Below, one piece after another: positions 1 through 64,000 of a DNA stretch of 64,000 nucleotides. The position numbers were made by a program, and so were the translations under genes. Location of the stretch: positions 56,978,001-57,042,000 of the forward strand of contig JANJGN010000022.1 in the NCBI GenBank assembly GCA_026770705.1. The letters run 5' to 3'. This DNA is from Isurus oxyrinchus (taxonomy: Eukaryota). The notes below the pieces were generated by a model. It made no database searches, was not told where the DNA came from, and saw only the letters and a program-made list of their open reading frames with translations. Within the stretch, counting starts at the first letter, position 1, and every line of letters begins with the position of its first letter.

Positions 1-1849
1 ACAAGCTTTTCTATATGTAGCAGAACCAGTTCTCACAGGGGCATTCCACGAGCATGGCTAATATTTCTGCTTCTTTACACTTGACTAAACTCATAGGGGT
101 TGACAGTGATGGCGAATGGCTGCTGGGCGCCGCATCCTTGAACAGATTCAACATTTGCTAGTGAAGTTAGCTACAATATTACGCTTCCTAGCTTAACCAT
201 AACATTCACTGTACCGTTTTTCCCTGCTAAGGTTCACATGATATGTCAATGTTGGGTACCATGCAGGGAAAACACATCTGCAACAACTGTTCTGTCCATC
301 CCTGGGGAAACAGCACTTTTATACTGCGCACATGATGAATGACTGAGAAATTTCAATCCACCGTGACAGCTCTGCTGAAGAAGTCTTTTAAGATAATCTC
401 TATAAACATTACTTCTCATGTAGAATTAACTTTAGTGAAGCCTTGAATCTATTACAATTTACTCCATTCATCTCTTGTAGCAGAACTTTCTCCATGTGAC
501 CCCTTTACCAATGATCTGACCATGTTTCAGGAATGAAAGCAGTGATCTGTCAGTTTCCTTACATAAAGGAATGCATTTGAATGGCATGGCCCCTCTATGT
601 ACATAACAGGTTAGAATCACAGTGTCTGCATCAAATCAGAGCTCCTTTAAAAAAAGAAGCACAAAGATAAAGGACATAGGGACACAGGATACAGGACTGT
701 GCCAGCTCAGGGTGGAATTCAAACTCGTGTTTCTGATTTGGGAAGCTTGGTTGGGATTAATGAAACTTCACTCACCCCTCAATCTGAGTTGCACCACCAG
801 CTGTTTTTTTTTATATTGTTAACATTATCTTTAGTTTTCTCTTCATCCTGCCAGCCATGTCCTTGTCTGATAAGTCACTGTTGTATCGTACCACAGGCGG
901 GGCCGACGAGAGTCCTTGTGAATGTTAATTCTTCATCTTCATTGAGGAGATTTGTGTTCCTATAAGGCAACTGCTCCAAGGGTTGGAGCCTAAATGAGGA
1001 GAAAGGGCAGGGGGTAAATTCAATCACATTATTGCGTTGGAAATACCAAAATACATTTTAGATGCATTTGCGGTTGCTGATGTGTCCATTCATTTGCAGC
1101 AGTTGAGATTGACTGAATAGTTCATGAGCAAGATATGGGTCAGAGTCACAAGTAGGGATGAAAAGTCAGCATCCATATGGGGAAAGTTCCTTTCAGATCA
1201 CATCCATTTCTTCACTGAGTGGTAGTTGTATTGTTGGTAATGCCTTCTCCATGTCCCTCCCCTACTACCTATTGCAGTGAGAACACCACGAGAAGAGTTT
1301 GCTTCCTCTGACCTCTCCCAGGAGGAGGTCATGGACCATGTATCCTCAAATCTATTAACAGGCACACCTCATCCTTTTATGTTTGCTCTGATTTTATAAC
1401 TGATAGTCCACGAGCTACCTCGGTTTAGTTTATCCTCCAGTTATTATTATTTCAGCATCTTTGTGGAGCTTTTGGTATTCATGAGCTTTTTCATCTGTGA
1501 AAGACTCACTTTTTGTGCGTTTAATGCATTGAGAGCAGGTCTCTGGCTGGATCCTTTGCAAAATCTCAAACATTGTACCTAAGAGCTGAATTGCAAAAAA
1601 AAATTAAATTTGGATTCCCACATAAAGCATTGTGCAATTGTACCCGATCTGCACTATACCAATGGCTGAAATCCCAGAAACATGGGATAAACACTGGTTT
1701 ATGCTTTTTACCTTAGGTTTCCCCTGACCTTTCAATAAAGTTATGTGGCAAATTCTACTGCTTAAATGTTGCTGATTGGGAGTGGAAAACACATGAATAT
1801 TCATGCCTAGAACTCTTTGGTGCTGAGAGTTGCGACATGATTTTGTGCT

Positions 1850-2345
1850 TTAGGTCAAGATCCTGATATCGGGACCAGATGTGGATCCAGACCCCGCTCT
1901 GAGACGGGAGTAGTAACCTGAGGTCGATTTTCTCTGGATCAGTCAATTAATTGCCAGAGGGCAGTGGGTGGGCTCTCGAAGCTGGAGCGGCCAATAGGAG
2001 GCCCTCCAGCATGGAAGGAGCTGCAGCCTGACAAAGCAGGTAAGGGAGAGAGAGAGAGGCCTTTCCATCTTGAGGGCCCTCTCAGTACATTTCACTCTTC
2101 ACAGAAAAATGACCATCGCTGATGGGCCACGATTCTGGAGCAAAACTACTCCATGGGGCAGCCTGCAGGTGGGGCAGTGGGCTTCAACGACAGTTCATCA
2201 GTGGCTGGCCACTTCCAGGCGGTTGCCATACTCCTGAGGTCTCTAATCATTGGCCTATTAATTACCTCCACCAGCTACGCCCTGCTTGAGGTGAGTCTAT
2301 GTTCCGCCCTCGATCTAGTCAAGCAGGAAGATGGCTCCTGGATGA
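1850..2345. mobile_element. GC-rich non-autonomous DNA-transposon-like element (Harbinger MITE-like), degenerate
   Basis: Abrupt GC/CpG-rich island in AT-rich flanks, with a texture like the elements at 35076, 36222 and 43644. Terminal inverted repeats (TIRs) were not clearly resolved. Confidence 0.35.
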
Positions 2346-3607
2346 GATGATGTTGGGAAACTCGCATGCTGACCTGTGGCATGAAATTCAGCCTTTGCCT
2401 GCTTCTGTTCCTGCCCCCATATCAGGGTGCAATTCTTACTCTTCCATTCGGAAGTGACAGTAAGAACTCGGTACTGCCAGGCCAGAATCAATCCTGTAGC
2501 CAAAGCTGTACCATGTCCATTGAGTCTAGAATTTATGATCAGCATTATGTTAACACTAAATGTAATGTAAAGGTGTTGCCATCAGCTTTATAATAATGTC
2601 AGCTGGAAATTCTAGACTACAGCTATTATAACTTAAAAACAATCGAAACAGAGCAGTTAATCACTTATCACATTGTTTTACTACAGGAAGCTTTTATTTT
2701 TCAGGTGTAACACTAAATAACACCATGAATTAGTAATAGGAATTTGGAGACTGATAGTTAGTTGACTTCAGCCTTGAAAGAGGATGTGTTTTAAAATGGA
2801 TGGTAGCAGTGTTTACTTTTCAGGCTTGGAGCTTCTCAATCATTTCATTTTTCTAAGTGCTGTAAGGGTAACTAGTTAATCAAAGGTCAGAGCTAAAAGT
2901 TTAATTTCTAACAATGATTTTTAACCTTGAAAGATCTGCGCAGCATAAACAAATCTGACATTTAATCATAATAAAATCTTTACTGTAAAAAAGGGGTATT
3001 CCAACTCCATCTGCTGGTTAAAATTTTATATTCCTGAATTGGTAATGCTGCTTTCAATCATAAAGTTGTGGCTGATGTGATATATATGTGGTATATCCTT
3101 TATGTTTTATCATCTATCTAGTCACTGAGCAGCTTTGCATACAATGTATGTAAGTCTAAGACAAATAAAGCTTTGCAATTTGTCTGCTTGTTCCAGTTCT
3201 AATACCTTCATGTTTAGTTAAAGGTAACATGTCGGCTTGGCACAGGCGGCAACACTTACACCTCTGAAATAGGCAGTTATGGGTTAAAGTTTCACTCAAG
3301 TGATGCATTGTTCTCTGGATGATACATTGTCGTTTTAAATGTGTAAGCTGGCTGTTAGCGACCCCATGGCACGACACAGAGGAAAGAAGGGGGTTCTTTT
3401 CGTGATCTGACTAACGTTTCTCCCTCAACCCACATACCAAGAACAGATTAAATGGTCATTCAGCCAGCTGCTATCAACGGGGTCTTGCTGTAAGCTGGTC
3501 GTCTACTGACTTACCTACACGACAGTGACTGCATTAAAGTAGTTCATGTCACCGGGAGCTTCCTGGAAATGAGGAGGAGGTGGGGTAAAAGATTCCATGG
3601 TACTTTT

Positions 3608-3840
3608 TTGAAGAAGAGCAGAGGAGTTATCCCCAGTGACGTGGCCAATATATATCCCTCAATCAACATCACAAAATCTAGCTTATCTGTTCATTTTCTC
3701 ATTGCTGTTTGTGGGAGCTTGCTGTGCATAAATTGGCACTGTGTTTTCTAAATTATAACAGTGACTACATTTTAAAATTGGCTGTAAGGTGCTTTGGGTT
3801 ATCTGGTGTTCATAACAGGCACTACATAAATGCAATATTT
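3608..3840 (+). mobile_element. Deu-domain/SacSINE-like SINE, 3' part
   Basis: Contains cattgctgtttgtgggagcttgctgtgcataaattgg...aacagtgactaca...gctttggg...ataaatgcaa. Reverse-complement copies occur at 22570, 23575, 55260 and 57440. Confidence 0.7.
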
Positions 3841-5159
3841 ACCTTTCTTTCACATTCACTGTGACTGATTAGGAGAATCCTGGATCGGTAAAGTATTTTG
3901 TGATTTATTAGAACCGTGCACAAATATACTATATGCATTCAGATCTCTCTTAATTGTTTTTCACCACAGACTTGATGGGTCAAAAGTTGTTAGTGGTTTC
4001 TGTAATAGAAGAGTTTGGTACAAACAGAGTTACTGTGGTTTGAGTACAGTGCTGCCTACACAGTGATGTAAGAAGGCACATGACCTAGACCTAGGGTCAG
4101 TATAGTGCTGGCAAGAGATGTGACAAGTGATGGAGATAGCTCCATACCTGTATTCTTTACTGTATAGTTATTGTAGTCTGAGCGTAAAAATGAATCTTTC
4201 ATACACATTTGTGGTATAAATGCGAATAATGTGAATGTGAAAATAACATTAGGTTCCGTATGAAAATGTGGTGAATATTCTAGAAGTAAACAAATATACT
4301 GAAGTTATAATGTTGTGGGCTGCAGATCAGGGCAGGGCAGTATACAATACCTCCTGACCTCAAATTCAGACTAGACTGACGGGATAAAAGTGTCCTCTCT
4401 CTTTCTCTCTGCCAGTTGTCAATCTTAATTGAAGTGAATTTGACAGTCTTTATATTGAGCGAATCACAAACCCACCTGTAAGTTTGTATAAATGGGCTAT
4501 AATTTGGCAATCTTGTTCAAGCCGTTATGATGTCTGGTGCCATTGGAGCGACAGCACAGTGGGCTAAGAATTACACCATGGGGTTGGCAATATTATGGTG
4601 GCCATTCAATGTGCTGAAGAGCACCCAGTAACACTCCAGAGGCTAACGATGAACCTGAGGCACTCTGTAGAGTGTGGAAAGCATGTAGTGGACTGAGAGC
4701 ATACAGATTGTGCACTAGTTATTCCCCCACTACCCCTGCCCCTACTGTCCCCCTCTCTCTCTCTCCACCCCGCCCCCTCCCCCCCACCCCCCTCCCTCCC
4801 CGCTGGCTCCAACTCACCAACTTGTATCAGTTAAATTAGGTCTCTTCCCTATGTGTGGCTAAAGCATCTCAGCAGTGTGTGAATACACAGTTCTCAATCA
4901 GAATGACTGCTGAAGGAAAGAAAAATTGGGCATCTCTGTCTGATATTCCCTGGTGTCCAGGGGTAATGGTGCCTCCTGTGCTAGGTCACCCCCTCCCCTA
5001 CAGCAGGGAGGTGGCCAGCACAAAATGGGTAGCCAGCAGCCCTTAAGAGTTTCCAGTATCTGTTAAAATGATCTTCCAAGGTTGTCATACCAGATGGGTC
5101 CAGATCACTATCATACTGTATAAACCGTACCGTTGAGTTTGGTCGATTCATATTGTCTA

Positions 5160-5999
5160 GAAGCAGTCTTTGTCCAAATGCAGCAAGACCTGGACAATAT
5201 CCAGGCTTGGGCTGACAAGTGGCAAGTAACATTCGTGCCACACAAGTGTCAGGCAATGTCCATCTCCAACAAGAGAGAATCCAATCATCGTCCCTTGATG
5301 TTCAATGGCATTACCATCACTGAATCCCCCACTATCAACATCATGGGAGCTACCATTGACCAGAAACAGCACTGAACTAGCCATATAAATACAGTGGCTA
5401 CAACAGCAGGTCAGAGGCTAGGAATCCTGCAGCGAGTAACTCACTTCCTGACTCCCCAAAGCCTATTTACAAGGCACAAGTCAGGAGTGTGATGGAATAT
5501 TCCCCACTTGCCTGGATGAGTGCAGCTCCCACAACACTCAAGAAGCTCAACACCATCCAGGACAAAGCAGCCCACATGATTGGCAACACATCCACAGACA
5601 TGCACTCCCTCCACCACTGACACATAGCAGAAGCAGTGTGTACCATCTACAAGATGCACTGCAGGAATTCAGCAAGGCTCCTTCGACAGCAGCTTTTAAA
5701 TCCATGACCACTACCATCTAGAAGGACAAGGGCAGCAGACACATGGAACACCACCACCTGGAAGTTCCCCTCCAAGTCACTCACCCTCCTGACCTGGAAA
5801 TATATTGCTATTTCTTCACTGTCGCTGGGTCAAAATCCTAGAACTCTCTTCCTAACAGCACTGTGGGTGTACCTACACCACATGGACTGCAGCGGTTCAA
5901 GAAGGCAGCTCACCACCACCTTCTCAAGGACAACTAGAGATGGGCAATAAATGCTGGCCCAGCCAACGAAGCCCACATCCCATGAATGAATTAAAAAAA
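5160..5999 (+). mobile_element. HER1-like (CR1-group) LINE, 3' fragment with decayed ORF2 C-terminus
   Basis: Translates to QQDLDNIQAWADKWQVTF..KCQAM and YKAQVRSVMEYSPLAW. The 3' tail gggcaataaatgctggcc..gcccacatcccatgaatgaa is followed by an A-run and is shared with 38354, 60251 and the SINE at 27795. Confidence 0.85.
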
Positions 6000-7696
6000 T
6001 ATTCAGGGACAGACTGTATCCTCACCAGCAGTGGGGGGTATGTCGTTCCAGATTTCCACTACCTTTTGCAGTTGAGAATCGCACAAAGAATAGAGTGGAT
6101 GGGTCAGTAGCCGAAAGCACAAGTAGAATTCATAATCATTACAAACTAACCTGAAGACTCTTTTTGAAGCCTGGGAATAATGCCCACAATAGCATTTTCT
6201 ACCCACTTGCAGGAGGTGGCATCAAGCCCGCCATTTCCCTTCTGGCAGTTAAGGTCTAGTAATACAGTACAGCAGTGGCTTTACCCTTCTAATCATGTCA
6301 AAGGACCTCTCCTTTTTATTCTGAATGGAATGGAGGTCCCTTCTACCAATACTATACCGTGTGAATCCATGCAGAATAATGTATGTAGCTAAGCATGTGC
6401 AAACTGATTAGTTAAGTCAGTTCACTGGAGAAAAAAAGTGCCAGTCATTGTCTGCAGATGATTTCTTTAGCGCAATGAGCTCACTTGTGATGTACATCAG
6501 TATTGAAATGGCAATGTTCCAACATAAAAATGGGAGGCATTTGAATTTCTAATCACCTGGGGCAAGTATTTGTTTGAGCTCAGTGAATATAGAATTATAT
6601 AGGATCAGAGCTACAAAGTGCCACAATAGTTTTGCAATATTGGATTAAACAATCTGTCATTTTCCTTGATGAATAAGTGTTTACATATCTGAAATTTTTT
6701 CCTCAAAGTGCCTGAAAACATTCTTTCATCATCTCATTAAAACACCAAAAGGCCTTTGAATATTCATAGCGAGAGGTCACAACAAGAAACTGCCAGAATT
6801 TTGAGTTTCAGCCCTGAGCAGCTGTGCTGGAAATGTCACTATGGATGTCGTTTTCATAATGTTTTCTTTAAGATTGGGGGAAAAAAAGCATTAAAAAAAA
6901 TTACATGTTCCTCTTTATATCTTTTCACATATTCTCACTCTAGTCTTTATCTTGACTGTTGTCGTTTAATGTTTCTGCCTGTGTGTGTTCATCCCCCTAT
7001 CTTTCATTCTATGATGTGAAAAACTTTATATTATCAGCTCTTATGCCTATAACTCTTTCAATTCCTCCTTTTATATAAATCTCTATTTATTTCTGTGTCT
7101 TCTCTTATTCTAGTGGTGGGAGGGGGGGGGGCTAAATTGGTATTGAACAAAAAGGGGGATCGTGATGTGTGATTGGCTGTTCCCATTGATCGCAATACAG
7201 GAAACATGCTTCATACTGCCTGCAGATTTGTATGAACTCTAGGTGCAGCCTGTGCTGACTGTGCCGGTCATTGGCTGGATGCATCAGCAGGGAACCAAGG
7301 TTGTGTGCAACCAGCACCACTTATGGCTAACCTATATTGCTTAAGCTACCTGCACCACTTAAAGTGGAGATACTCGGTGGCTAGAGCAGTTGGTGGGAGT
7401 TGTGTTGGAACCCAGAATAAAAAAACAAAAACTGGGAAATAAAAGTACTGGTCCAAACTGTTTTGTCCTTCTGGGAAGTGAATATGACCTGGGAAAGAGT
7501 GAGGAATGACAAAACACAGGAGAGGGTGTGCTCCATGGCTATTGGATACTGTACTGGAGGTCTTAGTGGAGGAGGTGGAAAGGTGGAAAGATGTTCTGTA
7601 ACTACGGATGGGAAGGAGTCCTACACACGGTCAAAAGGCAGTGAGAGCATATGGGAAGTCAATGCCAGGACTCAAACCCCGAGTGAAGTGCTTAAT

Positions 7697-8202
7697 TGTT
7701 AAATAGTTCTGTGTCTAATAATATGAGTCTGTGTACTATTGATGCTCACTGTGCTTGATTAGTTAAGCCTGGGAGTGGATTCAGAGTAAAGTAAACAAAG
7801 CTGCTAGAAAGAGCTAGAAACAAAAACAAAAATAGCTGAAAAAGCTCAGCAGGTCTGATAGCATCTGTGGAGAGGAACACAGTTAATTGATTCCTCATGA
7901 CTCTTCATCAGAACTATGGAAATAGAGAAATGATGAAAAGTCATGTGGCCTTGAAACGTCAGCTGTGTTCCTCTCTGCAGATGCTGTCAGACCTGCTGAG
8001 TTTTTCCAGCTATTTTTGTTTTTGTTTCAGATTTCCAGCATCTGCAGTATTTTGCTTTTAAGAAAGAGCTAGAAGTTGAGAGCTGCAAGCATGGAGTAGA
8101 CATGTTAAAGCATTGGACAAAACTCTTATAAGTAAAGTTCCCACACAAGTAGAAACTGATGCATCATCTCTGCATATCTCTGATGCATTTAAAATATACA
8201 AC
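7697..8202. mobile_element. Probable solo LTR inserted in the Harbinger Myb exon
   Basis: AT-rich block bounded by TGTTA...CAACA. It splits the Myb/SANT reading frame between NARTQTP and CSKKFNNL. Confidence 0.5.
7820..8060. mobile_element. Palindromic Penelope-end-derived mini-element with degenerate HHR motifs
   Basis: Inverted arms ctcagcaggtctg..cagacctgctgag. Perfect 14-bp TSD AGAAAGAGCTAGAA at 7806-7819 and 8061-8074. Confidence 0.85.
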
Positions 8203-10072
8203 ATTGAAAACCTAGATATACTGCAGCAAGAAGTTCAATAACCTCATCCAAGTGGTCAAGGTCAGTGAATGCATCTTTAAATGCCAATCTGACCAATTGT
8301 TCCAGTTGCTTCAGCCACTGTTCAAATCACCACTCCTCCATTACTCACCTACCAACAACTTCTTTCAAGCAGTTCACGTCTAACATTCATAGCTCTCCCT
8401 CACCCTCACACTCATAGCACCTTTGCAAGCTTCATACCCATAACTTACAGCATGCGCGCATCATCAGCTAATCAATCAATCATGGTGCAACATCAGCCAA
8501 ATGTATTGCATGTTACTCACTGACAAATTTCTCCCCTCTCTAGCAGGAGCAGGTGGTGTACAACCAGGGGAAACTGGGACTAACTGAGGGAGAGTGGCAT
8601 ATCTCCATCTCCTAGCCCTCAAGGATGAGATGATGTTGCCCATTACTGGCACCCCTCATTGACGGAGCCATGGTCAGCAGTGGACCAGAAACCATTGAAG
8701 TTGACAGTATCCTTATATGTAATCCTCCTTCACACCCACTTCCCCCGATCCCACAATCTCTTCTGATTTACAAGCTGCAGATGGTATAAGCACATACCTC
8801 TTACTTTTTTCCTCTTCCTGCACTGCAACCTTCCATCTTCCTTTCTGATACCCAAGAGGTGCGGCCTGGCCAAGCACTCTCAAGAAGAAGCTGATGATGA
8901 AGGCACAAAACCATCACCTGTATTCACACTGGCAGCTACCTGCTCACATATTGACAGTACACATATCCTAAAGAATATCCAAAAGAATAGAATGATGTGC
9001 GATGGTGAGACACTTAGCATGAGTGGCCTACAGCCAGGGCAGGGAGCCAGGATAGCACAGGTGCCACCTTGCCAGAGGGTGAGGTCACAGATGGATTCCA
9101 GTGCAGAGGTTCAGGTGAAGACTCTGGCTGTGCAGCCTACAGAATAACATTGATGGGCATGTGCAACGAAATTCCTGGTGCAAACTAGGAAGCCTGCCAG
9201 AAAGACTACGTTCAGTGTGAACGTGCATGGTGGAGTTCAGTACCAACTTGGAACAGAGCTTTGTATAGAGTTTTGAGCCCATCCTTTCCTGTGTTGGTGT
9301 GAGGGCCAACTCCATCAGTACACTTGTGGACCCAACCATGATGCAGCAACTGATTAGTTATGTCACAGTTTCCACTGCAGCACCAGCAGCAGTCACTCAC
9401 CACCTGAGTGCTGTATTGGGAGCTCAGACTACAGTCATCATCATTGTGGATTACCATGTGCAAAGGGGCTTTGAGGGTATCACAGCAGTCCAACAACCTA
9501 TTCTCCAATTCATTTCTATGATCGCTGAAGTGACACCCAGGGGAGAGTTGTATTGCCCCCATGGAGCATAACCCTATCTCAGGGTGGTCATCCTCCCACT
9601 CCAGCCAATCCAACAGTGCCCTTGCTGTTGCTTGTCAGCCAGTCAGCCCAGAGTGTGCCACACATACTGAAATGGTGAAGGCTATTGCCAGTGCTTCTAT
9701 GTCCCCAGGTTGCTTGAGGTCATCCTGCAAAGATACCTGCAGCTTTCTCCACTGACAGTCAAAGTCTTCCAGCAGCCTCTGGGGTAGTAAAGGAGCACTG
9801 ACAGGCAAAGGCATTCAGATGTCAGGCCTGGAGAGTTGTACAAGGGTGGTTAGTTGACTTATGTAGGGAATATGGCATGATTTCACATACATTTGGTTTG
9901 GAATGTTTACTTTTTAACTGGTTTTTATTTTTGCATTGTGGCCAAGTGGACAGTGTGATGATCAGTGACAGAGGGAAGGTAACGTGTGGAACTTTTGATG
10001 GATTGAGAATTGCAGCTACTGGTATCGGATTCGGATGAGTTCTTCATGGACAGTTTCATGATAATAATTGAT

Positions 10073-10291
10073 TGTGGTAGCGGACCCCAGTATTAGATAC
10101 TATATGGTACTCTGTACTAGGAATAGGATCACCTAACCTGGGAGTTGAAGGTCAGATAGCACATATTGGAGCCTGTCTTGATGGAATTCAGTTAATGCAG
10201 ATACGTGTTCATGTTAGGAAAATGTGTTATCAGTAAAGTTAGCTCAGCTACAATATCAATGGCCTGTGTGCATCATTGAAACAAAAAAACA
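10073..10291. mobile_element. Possible solo LTR
   Basis: AT-rich block bounded by TGTGGT...AACA interrupting the Harbinger sequence. No clear TSD. Confidence 0.3.
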
Positions 10292-10408
10292 AGACAGAAA
10301 GCCCAGACAGAAAGGGGCCATCTATAAGTTTCCTCTTCCTTCTCCTCCTCTTCCTCATTCTCACCTGCTCACTGGATAGCTGGTGGAAAGGGCTGTCTCC
10401 TCATGATT

Positions 10409-11575
10409 TACATTACAATCACTAGGGAACTGGGACTGAGTAAACTGATGGAGCTGCAGGCTGACAAGTCCCTGGGTCCTGATGGACTTCATCCTAGGGC
10501 CTTCAAAGACGTCACTAATGAGGTAGTAGATGCATTGGTGTTAATTTTCCAGAATTTGCTAGATTCTGGAATATTTCTTTTGATATAAAGATTCTGGAAC
10601 AATTCCACCAGACTTGAAAGTAGCAAATATAATCTCCTCTATTCAAGAAGGGAGGGAGGCAGAAAACAGGAAACTATAGGCCAGTTAGCTTGATGTCTGT
10701 CATGGAGAAGGTGTTAGAATTGATCATTAAGGAGGTTATACTAGGCATTTAAAAAAACACAAGGTGATATGGAAGAGTTAGCATGTTTTTGTGAAAGGGA
10801 ACTCATGTTTAACCAATTTATTGGAGTTCTTTGAAGGAATAGCATGCATTGTGGATAAAGGGGAACCTGTAGACGTGTTGTACTTGGATTTCCAGAAGGT
10901 ATTTGATAAAGTGCCACATCAAAGGTTATTGCAGAAAATAGAAGCCCATGGTTTAGGGGTAACGTATTAGTGGTGGTCAATGAGACCACATCTCGAATAT
11001 TGTGTGCAGTTTTTATCTCCTTATTTAAGGAAGGATGTAAATGCATTGGAGGCGGTTCAGAGGAAGTTCACTAGATTGATACCTGGAATGAGTGAGTTGT
11101 CTTATGAGGAAAGGTGAGACAAGCTGGGCTTGTTTCCACTGGAGTTTAGAAGAGTGTGGGGTGACTTGATTGAAGTGTATAAGAACCTGAATGGTCTTGA
11201 CAAGGTGGACGTGGAAAGGATGTTTTCTCTTGTGGGTGAATCCAGAACTGGATGGGGGGGGGCGGTGGGGGAGGGTGTGGTGGGTGGGTGGGGGGTTGCG
11301 GTGGGGGGGTCACTGTTTTAAAATTAGGGGTTGCCGCTTTAGGACAGAGAGGAGGAGGATTTTTTTTCCCTCAGAGGGTTGTGCGACTTTGGAACTCTAC
11401 CTCAGAAGGTGGTGGAAGCGGGGTGGTGGAGGTCGATTCTTGTTAAGCAAAGGAATCAAAGGTTATCAGGGTAGAGGAATTTGAAAGCCATATAGATCAG
11501 TCATGATCTTATTGACTGATAGAGCAGGCACTAGAGGCTGAACGCCCTACTTCTGCTCCTATTTCGTACGTTCTT
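10409..11575 (+). mobile_element. CR1 LINE 3' fragment, internally deleted, inserted in the Harbinger transposase
   Basis: Motifs KSLGPDGLHP, NYRPVSL, VLYLDFQK and RPHLEYCVQF. CR1 tail cctacttctgctcctatttcgtacgttctt. The flanks rejoin as transposase LHNLNIMRRQP on the - strand. Confidence 0.9.
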
Positions 11576-13659
11576 ATGATGTTGAGGTTGTGCAGCACAC
11601 AGCAGACCACCAGGAATCCCGTTCGGCCAGCTACTGAAGCACTTTGGCAGACTGGTCCGGGCAGAGGAAGAACTGTTTCGGTGGCCTGACTTATCACAAT
11701 TCGCTTTGCAGAATGAATCTCATTGTATATATGCTGCTGACATGTCAGTGAGATATAGGCCAGAGTCAGCAGTCATGATAGCCCTCCAGCAGACAGGCCT
11801 GCCACCCAGTAGCCAGTTTTTGGTTTGCCATGGTGGCTGAAACCTCATGTTGCTAGGATTGCAGATTTCCCCATGGTGCCAGCTGTCATTGGTTCCATGC
11901 ACATTGCTTTGGGGGCTCCCCATACCAACTCTGCCATAGACTGGAATCGAAGGGGATTCTGCTCCCTCAACATCCAGCTGTTGATCACAGGTCAGTGCAG
12001 CCTGCGCAGTGGCCCACCCAAGAATGAAGGCATTATCACTGGAGCCAGGATACTGGGCATTAACCTGCATGACATCTCGCACACTCTTCCTCACTGATAT
12101 TCAGGCAGGAGAATTGATCGCGGTGGGGACATGGTCACCAGCTGCAGTCCTTCTCCCCCCACCTCCTTTTCCCTCTTCCAGCATCTTGTTCTGCTCTGGC
12201 TAACCTCTGCTCATTCTCCAAGAGGTATGCCTAATAGTGTACCCATGTCAGGGAGTAACTGGTTTGTACAGAAGCATTGAAGTCAGCAAAAATTTGTTCA
12301 GCTCCTGCCATACCACTCGCTGTAGATTTTTGTAAAGTGAAATAGAAAGAACAAAGCACTTGTAGAGAACCAACGACCAGAAGAAATTAACCAGCGACTA
12401 ATCTGTAATCTGTAACGAGTTGATGCTCCCTTTAAATAGAACTAGGAAGGGTGGGTGTGGTGGAGGTGATGTCCCTTCCTGCTGCTCTGTGGGGTTAAGA
12501 GAATGCATTGAGCTCCAAACTACAATGCTAGCAACAAACCAGTGTGCAACAAGTTGAACTGCTGACGCTGCATATTTCCAGCAGACGTTCACTGCACATG
12601 AGCAACACCTCGACCAGTATGGCATCTGACTTGATTCATCCCACAAATGTGCATCCCCACACTGATTGGCATTTTGGAGCCCTCGGGTCACTTACAGCAC
12701 CCACAAATGTGGCAGGTGCATCCGATTTCTCAGCCTAAGTCTCTATAATTCTTCCTCTGTCTCTTTTAATATGTTGGATATCCTATGTGCTTCTCACAAA
12801 ATATATTTTCTTATCTCCCCGTGTCTGTTTTTTACTGTCAAGTGAACCCGGAGAGTGACTTGAACTTACGCGAATGGTGTAAAATTGGCAACATTGGATC
12901 AGCCACCCCATTATACACCACTCTCCATTTCCCTTTGCAGCCTTTTCAGTACAACAGCATGTGCATATTAGCCATTGCTGTCTATCTCAGGTGTCCCTAC
13001 TGCCGGGACACTTCCCAAAACATTTTAAACGCATTTGACGTGAGGTTTCCCTCTGTAGTCTTTCACTCTTTTCACGAGGGGTACACAATGACTGCAGTCG
13101 ATGGTCACATTAATTTGAAAAGTTTAACAGATTTTCCTTAAATGACATGGAGGTTAAGGTCTGTGTGAGGTTGTTCCTGTCCTTAATTTTATAGCTCTTC
13201 AGGGTTTTTGTTGGTTTTTATAGAGAGAGGAGGATATTAGCACTTATTAAGCTGAGGGGTATTTATGTTTAAGAATCGATAATACTTTTCCCTTGTAAGC
13301 AATTACTGCAGGTGTCGCATGCTGCCTGATTGACCATTGAACAGCAGAGCACACAGTAAAACTTTGACTGCTTTCCTGCCAGGGTGGTGTGTTTCACTGC
13401 TGCTGGTGCCCATGGAGGTGAGAATAAGAAGCATTATAAAACCAGTAACAAACAAAAAGATTGCAGAGTCAGATGACAGTTTTGGCATGACTATGAGTTT
13501 TCCACACCATGAAAAAAGAATTTATTAGTATTAATGCCTGGCAACTCTTTAGCACCTACTGCTCAATTGTAGCAATTAAGGGCGGGTTAATGACACTTGA
13601 TTTTTTTTTTCACTGGTTGCAATAGACTACGCAGTGACAGATCAGACATCAGTAGTGGA

Positions 13660-14262
13660 TGAGGGACTGAGGGCATGGTTGCTAAATTTCTGCTGAAACA
13701 ATGGTAGGCAGGAAAGTAAGTTATCAAGAGGACATAAGGAGGCTACAAAGGGGTATAGATAGGATAAGTGACTGTGCAAAGATCTGGCAAATGGAATATA
13801 ATGTGAAATTGTCCAATTTGGAAGGAAGAATAAAAAAGAAGCATTTAGAGATTGCAGAGTTCTGAGATGCTGAGGGATCTGGGTGTCCTATTGCATGAAT
13901 TGCAAAAGGTTAGTATGCAGATACGGGAAGTAATTAGGAAAGCTAATAAAATGTTATACTTTATTGAGAGAAAAATTGAATACAAAAGTAGAGAGGTTAG
14001 ACTTCAATTATACATTGGTGAGACCACATCTGGAGCACTGTGTACAGCATTGGTCTCCTTATTTAAGGAAATATGTAAATGCATTGGAAGCAGTTCAGAG
14101 AAGGTTTACTAGACTAATACCTGGAATGGGCGGGTTGTCTTATGAGGAAGGGTTGGACAAACTGGGCTTATTTCCATCAGAGTTTAGAAGAGTGAGGGGT
14201 GACTTAACTGAAGTATATAAGATCCTGAACGGTCTTGACAAGGTAGATGTGGGAAGGATATT
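13660..14262 (+). mobile_element. CR1 LINE ORF2 fragment
   Basis: LRDLGV and TLVRPHLEHCVQHWSPYLRKYVNALEAVQRRFTRLIPG. Confidence 0.9.
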
Positions 14263-14325
14263 CAAATGGCACCTGTGCAGAGCTTTGTCAATGTCTGCAG
14301 CCCAGGACTGCCACAGGTGAGAAAG

Positions 14326-14562
14326 ATGGCACCAAAAGGGAAGAAGAGAGCCGAATTCAGTGATGCTTTCCTGAAATGCCTACTGGATACAGACGAGGCC
14401 CGCTGTGATGTCCCCTACCCCTGTGATGGCCGGAGGAGGTCCACCAACCTCACCACTCTGGCTTAGCAGATGGTAGCAGCGGTGGTCAGTGCCAACACAG
14501 CACAGCAGAGGTCAGCCATCCAGTGCAGAAAGAGGATGAATTATCTCATCCATGCTGCTAAG
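14326..14562 (+). pseudogene. Harbinger Myb/SANT-like DNA-binding protein, exon 1 (premature TAG)
   Basis: MAPKGKKRAEFSDAFLKCLLD...LA*QMVAAVVSANTAQQRSAIQCRKRMNYLIHAAK followed by gtaagt. The TAG at 14464 sits where a Trp is expected. Further acceptors occur at ~14823 and ~15072. Confidence 0.8.
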
Positions 14563-15419
14563 GTAAGTCAACTATCTCATCACTCACAAATCACACACTC
14601 ACCAGTCCATCACACGTTCACTGGCATCCCACACACTGCCAGCTCAAAGAACATCACCACTCTCTTTCTCTCACATACCCTCAATTCTTCACCTGACCTC
14701 ATACCCTCTGCATTTCACATCCTCATCCTGTCCATGGCTACACTCACCACCCATAAATGGCAGGCACCTTATCATCTGCTTTGGCACACGTCCTGCTCAC
14801 ACTCTCCATCTGTCTTCTTGCAGACAAGTTCGCACACAATCAAAGGGAGAGGTCTCAGACTGAAATCAAGGTCCTCGCTCCCTAGGAGAATCGAGTCATT
14901 GTGCTGGCCGGAGAGCACATGGACCGGGGCCTGTGCTGATGGTGAGGTGGGCAGTGCACACCCAAGTGAGGATCCTGCACCAGCTCATCCCTCAGACAAA
15001 CATACTGTGAGTGCTTTGTCCTGTTTTAGAGTCGCCTGCCATGCACTAATTATCCCTCCTTTCTTTCATAGGCACTTCTGAAAAGTGCCCGAGGACACCC
15101 ACAAGCCAAGCCCTCAGTTCCAGCACTGACAACACCTCGGATGAGGAACCGGAGGAGAGCACCGTAGAAGACCCATCACAGCCCCCACCCACACCCTCCA
15201 GCATTGCAGAGACACACACCTCCAGAGTAGCCTCAGGGTCACGATCTGGTGAGCACAGCACACAATCTGATCCATAAAAGCTGGAGGCAGGGATGCCTGA
15301 GATTCTGGGCACTCAAGGGACTGTTGGAGGCCAGGAATCTGCGGAGTCTGAGTCAGATGACGAGCCTGCGAACTCGGTCCTATGTCAATTGACGGAGCTG
15401 CAGTGACAATCATGGGAAC

Positions 15420-16320
15420 ATCAGCAGCACCAGGTTGTGCAGCGCACAGCAAGCCACGATGATCTGTGAAACCCTCTGGGGAATGTACTGGGGTGCTCCA
15501 CCGGATCTGTCCAGGCATCGGAATCGCATCGTTAGGATCCCTACGGTGTGCTCCACTAGTGTTTGGGTAGCAGCATGAGCCTCATTGTACCTTCTCTCTG
15601 CAGGAGTCTGAGGCCACTGTATGAGCCTCATCAGCCATGTCCTTTGCAGGTACCCTGTGTAACTGAGGGCCCTACCCTAGATCCTGTGTGGTCCCTCGAA
15701 GGTGTCTGGGATCTCCGATATACTCAAGATGTATGAGTTGTGGTCGCTTCCTTTGGTACCTGGCACAAACCTGCATTATAAGTTTTTTATGGATGCAGAC
15801 CAACTGCCCATTGAGCGAGTGGTAGCCTTTTCTGTTTGTGGAAAGTTGGAGTGCCTGTTGCCAGGGAGCTTTTACAGCCACGAGTGCAGTTGATGGCACC
15901 CTGCACCCGAGTGAATCTGGAAATCTCTGCAAAGCCCAGTGCTCTGGTGTCCTGGCGTGCTTGATCTCTGTTGCAGTTGACGCAATTGTGGGCTTTGGTA
16001 AAAAAGGGCGTCTGTCACCTCATGTCTGCATTTGTGAGTGGATGTCTGAGAGATCCCGCAGAGGTCCCCAGTGGAGCCCTGAAGGAGCCACTGGTATAGG
16101 AGTTGAGTGCTGCCATTACTTTCAGAGCCACTGGCAATGGATGTTTTCCCAGTCCCTGTGGTGCCAATTCCTGGAGAATGTGGAAAATGTGAGTCACCAG
16201 ATCGCTGGACATTTGGAGGCGTCGGTGACACTGGCTCTCATTCATCCGCAGATGAGACATGCCAGTTCTGTAGACTCTGGGTCCTGCCAGCCGCCTGCCC
16301 ACAAGATTTCTTTCAGCCTC
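15420..16320 (-). pseudogene. Harbinger (HARBI1-like) DDE transposase, frameshifted
   Basis: HPLPVALKVMAALNSYTSGSF, NRKGYHSLNGQLVC, PQTPAERRYNEAHAAT..VEHTVGILTMRFRCLD and IIVACCALHNL, spread across several frames. Confidence 0.9.
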
Positions 16321-18407
16321 ATCCTCTGCACCGGGACAGGGCCTGGCTGGCCCTCGGTCTTGAGGGTTTTGCTCCTCACTTTGACAAGCCAGGCACCTCC
16401 ATCACAATCTTTTCCTTCTTCTCTCCTACCGTAAGCTAGAATACAGCAGCTATAAATCCAGACTCCATCTTCCTAATGGTCTCCTCTCTGCAGCATCAGT
16501 GAGAAAGAGACAAGAGTCAGCATTAGACTCCAAACATGCTCTTTCTGTCAATGACTGGTCAGTGACTGTGGGTTCAAGGGCTTTGCTTCTGTGCCGGCAA
16601 CTACTTGCCCCTGAAATGATGGCCAGTGTCGCATGCATTTCAAGATGTTTCCTCCCAGTTCCCTTGACATGACCCATGACCGACTGCTATGAGATTGCTT
16701 TGGCCAGGGGCTTGTATGTGCTGTCCAGACGCTGGGATTCCCATTCACTGCACTCTAATATCATACTATTAAACATGAGGGTAAACATGAGGGTAAATAT
16801 TTAGTCAGGAAATGAGATTATTTAAGAGGGGCCTGAGGCTTCTCTTCTGTGAACTGTCATGCTTCAGAAGCATGTTAGAATCATTTACCCAACTGCTCTG
16901 GAGTTTATTGTCACTCTGGAGAAAGTCCATACTGCAGAACAAGAGGTCAAAACAAAGAGATCGATCAGTGCCACTCATTCTCGCATGAATGAGCATCATT
17001 GCTTCACTTTCCTGATTCCCTGCATTGTCATTGAAAGGCTCCTAACATAACTCAGCTGTGCCTCTCTCCTCATTTGGGAATACACAGTTCAGTTGGGTGC
17101 CCCTTTAATCGCCCACCTCCCACCCTAGTGCACCTACCCTCCAATCCATCCTCAGAGCCCTCACCAGCAAAGTATCGCCTCATTTTAATTTTGCACTGCA
17201 TAATCGTTAAGATTGGAAGATGGTGATGCTGAGCTTTCACTATCAGACCAACTTGGACCCTCCCAATGTGATCATGGAAACCCCTTGCATCGCCCCGGTG
17301 GAGCTTAATGTTCAGGTTCCCTCTCTCACCGGCCTCTCAATCCCTCCCTGTATTCCTTCAACCCATTGTGATTGTGGTGGAACCCGTTTGTTAGTTCCTG
17401 AATGTTTTGAGTTGGATGTGTCTATGCCAGTGGTCCTCACTCCTCCCCATCTTGAGACCATTGCACAGTTAAACATATAACCCCACCCCCACCATACACC
17501 CTCGGATACTCCCACAATGCCTTTTCCCCATCTGTAGGCTGCAGATGCCTCCCCTGAATGTGCCATCTCCGGCCAGTATGACAGAGACCAAATCATGTGA
17601 TGTTACGACAATGCCCTGCGCAGAACATGCTGGGCACGACTGAGCCTGGATTGACAGGCCCTCCCTTTCCCTGGCCTGGGCCAAGGACAGTCTTTGCAAG
17701 TTCAACTATGTAAACTGAAGCATTTTTCACTCAGCGCTCCTCCCATTCTGGCCCCAGGTGGCTTCTGTCTTTCTGTAACATAGTCTCTCCACATCCTGGC
17801 TCTGAGGACTCTAAACCCCCTGCACCTTCCCCACCCCCAGTCATGTGCCTCTGTGCAGCCTTCCCCACTCATACCTCCCAGTACAGCCGTGGGCCTGCAG
17901 TCCCCTTCCCATGCCTACGGCCACTTACCCCTACTTTCCCAGATCAGCCCTAACCCTGCAGCCCATTAAAAGCCACCCCTGCCTTCCCGTTGGTCTGGTA
18001 GGTAGAGACTTGCCTCTGACACCCCCTGAATGTGATGTGCTGCTGCCTGGAAAGCCTGGCATTGATTACCCTGATGCAAAGGTAGGCGAATGAACCTTGA
18101 AGTCATGAGCAAGGCACGGGTTGTCGGGTGCACATCGCTTATATACTGCTCTAATTGTATGCCAATATACCCAGATGATCCAGGGATGATGATTCCAGGG
18201 AGGAGTCCTTATAATGAGATGCAAATATATTGAGATGACATTCCCGATGTACCACAGTGGGAAATGCAGCCCACCACTGAAGGCCACAGCGCACAATCGT
18301 GAACAAGTTTTCCGATGCCTTAAAACCGGCAATTAGCCTTCCGACAACATTTCCTGCTCCCACCCACAATGAAGGCCACGGCAAACGGGAACAGGAAATC
18401 CTGGCCT

Positions 18408-18590
18408 TTGATTATTTTTAAGGAAGAATTAGATAGACTCTGGATAAGCAAGGTGGATGGAAGGCTATCGGGGGTACGTTGGGAATGTGATGTTCACGTT
18501 ACAATCAGATCAGCCATGATCTTATTGAATGGTGGAGCAGGCTCGAGGGGCTGAGTGGCCTACTCCTGCTCCTAATTCATATGTTCGTAG
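18408..18590 (+). mobile_element. CR1 LINE 3' tail
   Basis: cagatcagccatgatcttattgaatggtggagcaggctcgaggggctgagtggcctactcctgctcc, similar to 50100-50170. Confidence 0.8.
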
Positions 18591-18797
18591 TGAACCCTAT
18601 GTCTGTAATACATGCTGATCTATATCAATGCAGGAGATGGACAAAAGTGGGTGTGAAGGTTTCCTTGAGATGTTAGAACACTTGCATTCCCAAACCACAC
18701 CCTCCTACCCTCAAAGCTGTGTGTGGAGGTCAAGAATCTGATGACCTGTCTCTCATGAAGCAGCAGTATGGCCAAGGGCTGAAGTTGTTTAGGGAGG

Positions 18798-18982
18798 CAA
18801 AAACAGAAAATGCAGGTAAATCTCAGCAGGTCTAACAGCATCTGTGGAGTTAAGGTTTCAAGTTCATATGACTCTTCTTCATCTGAAGAAGAATCATTCA
18901 CACTGGAAACCTTAACTCTGTTTCTCTCTCCACTTGCTGAGATTTTCCAGCATTTTCTGTTTTTGTTTCAGATTTCCAGCAT
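18798..18982. mobile_element. Degenerate palindromic Penelope-end mini-element
   Basis: Inverted arms (ctcagcaggtc / gctgagattttccagc) around ctgaagaagaatc...gaaaccttaact. Confidence 0.75.
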
Positions 18983-19180
18983 TGTCATTCGTTATTTGAA
19001 TTGTTACTCGAATTGTTATTTGCTATTTCTTTGTAACTAGTAGCTCCCACGATTCAAGAGGAGACATCATCGATGCAAACGTGTATTCAATTGACAGTGC
19101 CTTTGTTGGGTCAGGCCCATCCCATCAACTTTGGCATATGGCAGCACCTGCCAGTGCAAAAGCAGCAGGGTTTCTATTAA

Positions 19181-19325
19181 TATAAAATAAAATACTGCAG
19201 ATGCTGGAAATCTAGAACAAAAACAAAAATACCTGGAAAAACTCAGCAGGTCTGACAGCATCTGCGGAGGGGGAGACAGTTGACATTTTGAGTCCGTACG
19301 ACCCTTCATCAGAACTAAGACATAA
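19181..19325 (-). mobile_element. Single Penelope 3'-end copy with HHR-like motif
   Basis: The minus strand reads AGTT-CTGATGA-A-GGGTC-GTACG-GACTC-AAAAT-GTC-AACT. 11-bp TSD GTTTCTATTAA at 19170-19180 and 19326-19336. Confidence 0.85.
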
Positions 19326-22300
19326 GTTTCTATTAAAATGCAGCCCCCCAAGATATAGAAGAGGGTTGTACTCTCAGTACAATTCAGGCACCATCCAGAA
19401 ATGTTTGACTTCTTTAAATTAATTCATTCTTTCAATGTTCAGATGGATTCTGACCACTGACTTCAGAACATGCCCATTTCCCTAGGAATACTCATGCCTC
19501 ATACCAATCACTGAGCTCTGTCAAGGGGAGGAAGACTCCCTGACTAGCGGTGACTGGCTGCCAGAATGGGGTAACATGGCATCTGTGTCTATCCATGCAC
19601 CAGGGCTGACAAGTGAGACAGATATGAATGTTAGTCAAACAGGCTTTCAACTTGTTCAAAAGGCAATTCAAGCTCTTGGATTGTTCTGGAAGTGACCTCC
19701 TGTATGGCATAAAGAGGTGGCCAAAATAGCGATGGTGCGTAGCATTTAGCAATAGCATTGCCACAGACACTGACAAGAATGCTGGCTGTCCGGTAGACAA
19801 TTGCAACAAGTGGGTGTTGGGTGGAAACTGAAAAATAGCATGGCAGTAAACAGAAATCTCTCGCACTGTCTTTTACACGGTATTCAGATGGACAGCTTGT
19901 GGTTTGTTTCTGAGATCAAATTTCACCTTTGTCTAGGCTTTAATCAGTCAAGTTTACAGAGTAAAGTTAAAATTACCAGAACACATTTAAGAGATGGATT
20001 TTACTTCTGGTGATTGTATTCATATGTGACCTACTGGTTACCACTTTCCACATTGCCCCACAAGTCCACCTTTCTCTACCATATTATGTGGTTTATTTAG
20101 TCCTGTTAATACCTTACACTTTTTGTGAAAAATTATTCACGTGCACAGGCTTATGTGTTACAATGCCATAAGACATAAGTCACCCATCTTCACTCTCCAA
20201 ATGCCACAGTGTGATTCAGGTTTCTGCTGAACAATCTGCAAGAGGTGGGAAGGTAAAACTGCAAGGTAATTATAACCAAAGCTGTTCTTGTATTGATTCG
20301 AAACGTGCTGCAGAAGCATATCTTGGGAGACAAGCTTAACCACAGAGATGGTGAAAATATTTGGAGCTTTTTTCAAGAGTGTGCCTTTATTACAAAATTT
20401 ATGGACAGCATTTACTGCAAGGAGACAAATACCTTCAAGCTTTAGTGAATAGTTGCTACTTGAATAGGAAGAGTTTCAAAAAGCCAACCGAAGCACAGAT
20501 TTAAATCCCACTCATTCATGGGAGAAGGCAGGGGTGGGGACACTGAGCGTCGAGGCAGTTCCTGGGATCATGTTTGCCAGTCTCCACCAGGTCGTCTCAA
20601 GCAGGGTGGGAAAAATGTCTGGGGAGCAACTTTCTGCATCGTCCTTAACAAATCTCCTACAGCAACCAAGAAGCAGCTTCATAGCATCTGGAGAGACTGT
20701 CTGCCAGCTGGACAACACCCTGGCCAAGCAGGATATTGTGGACAGAAAGGGATGACACCAGAAAAGAAAAATAGACACGAAGAAATAAAATCAACTGTTT
20801 TTCCTAACGTACGGTACATCACTGACACTTGCTGGGTGATTTTTTTTTGTACATTCAAGATTTTAAATGCCGCGATCTTGCTCATTAAGTCAGGAAGACA
20901 TTAAAAAATTCAGGATTTAATTTGCGTAGCCACGCTGGAATTTCTTTGTTCTGTGAAAGGTTTTATTTTATTTTGTATCAAAACAAGAAGTAAAACACTC
21001 CACTGGCTTTAAAATGCAAATTGTGGAAAGTCTTTTGAGATTGTTGCTGTTTTGTGGGGACAATCAATGTAGAGGCAGAGGTTCAGTGTCCTATTTATGG
21101 CAGCAAAAGGCCCACATGCTTGAGTGGAAGGAACAAGCTCCAGGGATCAGCATGGCATCAGCAGAGTACATGCATTCTATTGTTTGTATTGAGTAGATAC
21201 TCTCAGCAGGAGTCCATGGCTCCAAGTACAAAACCATTGAGGCAATATCTGTTCACCTTCCCAAATGAAAGACTTGCATAATGCAAACTCTTTTCCTAGA
21301 GAAAAAGAGAAGGGTTTATAGTGTTTTTAATATCCTGGACCCCTACCAAAAATTTTCACGAGTATGTGAGAAAATCTTTCCATCAAAGTTTTAATTTGAA
21401 GATCAGTTTCATTGGCTTCTTGGGACCGCTTATAATAAAATTGAACTTGTTAAAAAGTTTTTGATAAAAATGGTCCCTTTTTCAAACACCACTTTCATGT
21501 GACCCCAAGGCTGAACCTGTAATGAAATTCTAATGCATCCATTTTTCATTTTTTCCATTCTATCCTCAAGTTTGGCAAGATAGCACACACAGACTATATT
21601 GCTGATATTTAATCTTGGTAGACAGATTTGTACAGATTGATTCCAGATTTTGTTCATGGCTTGATTTAATCCTAAAATATACTGTTTGCATAGAGCCTGC
21701 TCATATGATTCTGGAGTTCAATCCAGTAGCACATCACTGTTAAGTCAGCAATGTTCATCTCTCTGCAGGATGACACTCCAATTATCTTCCCTAATTACCA
21801 GGGCAGTTCAGCTAATCTCCAATTGGTATTCAATGTGGTCTGACTAAATTTATTTTTTAAACCTTTTTTAAAAAAAAATCTGCAGGCTAAAGCAGCTGTG
21901 TAAAATTACCTCGTCTGCACAAGTTAAACTTATTTCTACATTACTTTTTAATGTAATATTCTCCATGGGCACATAATTATTTGGTTCCTCATGATGGTGC
22001 TTCGCCATTTTATCACAGTAGCTTTCTGAATAATAAGATGTGATTATTGCCGCGGAACTGAGATGAAGAGGAGTTATTTATTCCATTTTCCTAATATTAG
22101 CTGAAAGAAGTTATTATTTGGAATCCAAAGTAATTCTTAACCAATTACCTTATAACTATCAATAATGCATTTAATCATATTCATGCAGCTGATCTAGTTC
22201 ATTTGAGTTGATTGATCATCCCCGTTTAATTTATTTGAGACTATTAATTTTCTATCCTGTTCAGGCAGTCAGTCACAGTTGGTGTAAACCCATTGATCTC

Positions 22301-22569
22301 CTACCCTGTTTAAGCAGCTAATTCCCAGCAAACCAGGGTAAATGCAATAAGCACTGAACTGAAAACTTGAACTGAAACCACCTGAAATCAAGCAATTTGA
22401 ATTCGGTCAAAAAAAGCCTGCCCTTCCACTATTCGGATGGTTTCAATTTTATCAAAATGATCATTTCATTGTCCCTCCTGGGAGATTGCCAATTGAACAA
22501 GGTACTTAAAAAGAGAAGGTTCAGTGATATGAGTTCTAATGTGGTGCCCTGTTCCCACAGATAAAATTA

Positions 22570-22690
22570 AATGCATTTATATAGTGCCTTATCATCCCAT
22601 CAGGATGTCCCAAAGGGCTTTACACCAATTGGATAACTTTTGATGTTCAGTCAGTTATGTAGGAATGTACAGAGCCAGTTGGTATACAGG
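22570..22690 (-). mobile_element. Deu/SacSINE-like SINE 3' tail
   Basis: gcatttatatagtgcc...caggatgtcccaaag, the reverse complement of the 3608-3840 tail. Confidence 0.55.
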
Positions 22691-22836
22691 GACTGCAAAT
22701 TTTGTATTGTTGTGCAGGCCTGCTCAGTTAACAGTGGGCCACTGCCTCTGAAAGCAATGAATGTGTAGCAATTTAGCAATGCAGACCTCATCACTGATCC
22801 AGTTGCTTCAAGTTTATCTGTGAATACACGTTTAAG

Positions 22837-23110
22837 GAGGTCTTGTGGTGCAGTGGGTAGCGTCCCTGCCTCTGAGCTGGAAGCTCTGGGTTTGAGTCCC
22901 ACCCCAGGACTTAATGGCCAAGCAAAGTGTGTTCATAACACAGCCAATCAGGTTAATTATCAACCTGCAAATCCTTCCAACACATGGCAGCTGGTAAGAG
23001 TGGGAGAGATCCCTGGTCAGCCTTGTGATGGAAAGAATGTTGGAGCCGTTACCTTCGCTATTTATAGCTCCGGACCACAACATGCATCCGGATCGCCAGG
23101 TGAAACTGCC
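22837..23110 (+). mobile_element. tRNA-derived SINE
   Basis: A-box tggtgcagtgg and B-box ggtttgagtcc, followed by a non-tRNA body. Confidence 0.65.
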
Positions 23111-23569
23111 CTGTTCTTGTTGTATTATTAAACCTAATTTCCATGTTAAGTGGGCCTGTTGCCTGGCTTATGCCGGTGCTCTGACAGCCCTGCGGAAGGC
23201 TGAGCGGAAGATTGTGGTGATCAGAGCAATGCACAATCAGGGAATGTCAACTGGCATCAATTCTGGGCAATATAACCCTGTGTAAGTTGGGTAAGAGGCC
23301 ATGGAATCTACGCCATAGTTTTAGAAAACAGAAAATATGTAAATTGTGAGGATAAATAATTATACTATCCTTGGAATGCATTTGTGATTCTTTATTAAAT
23401 TAGATCAGAAATCCCCTGCTCAATAAATGAAAGTATTTGGTTGGGCCGGGTTCCAGATCATTTGTCAACTCAAGAAGTAGAATTGAGGTTTGGTTTAATT
23501 TTTAAGTGATTGAAAGGAGCTCACAAGGAAGTTTGGACATTGTTATTGCGCAAGTTATTAAAAAGAAAA

Positions 23570-23970
23570 ACTTGGAGTTATACAGCCTTTTTCATGGTTT
23601 CACAGTGTAGGAAGCACGTTGCTGTTGGGATGTAATCATTGCCATGACACAGCAGCCGATTTATGCCCAGCAAACTCCCATAAACAGCAATAAAATGAAT
23701 GACCAGAAATCTGTTTTTAGGAATAAATATTGACCAGATGCGAGGACTCCCCTGCTCGTGTTTGGATACTGTGGGATCTTTCACGTCCACCTGAGATGGC
23801 AGGCAGGGCCTCAGTTTAACATCTCCTCCAAAAGCCAGAACTTCCAACAGTGCAGCATTCCCTCAGTACCGCACTGACGTGCCGGCCTAGGTTTTGTGCT
23901 CAAGTCTCAAGAGTGGGGCCAGGGCTGACAACCTCCAGACGCAGTGACAAGAATGCTGCTGAGACAAGGC
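23570..23970 (-). mobile_element. Deu/SacSINE-like SINE, near full length
   Basis: cagcaaactcccataaacagcaa...gggatctttcacgtccacctgaga...acagtgcagcattccctcagtaccgcactg, homologous to the 3608 copy. Confidence 0.7.
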
Positions 23971-24171
23971 TAACACCCATGTACATGGTCTGGCAAACAG
24001 ATCACTTATAGAACCTATCCGATTCTGTTGTGGTTCATTCGGATGTGGACGTGCCTGAATATTCAGTTCCGTTATTTTACAACATTTGTGAAGTTGACTG
24101 TATCACTTCTAATTTCTTATATCTATATAAAGACATACATTCCATATTGAGGTGTCAGATACGAACACATT

Positions 24172-24874
24172 GGGCAGGATGTTTTGCCCAGCGGTCAGGC
24201 GTGTGCCTGATCTGCTCGAGCATATATTGACATGTGATGATGTCGGGCAAGCGTCCCGATGTCATCGCGCACTTGCGCAATATTTCAGTTGGTGGGCGCG
24301 TGCAGGAATCGGCCCTGCACCTGCCGACAATTAAAAGGCCTATTAAGGCCATTGAAAATGCAACTGAATTCAATTTTTCACCTTACGGTTGGCCAGCAGG
24401 TGAAAAGGGCCAAATGGCCTTTGCATTTTTTACGAAACCTCATCCACAGGTGGGATGAAGTTTCGATCCGTCATTAGAAAAAAAAAATTCATCCTAATTT
24501 CTAACATGTCCCTGCTCATGTGACAGAGTCACCTTGGTCCTTGGTGGGGTGGGGAGGGGGGGGTGGCGGGGAACATTTTTCTAGCATTTTAAAAATCCTT
24601 ATATTTAATATTCAAAACTCTCGTCTCCCTGAGGCAGCTCTGTGCCTCAGGGAGCTTTTCCAGTGCGCACCCGCGTGCACGGTGTGAATTTGCGCCCTCG
24701 CCTCCTCCCCACCTCCCCACACAGGCAGCACTGAGTGCTGAAACACGCGTTTCATGCTGGGCAGGCCTTACTTGGCCCACCAGCGTGAAACCGCGGTCCG
24801 CTCCCGATCGTGGGTGGCGGTTGACTTCTGACCACTCCCGTCCGAGCCCCCCAGATGAGGGAAAAATCCTGGCC
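24172..24874 (+). mobile_element. Non-autonomous Harbinger-type MITE (~700 bp)
   Basis: Imperfect TIRs gggcaggat / atcctggcc. Colinear in reverse orientation with 55421-56119 (shared aaacctcatccac.gg..ggatga core). Confidence 0.75.
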
Positions 24875-24876
24875 AC

Positions 24877-25000
24877 GAGTTAGGAGCAGGAGTAGGCCGC
24901 TCGGCCCTTCAAGCCTCCTCCGCCAGTCAATGAGATCATGGTTGATCTGATTGTAATCTCAACTCCACATTCCTGCCTATCCCCGATAACTTTTCACTCC
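24877..25000 (-). mobile_element. CR1 3' tail
   Basis: ttaggagcaggagtaggcc...gatcatggttgatctgattgtaa is the reverse complement of the 18500-18580 tail. Confidence 0.75.
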
Positions 25001-25154
25001 AATTGTATGCCAGTAATGTAGAGATCACAGTATACCATGTTTTTTCTTCTGATTTCTAGCATCCACGGTATTTTGCTTTTATTTTATGTCAGATTATAAG
25101 ATCCTTTATACTTATAAGGTACAATCCAAAAATTTTAACTCAAGGCATTTTACA

Positions 25155-25804
25155 TGCCTAAACCTTTCTTCTTGCACTCATCAGGACACTTGCAAGAATA
25201 CCAATATAAGGAGAAAACAACTGTATGTGAAGAGAGTGCTGATTGGTTGGCAAATGGTGTTGTGCTGGAGAATGCACCAGCAATGGTGACTAATAGTTAA
25301 CTGCCAAATATTGTTTGAAATTTAAGCCAGGCAGCTTGAACCTGATTGGTCCAAGCCTTGCCCTGGGGAATGAGTCGACAAATGCCTGTCACTTATTTTG
25401 TTGAGCTGAAACAGACACAATGTGTGTACATATTCTTTCTGCCTGCAAAGAACAGAAAAGTGTCCTGTGTATTAATATAAGTAGCTTCCAGTACATGCAA
25501 ATGTGCCATATTATGAGCCCGGCTGACATTGTCATGTAGTAGTACAGAATGTGAGTATTGTTGAGAAAAGAGACATGTCGAAGTTTTTGTTCTTGCACTC
25601 ATCAGGACACTTGCAAGAATACCAATATAAGGGGAAAACATCAATTTATACTCTATGTGAAGAGAGTGCTGATTGTTGGCAAGTAGCATTGCCATGGAGA
25701 ATGCACCTTAATGATGACTGACAGTTAACTGTCAAGCATTGTTTGAAATTTAAACCAGGCAGCTTGACCCTGATTGGTCAAGGCATTGCCCTGAGGAATG
25801 AGTC
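25155..25804 (-). mobile_element. Penelope-like element fragment, second family: ORF C-terminus between two ~220-bp direct repeats (pseudo-LTRs)
   Basis: Direct repeats at 25155-25376 and 25576-25804. The - strand gives VSRAHNMAHLHVLEATYINTQ (GIY-YIG C-terminal-like). Each repeat carries a TGTC-CTGATGA-GTGCAAG motif. Confidence 0.75.
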
Positions 25805-26849
25805 ATCCATTCACTTTTCTATAAGCGTTTCCATAAGCTTTTCTGTACTACCAAATGACTATATGTATTTTCCTCTGTTTGGCATCCTGCTGTTGAAGTG
25901 GCAACATCTAGCTAATAAAAAACTGATTAAGAACTGTCACTTCCAGCCTGATCATGTAGAGAGCAAACTGATTCTGTTCACATTTGGTGGTTTAAAATAA
26001 AACAAAAATGGAAAATAGTACAATCTGGGTTGTGCATAAAATAACATCCTGAAACCCTACAAGGAGCCTTGAGACTGTGATGACAGTGATGAACTACCAC
26101 AACCTCAGTTCAACCTCTTGATGTGCTGCCTTGCGGCATCTCGCTGATGGGTTTATCCTGTTGGAACTGAGAAAAGCACCAAACCATTTCCTACCCCTAA
26201 TAGCAAATTGTAGGTTAGGGTACAGCTTGTGTTTCATCTTAACTATTGCATTCCATGTGGCTGTAAGTCTCAAAAGCAAGTTGAGCACATTGTTCTTGCA
26301 TCAGGAGAAAGGAAAACGACACTTTGACAGAGGAACCATTACCACTTTTGTATTTAATCTGCTCCCTATTGCAGGGATAAACTTGACTCCTTGTAATTTA
26401 ATTCGTCAGCCTTTGCTTTCACTTCCCACTCCCACCCCTCCGAATCGCGCAGCACCATTGGGTGGCTTCCAGATGCTGCAGTTGCTAAGGGCAATCCGGC
26501 TTTCAATGTCGGAGGGTCTTAAAAACAGAAGTGATATTGACAGTTAGGGCAGAGAGGATCAGAAATCATGGCTACCGTGAGGCTGAATCATTGCAGTCCA
26601 CTTTGCTTCTCTCCTGTACCCATAGTAAAGTGATTTGCTACTCTTTACCTAAGTAGATCTTCCTCAGGCAAAAGGAAGATTACCGAAGCAAAGGAAAATT
26701 TGTTTAGCAGGGCCTTTTCCTTCTGCTAACCAGCTGCATTGCTGCTTGTGGCCGCTTTAACATCTTTCTTAAATTGCTTTAATTTTTCTTGCTGCCGGTA
26801 ATTTCCCCCTGCAGCAATGAAGCTCTGCATCAGAGACGGACGGCAGAAG

Positions 26850-26965
26850 GAGATGTTAGGACAGATATTCAAAGGCTTTGGTCAAAGAGCTAGGATTTAA
26901 GGAGCACTTTAAAGGAGGAGAGAGAGGTGGAGAGGTTTAGGAGGGAAATTGCAGATCTTAGGAAC
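26850..26965 (-). mobile_element. L2-type LINE 3' fragment
   Basis: ttggtcaaagag.tagg.tttaaggag...gagaggtggagaggtttag matches 51550-51640. Confidence 0.55.
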
Positions 26966-27794
26966 TAGTCCAAATAAGGGTGGGGATCGAGGGGGGGGGG
27001 GTGCGGGACAGCGACTCAATCTGAAGATGGCCATGCTACATTACCTCTTGCCTTACAGATGAAAACTATGGAAAAGTTTGACTTTAACAGCAAAGGGGCT
27101 GGAATTTTTAGCTGCAGAACCTCTTTCTATTGTGGCCTTTGTACTTCACGCAGGCTATAAAATACTTTTTCCATGCCTTTGACTTGAAATATCGTATGTA
27201 AAGATGAATATCTGGAGCCAGGATATATTGTCTTCTTAAATTGCATTCTTTATTAATGACCTGTATGGGGAAGGGTCAAAGCATCATTTTCTGTGCTCTC
27301 AGTTCGAACATGTTTTCCATTATTGGCGAAATGTTTGATTACTTTCTGTTCACCCTTAATGTAAAGCACAGCAGGTAGTCAGTTATTTCTTTGCCCCAGC
27401 AGGCACACTGCAGATATTTTATGATGTGAGGGAACCCCATGAGCACAAAGCAGATTGAATTCAGATCATGTGAGACCTTTAGGGTTTGCACACTGTGATG
27501 ATTAAGAAGTGAAGTTGCCATCCACAATTAATGCTTGATTGGTTACCGTGTCAGAGGGGTGCTTTCCTGCAATGACTGCTGGATGGCCAAAGCTATATCA
27601 ATCATAGTCCGAGACTTAGAGCAGTCTACGATGAAGGAAGCCCATTTAGCCAATCAAAAGTCATCCCTCTAGTCCTCCAATTGTCCCAGCATACCATCCA
27701 ATTGCATTTGGAAACTCTTATGTCACTGTCTCAATATATTTGCCTGGCAGCTAGCTCTTATCCTTTGAGTAAAGAAGTTGTTTCAACTGAGTTT

Positions 27795-28177
27795 ATTTTT
27801 ATTCATTCTTTCATGGGAGTGGGCTTTGCTGGCAAGGCCAACATTTGTTGCCTACCCCTAATTGCCTCTGAACTGAGTGGCTTGCTAGGCCATTTCAGAG
27901 GGCAGTTAAGCGTTAACCACCTTGCTGTGGACCTGGAGTCACGTGTAGGCCAGACCAGCAGATTTCCTTCCCGAAAGGGCATTAGTGTACCAGATAGGTT
28001 TTTGTGGCAATTGACAATGGTTCATGGTCACCGTTACTGAGACTCTTTTTTAATTCCAAATTATTAATTCAACTTAAATTCCACCAGCTGCCATGGTGGG
28101 ATTTGAACTCTTGGCCTCAGAACATTAACCTGGACCTCTGGATTACTAGTCCAATGACATTACACACTATGCCACCA
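27795..28177 (-). mobile_element. HE1-like tRNA-derived SINE with an HER1-LINE-type 3' tail
   Basis: Minus-strand head ggtggcatagtg...ggactagtaatccag...gagttcaaatcccacc (A/B boxes). Its 3' end matches the LINE tail at ~5930-5995. Confidence 0.85.
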
Positions 28178-29248
28178 TCACCTGCAGAAAGGAACTTACT
28201 GCCTTGGTTCCTATATTCTGATGATTTAATCTGATGTAAACCCAATGGGTTTAAGGTATGGATGGGGTGAGAAGCAGAAATACGAATGTTGGAACAATAC
28301 ACCATTTTACCTTTAAATTCCACGAGAGCAAGGGGCAGTGCAAGATAAGTTTGTCCCAGCAAAAATGCAGACTTGCAAATGATTGGTTTAACAAAGATGC
28401 CATCATAAATTCTAAAATACGAGACTAAACCTTAGGATCCACTGCTGATCTAACTTATATTATGATAAAACAAGGGGTCATTTGGACCAAGAGCTGAGTA
28501 AGGCTAGTCATGGGATCTAAAAGCTGATTCATTGGGCTCCATGCTGTTAGATAGAGACTCGTGATTTTAGATTTGTATTTTGTCAATCTGTTCTTGTTGT
28601 TTATTTAGAAGGCACCTAGTTTCAATGAGGAATTCCCCTAAAGTGAAGGAAAGGCAGCAGAATATATTGCCTCCTCTTTATGACTGAGTAGAGCAGGAAG
28701 AACAGCAGGCAACCTCCGAAGCTGGACCTGTAAGGCAGGAGATCCAGATCTTTCTGAAGCTACCAGCCCTAGGTTAATATATCTATGGAGTTAAGTGGTA
28801 GGAGGCTTCTGTGTCCATATAAGATGTGGACAGACGATACCAGTATAGTTTCTTCTCCAGCATGCTCTGCATGCCTCTCTTTCTGATGGTGCTGCAAAGG
28901 ATGGCATTGACCTCCACTGCTATCTGCCTTCCTTAGAGTCTTTTCATATGGTTCTGATTCTCTGCAATCATTTCTTCTTGTGTGAGAGGATCACTGAGAT
29001 CATTGTTTGAATGCTGAGGTCAGCACATCATGTCTCACCTTCAATTTCACCACCTGTCTTACTTAGGAATGTGAATTGCCCCATGTCAATTCCTCAGTTA
29101 GACCACCTGCATCATCCAGAGTTAACCTGCCTGAGCTGGGGATTGCAAGCGATAGGGATCATGGCAAATGGGTCAGTTTCGATGCCAGGTATTGAACATT
29201 TTGCTTTTGGTTTGTTCTCTCTCTCTCTCTCTCTCTTTCTCTCTACAG

Positions 29249-29274
29249 ATCTTGCTTTCTTTCAACTTCTGTAG
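29249..29274 (+). other. Candidate short terminal exon, phase 1: (D)LAFFQLL*
   Basis: (CT)n polypyrimidine tract and TACAG acceptor at 29248, TAG at 29272, AATAAA at 29297. Host gene unknown. Confidence 0.25.
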
Positions 29275-32200
29275 AGATAAGAAGAATGCAAAATGTAATA
29301 AACATTCCTTTCCTGTTAGACTCGTGTATATGGATCTCCTCAGAGTACAAGCCTCAAAAGGGAGGAAGCCCTTTTTGAACATCAGTGTTTAATCAGCACA
29401 AATCCACTCATGCTTCCATTGCCTACAGCATTCGCTGAATGAGTTCCCAGGATTTGCTTTGATTCCCCTTCCTGCTGTAACCTGTCCATATGTACAAGCT
29501 ATTCCTGCATAACTAAAGAACGCTTGTTATTGTCAGTCACAGGCTGCTGAATTTAACAACTATCTGAGAACTGTCTTTGCTTCTATTGTGCAATTCCCAT
29601 CCAAAGTAGTGAACCTGCAATTGGCAAGTGTACATTGTATGATGCTCCTTCTATTTAATTGAAATGCTCCCTGCGAAGGTGATGCCTTTCAAACTGCGGT
29701 AACAATTTTTTTTGCATAAATAGAGGTCTGTAGTCTGAATGAGGTTGACCATGCTCCGGAATTATCCAGGATTATCCCAGAATAGAAGATGAATCTCCCG
29801 GACCCTGCTGCTAGCAACCTGGGAGAATGGGCACCTACTCCCAGCTCCCCCTGCCAGGATTCTTGAACCCAAACTCCCAGTAATGATGGGGTTGCAGGGG
29901 TGGAGGTTAAATTTCTGGGCACAGCAGCAGATCCATGTCCCGTTTGGTAGTATCAACCTGCCATGCACACCACCACTCCTTCACCCCCTCCAGTGCAGGG
30001 GGCCAGCACTGCCTGGCACCATCCAGTGCAGGCTGATTTTAACTTCACTCCCGCACCATCCCAAACCTCTGCCAGTTCCAACGGACTAGTTTAACAAAAG
30101 TGCATTCCCTGAGAAGCCTCCTCAGTGTATCGGTATCTCCATAGCCCTGCTGCACCAACCAAGAATTTCCACAGGACAGAACTGTAGCTTGCTACACTAT
30201 CTACAGCTGGCACCAGTATGAGTGGAGTTAGTACTTGACTAGCTAACTAGCTATTGCACACAAATTACAGAACAGCCACATGTCTGGATGTGAATGCAGG
30301 ATGTGAGGAGATTGTTAAGTGCATAGGATATATTAATGATTTAAAGTAGCGAACCAGCATTGCATGAGTTGCAGGGAACGGTTACATTAATGTAATCTTC
30401 CCTCATACGTTTCCTGTTTCCTAAGAGGCATATAGTTCCTTACAGGTCTCACCCAGTAATATTTCAATCTGCCATTCTTTGGATTTCCAATGTGGTCAGC
30501 ATTGGGTCAGAGGGTGAGCCTAATTTCCTGGCCAATGCACATACTGTTGGAATGTTTGAGGTTGTTGCAACTATCAATGTTGTATATACATTACAATATA
30601 GAGTAAGCATAGCAGCATTAATGGAGCTATGCACCTTTATTTAATGCGACTGAGCATTCAGCCCACAGGCTGGTAGTATCGTCTCTTCATTGCTGCCCTG
30701 TGCATATCCTCCACAGCCATTGGGAAGATCAGGCACCCTCAATAAGCATTGCTTAACACTGGTGCCACAACTTAAAGATGGTTGCCAACTCTGGTGGAAT
30801 GTATTCCTCAATGTTTCATCCCATGATGTCCTGCTTACCCCCCTCCTGATCGCCGTTAGAGACAAGAATTGTTCAAAGAGAATAATAAAAGCACACTTTC
30901 TTAAATGCACTTATCAATTTTATTCAGGGTAGCTTGCAGTAGTATGCTGGAGATCAGTCCTCAATTCCTGGACACTCCAGGCCAATCCTGGAAGGTTGGC
31001 AACCATGGAGCACTAGGACCTAAAAGAAAGAGATGTTTGTATTTGAAGTAGCAGCATATAATGAAAGTTGAGGAGGTTCTGAAATGAGGATGGTACCTGT
31101 AAACTATTGCCATTAAGTATTTTAATATTGCACCCTCTGCCCCATTTAAAGCTCATTAAACTTAAAAAATAAGCTTTACATCTTTTCTGGGGAAGTTATC
31201 AGAGCTACAGTAGCACCAGTTCCTGAGTGTTGTGTGCATTTTAATAGCTTTAATTAAACTACCAAATAGAGCTGTTTCTTGAGTTTATAAGCTTAATATG
31301 AACACTTACTTTCAAATAATTAACTTCCTTCTGCCTCTTGTAAGGCAAAAGCTGAGAGCTATTCAGACGCCACCTAATTAATATTTCAAGGGTGGATCAT
31401 ACTCATTCATTTATGAACTGCGCACTACACTGTGCTTAATCTCCTAGGTGCTACTGAAAGGGCTGCTGGGACAGCAGTGGCAGACGGATGAAAAGACTGT
31501 TTTAAATTGAAAGTTGTATGAATTATGTATTTTAATTATGAAAGAAAAATCTACTGTGTTCATATTATTTAGAGGTTTGTAATGTGTGTATGTGTAATTT
31601 ATGAATAGTGAGAAAGTTCAGTAAATTGATGAGTGTATAAAAAATTTCATATTATTTTATGACGTTTGAGGAGTTCAGAGACAGAACTGGTGAAGCCCGG
31701 ATTTCAGAGGATCAAGAACAAGAAGTTGCATTTATATAGCGGCTTCATATAGTACACATCTCAAACATAGATGCTTTATGGGGGTTGGGGGGGAGTGCGG
31801 TTATCGAACAAAATTTTACACAAAACTACAAGAAGTTATAAAGTCATAATATGGCACAGAAGGAAACCATTTGGCCCATCAAGTCTCTCTATAGAGTAAT
31901 CCAATCAATCCCATTTCTCTGCCCTATCCCCTGCAAATTAATTACCCTTGATAGAAATGTGATGTTTTTAAAGTTGTATTTTTGGCTACTGTGTTTTAAT
32001 TTAGGGCAAGATGGAGCAATGAAGAGGATCGTGTGACCTGTTCTGAATTCTACTGACAACAACCTTGTGGGTGGTTTGGCTGTTGAAGGTTAGAGGGTCG
32101 GCCTAGATGGATTTACTGGGAAGAATGAAGTGTATTTCAACCTGTGAAATGATTCAGTGATTCTGTAAACAATGACCAGAATGGCAGGGCTGATGGTGGA

Positions 32201-33054
32201 TAGGCTGTTTGGGCTGGATTTTCATGTTAGATGTTGGGTAGCAGGAGTTGGGAAATTTTCCAGCTTGGCATGTCCACCTCGGGGAATAGTGCCCGGAAAC
32301 AGTTCGGAGGTGGCCACTGCAGCTGCTTAGTGCCGAGGCGGACTGTTCTTGAATTGCCAGTTGTTTGGAAGTTGCTGCCCTTTGTTAGCTTTCGAGGCTG
32401 GCATGAACAAACCAGTGTCTGTAATCTTGAGGGAAAACCGTTCAAACCTAAGCACAAGTTATTGGCTGTGAGAGGGTTAATGTGCCGGCAGGAATTGAAA
32501 GTTGCCACCTCATAATTCATTTTGGACTGTGAATACCTTACGCACATTGTTGGCTCCTCTTTATCAAGATAATATAGCTTCCAAGTGACACTGAATTAAG
32601 TAACTCATCTTAATCAGATTACTGCTTCTTTCATTGCCCCTGTGTGGGATTGCTGCTTATGTAACCAAGCCAATAACCTCGCTGTTTACTCACAGCGCTG
32701 GATCTACGTCCTGCATGATTTAAATGATTCAAATGTTTCCTCTTGAGTAAACTTGTGTAAAGTACTTGAATGGAGAGGACACTGCTCTGCCGACTGGCTG
32801 TGTTCTCGAATTCCTCTCCGTTTTGTGGCTCAATCTCCTCCTTTTGTTGATAAGTGCATTGTCCGAGACAGAAGCCTTTTCCACAGTCAGTCAGATGTGA
32901 AGGCATTTTGTGGGAGGTTTTTGTGAGTCTCTCTCCAGCACTAAGTTGTATAATAGGGGATGCTAGTAATATGAGGATTCGTGGAGAATTGCAACAAGTA
33001 AACATTTATTCAGTTAGTCTCACTTTTATTATTCGCACATTGAGATCCTTTAAT

Positions 33055-34215
33055 AGAAATCACAGAATCACAGATTGTTACAGCGCAGGAGGCCATTCAG
33101 CCCATTATGTCTGCACCAGCCCTCCAATTGAGTAATTCACCTAATGTCATTCTCCCGCCTTCTCCCCTGTAATACTGCACATTTCCAAATAACGGTCTAA
33201 TTTCCTTTTGAATGCTTCAATTGAACCAGCTTCCACCATACTCTCAGAATTCCAGACCCCAGCACTCGCTGCGTGAAAAAGTTTCTCCTCCTATCACCTT
33301 TGTTTCTTTTGCCAATTACTTTAAATCTGTGCCTTCTCATTTTCGAGCATTTCACTAGTGGAAACAGTTTCTGCCTATCTACCCTGTCCAGACCCCTCCT
33401 GGTTTTAAATACCTCTATCAAATCTCCCCTCAATATTCTCTCCAAGGAAAACAGACCCAGCTTCTCCATTCTTTCTTCATAACTGAAGTTCCTCATCCCT
33501 GGCATCATGCTCTTGAATCTTTCCTGTACCCTCTCCAATATCTTCACATCCTTCCTAAAGTGCAATGCCCAGAGCTGGACACAATACTCCAGCTGAGGCT
33601 GAACTAATGTCTTATATAAGTTTAACGTAACCTCCTTGCTTTTGTACTCAATGCCCCTATTAATAAAACCTAGGTTACTGTGTGCTTTACTAACCACTCT
33701 CTCTCAACCCGTCCCACCACCTTCAATGAATTATGCACATATACACCCAGGTCGCTCTGCTCCTGCACCCCCTTTAGAGTTGTAAATTTATTTTACATTG
33801 TCTCTCCATATTCTTCCTACAAAAATGAATCACTTCACATTTCTCCACATTGAACTTCATCTGTCACTTGTCCTTCCATTCCTCCAGCTTGTCTATGTCC
33901 TTTTGAAGATCTACACTGCCCTCCTGACGGTTCACAAATGTTTCCAAATTTCACGTCATCTGCAAAGTTTGAAATTGTGTCTGTACACCAAGGTCTAGTT
34001 TATTAATATACATCAGGAAGCGCAAGGCTCTCAATACTGAGCCCTGAGGAACTCCACTGCAAACTTTCCTCCAACTCGAAATCTCCATTAACCACTGCTC
34101 TTTGTTTCTGTCACTCAGCCAATTTCGTATCCATGTTGCTACTGTCCCTTTTATTCCATGAGCTATAACTTTGCTCACAAGTCTGTTGTCTGGCATTGTA
34201 TCAAATGCCTTTTTT
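33055..34215 (-). mobile_element. CR1 LINE 3' fragment
   Basis: KAFDTMPD, GVPQGSVL and LYKTLVQPQLEYCVQLW...RRNFFTQRV, with a tail ending ctgtgattctgtg. Confidence 0.92.
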
Positions 34216-34317
34216 AAATTCATTACATTATTGGACTGGAAAATATGAAAGAATTTAGTGGATAGATAATATTTCAGCACAGTAAATGCATACAGCTCAC
34301 AGTACCAGAGTATCTCT

Positions 34318-34950
34318 ATGGTACAGAAGGAGGCCATTCAGCCCATCAAGTCTGCACTGGCTCTCTGAAAGAGCATTCCACCTAGCCCCACTCCCCTGCC
34401 TTATCCCTGTAACTTAGTACATTCTTCAGGAAGAAATCCACTTCCCTTTTGAATACCTCGATTGCACCTGTCTCCAGCACCTTTCAGGAAGTTTGTTCCA
34501 GACTCCAACCACCCTCTGGGTGAAAACATTTCTCCTCACATCACACTTGCACCTTTTGCCAATTATTTTGAATCTGTGCCCGTTAGTTCTTGATGCTCCC
34601 TTCAGTGGGAACAGTTTCTCACTATTTACCCTGGTTATACCCCTCAGGACCTTGAATACCTCTATCAAGTCTCCTTTCAGCCTTCTTTTCTCCAAGGAAA
34701 ACAGTCCCAACCTCCCCAATCTATCCTTTCTCATACAGTTCTTCATCCCGGGAATCATTCTTGTGAATCTCCTCTGTACTCTCTCCAATGCCTTCACATC
34801 CTTCCTCAAGCATGGCACCCAGAACTGGACGCAGTACTCCAGATGAGGCCTAACTAGTGTCTTATACAAGTTCAACATGTCCTCCTTACTCTTGTACTCA
34901 ATGCCCCTATTAATAAAGCCTAAGATACTATCTGCTTTATTAATGGCTCT
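34318..34950 (-). mobile_element. CR1 LINE 3' fragment
   Basis: MLNLYKTLVRPHLEYCVQFWVPCLRKDVKALERVQRRFTRMIPG...FTQRVVGVWN. Confidence 0.92.
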
Positions 34951-35075
34951 CTGTATTGGTTTGTTGCTATCTCAATGCCTTTTTTTTTTCACATTGACAC
35001 AATGATTTATTATGTTTTCTGTTGAATTATTATCAACCCAAAAAAATCCAGTTATATTTAATTAAAAAAAACATT

Positions 35076-35828
35076 GTCCCTGATATTTACCAGGCGGTGG
35101 GCAAGAGCAGGGTTGTGGGGCCAGTTTTCAGGTCATGAAATCTGTTGCCCAGTCATAGCCAGCTGGATTGAGAGGGTGGCTGCCTGCTGGGAGGTTAAAC
35201 CTTTCGACACCAGGCTGCAGCCTAGGAGCGGGGAGGAAGGAGGCAGAGATCAGGGATGTGGATGTGTGGTGAGGGAACATTGATGGCGCAGGCATTGGTG
35301 TGGGGGGGCTGGGATGACGAGTGCTGGTGGGCTGCTGGGAGTCAACGGGGGAGGAGGGGAGAATATTGCAGCGGTAGGCATGTGGAGAGCATCGAGAGGG
35401 CCTTGGATACTGGGAATGGGAGCACTCTGATTTCTGGGGAGGTTAACAGTTTTCCTTAGCGGGCTGGAAGTAAGTACTACTGCTCCTTCTGGCCCACAAG
35501 CAGTGCTGGAAAGGCTTTAACTTCCTCCACCTGGCAGGTCTCAGCTCCTTTAGGCTGCTGCGTTCCTGGAGGTCTGGTAGAGCCAGCCAACCAGTGTTAA
35601 AACTGGAATAGGGAAAAAAAATCTGAGACATGCTGCCTCATTAAAATATTTACATGACTAATCCCCCTCCCCCCTTCCCGCATCTATTAAAACCGGAAGT
35701 GGGTGTTTTTTCAGTTTTGCGTTTGAGATTTTTTGTACTTTTACTTCCCACCTAATCCAAAGCTATCTATTTTTTTGGGGGACGGGGGGGGGGGTGGGGG
35801 GGGGGGGGGTGGGGGTTAATATTTTCTC
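35076..35828. mobile_element. GC-rich non-autonomous DNA-transposon-like element
   Basis: Weak inverted ends (gatatttacc / ggttaatat), a GC-rich body and a subterminal G-run. The start resembles 43644. Confidence 0.45.
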
Positions 35829-36221
35829 ATTAGGTCTGTCCCCTCAAAATTTAGACCAATTCCCTTAGAATTTGGTGCCACAGTGGAAATGTATCTCTAA
35901 AGTTCCCAGGATAGAGGACTCAATCTCTTCATTATCCTAAGAGGAATCGTGGTAATCTCGCAGTGGGATATGCAGCATTGGACAGGAAAAGGCGGGACAA
36001 CGCCCTGGGATGGGTTTGTAACGACACACGGTCAACAAATAGATGTGGATGATAAAAAAGCATGTAGCCCAACCAACTCAACATGCAGAAAAGAAAAACT
36101 TAAACCCTTCTCTCTAGCAGCCTTACAATGCACAGCAGCTTAGGATCCCTGCTTTCCGACACCCGGTTCTGCTTACTTACCTGGACAACTCTTACATTGA
36201 TTCTAAATGCTGCATCTTTGC

Positions 36222-37048
36222 ACGGTCAGGTGATTTTTACCAGAAAGCTTTCGAACTCTAGCCTTCCTCCGGGATTAGGAATGCAGGCTAAGTTGAATGG
36301 CTGCGGTAGTGGCTACACTCATCGGTCAGAAAGCTGGCTGCAATCCCAGAAACCTTGATGGGATTAAATGTCAATCAGGCAGTTAACTCTTTGCTACCAG
36401 GGCTCCTTGGCCTTTAATAACGAGGATCCTGCCTCCAAGAGGCTGCCAGACAATCAGAGGACTGGCAGCTCTTCAGTCCCAGTAGCGCCACTAGGAGCGG
36501 TGGCAGGTATTGGGACTGCAGGAGGCCCAGAACAGCAGCATCACCCTGAAGAGAGGTGAGTGAGGCAGGCTTGGTGGGGCCAGTCTCTGGCAAGCTCTGG
36601 CAAAAGGTGGCAACCGTTGTGGAGGGCATGAGGGGCTCTTCCAGCGAGGAAGGCACTTGGCACCTGGGGGGGGCGGTGGGGGGGGGGGCAGTTGGGGTTG
36701 AGGGGTGGTGCCCTCCATGGGTCACAGGGTGCCCGATCACAAGGGCCTCCAGCTTCCCCAGGCTCACAAGAGACCTCCAGGATACATAGTGTTTATGTAC
36801 CCCCATCCCCGAACCAGGGTGAGGCTCTTAATTTGACACTTGAGGGCCTCAATTGTCTCTGGGTGGGAAGAACGTTTTTGAACTTCCTCACCACTGACCT
36901 AATCGGGGAGGGGTGGGGGGAGTCGGGAAGGTGATGGGCTCTCCACCGTACGCGTTCCAACGTGATTATATGACCCCTGACCCTCCTTACCCCCACCTCC
37001 GAACCCACTCCTGGCGGCAGGGGTGAGGGGGGACATTAAATTCCACCC
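36222..37048. mobile_element. GC-rich non-autonomous Harbinger-like element
   Basis: GC-rich island ending taaattccaccc (GGGTGGAATTT-type TIR), with an internal G-run. Confidence 0.5.
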
Positions 37049-38353
37049 ACAATGTGCAACACATGACATTGTGCCAGTCACTGGCCATTGTCCCTCGGAC
37101 TGTGACCTATTTGATTCTGCGATGCCAATCCAGAAACTTCTGAAGCATAAGCCAGACACAAAAAATCTACTTATTAAATCAAAAATATCTTTTCCAGTGC
37201 ACTATTCTGCCAAGTGGAAGAATTAACTAAAAAATGCAAAGCATTAACTGAGGGCTGTTCTGGGCAATAAATCTATATTATAACTTGGTTTTCGTCCCTT
37301 GAATTCACTCATGGCACCATAAGGGGTTAAAAACAAGCCACACTCATGTCCAAAACTGGCTTGTGGAAACAATGTTGTGAGAAGCTCCTGGTTGTTTCCT
37401 ATCAATCTGTCCAAGGGAGGCCATTTAATTCAATGATCAACATGGAGTGTGATTGTTTTGGATACAAGTATAATTAGGAGTTTTATCAAATACAAAGCCA
37501 GTCATGTAACTTCTGCCTGGCTCCAGCTACAGCTTTATCAGTTCTCTCCTTTTCAAATCTTTAAGCTCATCTGCGGCTTTTTGCATGGGTCCCCTGGTTA
37601 TCTTCGAAGGAAATCTTTCAAACCCTTTCAAAGTGTTAGGTGGCCAAACATCTAGGTAGTTCCAGAGAATATAAAAAAACAGCCACATGTATAAAAGTGA
37701 ATTATAGTTTGTAATATTGTACAGAGATTGTGAATCATTTATATTTTCACGAGTTAGTACAATCAAGATCATATATATAATAGTTATTCGCTCGTTAATT
37801 TACTATTCCACACATCTGTTTGGCAATTCAGCTTAAATCAAGATCAAGAACAGTGTCAATGTGCCACTTCTGGAAGATAAGGAGTATTAACATAGCTGTA
37901 GTTGAAGCAATGAATTAAGGATTTATTTTTCATTATCATGGGGATGTAAGCATGTTTAGCTAGACTTAAGGTCACTGTAAACACTCGTAAAGACGCAATG
38001 AGTGAGAGCTCACCCACGAGAGCAATTTGAAGCAGAGAACCAAAAGTATATCTAGATTATAAGAAATGGGAGTCTCTTTTAAACAGTATGGTCCATTAGC
38101 TACAACGCAGTAATGCATCACCTGCTCTTGGCCTTGGCCATTAGGGGATGCTCTGCTAAAGCAACTCGATCCTCTTTCTTGCCTTTGTTTCTTTCCCTCT
38201 GGGCCAGCAACTCACACAATTGTGCCAGACCTGATAAATCCAGTACTCGGCAATCAGCATGCAGGACTCAAAAACTAGTCCATGCGACATTTTGTGAGTG
38301 CTGTTCCACTACCTGCACTCCCAAGTTCAGATATAAAATGTTACAGAAAAATG

Positions 38354-38523
38354 TTTTTCTTGATTCATTTACGGGATGTGGGCATCGCTGGCTGTGCCAG
38401 CATTTATTGTCCATCCCTAATTGCCTTTGAGAAGGTGGTGGTGAGCTGCCTTCTTGAACCGCTGCGGTCCCTGTGGTATAGGTAAATCCACCGTGCTATT
38501 AGGGAGGGAGTTCCAGGATTTTG
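38354..38523 (-). mobile_element. HER1-like LINE 3' tail
   Basis: Reverse complement of 5830-5995 (gggatgtgggc..cagcatttattg..gagaaggtggtggtgagctgccttcttgaaccgctgc). Confidence 0.85.
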
Positions 38524-38783
38524 TGAGAAGGGGCGAAAACAAAACCTATTATTGCCACTCAACGTGAATTTAACTCTTGTAGTTACTACAAAGGACTATC
38601 AACAATTTGGATACAATTAAACTGGGCCTAATGTAACTTAACATTCGGCGCTGGATATTGCAGTATAAAGTGCAGTGCTATATGTTGGAAACCGTGTGAC
38701 TTTAGCAGAGCTGATGAGTTGAGACAAGTTGTCTTGAAAACAAGAATGGGAGAAAAACAGTTTTTTGTTCCATCAAACCCACT

Positions 38784-39075
38784 TATGGTAATCTGAGGTG
38801 TAATACACCTTTAAGAGAATGTGAGCAGATTGACCACGTGACTGAAATACCCAATAGCTGTGTAGTGCGGGCTACCATGTTAATGTTAGTCTAGAGTAGG
38901 GTCTGGCTGGAGAAACACATATCATGTTAGTGCTCTGTTGGTTGTGTAAATAAATAGTATGTGCTTCATTTCATATTGGTCTCTGCATCTGCTGTATATT
39001 GTAATCGACTCACCTGCCGACAGATAAACATGCAACCGGTTCACAAGCAAAGCCACCCCGTGGTAGAACATAACA
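38784..39075 (+). repeat. 5' LTR
   Basis: Direct repeat of 43183-43474, about 23 substitutions by hand count, and containing AATAAA. Confidence 0.92.
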
Positions 39076-39177
39076 ACTGACAATGAGGCAAAACATGACC
39101 AATTGACGACACCAAGGAAAGCTGTGAAAACTCAACTGTCATGAATCAGCCGTGCCCTGTGGCGATTGTAAGTCGCC

Positions 39178-40082
39178 CATAAGACCTTAAGACGTAGAAG
39201 CAGAAATAGGCCTTTTGGCCCATCAAGCCAGCTCTGCTATTCAATGAGATCATAGCTGATCTGATAATCCTCAACTCCACTTTCCTGCCTTTTCCCCGTA
39301 ACCCTTGATTCCCTTACTGATTAAAAACCTGTCTATCTCAGCCTTGAATATACTTAATAACCCAGCCTCTACAGCCCTCTGTGGGAAAGAATTTCACAGA
39401 TTGAAATCCCTTCTTATCTCTGTTTTAAATGGGCAACCCCTTACTCTGTGATTATGCCCTCTGGTCCTAGACTCTCCCACAAGGGGAAACAACCTCTCAG
39501 CATCTACCCTGTAAACCCTGAAGAATCTTATATGTTTCAATAAGGTCGCCTCTCATTCTTCTAAACTCCAATGAGTACAGGCCCAACCTACTCAACCTCT
39601 CCTCATAAGAAAATCCCTCCATATCCGGGATCAATCTAGTGAACCTTCTCTGGACTGCCTCCAATGCCAGTATATCTTTCCTTAGATAAGGGGACCAAAA
39701 CTGTTCACAGCATTCTAGGTGTGGTCTAATTAGTGCCTTGTATAGCTTTAGTAAGACTTCCCTATTTTTAGACTCCATTCCCTTTGAAATAAAGACCAAC
39801 ATTCCATTTGCCTTCCCTATTACCTGTTGAAAATGTATGTTAGCTTTTTGGGATTCATGCATGAGGACCCCCAAATCCCTGTGCTGCAGCTTTCTTCAGT
39901 CTTTCTCCATTTAAAAAGTATTCAGCTCCTCTATTCTTCCTGCCAAAGTGCATAACCTCACACTTTCCCACATTATATTCCAACTGCCACATTTTTGCCC
40001 ACTCACTTAACCTGTCCATACCTCTCTGTAGACTCTTTGTGTCACCCTCACCATTTGCCTTTCCACCTATTTTTGTGTCATT
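39178..40082 (-). mobile_element. CR1 LINE fragment nested in the LTR element
   Basis: DTKIGG and LYKALIRPHLECCEQFWSPYLRKDILALEAVQRRFTRLIP, plus a CR1 tail. Confidence 0.92.
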
Positions 40083-40142
40083 GCTATTGTACATTACAAC
40101 TGTAAGCCCTTACCATAGTCATCGGAGTTATTTCCCTCCAGT

Positions 40143-41895
40143 ATGCCACAATTTGGCCATATCAAACTGTTTGATCAGGCCACTGATGACTGGTCACATT
40201 ATATTGAACACCTTGCATTTTTCTTTTTAGCCAACAACATATCGGGGGAGGAGAAGAGGCGAGCGATCCTCTCATCGACATGTTGCAGTAAAACGTTTGG
40301 CCTAATTGGTAGTCTAAAGGCACCCAACACCCCAGATTCCAAGAGCTTTGACGAGTTGGTGAATCTTGTGAAAACCACTTTCAGCCAAAACCCTTGGTAA
40401 CAAAGCAGTGCTTTAAGTTCAATTCGAGATGTCGTGCTCCTGGAGACAGTCACTTGCTGTGTAGCAGCCTTAAAACAATTGACAGAGCAACTGTGAGTTC
40501 AGGATGTCGATTAACGACATGTTAAGAGACCGATTAGTGTGTGGGATTAACAAAGACGCCATTCAAAAAAGGTTGTGTCAGAAACAAATTTAGACTTCAG
40601 CAAGGCGCTGGAGTTGGCGCTGGCAATGGAGACCACGGTCAGGGACTCAGAAGAAATCAAGGGAGCACAAAATGGCGCCATCCTTCACATCGGGAGGGAG
40701 GCACCAGCTAGAAATGACGCGGAAACTCAGGGCTCCGCGGAAAGGTGGGAAACAGCCACCATTAACACACCAGCGAAAAGCAATGGCTTAACGGATAAAA
40801 ACTACATTAATAATGGCAGAATTGGAACCAGGCGGCCTACAAACGAACAACAATTTAAAAGAACCAAGTATTTCTACTGCCATCGCAATGGGCACATTAT
40901 GCGATATTGTAAAGAAAGATTGAGGCCAAATTACAAACAAAAAGGCCGAAGCCGTGAAATTTATATAACGAAGGAACCAGAAGAAACAGAGTCAGATGTT
41001 TACTCGCTGCACAACTTAAAAATGGGTAAAACAAAGCCAATCTACGTGACATTAGAAGTCAACAGAAAACCCCTTCAAATGCACGACAGGCGAAGGGGAA
41101 CACCTTTAATTATCTGAATGGAGGAGGTCACTCACTAAAGCTGGAAAACTCAGATGCCAAACTAAAGACATATACTGGCGAAAACATACAAGTAAACGTT
41201 GAATACAAGAGCAGGGAGGTTATGCTGGAAGTGTATAAAACGTTGGTTGGGCCACAACTGCAGTTCTTTGTGCAGTTCTGGTCACCACATTTTAGGAAGG
41301 ACATGATTGCACTGGAGACAAGATTTACCAGGATGCTGCCTGGGCTGGAGGGTCTGAGCTATGAGGAAAGATTGCATAGACTGGGGTTGTTTTCCTTGGA
41401 GCAGTGAAGGTTGAGAGGGGACCTGATAGAGGTGTACAACATTATGAGGGGCATAGATAGGATGGATTGGAAGGCACTTTTTCCATTAGTAGAGGGGTCA
41501 ATAACCAGGGGGCATAGATTTAAGATAAGAGATAGAAGACTAAGAAGGGAGTTGAGGAGAAAGGTTTTCACCCAGAGGGTGGTGGGGAGTCTGGAGCTCA
41601 CTGCCTGAAAGGGTGGTTGAGTCAGAAACTCTCATAACCTTTAAGAAGTATTTAGATATTCACTCACATTGCCACAGCCTCCAGGGCTATGGGCCAAGTG
41701 TTGGAAAGTGGGATTAGTGTAGTCAGATCTTTGTTGATCAGTGCGGACACAATGGGCTGAATGGCTTCCTTCTGTGCTGTAAATGTCTATGAGTTTATAA
41801 AAGGTTCCAGTACAATATGGAAACCAGTCTGCTAACCTACCCCTTATTGTGATAGGCACAGGGCTGAGTCTCCTTGGAACAAACTGGTTAACAGA
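40143..41895 (+). pseudogene. Gypsy gag (zinc knuckle) plus retropepsin, frameshifted and split by a CR1
   Basis: FDQATDDWSHYIEHL.FFFLANNI..EKRRAIL, LRDRLVCGI and FYCHRNGHIMRYC (decayed CCHC). Protease pieces PIYVTLEVN..., KLKTYTGENIQV and, after the CR1, VPVQYGNQSANLPLIV..SLLGTNWL. Confidence 0.85.
41198..41795 (+). mobile_element. CR1 LINE 3' fragment nested in the protease
   Basis: VYKTLVGPQLQFFVQFWSPHFRKD, RGDLIEVY and KVFTQRVV, with tail ttctgtgctgtaaatgtctatg. Confidence 0.9.
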
Positions 41896-41959
41896 GACCA
41901 GTCGGAGAGATTACTGAAATCTCAATCAGAAGCAGGGAGTGTTGCTGATGGGAAGAAGG

Positions 41960-42458
41960 AGCAGGTAAAGACTCCAAAAGGAACTCGTAGAGCTGATGCT
42001 TCAGGACAGAGTTTGAGTTGAAGTCAGTGACCTCCAAAAAGAAAAAGAAAACCTGCTAAAGGACTTTCGCATGTTGCAAGATTCCCTCAGATCCCAATTT
42101 GTATCACTAAAAGGGTATGAGGAAGAACAGAAAGAGTTCAGCATATCTCTGACTGAGATGAGGAATTAATTAGCTGAGAAAGCACTACAGGAGACAACTA
42201 ACAAATATAAAATATTTGGGAGAACTGAAGAACCAGCTACATGGAAGCCAAGAAGCTTTAAAGATAGAGACCCCTGAGTTTTCAAAGGAGCTGACAGATG
42301 AGGAAATGGTGGAAGACTCAACCACCGAGTTCACTCAAGTTGAGCTCATACCTGAGCCTAGCCTGGCCAATAGGGATGTGGAAGAGGAAGCCGAGATTAA
42401 AGTCAGCGCTGCCAAGAAGGAAACCCATCAAAAGAAGACACGTAGGAAGAGAAAGTGA
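41960..42458 (+). pseudogene. Coiled-coil/acidic ORF remnant in the pol position of the LTR element
   Basis: RLQKELVELML..*VEVSDLQKEKENLLKDFRMLQDSLRSQFVSLKGYEEEQKEFSISLTEMRN*LAEK..., then GELKNQL...KKTRRKRK*. No RT or integrase motifs. Confidence 0.5.
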
Positions 42459-42550
42459 AATTACTAACAAGGCCCCGAAATTTTTTTACGCAACAGGAAG
42501 CTGATCACTTTGTGTTGCATTTAGCCTTGCCCAACATCCTAACCCTCAGA

Positions 42551-42788
42551 TAAAAGCAAAATACTGCGGATGCTGGAAATCTGAAACAAAAACAAAAATT
42601 GCTGGAAAATCTCAGCAGGTCTGACAGCATCTGTGGAGAGGAAGACAGAGTTAATGTTTTGAGTCCCTATGACTCTCCTTCAGAACTTCTGATGAAGAAT
42701 CATACAGACTCGAAACGTTAACTCTGTCTTCCTCTCCACAGATGCTGTCAGACCTGCTGAGTTTTTCCAGCAAATTTTGTTTTTGATT
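42551..42788. mobile_element. Palindromic Penelope-end mini-element with HHR motifs
   Basis: Inverted arms of ~100 bp. TSD ctaaccctcaga (42539-42550) / ctaactctcaga (42789-42800). Confidence 0.88.
42685..42723 (+). ncRNA. Minimal type I hammerhead ribozyme-like motif
   Basis: CUGAUGA-A-GAAUC/AUACA/GACUC-GAAAC-GUU-AACU. The canonical core is intact and stem II has one mismatch. Confidence 0.6.
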
Positions 42789-43182
42789 CTAACTCTCAGA
42801 ACCTGTCTGACAGTTGCCTTTCATATTGTTGAACTAGGAGGGGAGGGGCTACATAAGTGCAGGAGGATAGGGCCTGAAAAAGAGTGAAAACATTCCCGTT
42901 GGAGTCTACACCACAGATGGAAGGAACTCCTCTTGCTTTGGAAGTACCTGTAGTACCCATAGAGCCTGGGAGAGCCGAAGAGGAAACTTACAGGTTCCTA
43001 CTGGGGAGCCTAGTGGACAGATAACTCCTGAAAGGAAGGCCTCAGATAAAGCATCCGAAGTCGTAGAATTAAGACGATCGATAATTTTGAAAAAGCCTCA
43101 TGAGAGACTGAATTTGTAAATAGTTCACTTTTGTAAATAGTTAATATATTGTAAAATGTACCTTCAAGTATAGGGGGAGGGA

Positions 43183-43474
43183 TGTGGTAATCTGAGGTGT
43201 AATACACCTTAAAGAGAATGTGAGCAGATTGACCACATGACTGAAATACCCAATAGCTGTGCAGCGCGGGCTACCATGTTAATGTTAGTCTAGAGTAGGG
43301 TCTGGCTGGATAAACATACATTATGTTAATGCTCTGTTGTTTGTGTAAATAAATAGCAGGTCCTTCATTTCATATTGGTCTCTGCGTCTGCAGTATATTG
43401 TAATCGACTCACCGGCCGACAGATAAGCATGAAACCAGTTCACAAGCAAAGCCACCCCGTAGTAAAACATAAGA
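43183..43474 (+). repeat. 3' LTR
   Basis: Begins with TG immediately after the PPT at 43172-43182. Direct repeat of 38784-39075. Confidence 0.92.
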
Positions 43475-43643
43475 CCATTGTAGTGGCAAATGTCACCCCG
43501 ACAGGGCCTCAATGTTATACATTGAATCTCTTGAAGTTCTCCACAAATACTCACTGATCTTCAGTGGATATTGATGGTGAAGCTGATATTGGCTTTCCAC
43601 TATCAGGTAGCCACAAATACTGCACAACTCTTAAATAGACTAT

Positions 43644-44440
43644 GGGCTGGATATTAACAGGGGCAGATTTTGTAGGCAGGAATACAATTAAGGACAGGAA
43701 ATCAAGAAATCCAAGTTTCACTGGATACGATGAACCCCAGGCTTTTTAACTCTACAGGTTTTCCCATTTGGAAGTCAGCTTGATTGACAGGTTTGGCTCA
43801 CAGTCAGACTGGGAGAAGTCTGGAGCAGATTGCAAGAGCAGGCCACAGGAGCAGGTAGACTCCATCCACAATCCTGGGCTGGGCAGGATCTGGCTCAAGG
43901 ATAGGGGTGGCTCCAATTCACGAACTCAGGTGGGGCAGGAGCCAATCCCTGACCTCAGCGGGGGAGGTCTGTTTCCCCGACTATGGGGGGAGTCCAATCC
44001 CTGACCTTGGAGTGCGGGGGGGTGGGGGGTGGTGCATTCATTCACTGACCCTTGGGTTCTTGAATGGAGGGTTGTCCTTTGGGAGCCGGGGGTGGGGGAG
44101 TGTTGAGGACACACTCCTGCTCTTCTTGCCAGCAAGCCATGCTGTAAAGACACTTTTTTTTCTCTCTCCAAAGCTCTCTTTGGCTCCGCCGGTGGCAGGA
44201 TGTTGTTGAGGTACATCACTGAGCCAATTGGCACCCATTGACTTTGAGCCCACTACAACTTAATGGTGGCTCAGGGATTAAATGGGAGCCACATGGCTTT
44301 CCCACGACTCCCGATGGCCATCCAGCTCCTGTCAGGGTTGTCAGCAGCCTTCTGGGGAGTGTCTCTCGTTGTCAGGCACTCTATTCCTGACCTAGGGACA
44401 CGGCTTTGGGTAGGGGTGGTTCTGAAAGCCACTCCCCTTG
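43644..44440. mobile_element. GC-rich non-autonomous DNA-transposon-like element
   Basis: Starts gggctggatatt (Harbinger-like TIR) and has a GC-rich body. The right end is obscured by the C-rich tract. Confidence 0.4.
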
Positions 44441-44442
44441 CC

Positions 44443-44682
44443 ACCCGCCCCCTCCCCCCCACCCCCCCCACCTCCCCCCCCACCTCCCCCCCACCTCCCC
44501 CCCCCACCCCCCCCACCTCCCCCCCGCACCTCCCCCCCACCTCCCCCCCACACCCCCCCCAACCCCCCCCCCCACCCCCCCCACCTCCCCCCCACCTCCC
44601 CCCCACCCCCCCACCTCCCCCCCCACCCCCCCAACCTCCCCCCCACCTCCCCACCCCCCACCCCCTCCCCCCTCCCCCCACC
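44443..44682. repeat. C-rich low-complexity tract, (CCACCTC4-7)-like, G-quadruplex-prone on the - strand
   Basis: About 240 bp of C-runs separated by a, acct or g. It is the source of the spurious Pro/Gly ORFs. Confidence 0.9.
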
Positions 44683-44821
44683 AACAACTAAGTTGGGCTT
44701 AGTGAATCTGGCATCTGGAACCAACCTTTGGAATTGTGAATTGTGCTGGATGGAATGACTGGAATCATCGCTCTAAAGAAAACGTACTTCAAATGCACCT
44801 GCAGAAAACAGATAGCATTAC

Positions 44822-44975
44822 TCTGAAGAAGAGTCCTATGGATTCTGAAGGAATACAGACTTGAAACGCTAACTCTTGTTTCTCTCTCCACAGATGCTGC
44901 CAGACCTGTTGAGAGTTTTTCCAGCATTTTCTGTTTCCATTTCAGATTTCCAGCAACCACAATGTTTTGCTTCTA
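44822..44975 (+). mobile_element. Penelope 3'-end copy with a rearranged HHR-like motif
   Basis: ctgaagaagagtc...gacttgaaacgctaact followed by cagatgctgccagacctg...gatttccagca. Confidence 0.75.
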
Positions 44976-45422
44976 TTAAGATACTCCCTTTTTTGTCAAA
45001 TGTACAGGCTTCATTCTTAAAACAGACAAATTTATGCAAATATTGTACCGGTTTCATTATACTGCAGCTTGGCATGTGTTTAGTGTAACACCGGGCTGGC
45101 AAAGTTGAACTGCACTGTCATGGAAGAACGAGTACGGTTAGCACTATAGATTGGAGACTTAATAACATCAGCCAATATCGTCAGTGCACATTTCTAACTT
45201 AGCAACCTTGGAATTTCATCTTCTTAAACACCTGACGGTGGTACCTCTTTAAGTACCAGTTTACTGCATGGAGCTGCAAACTATTCAGCAGGATAACATT
45301 CATAAATTCAATGTGCCTGTACTGCCTGAAGGTTTTCTTTATTTTAATGAAAAATGGTGGAGCTTTGATTAAACTGGCTCCAGTTAAATTTTGACGACTC
45401 TCTCTCTCTCTCTCTTTTCAAG

Positions 45423-45490
45423 GCTTCTCCTCGACACAACCGAATGATGTAGAAACTGGGCGGTTCAGCCTGATTTCACCTGCCTCATAA
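45423..45490 (+). other. Candidate short terminal exon, phase 1: (G)FSSTQPNDVETGRFSLISPAS*
   Basis: Branch-like ttgac, (CT)n tract and AAG acceptor at 45422. The frame is open with retained CpGs, has TAA at 45488 and is followed by AATAAA at 45502. Confidence 0.3.
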
Positions 45491-47269
45491 ATCTTCAGCA
45501 AAATAAATGCTGCTCCATTTTCCTTGTCTCCCCTCTCCTTTGTGGTGATAATGCACATTAGCAGCTGCCTGGCTGCACCCTTTCATGAGACAATGAGGTG
45601 AGGCAAGAAGAAACATTAGCATTGAGGCCCAGGAAACTTTTACTGTTGTGCGGCTGGATGCTTCAGAGATGAGTTCGGCACAGTGAGATGTTTTAAAGAA
45701 AGGCATTGCAGAGAGAAATGAATACTGCAGACATTGCCTGGATACTTGCTGAGCAGATTTAATTCAACTATGTTACAATTTATAGTACGTAAACTTCCGA
45801 CTGAGAATTTTGTTTCATAACTTTTAAATGTAATAAATAACATATTGATTACAATTGGATTCATAAAACCAGCATATCCCACACAGATGAAGTTTCAGTG
45901 TATCTTCCTTTTTCTATTATAACAGGTGCAAAAATTAATCAAAACTGTTCATTTAAAATGATCCAAGTGAATCGCTAAGGACATTTGTGGAGATTACTTT
46001 AAAACAGCAGCTATCAGGTGCCCCCTCTTAGTAAAAAGTTTGTAAATCGTGTTGCATTGGCCTCTTTGCTTTCAAATTGCTCGATATTAATGTTGTTTTA
46101 GAAAGTCCCTCTCTGAAAGTGCCACCAAAAACATGTTCCATGTGTGGTAGTGAAACGATGCAGATAGTACAAACTGGCGGAACAGGTGACTATTTTCATT
46201 CTACCTCTCACTCAACTCCCCATTAAAAAGAACTTGGGGTGAACAAAAGTTCACCTGAATTAATGATATGACTTGCCCCACCCCACCCCCTCCCAGTGCA
46301 GCAGATGGAAGGACCTTGGGGACCTGGACTTTGCTGCTCAATGGCACCATGTGAGGTCTCATTCTTTCGGGAAGGTGCCACGCGGCAGGAGGTAAACGGT
46401 GCAGTATTCTTATAACAACACAGAGGAATTACCTCAACATCACTGAAACACAGTCAGGCAAAACCAAACTCCCATCTCATTTTGCTGCACTTCGCCACAA
46501 GAGTCGGTCATTTGTCAGATTTTGCAAGGTAGAGTAATCCTCACACAAGGTAAATTAGTGGATGCTATAAAAAAAAAGGTTTATAATCAACAAAAAAAAC
46601 CTACCAGAGATTTATTTTGTCCACAAACACATGCATTCCAACAGCCGAGGATAATTAAATGTCAAACACTGGTCAAACACTAGGGAACGCTAGAGGGCAG
46701 TGTAATGGTGCTGTCTGTTGGAGGACTGATGCTCCATACCATGGAGTAGAGTGGTCCTTGGCTGGATCCCCATGTTGCTTGTTTCCTGATTGGAGTCCCT
46801 CAGAGCAGCGGCTTTTGATTCTCACTGTTAGGGTGAAGAAAAAGCAAGGGGGGTCAGTGCAGTACCAAGTGCCTCCTGGTAAATAGCTACTGGCTGAACA
46901 AGCTGCTCAGCAGCCCTTTTGGTACCAGAAGAACTAAGCTAATTAGATTCAAGCACCAGGAGACAAGTTAGCTTGAAAAAAAATCATCTGAAGATAAATT
47001 ATATAGACAACGGAGGATTTTTTTTCCTTTCTTTTGCTATGCTAGTTGATTTCCTTTGGTGTTTAACATATGTAATCCAGGTAAGGTACAGTACAGGCTG
47101 GGGGTAAAGTGGACCAAGATGCACAGCTATAACTCAGGCAACATTTTAAAGTCATACATTTTTGCCCTTCATTTTATGTAATCCTTTAATTTTATTTCAT
47201 TGTTTATGGTTTAGCAATCATCTGGTGTGACTGAAGCACATCATGCACTATGTATGGGCCCTTGTTCGC

Positions 47270-48608
47270 TGCCAACACTGTTTACAACACTAGGATTATT
47301 CTGAAAAGCAAGGTAGCCCCTGACTCCTTTCTTCCGCTACTGGACATCTATTTAAACTCCTTTCTCCTGTCCTCTCTATCCTACCCTCCTACAACAAGTG
47401 TAAGGAGCTCATGGTTTCCTTTGCCGCTAAGATTGAGACCATCCATTCAACTGCCTCTCCACAGCCTGTCATACTTCACCTTGCTCAAAAAGCTAGCCCT
47501 CCCAAGGATGAGCCAGCCTTATAGAACCATAGAAAAGTTACAGCGCAGAAAGAGGCCATTCAGCCCACCGTAACTGTGCCAGCCAAAAAAGAGAAACTAG
47601 TTGCTCATTGTAATTCCATGTTCCAGCACCTGGTCCGTAGCCTTGCAGGTTACAGCACTTCAGCTGCAGATTCAGGCACCTTTTAAATGAGTTGAGCATT
47701 TCAGCCTCAACCACCGACTTAGGCAGTGAATTCCAAACACTCACCACCCTCTGGGTGAAAAAGATTTTCTTCACCTCCCCTCTTATCCTTCTACCAATCA
47801 CCTTAAATTTATGCACCCTGGTAATTGACCCCTCAGCTACATCCTTCCTTCTACCCTATCTAGGCCCCTCATAATTTTGTACACCTCAATTAGGTCACCC
47901 CTCAGCCTCCTCTGTTCTAAGGAAAACAATCCTAGCCTATCCAATCTTTCCTCATAACTGCATTCCCTGAAATGCATCTTTATCTTTTTTTCTATCTCTT
48001 CCCATGCCCTCTCTAGTCTTGTCCATCAGACCCAACTCCTGTTCTCTGGACCCCATTCCTATTAAGCTGCTAATTGCCCTATTTCCTTTTCTGGTCCCCA
48101 TGTGAGATGATATTATAAATGGTTCCCTCTCCTCACCCCACCCCTCCCCCACCCTCGTTCAAAACTCTTCATCAACATCCACTTCAAAAAAACTCTTGTC
48201 CTTACAAATTACCATCCTATCTCCAACCTTCATTCTTCTTAAGTCCTTGAGAGCAGTGGCACTTTGCAAATACGTGGCCATCTTTCCTATATCTACAATC
48301 AAGTTTCCACCCTGTCATTGCACTGAAATGGCATTAACTCAAGTCACAAATATCACCTGTGACAGTGGCCATGGTGCCATGTTCTTCTTGACCTTTCTGC
48401 AGACTTTGACATAGTTGACAGTACCATCCTTCTCCATGCCTCTACTCCATTGTCCAAATCTGAGGGGCTTCCCTCTTCGAGATATCCAGCCATAACCTAT
48501 ACAATCTTCAGTAATAGCTTTTCTAAATGTCCTGACTCATCATCTCTAGATTGTCTCAAGGATCTATCCTTGATCCCCCATCTACATGCTCCCCCACTGC
48601 AACATCAT
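47270..48608 (+). mobile_element. Old L2-type LINE ORF2 fragment, split by a CR1
   Basis: Decayed motifs PNSCSLDPIP, NYHPISNL, HCTEMAL, LDLSADFDIVD and SQGSILDP. Confidence 0.7.
47520..47968 (-). mobile_element. CR1 LINE 3' fragment
   Basis: HKFKVIGRRIRGEVKKIFFTQRVVSVWNSLP, with tail ttctatggttctat. Confidence 0.88.
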
Positions 48609-48610
48609 CA

Positions 48611-50175
48611 AGGCAAATCATGTTAAACCAATTTATTGGAGTTCTTTAAAGAAGTAACATGTGCTGTAGATAAAGGGGAGCGGTGGATGTACTGTACTTA
48701 GATTTTCAGAAGCCATTTGCTAAAGTGGCACATCAAAGGTTATTGCAGAAAATAAAAGTTCATGGTGCAGAGGGTGACATATTGGTATGGAGAGAAGATT
48801 GGCTAGTTAACAGGAAGCAGACAGTAGGCATAAAAGGCTCATTTTCTGGTTGGCAGAATGTGATGATTGGTGTGCCACAGGGATCAGTGCTGGGGCCGCA
48901 ACTCTTTTAAACTACAATTTATATAAATGACTTGGATGAAGGGACCAAATAAATTTGCTGATGACACAAAGATAGGTAGGAAAGTAAGTTGTGAAGAGGA
49001 CATAAGGAGGTTACAAAGGGATGTAGATATGTTCAGTGAGTGGGCAAAGATCTGGAAAATAGAGTATAATGTGGGAAAATGTGAAATTGTCCATTTTGAC
49101 AGGAAGAATAAAAGAGAAGCATATTATCTAAATGGTGAGAGATTGCAGAGCTCTGAGATGCAGAGGGATCTGGGTGTCCTAGTGCATGAATCACAAAAGG
49201 TTAGTATGCAGGTACAGGAAGTAATTAGGATGGTTAATAGAATTTTATCCAAAACAGAATTACCTGGAAAAACTCAGCAGGTCTTGCAGCATCGGCGGAG
49301 AAGAAAAGAGTTGACGTTTTGAGTCCTCATGACCCTTCGACCGAACTGAGTTGACGTTTCGAGTCCTCATGACCCTTCGACCGAACTGAGTTTGGTCGAA
49401 GGGTCATGAGGACTCGAAACGTCAACTCAGTTCGGTCGAAGGGTCATGAGGACTTGAAACGTCAACTCTTTTCTTCTCCACCGATGCTGCCAGACCTGCT
49501 GAGTTTTCCCCAGGTAATTCTGTTTTTGTTTTGGATTTCCAGCATCTGCAGTTTTTTTGTTTTTATCAATAGAATTTTATCGTTTACTGTGAAGGGAATT
49601 GAATACAAAAGTAGGGAGATTATACTTCAGTTATACAGGGCATTGGTGAGACCACACCTGGAGTACTGTGTACAATATTGGTCTCCCTATTTAAGGAAGG
49701 ATATAAATGTATTGGAAGCAGTTCAGAGAAGGTTTACTAGATTAATACCAAGGACCTTGGGATTCTTGTCTCCACTGAAGTTTAGAAGAGTAAGAGGTGA
49801 CTTGATTGAAACATATAAGGTCCTGAGGGGCCTTGACAAGGTGGATGTGGAGATGATGTTTCCTCTTGTGGGAGAATCTAGAACTGGGGGGTCACTGTTT
49901 AAAAATAAGGGATCGCCCATTTAAGACAATGATGAGAGAATGTTTTTCTCTCAGAGGGTGGTGAGTCTTTGGAACTCTCTTCCCCAAAAGGAGGCGGAAG
50001 CAGAGTCTTTGAATATTTTTAAGGCAACGGTAGAAAGATTCATGATAAACTAAGGGGTGAAAGGCTATGGGGTTGGGCGGGAATGTCGAGTTGAGGTTAC
50101 AATTAGATCAGCTATGAATTATTGAATGGCGGAGCAGACTCAAAGTGCTTTACTCCTGCTCCTAATTCATACGTT
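48611..50175 (+). mobile_element. CR1 LINE 3' fragment (RT domain to tail)
   Basis: VDVLYLDFQK, GVPQGSVLGP, KFADDTKIG and LYRALVRPHLEYCVQYWSP. Interrupted by the insertion at 49250-49567. Confidence 0.93.
49250..49567. mobile_element. Palindromic Penelope-end mini-element with four 40-nt HHR-like units
   Basis: Perfect 14-bp TSD AATAGAATTTTATC (49236-49249 and 49568-49581). Units at 49308-49347 and 49348-49387 (-), and 49389-49428 and 49429-49468 (+), with a 1-nt centre at 49388. Confidence 0.92.
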
Positions 50176-50999
50176 TGTCGACATGCAGTCATTCTACATT
50201 TATACTGAAGTCACCCAGCTTACCTCTTCACCATATATCACCCAACCCCTACACCCCCCAGGATGAGTTACAAGAGGAAGCCTGAAGTCATTAACTTCAG
50301 CCCCTGATGCACACCATCGATCCCATCCTATTCTTCACATGCAAGCCTTGACGATGAGGAGGAGAAAGGTGTATTGTTGTTAAATATGGGTGAATGCCAA
50401 TACCATGAGAACAAGAGAATAATATTGAAAATGAGAGTGATGGGAAATCTTTGATGATCACTCAATCTTTAATTGTAGAACAAAATTTTGGCACTTTTGA
50501 AAATCAAGGAGACTAATTTCAGTGGGATTTCTGATTGGTATGCTCAACTGTTGCACTGTGATCTGTAATAATACATAAGGCAGCTCTGTAATAACACACA
50601 ACACATTATTTAAACTATGTTTGCAATTTAAGTGCCTTGACAGTCCCTTTGAATCAATTTGGCAAGTTGCACAGAGCACCTCATCCCGATGGTCCAAGCA
50701 GGAACTTTCAAATCTATTTGTTTTAGGAAGACTGTCATTTCCTTGATCTGCTGACCACCCAAAGGTCAGAATCTTTTTGTACTTGAATCACCCATTACCT
50801 CCTAGCTGATGTTAAAAGATGCCCAGGAGTGTTCCCAGATAGATTTGTTTATAAAACAGTTAAAGATGGTTCCAATTTGCAGTCATATATAGGTATTTCT
50901 AACCAAAGCTTTTCTTTCCTAACTTTTCAAAATAATAATTAGAATTGGATCCGTAAATCCAGACATTGTAACCATTTATTACACTTGGAAACTCTCACC

Positions 51000-51208
51000 A
51001 AGCATTCCTTTTGGTTTGTGATTTGATGTAATCATCTTCAGTTCCCTGTCCAAAGCCTGGTGTGACCCACAGCACCATAACCTCCACCGTGGGTAGGGAA
51101 GCAAGTCCACCCAAATCTACCCCAGTCAGAATGGGGCTCAAACCCCAATGCTGTAGACACCAATCTGATTCATAACTGACCATCCAGCCAACTGAGCCAA
51201 CCAACCCG
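51000..51208 (-). mobile_element. tRNA-derived SINE, degenerate
   Basis: On the minus strand, tggctcagttgg (A box) and ggtttgagccc (B box). Confidence 0.5.
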
Positions 51209-51429
51209 GCTGAGGAGCCCGAGTTGCTGTGTCAACCTATGTTCTCACATGCACCTTGTAGCCTGGAGCTATGGATAGTGACCGGAGAGTCTCCAATTTC
51301 TTCTCATCACACGGCTGACCAGGAATCTCTCCCGCTCTGACATGTGTTGGAAGGACTTGATATGACCTAATGATTTAAAATGAACAACACTAAGAATACA
51401 AAAGCAAAATGCTGCAAATGCTGTGGATG

Positions 51430-51650
51430 AACAACAACTTGCATTTATTTAGAGTCTTTAATGTTGTCAAACATTCCAAGGCACTTCACAGGAGTGTTAA
51501 CAAACAAAAGGTGACACTGAGCCACACACTGCGATATTCAGACCAAAAGCTTGGTCCAAGAGATAGGTTTTAAGGAGTGTTTTACAGAAGGAAAGTAAGG
51601 TAGAGAGGCGGAGAGGTTTAGAAAACAAATTCCAGAGCTTAGGGTCTCCG
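51430..51650 (-). mobile_element. L2-type LINE 3' end
   Basis: aacaacttgcattt...ccaaggcacttcacagg...ggagaggtttag..ttccagagcttaggg. The tail resembles that of the Deu-SINEs. Confidence 0.6.
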
Positions 51651-52159
51651 TAGCGGAACGTCACTTTAAAATGTTAACTTTACAGATTCTCCTTTCTGAA
51701 GAGTTCATTAAGAGTTTTCTATTGATACCCAGTTACTTCGATGAATATTTCCATTGATACTCACCTCTGTCTACATAGATTTGAAGAGTGAACTTGCACG
51801 TATTTGTTTGAGGCCTTAAATCAATGTTGTTTTTTCAAATATATTACATGTTACATGCTTTCTCGTAAAAGTTTCACTTTTACATGTGGAACAATCTTGT
51901 GAATGATATAATTTGCATTGAAAATTGGAAGGAATGAGGGAATGAGTGAAGAAACAAAATTGAACAGTAAAAGGTTGTGAACTGCAGCAACAAACATGGA
52001 ATAAAATGTGCATCTCAGTGGCCTGTGCATGTATGGGGTCATTTTCTCCATTTGCATTCAAACATTGCCCCTAAACTCCCCCTACTGGCTGATAGTGGGA
52101 ATGAATTCCTGTTCTTTCTACGGTGTGGATCTTCCTGGCGAAGGAAGGGGTTGTCTGAT

Positions 52160-53726
52160 AAAAACAAAAAAAACTGCGGATGCTGGAAATCCAAAACAAA
52201 AACAGAATTACCTGGAAAAACTCAGCAGGTCCGGCAGCATCGGCGGAGAAGAAAAGAGTTGATGTTTCGAGTCCTCATGACCCTTCGACAGAACTTGAGT
52301 GAGTCCAAGAAAGGGGTGAAATATAAGCTGGTTTAAGGTGTGTTGGGGGGGGGGGTTGGGGGGGAGGTGGGGTTTGGGTGGGGGGAGAGAGAGAGAAGTG
52401 GAGGGGGGGTCTGGTTGTAGGGACAAACAAGCAGTGATAGAAGCAGATCATCAAAAGATGTCACAAACAACAGAACAAAAGAACACATAGGTGTTAAAGT
52501 TGGTGATATTATCTAAACGAATGTGCTAATTAAGAATGGATGGTAGGGCACTCAAGGTACAGCTCTAGTGGGGGTGGGGGGAGCATAAAAGATTTTAAAA
52601 TATTTAAAAATAATGGAAATAGGTGGGAAAAGAAAAATCTATATAATTTATTAGAAAAAAACAAAAGGAAGGGGGAAACAGAAAGTGGGTGGGGATGGAG
52701 GAGGGAGCTCACAACCTAAAGTTGTTGAATTCAATATTCAGTCCGGAAGGCTGTAAAGTGCCTAGTCGGAAGATGAGGTGTTGTTCCTCCAGTTTGCGTT
52801 GGGCTTCACTGGAACAATGCAGCAAGCCAAGGACAGACATGTGGGCAAGAGAGCAGGGTGGAGTGTTAAAATGGCAAGCGACAGGGAGGTTTGGGTTATT
52901 CTTGCGGACAGACCGCAGGTGTTCTGCAAAGCGGTCGCCCAGTTTACGTTTGGTCTCTCCAATGTAGAGGAGACCACACTGGGAGCAACAAATACTAAGT
53001 TGGGGGAAATGCAAGTGAAATGCTGCTTCACTTGAAAGGAGTGTTTGGGCCCTTGGACGGTGAGGAGAGAGGAAGTGAAGGGGCAGGTGTTGCATCTTTT
53101 GCGTGGGCATGGGGTGGTGCCATAGGAGGGGGTTGAGGAGAAGGGGGTGATGGAGGAGTGGACCAGGGTGACCTGGAGGGAACGATCCCTATGGAATGCC
53201 GATAGGGGGGGTGAAGGGAAGCTGTGTTTGGTGGTGGCATCATGCTGGAGTTGGCGGAAATGGCGGAGGATGATCCTTTGAATGCGGAGGCTGGTGGAGT
53301 GATAAGTGAGGACAAGGGGGACCCTATCATGTTTCTGGGAGGGAGGAGAAGGCGTGAGGGCGGATGCGTGGGAGATGGGCCGGACACGATTGAGGGCCCT
53401 GTCAACCACTGTGGGTGGAAAACCTCGGTTAAGGAAGAAGGAGGACATGTCAGAGGAATTGTTTTTGAAGGTAGCATCATCGGAACAGATGTGACGGAGG
53501 CGAAGGAACTGAGAGAATGGGATGGAGTCCTTACAGGAAGCGGGGTGTGAGGAGCTGTAGTCGAGGTAGCTGTGGGAGTCGGTGGGTTTGTAGTGGATAT
53601 TGGTGGACAGTCTATCACCAGAGATTGAGACAGAGAGGTCAAGGAAGGGAAGGGAAGTGTCAGAGATGGACCACGTGAAAATGATGGAGGGGTGGAGATT
53701 GGAAGCAAAATTAATAAATTAATAAA
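52160..53726 (-). mobile_element. Penelope-like retroelement, 5'-truncated (RT C-terminus, GIY-YIG endonuclease, HHR-bearing 3' end)
   Basis: CSQCGLLYIGETKRKLGDRFAEH...PVACHFN...RKLEEQHLIFRLGTLQPSGLNIEF and FLNRGFP..RVPLVLTYH. TSD TTGTCTGAT at 52151-52159 and 53727-53735. Confidence 0.95.
52257..52295 (-). ncRNA. Minimal hammerhead-like motif with variant core CUGUCGA
   Basis: AGUU-CUGUCGA-A-GGGUC/AUGAG/GACUC-GAAAC-AUC-AACU, with stem I formed by AGUU/AACU. Confidence 0.5.
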
Positions 53727-54069
53727 TTGTCTGATGTTGATGGACGTGACCCCTGGTGATCTTGTGGTATGCTTTTAACTGTTTGTGTATGTGGCCTTAG
53801 CTTCAGGTTTTGGAGATAGCTGTACTTCAGGCCTTGTGAAGTTACAATTCAAATATTACTTTCCTCTTATTTATTTTACGCTCCATCATCTTGTATCTTA
53901 TTTTTGGTTGATTTTTGATTTAACTCTTATGTTAGGTTCTTGAAGAAGAAGTGCTGGCTGATGCCAGGAATCCTTCTAAAACATAATGAACATCACTTGT
54001 GTGTTGCACAGAGAGCTATAAACTCTGATGAATGATAGCTCCCTTCGCTTCTTAACTAAGTTGCCCAAT

Positions 54070-54340
54070 ATCTCCAGTGGTGAAGTACTAGACTTCGAGC
54101 CAAAGGGTCACTGGTTCAAATCCTAGTCCCAATTGACGTTTGAACTCTCTTGACCTTGAGAGAGTTTTGTGAGCTCCCGCCTGGGTTGTTAGTGTAACAT
54201 TGAACAGAAGAGGACAATGTTATCTCGACAGCAGTGGAAATCCTGTCAGGACAAGTCACCGCTAACTATAGCACACGTCCATATAATCATGGAATAGGTG
54301 GTGCTGGGCCACCATAAGATAGTTTTAATGCCCAGACATT
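54070..54340 (+). mobile_element. tRNA-derived SINE, degenerate
   Basis: agtggtgaagtactagact...ggttcaaatcc (B box). Confidence 0.45.
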
Positions 54341-54869
54341 CCTACTCCCACAGCTAAAGGAGAACAAATCATTGGGTGGGAGGAGGGAATTCTTAAAAAA
54401 ATATCAATAGCATAATACATATGCATTTCAACCTTTAGTTTGCTTTATATTTTTCATTCAAATTTTATTCTAGTAGGATGATTTAAAGGGTTCATTAAAC
54501 TGTCAGTATACTTTTGTCAGCATTTTTACCCCCCACATTAAAGTAAGAGATGTCACTTCCATTTCGGGAGTGTCAGCATCAAACATTCCCAGGTCAGCCA
54601 CAGTGTGGTCAGATGCAGAAGTCAGCTTCTGTGCCTCTTCCCCAAAAATGTGGCCATCTCCAACCTCAAATCAGTGGCCCAGCCATCTCAGCCCTTTCAA
54701 TTCTGTAGTAGATCTTCCATTTCCGTAATTCAGTAAAACCACAGCACTGAATTGCACTAAAATGCTGATAGACACACAAGTGATTCAAAATGCAATTCAA
54801 TGATTATATATGGTGCAGAAAGAACTTTTTGACACAGCTAGGTTATACTCTATTTGAGTATTCAAGAGA

Positions 54870-55240
54870 TTTGAGATTGAGTACGGCCATCATGTCACCA
54901 ACCTCCTTACCTCCCTCACGCCTCACATTGTTGAGTGTCGCCTTCAAATCCATGCTTATCTTTCCCACAACTACCTGTTTGAATCTACAGTCATCAGATT
55001 TTCATCCTTCTCACAACACCGAAACAACTACTAACTAAATTTACTGTAGACAATCTCTGTGACTGTGATCATTATTATTCTGTTTGACCTCTCTGCAACC
55101 TTTGACATGGTCAGTTACACCATCCTCCACCAACATGTCTCCTCCTTTGTCCAGCCCAGAGACAGGGCCTAACTTGATTCAACTCTTAACCACCCAGCTC
55201 ACCGGCCTCCACTCCTCCTTAAAAGTCCACCTCTTTGACC
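54870..55240 (+). mobile_element. L2-type LINE fragments
   Basis: Motifs HNTETTT and FDLSATFDMV, then ctccttaaa...ctctttgaccaa. Confidence 0.55.
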
Positions 55241-55259
55241 AAGGAATAAAGAAATAAAG

Positions 55260-56270
55260 ACTTTGCATCTATGTAGAGCCTTCCCCATCTTCAGGGCAAG
55301 CCAAAGTTCTTCATACTCAAGGAAGTACCTTTGTTTGAAGTGTAGCCGATGTTATAATGTAAGAAACACAGTGAATAATTTGTGCATAGCAAGATCCCAC
55401 AAACAGCACTTCGGTACATAGGAGAGAATTTTCTCCCCCATCGGTTGGGGGGGGGTGGGGGGGGGGGTGTTGTGCGGGGCCAGGTGATGAGCCGATCGGC
55501 GCCCCTGATCAATTGGGCACTCCATTTTACATGGCGGGCTAATTAAGGCCCGCCAAGTGTGACACGCGCCTGGAAGCACTGAGCGCTCCCTGTGCAGGCG
55601 GGGGTGGGGGATGGCGGGGGTGGTTTCCTGAGTCGGGAATGGGCGAAAGAGTGCAGGAGTCTCCCTGATGCTCGGAGGTGCCTCAGGGAGATTAGTTTTC
55701 AGTTTAAACTGTCCAATAAAGTGCTGAAAAAATTTTTATGACATGTCCCCTCATGTGAAGCTGTCACATGAGCCGGGACATGTGCATTAGTTGCAATAAA
55801 AATTTTTCTGAAAATTTTAAATCATTCTTGAAACCTCATCCTGCCCGTGGATGAGGTTCCATGAAAAATGCGAAGGCCGCCTGGGCTCTCGGCCTGCCCG
55901 ACAACCTTAAGGTTGGACAGGCAGCTCAGCTGATTGCCCTAATTGCTTTTTAACAGGCCTTAGTAGGTCTTTAACAGTTCGATGGGCGAGCAGTCAAGTT
56001 GGCTGTGCACCCGCCAAACTGAAAGTCTAAATGACACGGGGCGACTTCGGGACACACACCCGACATCACCCTGCATCATTTTACGCCTCTGCGAGCGGAC
56101 CCTGCCGCAGATTCTACCCGTAATCAGTTGGTTGAGGAAGAATTTTAGCCAGGACACTGGAAGAGCTCCTATGCTTTTCGAATAGTGCCATGGGACTTTT
56201 TTTTATGTCCAAGAGGGGGCAGATGGGGCCTCATTTTAGTGTCTCATCTGAAAAACACCAGTTCTGATAG
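55260..56270 (-). mobile_element. Deu/SacSINE-like SINE split by a Harbinger MITE
   Basis: The SINE part ending gcaagatcccacaaacagc (55260-55410) resumes at ~56120 (ccaggacactgg...gaatagtgccatggga). Confidence 0.65.
55421..56119 (-). mobile_element. Non-autonomous Harbinger-type MITE, same family as 24172-24874
   Basis: Ends ggagagaatt / attctaccc. Colinear in reverse complement with 24172-24874. Confidence 0.75.
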
Positions 56271-57528
56271 GTTTAAAGCATGCACATGAACCATGTAGAA
56301 AATCCCCATTCTGAGCTCAATTAGCTCCCTCCCTCAACATCTCCAAAACCCCTCTCACTCACTACATATACCCCTAACAATCCTTTACTTTCACTGGCCT
56401 TTTCCAAAATATCCCCTTCCTCTCTCCCCATGTTTATTGTCAACCCATTGTCCAGTGCCCTGTGAAGGACCCAGAGATGCTGGTCTGTACATAAGGGGCA
56501 CAAGAGAATGAATATTGCTTAGCAGTGACTCTTGCTGAGTATGTAGAGGTTGGGTGAGTCCTAGGCCTAAGTTGTAGTGCTCTCTGTGGTCAAGTAGCTT
56601 TCACAAATACTGTCAGAATTCACAGATGAAGAATAGTCACTTGAATGAGATACCGGAGGATTGTATTTGTCTGCTGAATATTCCAACAGGAGTCACAAAA
56701 GTAAAGAAAGCAGGAGAACATCAGTGGGAAAAAACAACTTGATTTGAAACAAAACAAATATATTAAAAAGAAGGCAGCATTAATAGGAGGAATCGGGAAG
56801 ACCATTTACTATATTTTTGTATTGATTTGTTGCAACTCCTTTAAATAACCAGGAAATAGCCAAATATAAATTTTTCCATGATATTTGGCCAAAATGGATC
56901 CACTGTTCCTTTAACAAGCGGCACAGTAGCTACTTGAAATTCAAATAACTTGCTAAGAATTTAGGTCTTGAACAGGGATTAATGGCTGCTCAGTGTCCTG
57001 TCAAACTGCCGTCCAAAATCTGTGTGAGTACTTGATGCCCAATTAGTTTCACCCAATGAGGCAATGTAAATGATTCGAGATTACTGCAGTACTGCCTGAG
57101 CAATTTATCCTATAGTTTGTCTCACGTTTTAAACCATGGACACTAAGTGATAGATTTACAACCCACCTTATGTTTGCTGTCATTCTAATTGTGTATTCAA
57201 CTGTGTTTCTATTAGTTTCTGTTTTCTGACATAGTCCTGTGAGACAGAAGAAGGAGACCATGGGCAGGGTTGATATACAAATAATTCAGCCTGATGGTCT
57301 ATTTATATGGGAATTCAGAAATTTGGAAGGCAAAGTAAATATTACCAAATTATTACTTTGTTGGCATTGTGCTGGCAATGTTTCTTGCATTATATTTCAT
57401 TATTTAATTTAAAATGTTAATATTTTTACATCAGAAGTGCATTAATAGAGTGCTTTACGTAACCCCAGGTCATCTCAAAGTGATTTATAGCCAATGCAGT
57501 ACTTTCAAAGTGTAATGACCATTGTAAT

Positions 57529-58451
57529 TGTTACAACCCTTCCCCAGGCAATGTACCTAAATTTGTTGTGATCCCGGACGAGATGCCTCAAATTGTTAAC
57601 TTCCCGAAAGGGACCCCAATTTGGTTATGTTCCTGGGTGAGGAGGAATGAGCTGGCTCCCCTTCTTGACTCAACCCCCTTGGTTGGTCACAACAAGGTTA
57701 ATTTAAAAAAGGGATCCCTTCCTACGTGGATACCTTTTCCTAGTCCAAATGTATTTACGTTTTAGAAGGAGCCAACTTAATCAGACTTTCTTGAGTCAAA
57801 GAGAGGGTGAGCTTATTTGTTACTGAGAAAAAATAATAAAAAATGCAACACAGATACACACAGATTAGAAATGAGAAGTTGAGTCCAAAAATAAAAGTTA
57901 AAAAAGATCAACCTTTGAATTGTCTGTGAGGGGTAGATAGCAACACATTGCGCCGATTCCGGTAGAGCTGATTCTGGCAGTTGAGCAGTTGGTTTGAAGA
58001 CACTAGGCTGCAAGAGCTTTTCTATTTTCTTTGTGACTGTAGCTTTGCTGACTTGTAACTTGCCTCCAGCAACAGAGAAAGACCTTTTTACCAGCAAGCT
58101 GCAGGGATGCCTAGTTAATGTTCTTCAGCTGTGACCTTCACAGCACACACTAGCACTTCAGAGCTAGAACACCAGAACTAACACACACAGATCAAGCTTG
58201 AGACTGGCTTTTTAATGCTCTTCCTTGTGTATTCTTGGAAGGGAAAAATACAAATATGTCTTTCACCCAGAATCTGCCTTCTTTCAATTCTGACCATTTC
58301 CACATTCTGATATATTACTCAACAGGAGATAGTTCTTGCTGAGATGTGGTAATCAGTCAGCCAACTTTTGCTTGCAGGTCTTTTCTTTATAAGAACACAT
58401 GTCTTCCTTAAAAAAAGTCCAATATGCCTGTAAGTAATTCAGGGCTGTAAT
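57529..58451. mobile_element. Probable solo LTR (~920 bp) inserted in a Deu-SINE
   Basis: Inverted termini tgttacaaccct / agggctgtaat. SINE sequence stops at ~57528 and resumes at ~58453 (..aggaaacatgacagccaatttgcacacag). Confidence 0.55.
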
Positions 58452-60250
58452 CCACTGTCATGACATAATATAGGAAACATGACAGCCAATTTGCACACAG
58501 TAAGGTTTCACGAAAAAGTAACGTGATAAAGACTAGATAATCTTATTTTTAATATTATTACGTGTTGTATTTTATTGATCACTAATTTTGTGAGGTTTTG
58601 CCATTCACTAGGGAATTCCTGAAGAAAATGCTGTGTCAAAAAACACTTGCATTTCTTACTTCAGTTTTTAAACCCATGGGCCACCATCCCACATATCCAA
58701 ATGATTGCAACCATCATTCAGATTGTGCATTCTGACTGTTGCTTTGATACGAAGTGGGAACACACGGGATTACTGGAGACCTAGTACCACATTCCCTGAT
58801 TTCAACACTGAGTTGAGTGCTGACTGAAAAATATTTTATTATATTAATATATTGCCATCCCAATGGGCAGCTGCAATATACTCTCCAAATCATGAAAAGT
58901 GGATAAGGCACTGCACTGCCCAGGGACAAGGCAGAATTATCTATATTGCATAGGGAAATTGTTTGGATTTAAATAACTTCCGCTTCATTCTGTTCTCAAA
59001 TCCTGTGATTGTATAGCCTTGACAGGAGATGGGAGAAAGTCAACCAACCAGCTAAATAGCTTAGAATTTGCATATTTGGCCACTTGAGTAGTATCCCAAA
59101 TTAATTTGTTTGGATACTTTGAAAAAATAAGCATTCCAAGTGAAACTGCTGTTTTTCAGCATAATCTGAAAGTTGAAATAAATGAGCTACAATATCACAG
59201 ATATTGTTCATTTTGGGAAATGAATACAAAACAATTGTCTTCTCTAAAACAGTCAGTGGACAAGACAGAGCAGGAGAACTCCCCCATTCAGTAAACCATA
59301 TGGCATTACTTTTACTTGCATGTCATCGCACATGGATATAGATCGATTTCAGTATTCTCTGTGGGTAAAATATAAAAATCAAATCATTTTTCACCTCCTG
59401 TCCTCCCAAGACATTTTTGGCTCTTGCAATCTATTTTATGTCCCCCCTGTCAGGCTTGTGAAATGGTCCTTTTGTAGTCTAATATTTCTACAAACACTAC
59501 TCCAACTGTTAAAGTCTTCCAAACAGCAATTCAAGGAACTGGACAAGGAAATATCGGTGTATTTTGTGCACTTTATTACTCCAGCTTTTACTTTTGTTCA
59601 CTGCCTCCTCGAACCCTTGGGGTGCTGTGCTAGGATGTTTATAACATTTCTTTTAAAATTAAGCACCCGACGCAACATGTTTGACATAACTTAACTTCCT
59701 GAAATTTGCACAGATGGTAATGATAGTCCAGAGGAATGCAAAGGAAAGGAGATAGGAGGTGGGGACAGAGTTACAACTGAAGGATCCCGAGGAATACAGT
59801 TACATAGAATGAACTGCTCAGAAACAGGCTGTTCAGCCCAGATTGTCCATATTAGTGTTTATGCTTCATACAAGTCTCCTCCCTCACAGTTCATCTAACG
59901 CTATCAGCTTAACCCACTCTTTCATTCTTCCTCTGGTGCTTGTCTAGCTAATGAGAAAAAGTAGGTACTTTTTATTCCCCCAGATGGTGGCTCAATATTG
60001 TACGATAAAAACAAAATGTAGCTTGCAAGCCCTTTACACTCGGGGCAAAATGGGTTGTCATGGCCTCATCCAAAAAAGAGTTATATTTTACAAACCACAA
60101 AAGATTGAAACAGTAAAATCCCCGTGGACACAAATGAGCTATGTGACAACAGATTCAGGAGTAAAGTGTGGCGGGATTAGAGAATTGCCAAATGGTAACT
60201 GCAATTGTCTACATCAAATAAACCATCATTGTGTGTAACCAATACAGTTA

Positions 60251-60585
60251 CTCACCAAGGCTCCTTAGGCAGCACCTTCCAAACCCACGACTGCTACCAT
60301 CTAGTAGGACAAGGGCAGCAGACACTTGGAAACACCACCACCTGGAAGTTCCCCTACAAGCGACTCACCATCCTGACTTGGAAATATATCATCATTTTTT
60401 CACTGTCACTGGGTAAAAATCCTGGAATTCTCTCCCTAACAGCACTGTGTGTGTACCTACACCACATGGACTGCAGCGGTTCAAGAAGGCAGCTCACCAC
60501 CACCTTCTCAAGGGCAATTAAGGATGGACAATAAATGCTGGCCTAGCCAGCAATGCACACATCCCATGAGCTAATAATAAAAAAA
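60251..60585 (+). mobile_element. HER1-like LINE 3' end
   Basis: Colinear with 5670-5999. Confidence 0.88.
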
Positions 60586-60587
60586 GT

Positions 60588-61685
60588 GCCCTCTTGAATC
60601 CTCATTTGAACCTGCCCCCACCACACTTGCAGGCAGTGCATTGCAGACCCGAAACTTTCACTGTGTGAAAAGTTTTTTCTCACATCACATTTGTTTCTTT
60701 TGCAAATCACATTAAAACTGTGCCCTCTCGTTCTCGATCCTTTCACAAATGGGAACGGTTTCTCCCTATCTACTCTGTCCGGCTTCCTCATGATTTTGAA
60801 CACGTCTATCAAATCTCCTCTTAGTCTTCTCGTCTCCAAGGAGAACAGACCCAACTTCTCCAAACTATTTTCATAACTGAAACTTCTCATCCCTGGAACC
60901 ATTTTTGTAAACCTTTTCTGCACTCTCTCTAATGCGTTCACATCCTTCCTAAAGAGTGGTACCCAGAACTGTACACAATACTCCAGCTGAGGTCTAACTA
61001 GTCTTCTATACAAGTTTAGCATAACCTCCTTGCTCTTGTACTCTATAATCCCCATTAATAAAGCCTAGGATACTGTATGCTTTATTAACAGCTCTCTCCA
61101 CCTGTCCTGCCACCTTTAATGACTTATGCACATATACACTCAGGTCCCTCTGCTCCTGAACACCCTTTAGAATTGTACCCCTTAAATTATATTGTCTCCA
61201 TGTTCTTCCTACCAAAATGAATCACCTCACACTTCACTGCATGGAACTTCATCTGCCATCTATCTGCCCACTCCACCAACTTGTCTATGTCCTTTTGAAA
61301 TTCTACACTGTCATCCTTACAGTTTGCAATGCTTCCAAGTTTTGTATCATCCGCAAACTTTGAAATTGTCCCTTGCACACTAAGGTCTAGATCACTAATG
61401 TATATCAGGAAAAGCAGGATTCCCAATACTGACCCCTGGGGAACTCCACTACAAACCTTCCTCCAGCCTGAAAAATATCCATTAACCATTACTCACTATT
61501 TCCTATTAATCAGCCAATTTTGTATCCATGTTGCTACTGTCCCTTTTATTCCAAGAGCTATAATTTTTCTCACAAGTCCGTTGTGTTGGCATTGTGTTGA
61601 AATGCTTTTGGAAGCCCATATACACCACATCAGCAGCATTACTCTCATCAATCCTCTCTGTTAACTCTTCAAAAGCCTCCAACAA
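60588..61685 (-). mobile_element. CR1 LINE ORF2 fragment
   Basis: SGVPQGSVLG, ISKFADDTKLG, WQMKF..KCEVIHFG and LYRRLVRPQLEYCVQFW. Confidence 0.93.
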
Positions 61686-63497
61686 GCATCATTTAAGAAA
61701 CAATTGGATCCTATGTTGGAAGGACACTAAGATCTCTTTGGATGGTTGAACTAAGATTGGCCAGTTGGCTTTGCCCATGTGTAATTATCCTGATCTTAGA
61801 ATCTTTGAAAAATGTCCAGTAAGGGTGATAAGTAAAAAGGGTCAAATCAGGTGCAAATGATTTATTCACCTTTATTGCATTCTCCAAAGTGAAAGTAGTT
61901 CCAAGTTGTTCTAAGTACTTATGGAAATTCATGACAAATATTGTTAATCCAAAACTGACCATTATTCTCCCCAAAACTTTGTCTTTTATTTATAAATCAA
62001 ATGAAAATGACAGAAGGCAGGTAATTTATGAAGCTGTACTCCCCAGGCACCCATAATGAGAAAATGTAGCTCATATGTCTCCACAAATGACTTTCAGAGC
62101 CATCCTGTGTTCCCTGATTCCTCTTCAAAACGATGTTTGATTGATTTTATTGCTCCCACAAGACATGGGAGACTTAAGGAAGGTTACTCATACTGAATAA
62201 GCAAATCTGCAACCACAGTCTTAAGCGGAGGAACCAACAGTCTGCATTGAATGCAACAAGTAAAGGAATTGAATTGGGCTTTGTAACCTTCCCGAGAGTC
62301 CGCTTGTGGTTTAAAAGTGCGGCGCTGCATTACTGGAGAAGAATAAGGAGTGATATTGTGACAACTTAGAACAGTCCTGAGTTATTGCTGATATGAACAA
62401 GTGAATTTGGTAGCGTTTACAATAGCAGTGCACTGTGAGTCCTTTTTTAATTTCATTATGTTTGCAAAGTGCTAACAGTATGATCTTTATTATAAAACCT
62501 TATGCATGAAAATCACTTTGTTAAAGCCTTCAGAAATAGCATCATTGGAGCGATCATACCACACAATGGTGCAGTCCTGGTTGCTTTGTTTAACTCAAGA
62601 GGCATTGGCACGAATGCCAGAATTCCTGACACTACTGTTTTTAACTGCTTGATCTCAGATTAGCTAAAAAAAAAATGTTTTACAATTCCCTAAAGCAGCC
62701 ACAGAAAGGCTCCCACATCAAGTGTTTTATTTTCAGACTTTTATAGCATATTACCCACTAAAAGTTTTAACCAGATAACCTTATTAATGACTGGTTAAAA
62801 AACTGGAACTAATTCAGAGCCAAAAATGTGCCAAAAGTTACTGTGTACAATCCAAAGGTGATGCATTGCAGGCCTGCTGTACTGAACTATCTATCCACCT
62901 CTCCAATGAAGTGCAATAATACAGCAATACTCAAGTTGTGTACTACCAAACCACTATTTACAATAACTTGAGGGCCAGATAGATGGACTGTGTCACATGG
63001 TTAATTGAATTACTATATAAAGGAAATATAGTAACCAGTGATATAATCCACTCTGGTCCTCAGCAGTTTCTGAAACAATACATTTTACTAAGAGTAGCAC
63101 AAAAATAAACGTGGCCATTATATGGGCTACCTGTTCCGATAAATTTGGGCTTTGCTTTGAGAATCCAAAATTAGGTTCTATGGGATGTCTATAGAAAAAG
63201 ACATTCTGTCACCTGATCATCAACATTACATAATACAGAGCACCAAGCTAGCTGTTACTGTATGCATAAACTGTCAGGCAACATAGCTTAAACTCCCACC
63301 TCCCCTGCCTAAATCAATTGGAATAAGATGCATATTCAATTTTAAACCAAAAGATATTATAGACCAATGTATTTGCCCAAGTGTACACCATATTGCAAGG
63401 AAATAAAACACACTCATCATTGGACTATCAGGAATGAAAGTTGAGAAGAATCATAAATTTGACACTGGGGAACTGTGCGTGGAATTGGTTAGACTCA

Positions 63498-64000
63498 TGG
63501 GCCTGTACTTCTGCTGAGTCAGAAGGGGTCTGTGCCTTAGGCAACACGGTGCCAGAGCATGGAACCTGGAAGTGCCACCTCTGAACCTAGCAAGCATCAT
63601 TTCCGCTGGCAATGGGGAGGCGGGGGTCAGCTGGGGAACGCGGTGGGTCATATTTTGCCCATCTGTGGTGAAAGGGCAGCCACCTTAAATAGGTCCAATT
63701 TCGCTCATTGAAATTTCAGAAACACCACTCGTGGGCTTTAGACAATTTGAGGAAAAGGTCTCAAGTTGCCAGTTATTTGGAGAGGTCAGGTACCCTTTGG
63801 GAAAGGTCAGGTACTCCTATGGGAACATTAAGAGTAGACATAAATGTGTGTAAAAATGGATAAACTCAGTGGAACTGTCAAGCTGTCAAATCATTTAAAT
63901 TCTCAGGCTCCTTAAGTTTTTGAAAAGAAAATCCAGCCCGCAGTTGAAAAAAATCAGTGCTTGCTATTTCACTGTTTGTTGACATAGCCTGAGGATTATC
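63498..64000. mobile_element. Start of a GC-richer DNA-transposon-like element, probably running past the window edge
   Basis: Begins gggcctg with an abrupt rise in GC. No second terminus is visible. Confidence 0.3.

Follow-up and report, generated by a model that had tools for sequence, protein, structure and literature searches.

A sequence of about 135 bp that forms the HHR-plus-tail end of a GIY-YIG Penelope-like element (PLE) recurs on its own in a 64,000-nt stretch of Isurus oxyrinchus DNA (hereafter the window), four times as a head-to-head palindrome. The locus raises the question of how such short units were made, and whether the hammerhead ribozyme (HHR) within them determines where they end. 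These repeats are very short PLE insertions, and they have the known PLE layout.

Anatomy of the short copies

The window contains four head-to-head palindromes and two single copies, all six at the positions given by an earlier, sequence-only reading of this DNA, along with a tail-only fragment (Table 1). That reading had credited four copies with their own TSDs of 11–14 bp, which were recovered at 7820, 19181, 42551 (with one mismatch) and 49250. TSD length is variable (9, 11, 12, 14 and 14 bp in five of eight events, including the long PLE), and none was found at the three other events searched, i.e., 18798, 44822 and 25038. In a control at 300 random sites, counting exact matches only, no exact repeat of at least 11 bp occurred, and repeats of 9–10 bp occurred in 4/300.

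Table 1. Features of the PLE family in the window; inner ends are given relative to the HHR core base C3.
Feature	Position	Strand	TSD	Inner end(s)	Remarks
Head-to-head palindrome	7820..8060	.	7806-7819/8061-8074, 14 bp exact	about -19 and +1	92 nt from C3 on the left, no distal tail; 131 nt on the right, tail-bearing
Decayed head-to-head palindrome	18798..18985 (right limit approximate)	.		+1 and -1	short left arm; partial tail on right arm
Single copy, full tail	19181..19325	-	19170-19180/19326-19336, 11 bp exact	-13	
Tail-only fragment, 45 bp	25038..25082	+			without HHR; seventh copy, absent from the earlier reading
Head-to-head palindrome	42551..42788	.	42539-42550/42789-42800, 12 bp, 1 mismatch	-3 to -5 and -2	centre ~42686; tail on left arm (133 nt), none on right (100 nt)
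Single copy with tail	44822..44978	+		about -1	HHR partly tandem-duplicated
Head-to-head palindrome	49250..49567	.	49236-49249/49568-49581, 14 bp exact		centre 49388; arms of 94 nt (left, short) and 135 nt (right, tail-bearing); in each, the HHR is a tandem pair of 40-bp units with non-canonical core
5′-truncated EN+ PLE, 1.57 kb	52160..53726	-	52151-52159/53727-53735, 9 bp		Neptune/Nematis-type linker
Remnant ORF	52709..53718	-			RT thumb, CX4CxxC linker, GIY-YIG; frameshift near 52990
Minimal type I HHR motif of PLE end	52257..52295	-			C3 at 52291, cut predicted after 52261; core CUGUCGA instead of CUGANGA
Segment 3′ of HHR	52160..52256	-			two 3′ termini: short near 52193-52199, long near 52160-52168

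As had been claimed, the HHR-like motif adjoins the inversion centre in all four palindromes and lies at or near the inner end of both single copies. The distal tail is present on exactly one arm of every palindrome (4/4), giving arm length differences of 39, 33 and 41 nt, with tail and difference only partial in 18798; the tail is also present in both singles and in the long PLE. The same one-sided tail layout has been illustrated for published PLEs (PMC8557442, Fig. 2 legend), and an inverted pLTR 37 bp shorter than its partner, with the tail on one side, has been described (PMC3846280). The copies here thus resemble the EN+ PLE insertions of both studies in the head-to-head inverted, 5′-truncated pLTR and the one-sided 30–40-bp tail, as well as in the variable-length TSD, the strong 5′ truncation and the HHR in the pLTR. 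They differ in that only the pLTR end is inserted and in that the inner ends cluster at the HHR 5′ edge, a pile-up for which no published quantification was found in the literature searched. Nothing about the element itself is unusual: published work already covers PLE ends bearing an HHR, motifs standing alone, pairs on opposite strands, inverted copies and tails on one side only. UCON13 was also considered as a possible palindromic PLE derivative, which was not confirmed, PMC5753468 only listing UCON13 as Penelope.

The copies had been described as the same sequence as the PLE end, which holds closely for 49250 (94–95% identical) and less so for the others (72–80%). At least two PLE subfamilies are represented among the insertions; 49250 is the sole copy from the subfamily of the PLE at 52160-53726, and partner arms of the older subfamily are alike at 84–90% only. 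Both subfamilies share the same anatomy, and the one with a non-canonical core still forms centred palindromes.

The long element

The proposed link to a Penelope-like element was supported, and 52160-53726 encodes an RT thumb and a GIY-YIG domain. The remnant ORF aligns to aa 556–886 of an 889-aa RT+GIY-YIG relative at 48–49% identity; aa 1–555 are absent and the RT core is missing. Because of this loss, the frameshift and a TSD of its own that bounds it, the PLE is not autonomous. It was therefore rejected as the autonomous partner of the short copies, only 49250 being of its subfamily. A CX2-5CxxC motif in the RT–EN linker defines the Neptune/Nematis clades (PMC8557442), and CX4CxxC is present in the translation, which gives a tentative placement by linker motif. 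A first label, Poseidon, was dropped because of this linker. In EN+ PLEs the ORF start overlaps with the pLTR/tail. Here, one of three tail frames searched gave two matches, neither of them a PLE ORF, and no full-length chondrichthyan N-terminus was present in the 6 proteins examined of the 120 listed.

State of the ribozyme

What had been called an HHR-like motif proved to be a genuine minimal HHR, in which 86% of stem cells pair, against 15–49% in slid controls. It resembles the minimal metazoan PLE HHRs (PMC4209133) in being type I with a 4-bp stem I, a 5-bp stem II with a bulged base and no true stem III (a palindromic ACGU), and in occurring as solo motifs and close opposite-strand pairs. 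However, every unit here is broken at one position or more. A strict intact descriptor (CUGANGA, GAAA, UH, paired stem I) gave no match on either strand of the window, and both HHR boxes are kept in only 2 of 13 units, both with broken stems, i.e., all units are decayed; the younger subfamily has U instead of A6. The covariation in stems I and II suggested as a check amounted to one two-sided change and one A-U/G-U alternation among 12 related units, which is not significant (123 of 500 shuffles scored as high). Rfam returned no hammerhead family at E<=1, the miRNA matches reflecting hairpins, and the five sense strands folded with z from −0.83 to +0.82, showing no structure more stable than shuffles. 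Searches for further copies gave no match in one search of viral contigs and 25 chance matches in another (the longest 18 nt), 9 matches in metagenomes (none past 33 nt), and none in genome contigs or plasmids.

Where the copies end

Relative to C3, the 10 inner ends all fall between −19 and +1, 8/10 of them within −5 to +1. The HHR cut site is at +31, and the inner ends are thus 30–50 nt 5′ of the cut; the copies therefore keep the HHR core, which a cleaved template would lack. As the sequence-only reading had held, the ends near the HHR are non-random: 6/8 tail-bearing events end within 21 nt, with a simulated, post hoc P of about 1e-3 to 2e-5 that rests on 8 events in one window. The ribozyme cut does not set copy length, since the copies stop just outside the decayed HHR and not at the cut site. 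The likeliest cause of the pile-up at the HHR 5′ edge would be an end of the template RNA at this point, or the joining of two cDNAs by a local mini-palindrome. Such a mini-palindrome, GAACT-TG-AGTTC, lies directly against stem I in contigs of the family and agrees with the centre of 49250; it was not seen in the older subfamily.

Contigs of the DNA run X1 showed two clusters of 3′ loose ends, at 52168 (623) and 52193 (301). Depth in this run (summed contig depths, not copy numbers) dropped from 19–30 million over 52193-52285 to 5.7 million in 52286-52316, with 5.3–8.7 million over the 3′ UTR bins 52410-52657. There is thus a step at the HHR 5′ edge, possibly inflated by faster 3′ UTR divergence at the 80% cut-off, a 2-nt indel at 52299 and a nearby G-rich tract, and none at the cut (22.0 vs 19.0 million). 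In X15, which is possibly RNA, the ORF bins reached up to 2.65 million versus 1.55 million on the tail, so that the tail excess is absent; runs X21 and X22 are unrelated organisms matching the poly-G tract only. A candidate intron with an AG|TTCTG end, like that in D. virilis, was considered, and no splice ends were found among the 15 joints listed (there were 208 further joints).

A proposed priming model for the stubs

The best explanation, which we consider probable, is that these are ordinary EN+ PLE insertions of two or more subfamilies that copied only the terminal pLTR and tail. The GIY-YIG/RT protein would nick both strands of an AT-rich target, here 9–14 nt apart judging from the TSDs, and reverse transcription would begin at two internal RNA sites ~35–40 nt apart, both steps being taken over from in vitro work on another PLE. 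In the copies here, priming at the distal site yields the tail-bearing arm, and the second, inverted arm invariably stops at the proximal site; synthesis traverses the whole HHR and halts at or just past its 5′ edge. One cDNA joined to the target may then give a single copy, two cDNAs joined by 1–5 nt of microhomology a palindrome, and a jump back onto the RNA the tandem HHRs seen in 49250 and in 44822; the HHR would be a passenger whose cut does not set the end.

For Poseidon of Anolis (PAc, PMC11167929), two RT start sites with extension on both strands were reported in vitro. PAc is similar to the present family in its two 3′ termini, which lie a tail-length apart ~95–135 nt downstream of the HHR core, and in internal initiation of reverse transcription, AT-rich targets and apparently dispensable HHR cleavage. 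However, the PLE here differs in its CX2-5CxxC linker, a Neptune/Nematis feature missing from Penelope/Poseidon.

It is conceivable, if unlikely, that the stubs record a particular step of the PLE cycle. The template RNA's 5′ end would be fixed at the outer edge of stem I, and a dimeric PLE protein would prime both target strands on two separate RNAs, one of them always from the distal start and its partner from the proximal one, and join the run-off cDNAs; the stubs would then be a product like the retroviral "strong-stop", inserted before the jump that gives full-length copies. If so, cartilaginous-fish genomes, where stubs appear abundant, would make inverted-pLTR formation testable by counting. 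Both this process and the role of the HHR have been called unresolved (PMC8557442, PMC11167929).

Alternative explanations

Fold-back self-priming, the model of Arkhipova et al. 2013, survives best among the alternatives, and we regard it as a credible though not a favoured reading. The origin of the second arm is the only point on which it departs from the priming model: the cDNA (or an antisense template) would fold over on itself where a short palindrome lies at the HHR edge and serve as its own template, with the endonuclease resolving the product at the proximal site. Both arms of 49250 share the 40-bp tandem HHR and a CGGUCGA core around a centre consisting of a 4–5-bp stem with a 1-nt loop, tail differences are fewer between partner arms (13/172) than between non-partners (228/1472), and palindromes at inverted junctions have been reported (PMC3846280). 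However, in the three older palindromes the HHRs of partner arms differ at 20/86 positions, like unrelated ones (189/726), and at 10/64 versus 102/538 when CpG columns are left out. Moreover, partner arms share 0, 1 and 1 private letters, no more than non-partner pairs, and the centres of 7820 and 18798 are not clean hairpins. Ends at about −5 to +1 from C3 provide a sharp, countable landmark for telling two-template priming and fold-back apart.

The earlier reading had also put forward a short HHR-bounded RNA as the real mobile unit; such an RNA or a circular one, whether retrozyme-like or a non-autonomous family with a master copy, appears improbable in that role. In its favour, the window has short copies and the long PLE at a ratio of 6 to 1, retrozymes derived from PLEs have been proposed, including in one chondrichthyan genome (10.64898/2026.07.22.740005), and the 40-nt tandem HHR of 49250 has a cut-to-cut repeat form. 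The non-LTR retrozymes (PMC7229834; 10.64898/2026.07.22.740005) are likewise non-coding, with a type I HHR and kinship to PLE pLTRs. However, they form head-to-tail HHR-bearing arrays expressed as short linear and circular RNAs, whereas the units here are single or head-to-head with TSDs, and only the 40-bp tandem of 49250, with its non-canonical cores, resembles theirs; the window contains no tandem of the 135-bp unit and no head-to-tail complete HHRs. No copy runs from HHR to HHR, the motif being at one end of the unit only, and the ends miss the cut sites. Every centre and inner end differs, and the four differing palindrome centres mean that no master palindrome was copied. The anatomy common to both subfamilies and the lack of any strictly intact HHR in the window also speak against such an RNA.

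We consider it very improbable that the palindromes were once longer and were trimmed by central deletion of unstable inverted repeats, the survivors stopping at the HHR by chance. With CpG columns left out, the arms do differ more towards the centre (10/64 in the HHR against 9/166 in the tail, P=0.017). However, the singles form no hairpin and yet stop at that same point, 19181 with its TSD intact, and deletions striking the centre at random would have no preference for a single 21-nt window.

Least probable of all is the earlier suggestion that self-cleavage or structure at the HHR sets where reverse transcription ends or switches template. The ends are non-random and near the HHR, and the left arm of 49250 also allows a reading in which it starts precisely at the cut of a third tandem unit, at the AACUC that follows it; its tandem units could fold as a dimer (dimeric HHR cleavage is credited to Lunse et al. 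in the review PMC6765202). However, 10/10 arms keep at least 30 nt 5′ of the nearest cut, X1 depth has no step there, and HHR-dead mutants insert normally in vitro with no RNA reads beginning or ending at the cut (PMC11167929). The stubs thus argue against cleavage as the terminator.

Host elements and relative age

The copies had been placed inside a CR1, an LTR element and a solo LTR as a young layer. The putative solo-LTR host of 7820 starts with TGT and ends with ACA, but shows neither a clean TSD nor a further copy within the window. The two other hosts were verified, and the layer is young relative to these only, given how far the partner arms of the older subfamily have diverged. Palindrome 42551 sits between two LTRs (~38786-39077 and ~43183-43472) that are 92.7% identical. 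Palindrome 49250 splits a LINE with a weak RVT_1 match only, a putative CR1 judging from its peptide, and two other copies can be aligned with the empty site over the junction.

Copies and hosts

Self-comparison of the window recovered every copy of the Penelope-like element (PLE) end named in the sequence-only reading, together with a seventh family member, a 45-bp tail-only fragment. The target-site duplications (TSDs) claimed for four copies stood (14, 11, 12 with one mismatch, and 14 bp), with 300 random control sites giving no exact repeat of at least 11 bp; 18798, 44822 and 25038 showed no TSD. 49250 is the sole copy in the PLE subfamily, with 94–95% identity to the PLE end, and the other arms show 72–80%. 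Nesting was confirmed for 49250 in a LINE and 42551 in an LTR element, and the claimed solo LTR is a candidate host. LINE fragments as well as the 42551 palindrome break up this LTR element, which has 92.7% identical LTRs, a polypurine tract and what we take to be a gag-like remnant (no Pfam hit).

Coordinates and ends of features (inner end, the 5′, hammerhead-ribozyme (HHR)-side end of an arm, in nt from HHR core base C3)
Feature	Position	Inner end(s)	3′ end
Palindrome 7820	7820–8060	about −19 and +1	one arm 39 nt short
Palindrome 18798	18798–18985	about +1 and −1	decayed; shortening partial
Single copy 19181	19181	about −13	long
CPEB3-like match	22904–22978 (+)		
Repeat shared with CPEB3-like match	51249–51359		
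Tail-only fragment	25038–25082		
LTR element	38786–43472		
gag-like remnant (presumed)	near 40119–40397		
Palindrome 42551	42551–42788	about −3 to −5 and −2	one arm 33 nt short
Single copy 44822	44822	about −1	long
Partial tandem HHR duplication	44822–44870		
Palindrome 49250	49250–49567	about −4 and −4	one arm 41 nt short
Tandem HHR units	49303–49473		
Long PLE	52160–53726 (−)		long
CUGUCGA core	52285–52291 (−)		

The long PLE, proposed as the autonomous partner, proved to be a dead truncated copy, since its first 555 residues are missing, a frameshift lies near 52990 and it has its own 9-bp TSD. Its remnant ORF aligns to aa 556–886 of an 889-aa RT+GIY-YIG protein (48–49% identity), and its closest named relatives come from cartilaginous fishes, which makes the host, too, probably a cartilaginous fish. 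It contains the CX2-5CxxC linker, which PMC8557442 assigns to Neptune and Nematis.

Ends of the stubs

The stubs are a real feature. With each insertion counted once, the inner ends of 6 of 8 tail-bearing events fall inside a 21-nt stretch, a width picked after seeing the data; the simulated chance of such clustering is 1.4 × 10−3 under a uniform 200-nt null and at most 2 × 10−4 under longer uniform or exponential nulls. The ends are non-random. All ten inner ends lie at about −19 to +1, and the predicted HHR cut is 31 nt past C3 (27 nt in the deleted 7820 left arm). In contigs of the DNA sequencing run X1, depth dropped at the HHR edge from 19.0 million (bin 52255–52285) to 5.7 million (bin 52286–52316) and was nearly level on the two sides of the cut (22.0 and 19.0 million), these being summed contig depths possibly biased by 3′ UTR divergence, an indel or a G-tract. 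A tail-over-ORF excess was absent from the depth of X15, possibly an RNA run. The tight clustering of ends just beyond the ribozyme is the one aspect that merits a genome-wide count.

The 3′ ends face outward in all four palindromes, with one arm shorter than the other. Two loose-end clusters, at 52168 (at least 623) and 52193 (at least 301), occur on this side among the X1 loose-end entries listed (24 of 1690). The asymmetry is the optional 30–40-bp tail that PMC8557442 and PMC3846280 describe on one end of inverted PLE insertions. In PMC11167929 such tails are attributed to two internal RT start sites, both target strands being cut and extended. Element type, HHR, inverted layout and tail are already known; targeted searches of the mainly open-access literature found no paper mapping stub ends against the HHR or reporting such stubs in sharks.

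Origin of the stubs

The stubs most likely arose as PLE insertions in the following way. RT would start within the first terminal repeat (pLTR) of the transcript, cDNA synthesis would run off close to the RNA 5′ end, the other target strand would prime a second cDNA at the proximal start site, and short microhomology would join the cDNA ends; alternatively, RT may jump back, duplicating the HHR (49250, 44822). PMC6765202 and PMC2377424 place the start of PLE transcripts within the upstream pLTR. Tail asymmetry, end positions and the differences among centres are observed directly; we infer the RNA 5′ end as the stop, and likewise the two-template step.

On whether the second arm arose from a second template or by fold-back, the evidence points both ways. 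In the older palindromes, the HHRs of partner arms are as divergent as those of unrelated copies (20/86 against 189/726; without CpG, 10/64 against 102/538), but in the tail partners resemble each other more than unrelated copies do (13/172 against 228/1472); both arms of 49250 share a duplication. Partner-arm divergence in 7820, 18798 and 42551 is far greater in the HHR than in the tail; the use of two templates, conversion affecting the outer stems, or mutations close to the centre might each account for this.

HHR self-cleavage or structure had been proposed to set where reverse transcription ends or switches template, or else a short HHR-bounded RNA to be the mobile unit. The strongest point for this reading is 49250, whose arms contain 40-bp HHR units in tandem and whose left arm can be read as beginning directly after a cut; a GAACT-TG-AGTTC mini-palindrome adjoining stem I in family contigs explains these letters equally well. 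A cleaved template is disfavoured because it would begin at +32 and yield copies without the core, which 10 of 10 arms retain, and HHR mutants leave insertion unchanged in vitro (PMC11167929). The fold would also be a poor stop signal, since RT, moving 3′ to 5′ on RNA, has unwound the entire HHR before −4. Retrozymes form head-to-tail arrays (PMC7229834, 10.64898/2026.07.22.740005), whereas no such array of the 135-bp unit was seen in the window. A master mini-element is unlikely because the centres differ in all four palindromes.

The HHR motif

The motif is an HHR of the minimal type I class set out in PMC4209133, which also reports solo motifs and close opposite-strand pairs. Its named stems are paired in 86% of cells (15–49% in slid controls), covariation is no higher than in shuffles (123/500 as high), and a strict descriptor matches none of the units in the window. 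In the younger subfamily, as represented here by the long PLE and 49250, U replaces the conserved A6 (CUGUCGA), and 49250 additionally carries U4G. Each arm of 49250 has two tandem units, and their junction repeats an AACT/AGTT mini-palindrome, fitting RT jumping back at the HHR edge. The inner unit of the second, partial duplication, at 44822, resembles the 42551 right arm. Rfam gave a sub-threshold CPEB3 (HDV-like) ribozyme match (E = 0.0023; 28.2 bits, with the gathering cut-off at 35) overlapping a recurring repeat. The first ~47 residues of predicted protein P0039 are a translation of HHR and tail, and the rest presumably resembles a TLE/Groucho-type protein (no Pfam hit); P0039 may represent a PLE end that was either exonised or mis-predicted.

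What the first reader, a model, noticed from the sequence alone, without database searches (positions are those of the whole stretch)
49250..49567. Palindromic mini-retroelement carrying a tandem dimer of a minimal hammerhead unit on each strand
Seen: a 318-bp insertion in a CR1 with a perfect 14-bp TSD. It is a near-perfect palindrome with a 1-nt centre at 49388. Exactly one 40-nt unit, AGTT-CGGTCGA-A-GGGTC-ATGAG-GACTC-GAAAC-GTC-AACT-C, is duplicated on each arm. The duplication boundaries coincide with the ends of the putative stem I (AGUU/AACU), and all differences between units are C>T at CpG. Known: Penelope elements carry minimal type I hammerheads whose helix III is too short for a monomer and which are thought to cleave as dimers through a palindromic loop (here ACGU). 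Inference: the duplication would supply the dimer partner in cis, on transcripts from either strand, resembling a retrozyme-like non-coding unit mobilised by Penelope proteins. Caveats: the core is CGGUCGA rather than the canonical CUGANGA, so it may be inactive, and the long palindrome could mask the fold.
Basis: partly seen in the sequence, partly recalled or inferred. Interest (0 to 1): 0.8.

Follow-up and report, generated by a model that had tools for sequence, protein, structure and literature searches.

The report
Palindromic Penelope end, doubled broken ribozyme
This is an ordinary back-to-back insertion of a Penelope retrotransposon's end, probably in a shark, in which a short, probably inactive self-cutting RNA motif was most likely doubled by a copying slip.

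Summary
The insert is the 3' end (hammerhead, downstream segment, 40-nt tail) of a Penelope-like element; a same-subfamily copy with RT and GIY-YIG remains lies 2.6 kb away. Head-to-head insertion with one tailed and one tailless arm is published Penelope behaviour and occurs at 4 of 8 family loci in this window, always centred near the hammerhead start. Only the tandem and a U4G core change are private (1 of 8 loci). The tandem is 2x40+5 nt: the palindrome centre plus the self-complementary stem I create a 5-nt direct repeat exactly 40 nt apart, so slippage explains the boundaries. All four units carry two core changes (U4G, A6U), three carry further CpG damage, the dimer fold is about 10-12 kcal/mol above the best fold, and read-through from either strand makes the antisense arm first. 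Other tandem copies genome-wide could not be searched.

The parts
49236..49249 (+). Left copy of 14-bp target site duplication
49250..49387 (-). Inverted, tailless Penelope pLTR-end arm (two hammerhead units plus downstream segment)
   Evidence: 94% to 52199-52300
49308..49347 (-). Hammerhead unit L2: U4G, A6U, and G12A by CpG decay
49348..49387 (-). Hammerhead unit L1: U4G, A6U; least damaged unit
49384..49392 (.). Palindrome centre (1-nt centre 49388); on the minus strand it is identical to the tandem junction and supplies the 5-nt microhomology
49389..49428 (+). Hammerhead unit R1: U4G, A6U, and C3U by CpG decay
49429..49468 (+). Hammerhead unit R2: U4G, A6U, and C11.1U by CpG decay
49469..49527 (+). 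Downstream pLTR segment of the right arm
49528..49567 (+). 40-nt Penelope tail, present on this arm only
   Evidence: tail described in PMC8557442 and PMC11167929
49568..49581 (+). Right copy of target site duplication
48610..50178 (+). Interrupted host LINE (CR1-like RT and 3' end), approximate limits
52157..53726 (-). Same-subfamily 5'-truncated Penelope-like element: RT C-terminal part, CX4CXXC linker, GIY-YIG nuclease (frameshift near 52990), pLTR with one hammerhead (A6U only), tail, 6-9 bp TSD

Best explanation
A dead Penelope-like retrotransposition product. Shown: the insert consists only of the element's 3' end, once with and once without the tail, joined head to head at the hammerhead start, with a TSD. 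Inferred: the RT/GIY-YIG protein nicked both target strands and primed cDNA at its two internal start sites; synthesis ended at the hammerhead's 5' edge, where stem I complementarity gives a 9-nt quasi-palindrome. The copying slipped once between two 5-nt repeats 40 nt apart, doubling the unit, and fold-back or annealing of the two cDNAs mirrored it into both arms (the slip may already have been in the source copy). The template carried U4G on top of the subfamily's A6U. The units have since decayed independently at CpG. Any read-through RNA forms a roughly 138-bp hairpin, not a ribozyme.
For: Same-subfamily ORF-bearing copy with a single hammerhead. 4 of 8 family loci are head-to-head, 4 of 4 with a tail on one arm only, all centred within about 15 nt of the hammerhead start. 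Same architecture published (PMC3846280; PMC8557442); both-strand nicking and two start sites shown in vitro, and hammerhead mutants did not reduce insertion (PMC11167929). Periodicity extends exactly 5 nt beyond two units. U4 kept in 8 of 8 other units and 0 of 4 here. All single and double mutants in the CUGA turn except the C:G swap had low activity in a mutational scan of a type III hammerhead (PMC9901934). Dimer fold -4.9 to -7.5 versus best fold -15.2 and -19.0 kcal/mol; helix II probability 0 in full transcripts of both strands. None of 3 CpG changes is shared between units or arms, so doubling and mirroring were early.
Against: No genome-wide search was possible, so a sub-lineage carrying the tandem is not excluded. 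The slippage and fold-back steps are inferred from one locus. The same 5-nt overhang is what a transcript cut at a third unit's cleavage site would leave. Penelope hammerheads can be protein-assisted, and the A6U subfamily evidently transposed, so core rules and nearest-neighbour energies may understate activity. The paper on Penelope hammerhead variants (Luense et al.) was not available.
Confidence: 0.7

Rival explanations
1. Same origin, later timing: a plain one-unit palindrome inserted, then replication slippage doubled one arm and arm-to-arm template switching copied it to the other.
For: The 5-nt repeat needed for slippage exists in any such one-unit palindrome; both junctions carry the minus-strand centre base, as expected if one arm was copied from the other.
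Against: Needs two rare DNA events; no CpG change is shared between copies (0 of 3), so both must have followed insertion closely.
Confidence: 0.13
2. The template came from a source array of three or more 40-nt hammerhead units that self-cleaved; the RNA began at the cleavage site, and the insertion is a Penelope-mobilised offspring of a nascent mini-retrozyme.
For: The minus-strand array starts exactly where cleavage of an upstream unit would leave the 5' end. Tandem retrozymes are reported to derive from pLTRs (bioRxiv 10.64898/2026.07.22.740005). Dimer and trimer minimal hammerheads showed low cleavage (PMC4209133).
Against: Four of those five bases are forced by the palindrome; only one base is independent evidence. 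Doubly altered core in all units. Other short arms start at stem I, not at the cleavage site. No translated tandem found in three protein searches, which is weak evidence. Published retrozyme units are 51-972 bp.
Confidence: 0.1
3. One reading: a functional unit in which the tandem supplies the dimer partner in cis on transcripts of either strand.
For: Geometry allows one outer active site (4-bp helix I, shared 4-bp helix III); the palindromic helix III bases are intact in 4 of 4 units.
Against: On either strand the sense tandem follows its antisense copy and is fully sequestered. The inner helix I can form at most 3 bp. Undoing CpG decay and restoring U4 or the whole core in silico does not make the dimer fold the best fold. 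Three of four units have further damage.
Confidence: 0.04
4. The tandem or palindrome is a sequencing or assembly artefact.
For: Palindromes and tandem or inverted Penelope structures trouble assemblies; raw reads were not available.
Against: Each unit and arm has its own CpG-type changes, the TSD is exact and the tail is on one side only, as in sibling loci.
Confidence: 0.03

Closest known systems
EN+ Penelope-like elements (Neptune/Nematis-type linker) with inverted pLTRs and tail
   Same: Head-to-head pLTR ends, palindromic junction, 30-40 bp tail at one end, 8-14 bp TSD, minimal hammerhead.
   Different: No ORF in the insert; hammerhead unit doubled with no spacer; core U4G/A6U.
Minimal type I Penelope hammerheads (Cervera and de la Pena 2014)
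   Same: 4-bp helix I, extra base before helix II, G10.1-C11.1, palindromic helix III; opposite-strand pairs 100-700 bp apart were already noted.
   Different: Two core positions depart from CUGANGA; helix II is 5 bp.
Animal non-LTR retrozymes
   Same: Head-to-tail hammerhead-bearing units derived from a pLTR, non-coding.
   Different: Unit 40 nt versus 51-972 bp and 170-400 nt circles; two units only; cores not intact; inside a palindrome; no evidence of expression, circles or multiple copies.

Membership tests
Penelope-like element insertion | Sequence is the pLTR end of an element encoding PLE RT and GIY-YIG nuclease | tested here: met
   93-94% to 52157-52300, attached to RT/EN remains 42-62% identical to RT and GIY-YIG bearing proteins; Pfam GIY-YIG E 0.0089, below cut-off
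Penelope-like element insertion | Inverted pLTR with 30-40 bp tail on one end | tested here: met
Penelope-like element insertion | Target site duplication | tested here: met
   14 bp exact, empty-site register confirmed
Neptune clade | CX2-5CxxC linker between RT and EN | tested here: met
   CX4CXXC in the neighbour; shared with Nematis
Neptune clade | RT phylogeny | not tested
   No tree built; no labelled references at hand
Minimal type I hammerhead | Helix I, helix II, GAAA, A15.1-U16.1, H17 in order | tested here: met
   Own descriptor with two core mismatches recovers L1 and R2; L2 lacks G12
Minimal type I hammerhead | CUGANGA core | tested here: not met
   0 of 4 units; canonical in 4 of 8 other units
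Minimal type I hammerhead | Covariation support for helices | tested here: inconclusive
   87.7% paired versus at most 43.9% when slid, but 229 of 500 and 139 of 500 shuffles reach the observed values
Rfam hammerhead families | Covariance model match | tested here: not met
   0 hits at gathering score in the window; no hammerhead among 13 matches at E up to 10 in 49200-49620
Minimal type I hammerhead | Self-cleavage as dimer | not testable with these tools
   Folding argues against
Non-LTR retrozyme | At least two consecutive units | tested here: met
Non-LTR retrozyme | Complete hammerhead motif in each unit | tested here: not met
   criterion
Non-LTR retrozyme | Multi-copy family, expressed as linear and circular monomers | not testable with these tools
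   1 of 8 loci in the window; no eukaryote genome or RNA data

The most novel reading that the evidence does not exclude
The locus records the birth of a retrozyme from a Penelope end: slippage at the palindrome centre yields a 40-nt, ribozyme-only tandem unit, shorter than any in the vertebrate survey read, which forms a mobile sub-lineage and cleaves as a protein-assisted dimer despite a U4G/A6U core.
Probability: 0.07. Interest if true: 0.7.

Novelty: new member of a known kind. Interest (0 to 1): 0.2.

Why it matters
As it stands it is a tidy example of Penelope insertion anatomy and suggests a concrete route (microhomology made by stem I and the fold-back centre) from a pLTR to a tandem hammerhead, the proposed first step toward retrozymes. 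It would matter more if the tandem proved to be a family or if a doubly non-canonical core cleaved.

Tried and rejected
Rfam: no hammerhead match; the microRNA-family matches are below their cut-offs and reflect the hairpin. Search for the translated tandem in protein sets: no candidate at near length; one longer hit covering a single unit only; two chance repeat proteins, rejected. One exact-pattern scan of bacterial and archaeal genomes: 0, uninformative for an animal repeat. Viral and metagenome contig collections stayed unchecked. Covariation test inconclusive. Pfam on 13 longer ORFs elsewhere in the window: 0 of 13 matched; no host gene identified. Slippage using the parent's own upstream sequence would give a 41-nt unit, not 40, so the palindrome centre is the better source of microhomology. 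Literature searches for a shark or palindromic tandem case returned nothing relevant; this library lacks most subscription papers, and Repbase/Dfam were not searched. Luense et al. was not held.

Full report
Observation. The sequence is as described. The 318-bp insert at 49250-49567 sits between exact 14-bp repeats, and both flanks align in register on 2 of 2 other copies of the host LINE tested. The arms match at 131 of 137 ungapped columns with one indel. Each arm has a period-40 array of 2.1 copies. The three differences among the four units are all CpG transitions and none is shared, which argues for real, aged DNA rather than an assembly artefact. The last 40 nt (49528-49567) have no mirror.

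What it is. The insert is 93-94% identical to the end of an element at 52157-53726 on the minus strand. That element encodes the C-terminal RT region, a CX4CXXC linker and a frameshifted GIY-YIG nuclease, 42-62% identical to four RT-bearing proteins tested, one named from a bamboo shark. It has one hammerhead, with U4 intact and A6U. A great white shark RefSeq protein model contains a translation of the same subfamily's single unit with U4 intact, so the host is probably a shark; this is inference. A profile search finds eight family loci in the window. Four are head-to-head palindromes (7819-8061, 18798-about 18990, 42549-42788 and this one), each with the tail on one arm only and centred within about 15 nt of the hammerhead start; TSDs were found for three of the four. 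Inverted pLTRs, palindromic junctions and one-sided tails are published Penelope features (PMC3846280, passages; PMC8557442, passages). An anole element nicks and extends both target strands from two internal start sites that bound the tail, and hammerhead mutants did not affect insertion in vitro (PMC11167929, parts 1-2 of 4). Only the tandem and U4G are private to this locus (1 of 8 loci).

Why the boundaries match stem I. Five arms, including both here, lose homology exactly at the first base of stem I and the other five short arms start within about six model positions, so that edge is the family's usual 5' end. Because the two strands of stem I are complementary, joining two arms there puts a copy of the unit's last five bases directly upstream of the unit on the minus strand. 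The periodicity extends exactly those five bases, the usual signature of slippage at microhomology (established knowledge). The parent's own upstream sequence would give 41 nt. A transcript cut at a third unit would leave the same five bases, but four of them are forced by the palindrome, so this rival has one base of independent support.

Can it cleave? U4 is kept in 8 of 8 other units aligned and 0 of 4 here; A6 is kept in 7 of 7 older units and lost in this subfamily. R1 also has C3U, R2 C11.1U and L2 G12A. My descriptor finds no canonical motif in the window, one with one core mismatch and three with up to two. In a complete mutational scan of a type III hammerhead, single and double changes in the CUGA turn had low activity except the C:G swap (PMC9901934, passages); A6C variants keep ion-dependent activity (PMC7151607, passages), so A6 alone is not decisive. 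In isolated 80-mers the dimer fold scores -4.9 to -7.5 kcal/mol against best folds of -15.2 and -19.0, and the inner helix I is limited to 3 bp. U4G makes a self-complementary 10-mer that competes (duplex -9.6 versus -3.7). Restoring the core in silico does not make the dimer the best fold. The full transcript is a -258.6 kcal/mol hairpin; on either strand the antisense arm is made first and helix II probability is zero. Against this reading: energy models ignore tertiary contacts, the anole ribozyme cleaved only with protein, and minimal dimers and trimers showed low cleavage (PMC4209133, parts 1-3 of 4; supplement not opened). Covariation across 12 units was inconclusive. Rfam gave no hammerhead match; that its models suit minimal motifs poorly is my recollection.

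Comparison. It works like, and is, a Penelope pLTR-end insertion. It fails the retrozyme criterion of complete motifs in consecutive units, and its unit is shorter than the 51-972 bp reported for 35 genomes including one cartilaginous fish (bioRxiv 10.64898/2026.07.22.740005, parts 1-3 of 5; supplements unseen and may list shark families) and the 170-400 nt circles (PMC7229834, passages). Luense et al. on Penelope hammerhead variants is known here only through a review (PMC6765202, passages) and may bear on core variants.

Limits. No animal genome or reads could be searched. Protein-level searches for the translated tandem found no second copy, which is weak evidence. Six literature searches showed no report of this doubled form, within a library that lacks most subscription journals.

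Verdict. A real but ordinary Penelope insertion with a local duplication of a probably dead ribozyme motif; interest 0.2. The open possibility is a mobile or active 40-nt-unit lineage (about 7%).

Noticed in passing
window 7819-8061, 18798-18990, 42549-42788: Three older head-to-head pLTR-end palindromes; in 42549-42788 the arms differ at 10 of 102 positions, 7 of them in the first 30 nt, suggesting two different RNA templates in one insertion.
   Followed up: partly
window, ten short family arms: All start at or near the 5' edge of stem I and keep the hammerhead, instead of starting at its cleavage site; cause unknown (transcript start, RT stop, or a splice acceptor, as a pyrimidine tract precedes it at 52296-52320).
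   Followed up: partly
P0037, P0040, P0041 (great white shark COMMD9 models): All three isoforms seen include about 28 residues translated from this Penelope hammerhead region, suggesting exonisation or a mis-annotation.
   Followed up: partly
window 44820-44976: Older single arm with an extra stretch of about 20 nt in the hammerhead that repeats the core start; possibly a partial duplication, support weak.
   Followed up: partly
window 52157-53726: The subfamily with an A6U core has evidently transposed, consistent with cleavage being dispensable or with a tolerated variant.
   Followed up: partly
window 44444-44682: About 236-bp C-rich low-complexity tract.
   Followed up: no
window 19179-19325 and 25011-25080: Single pLTR-end insertion with 11-bp TSD, and a decayed tail fragment.
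   Followed up: partly
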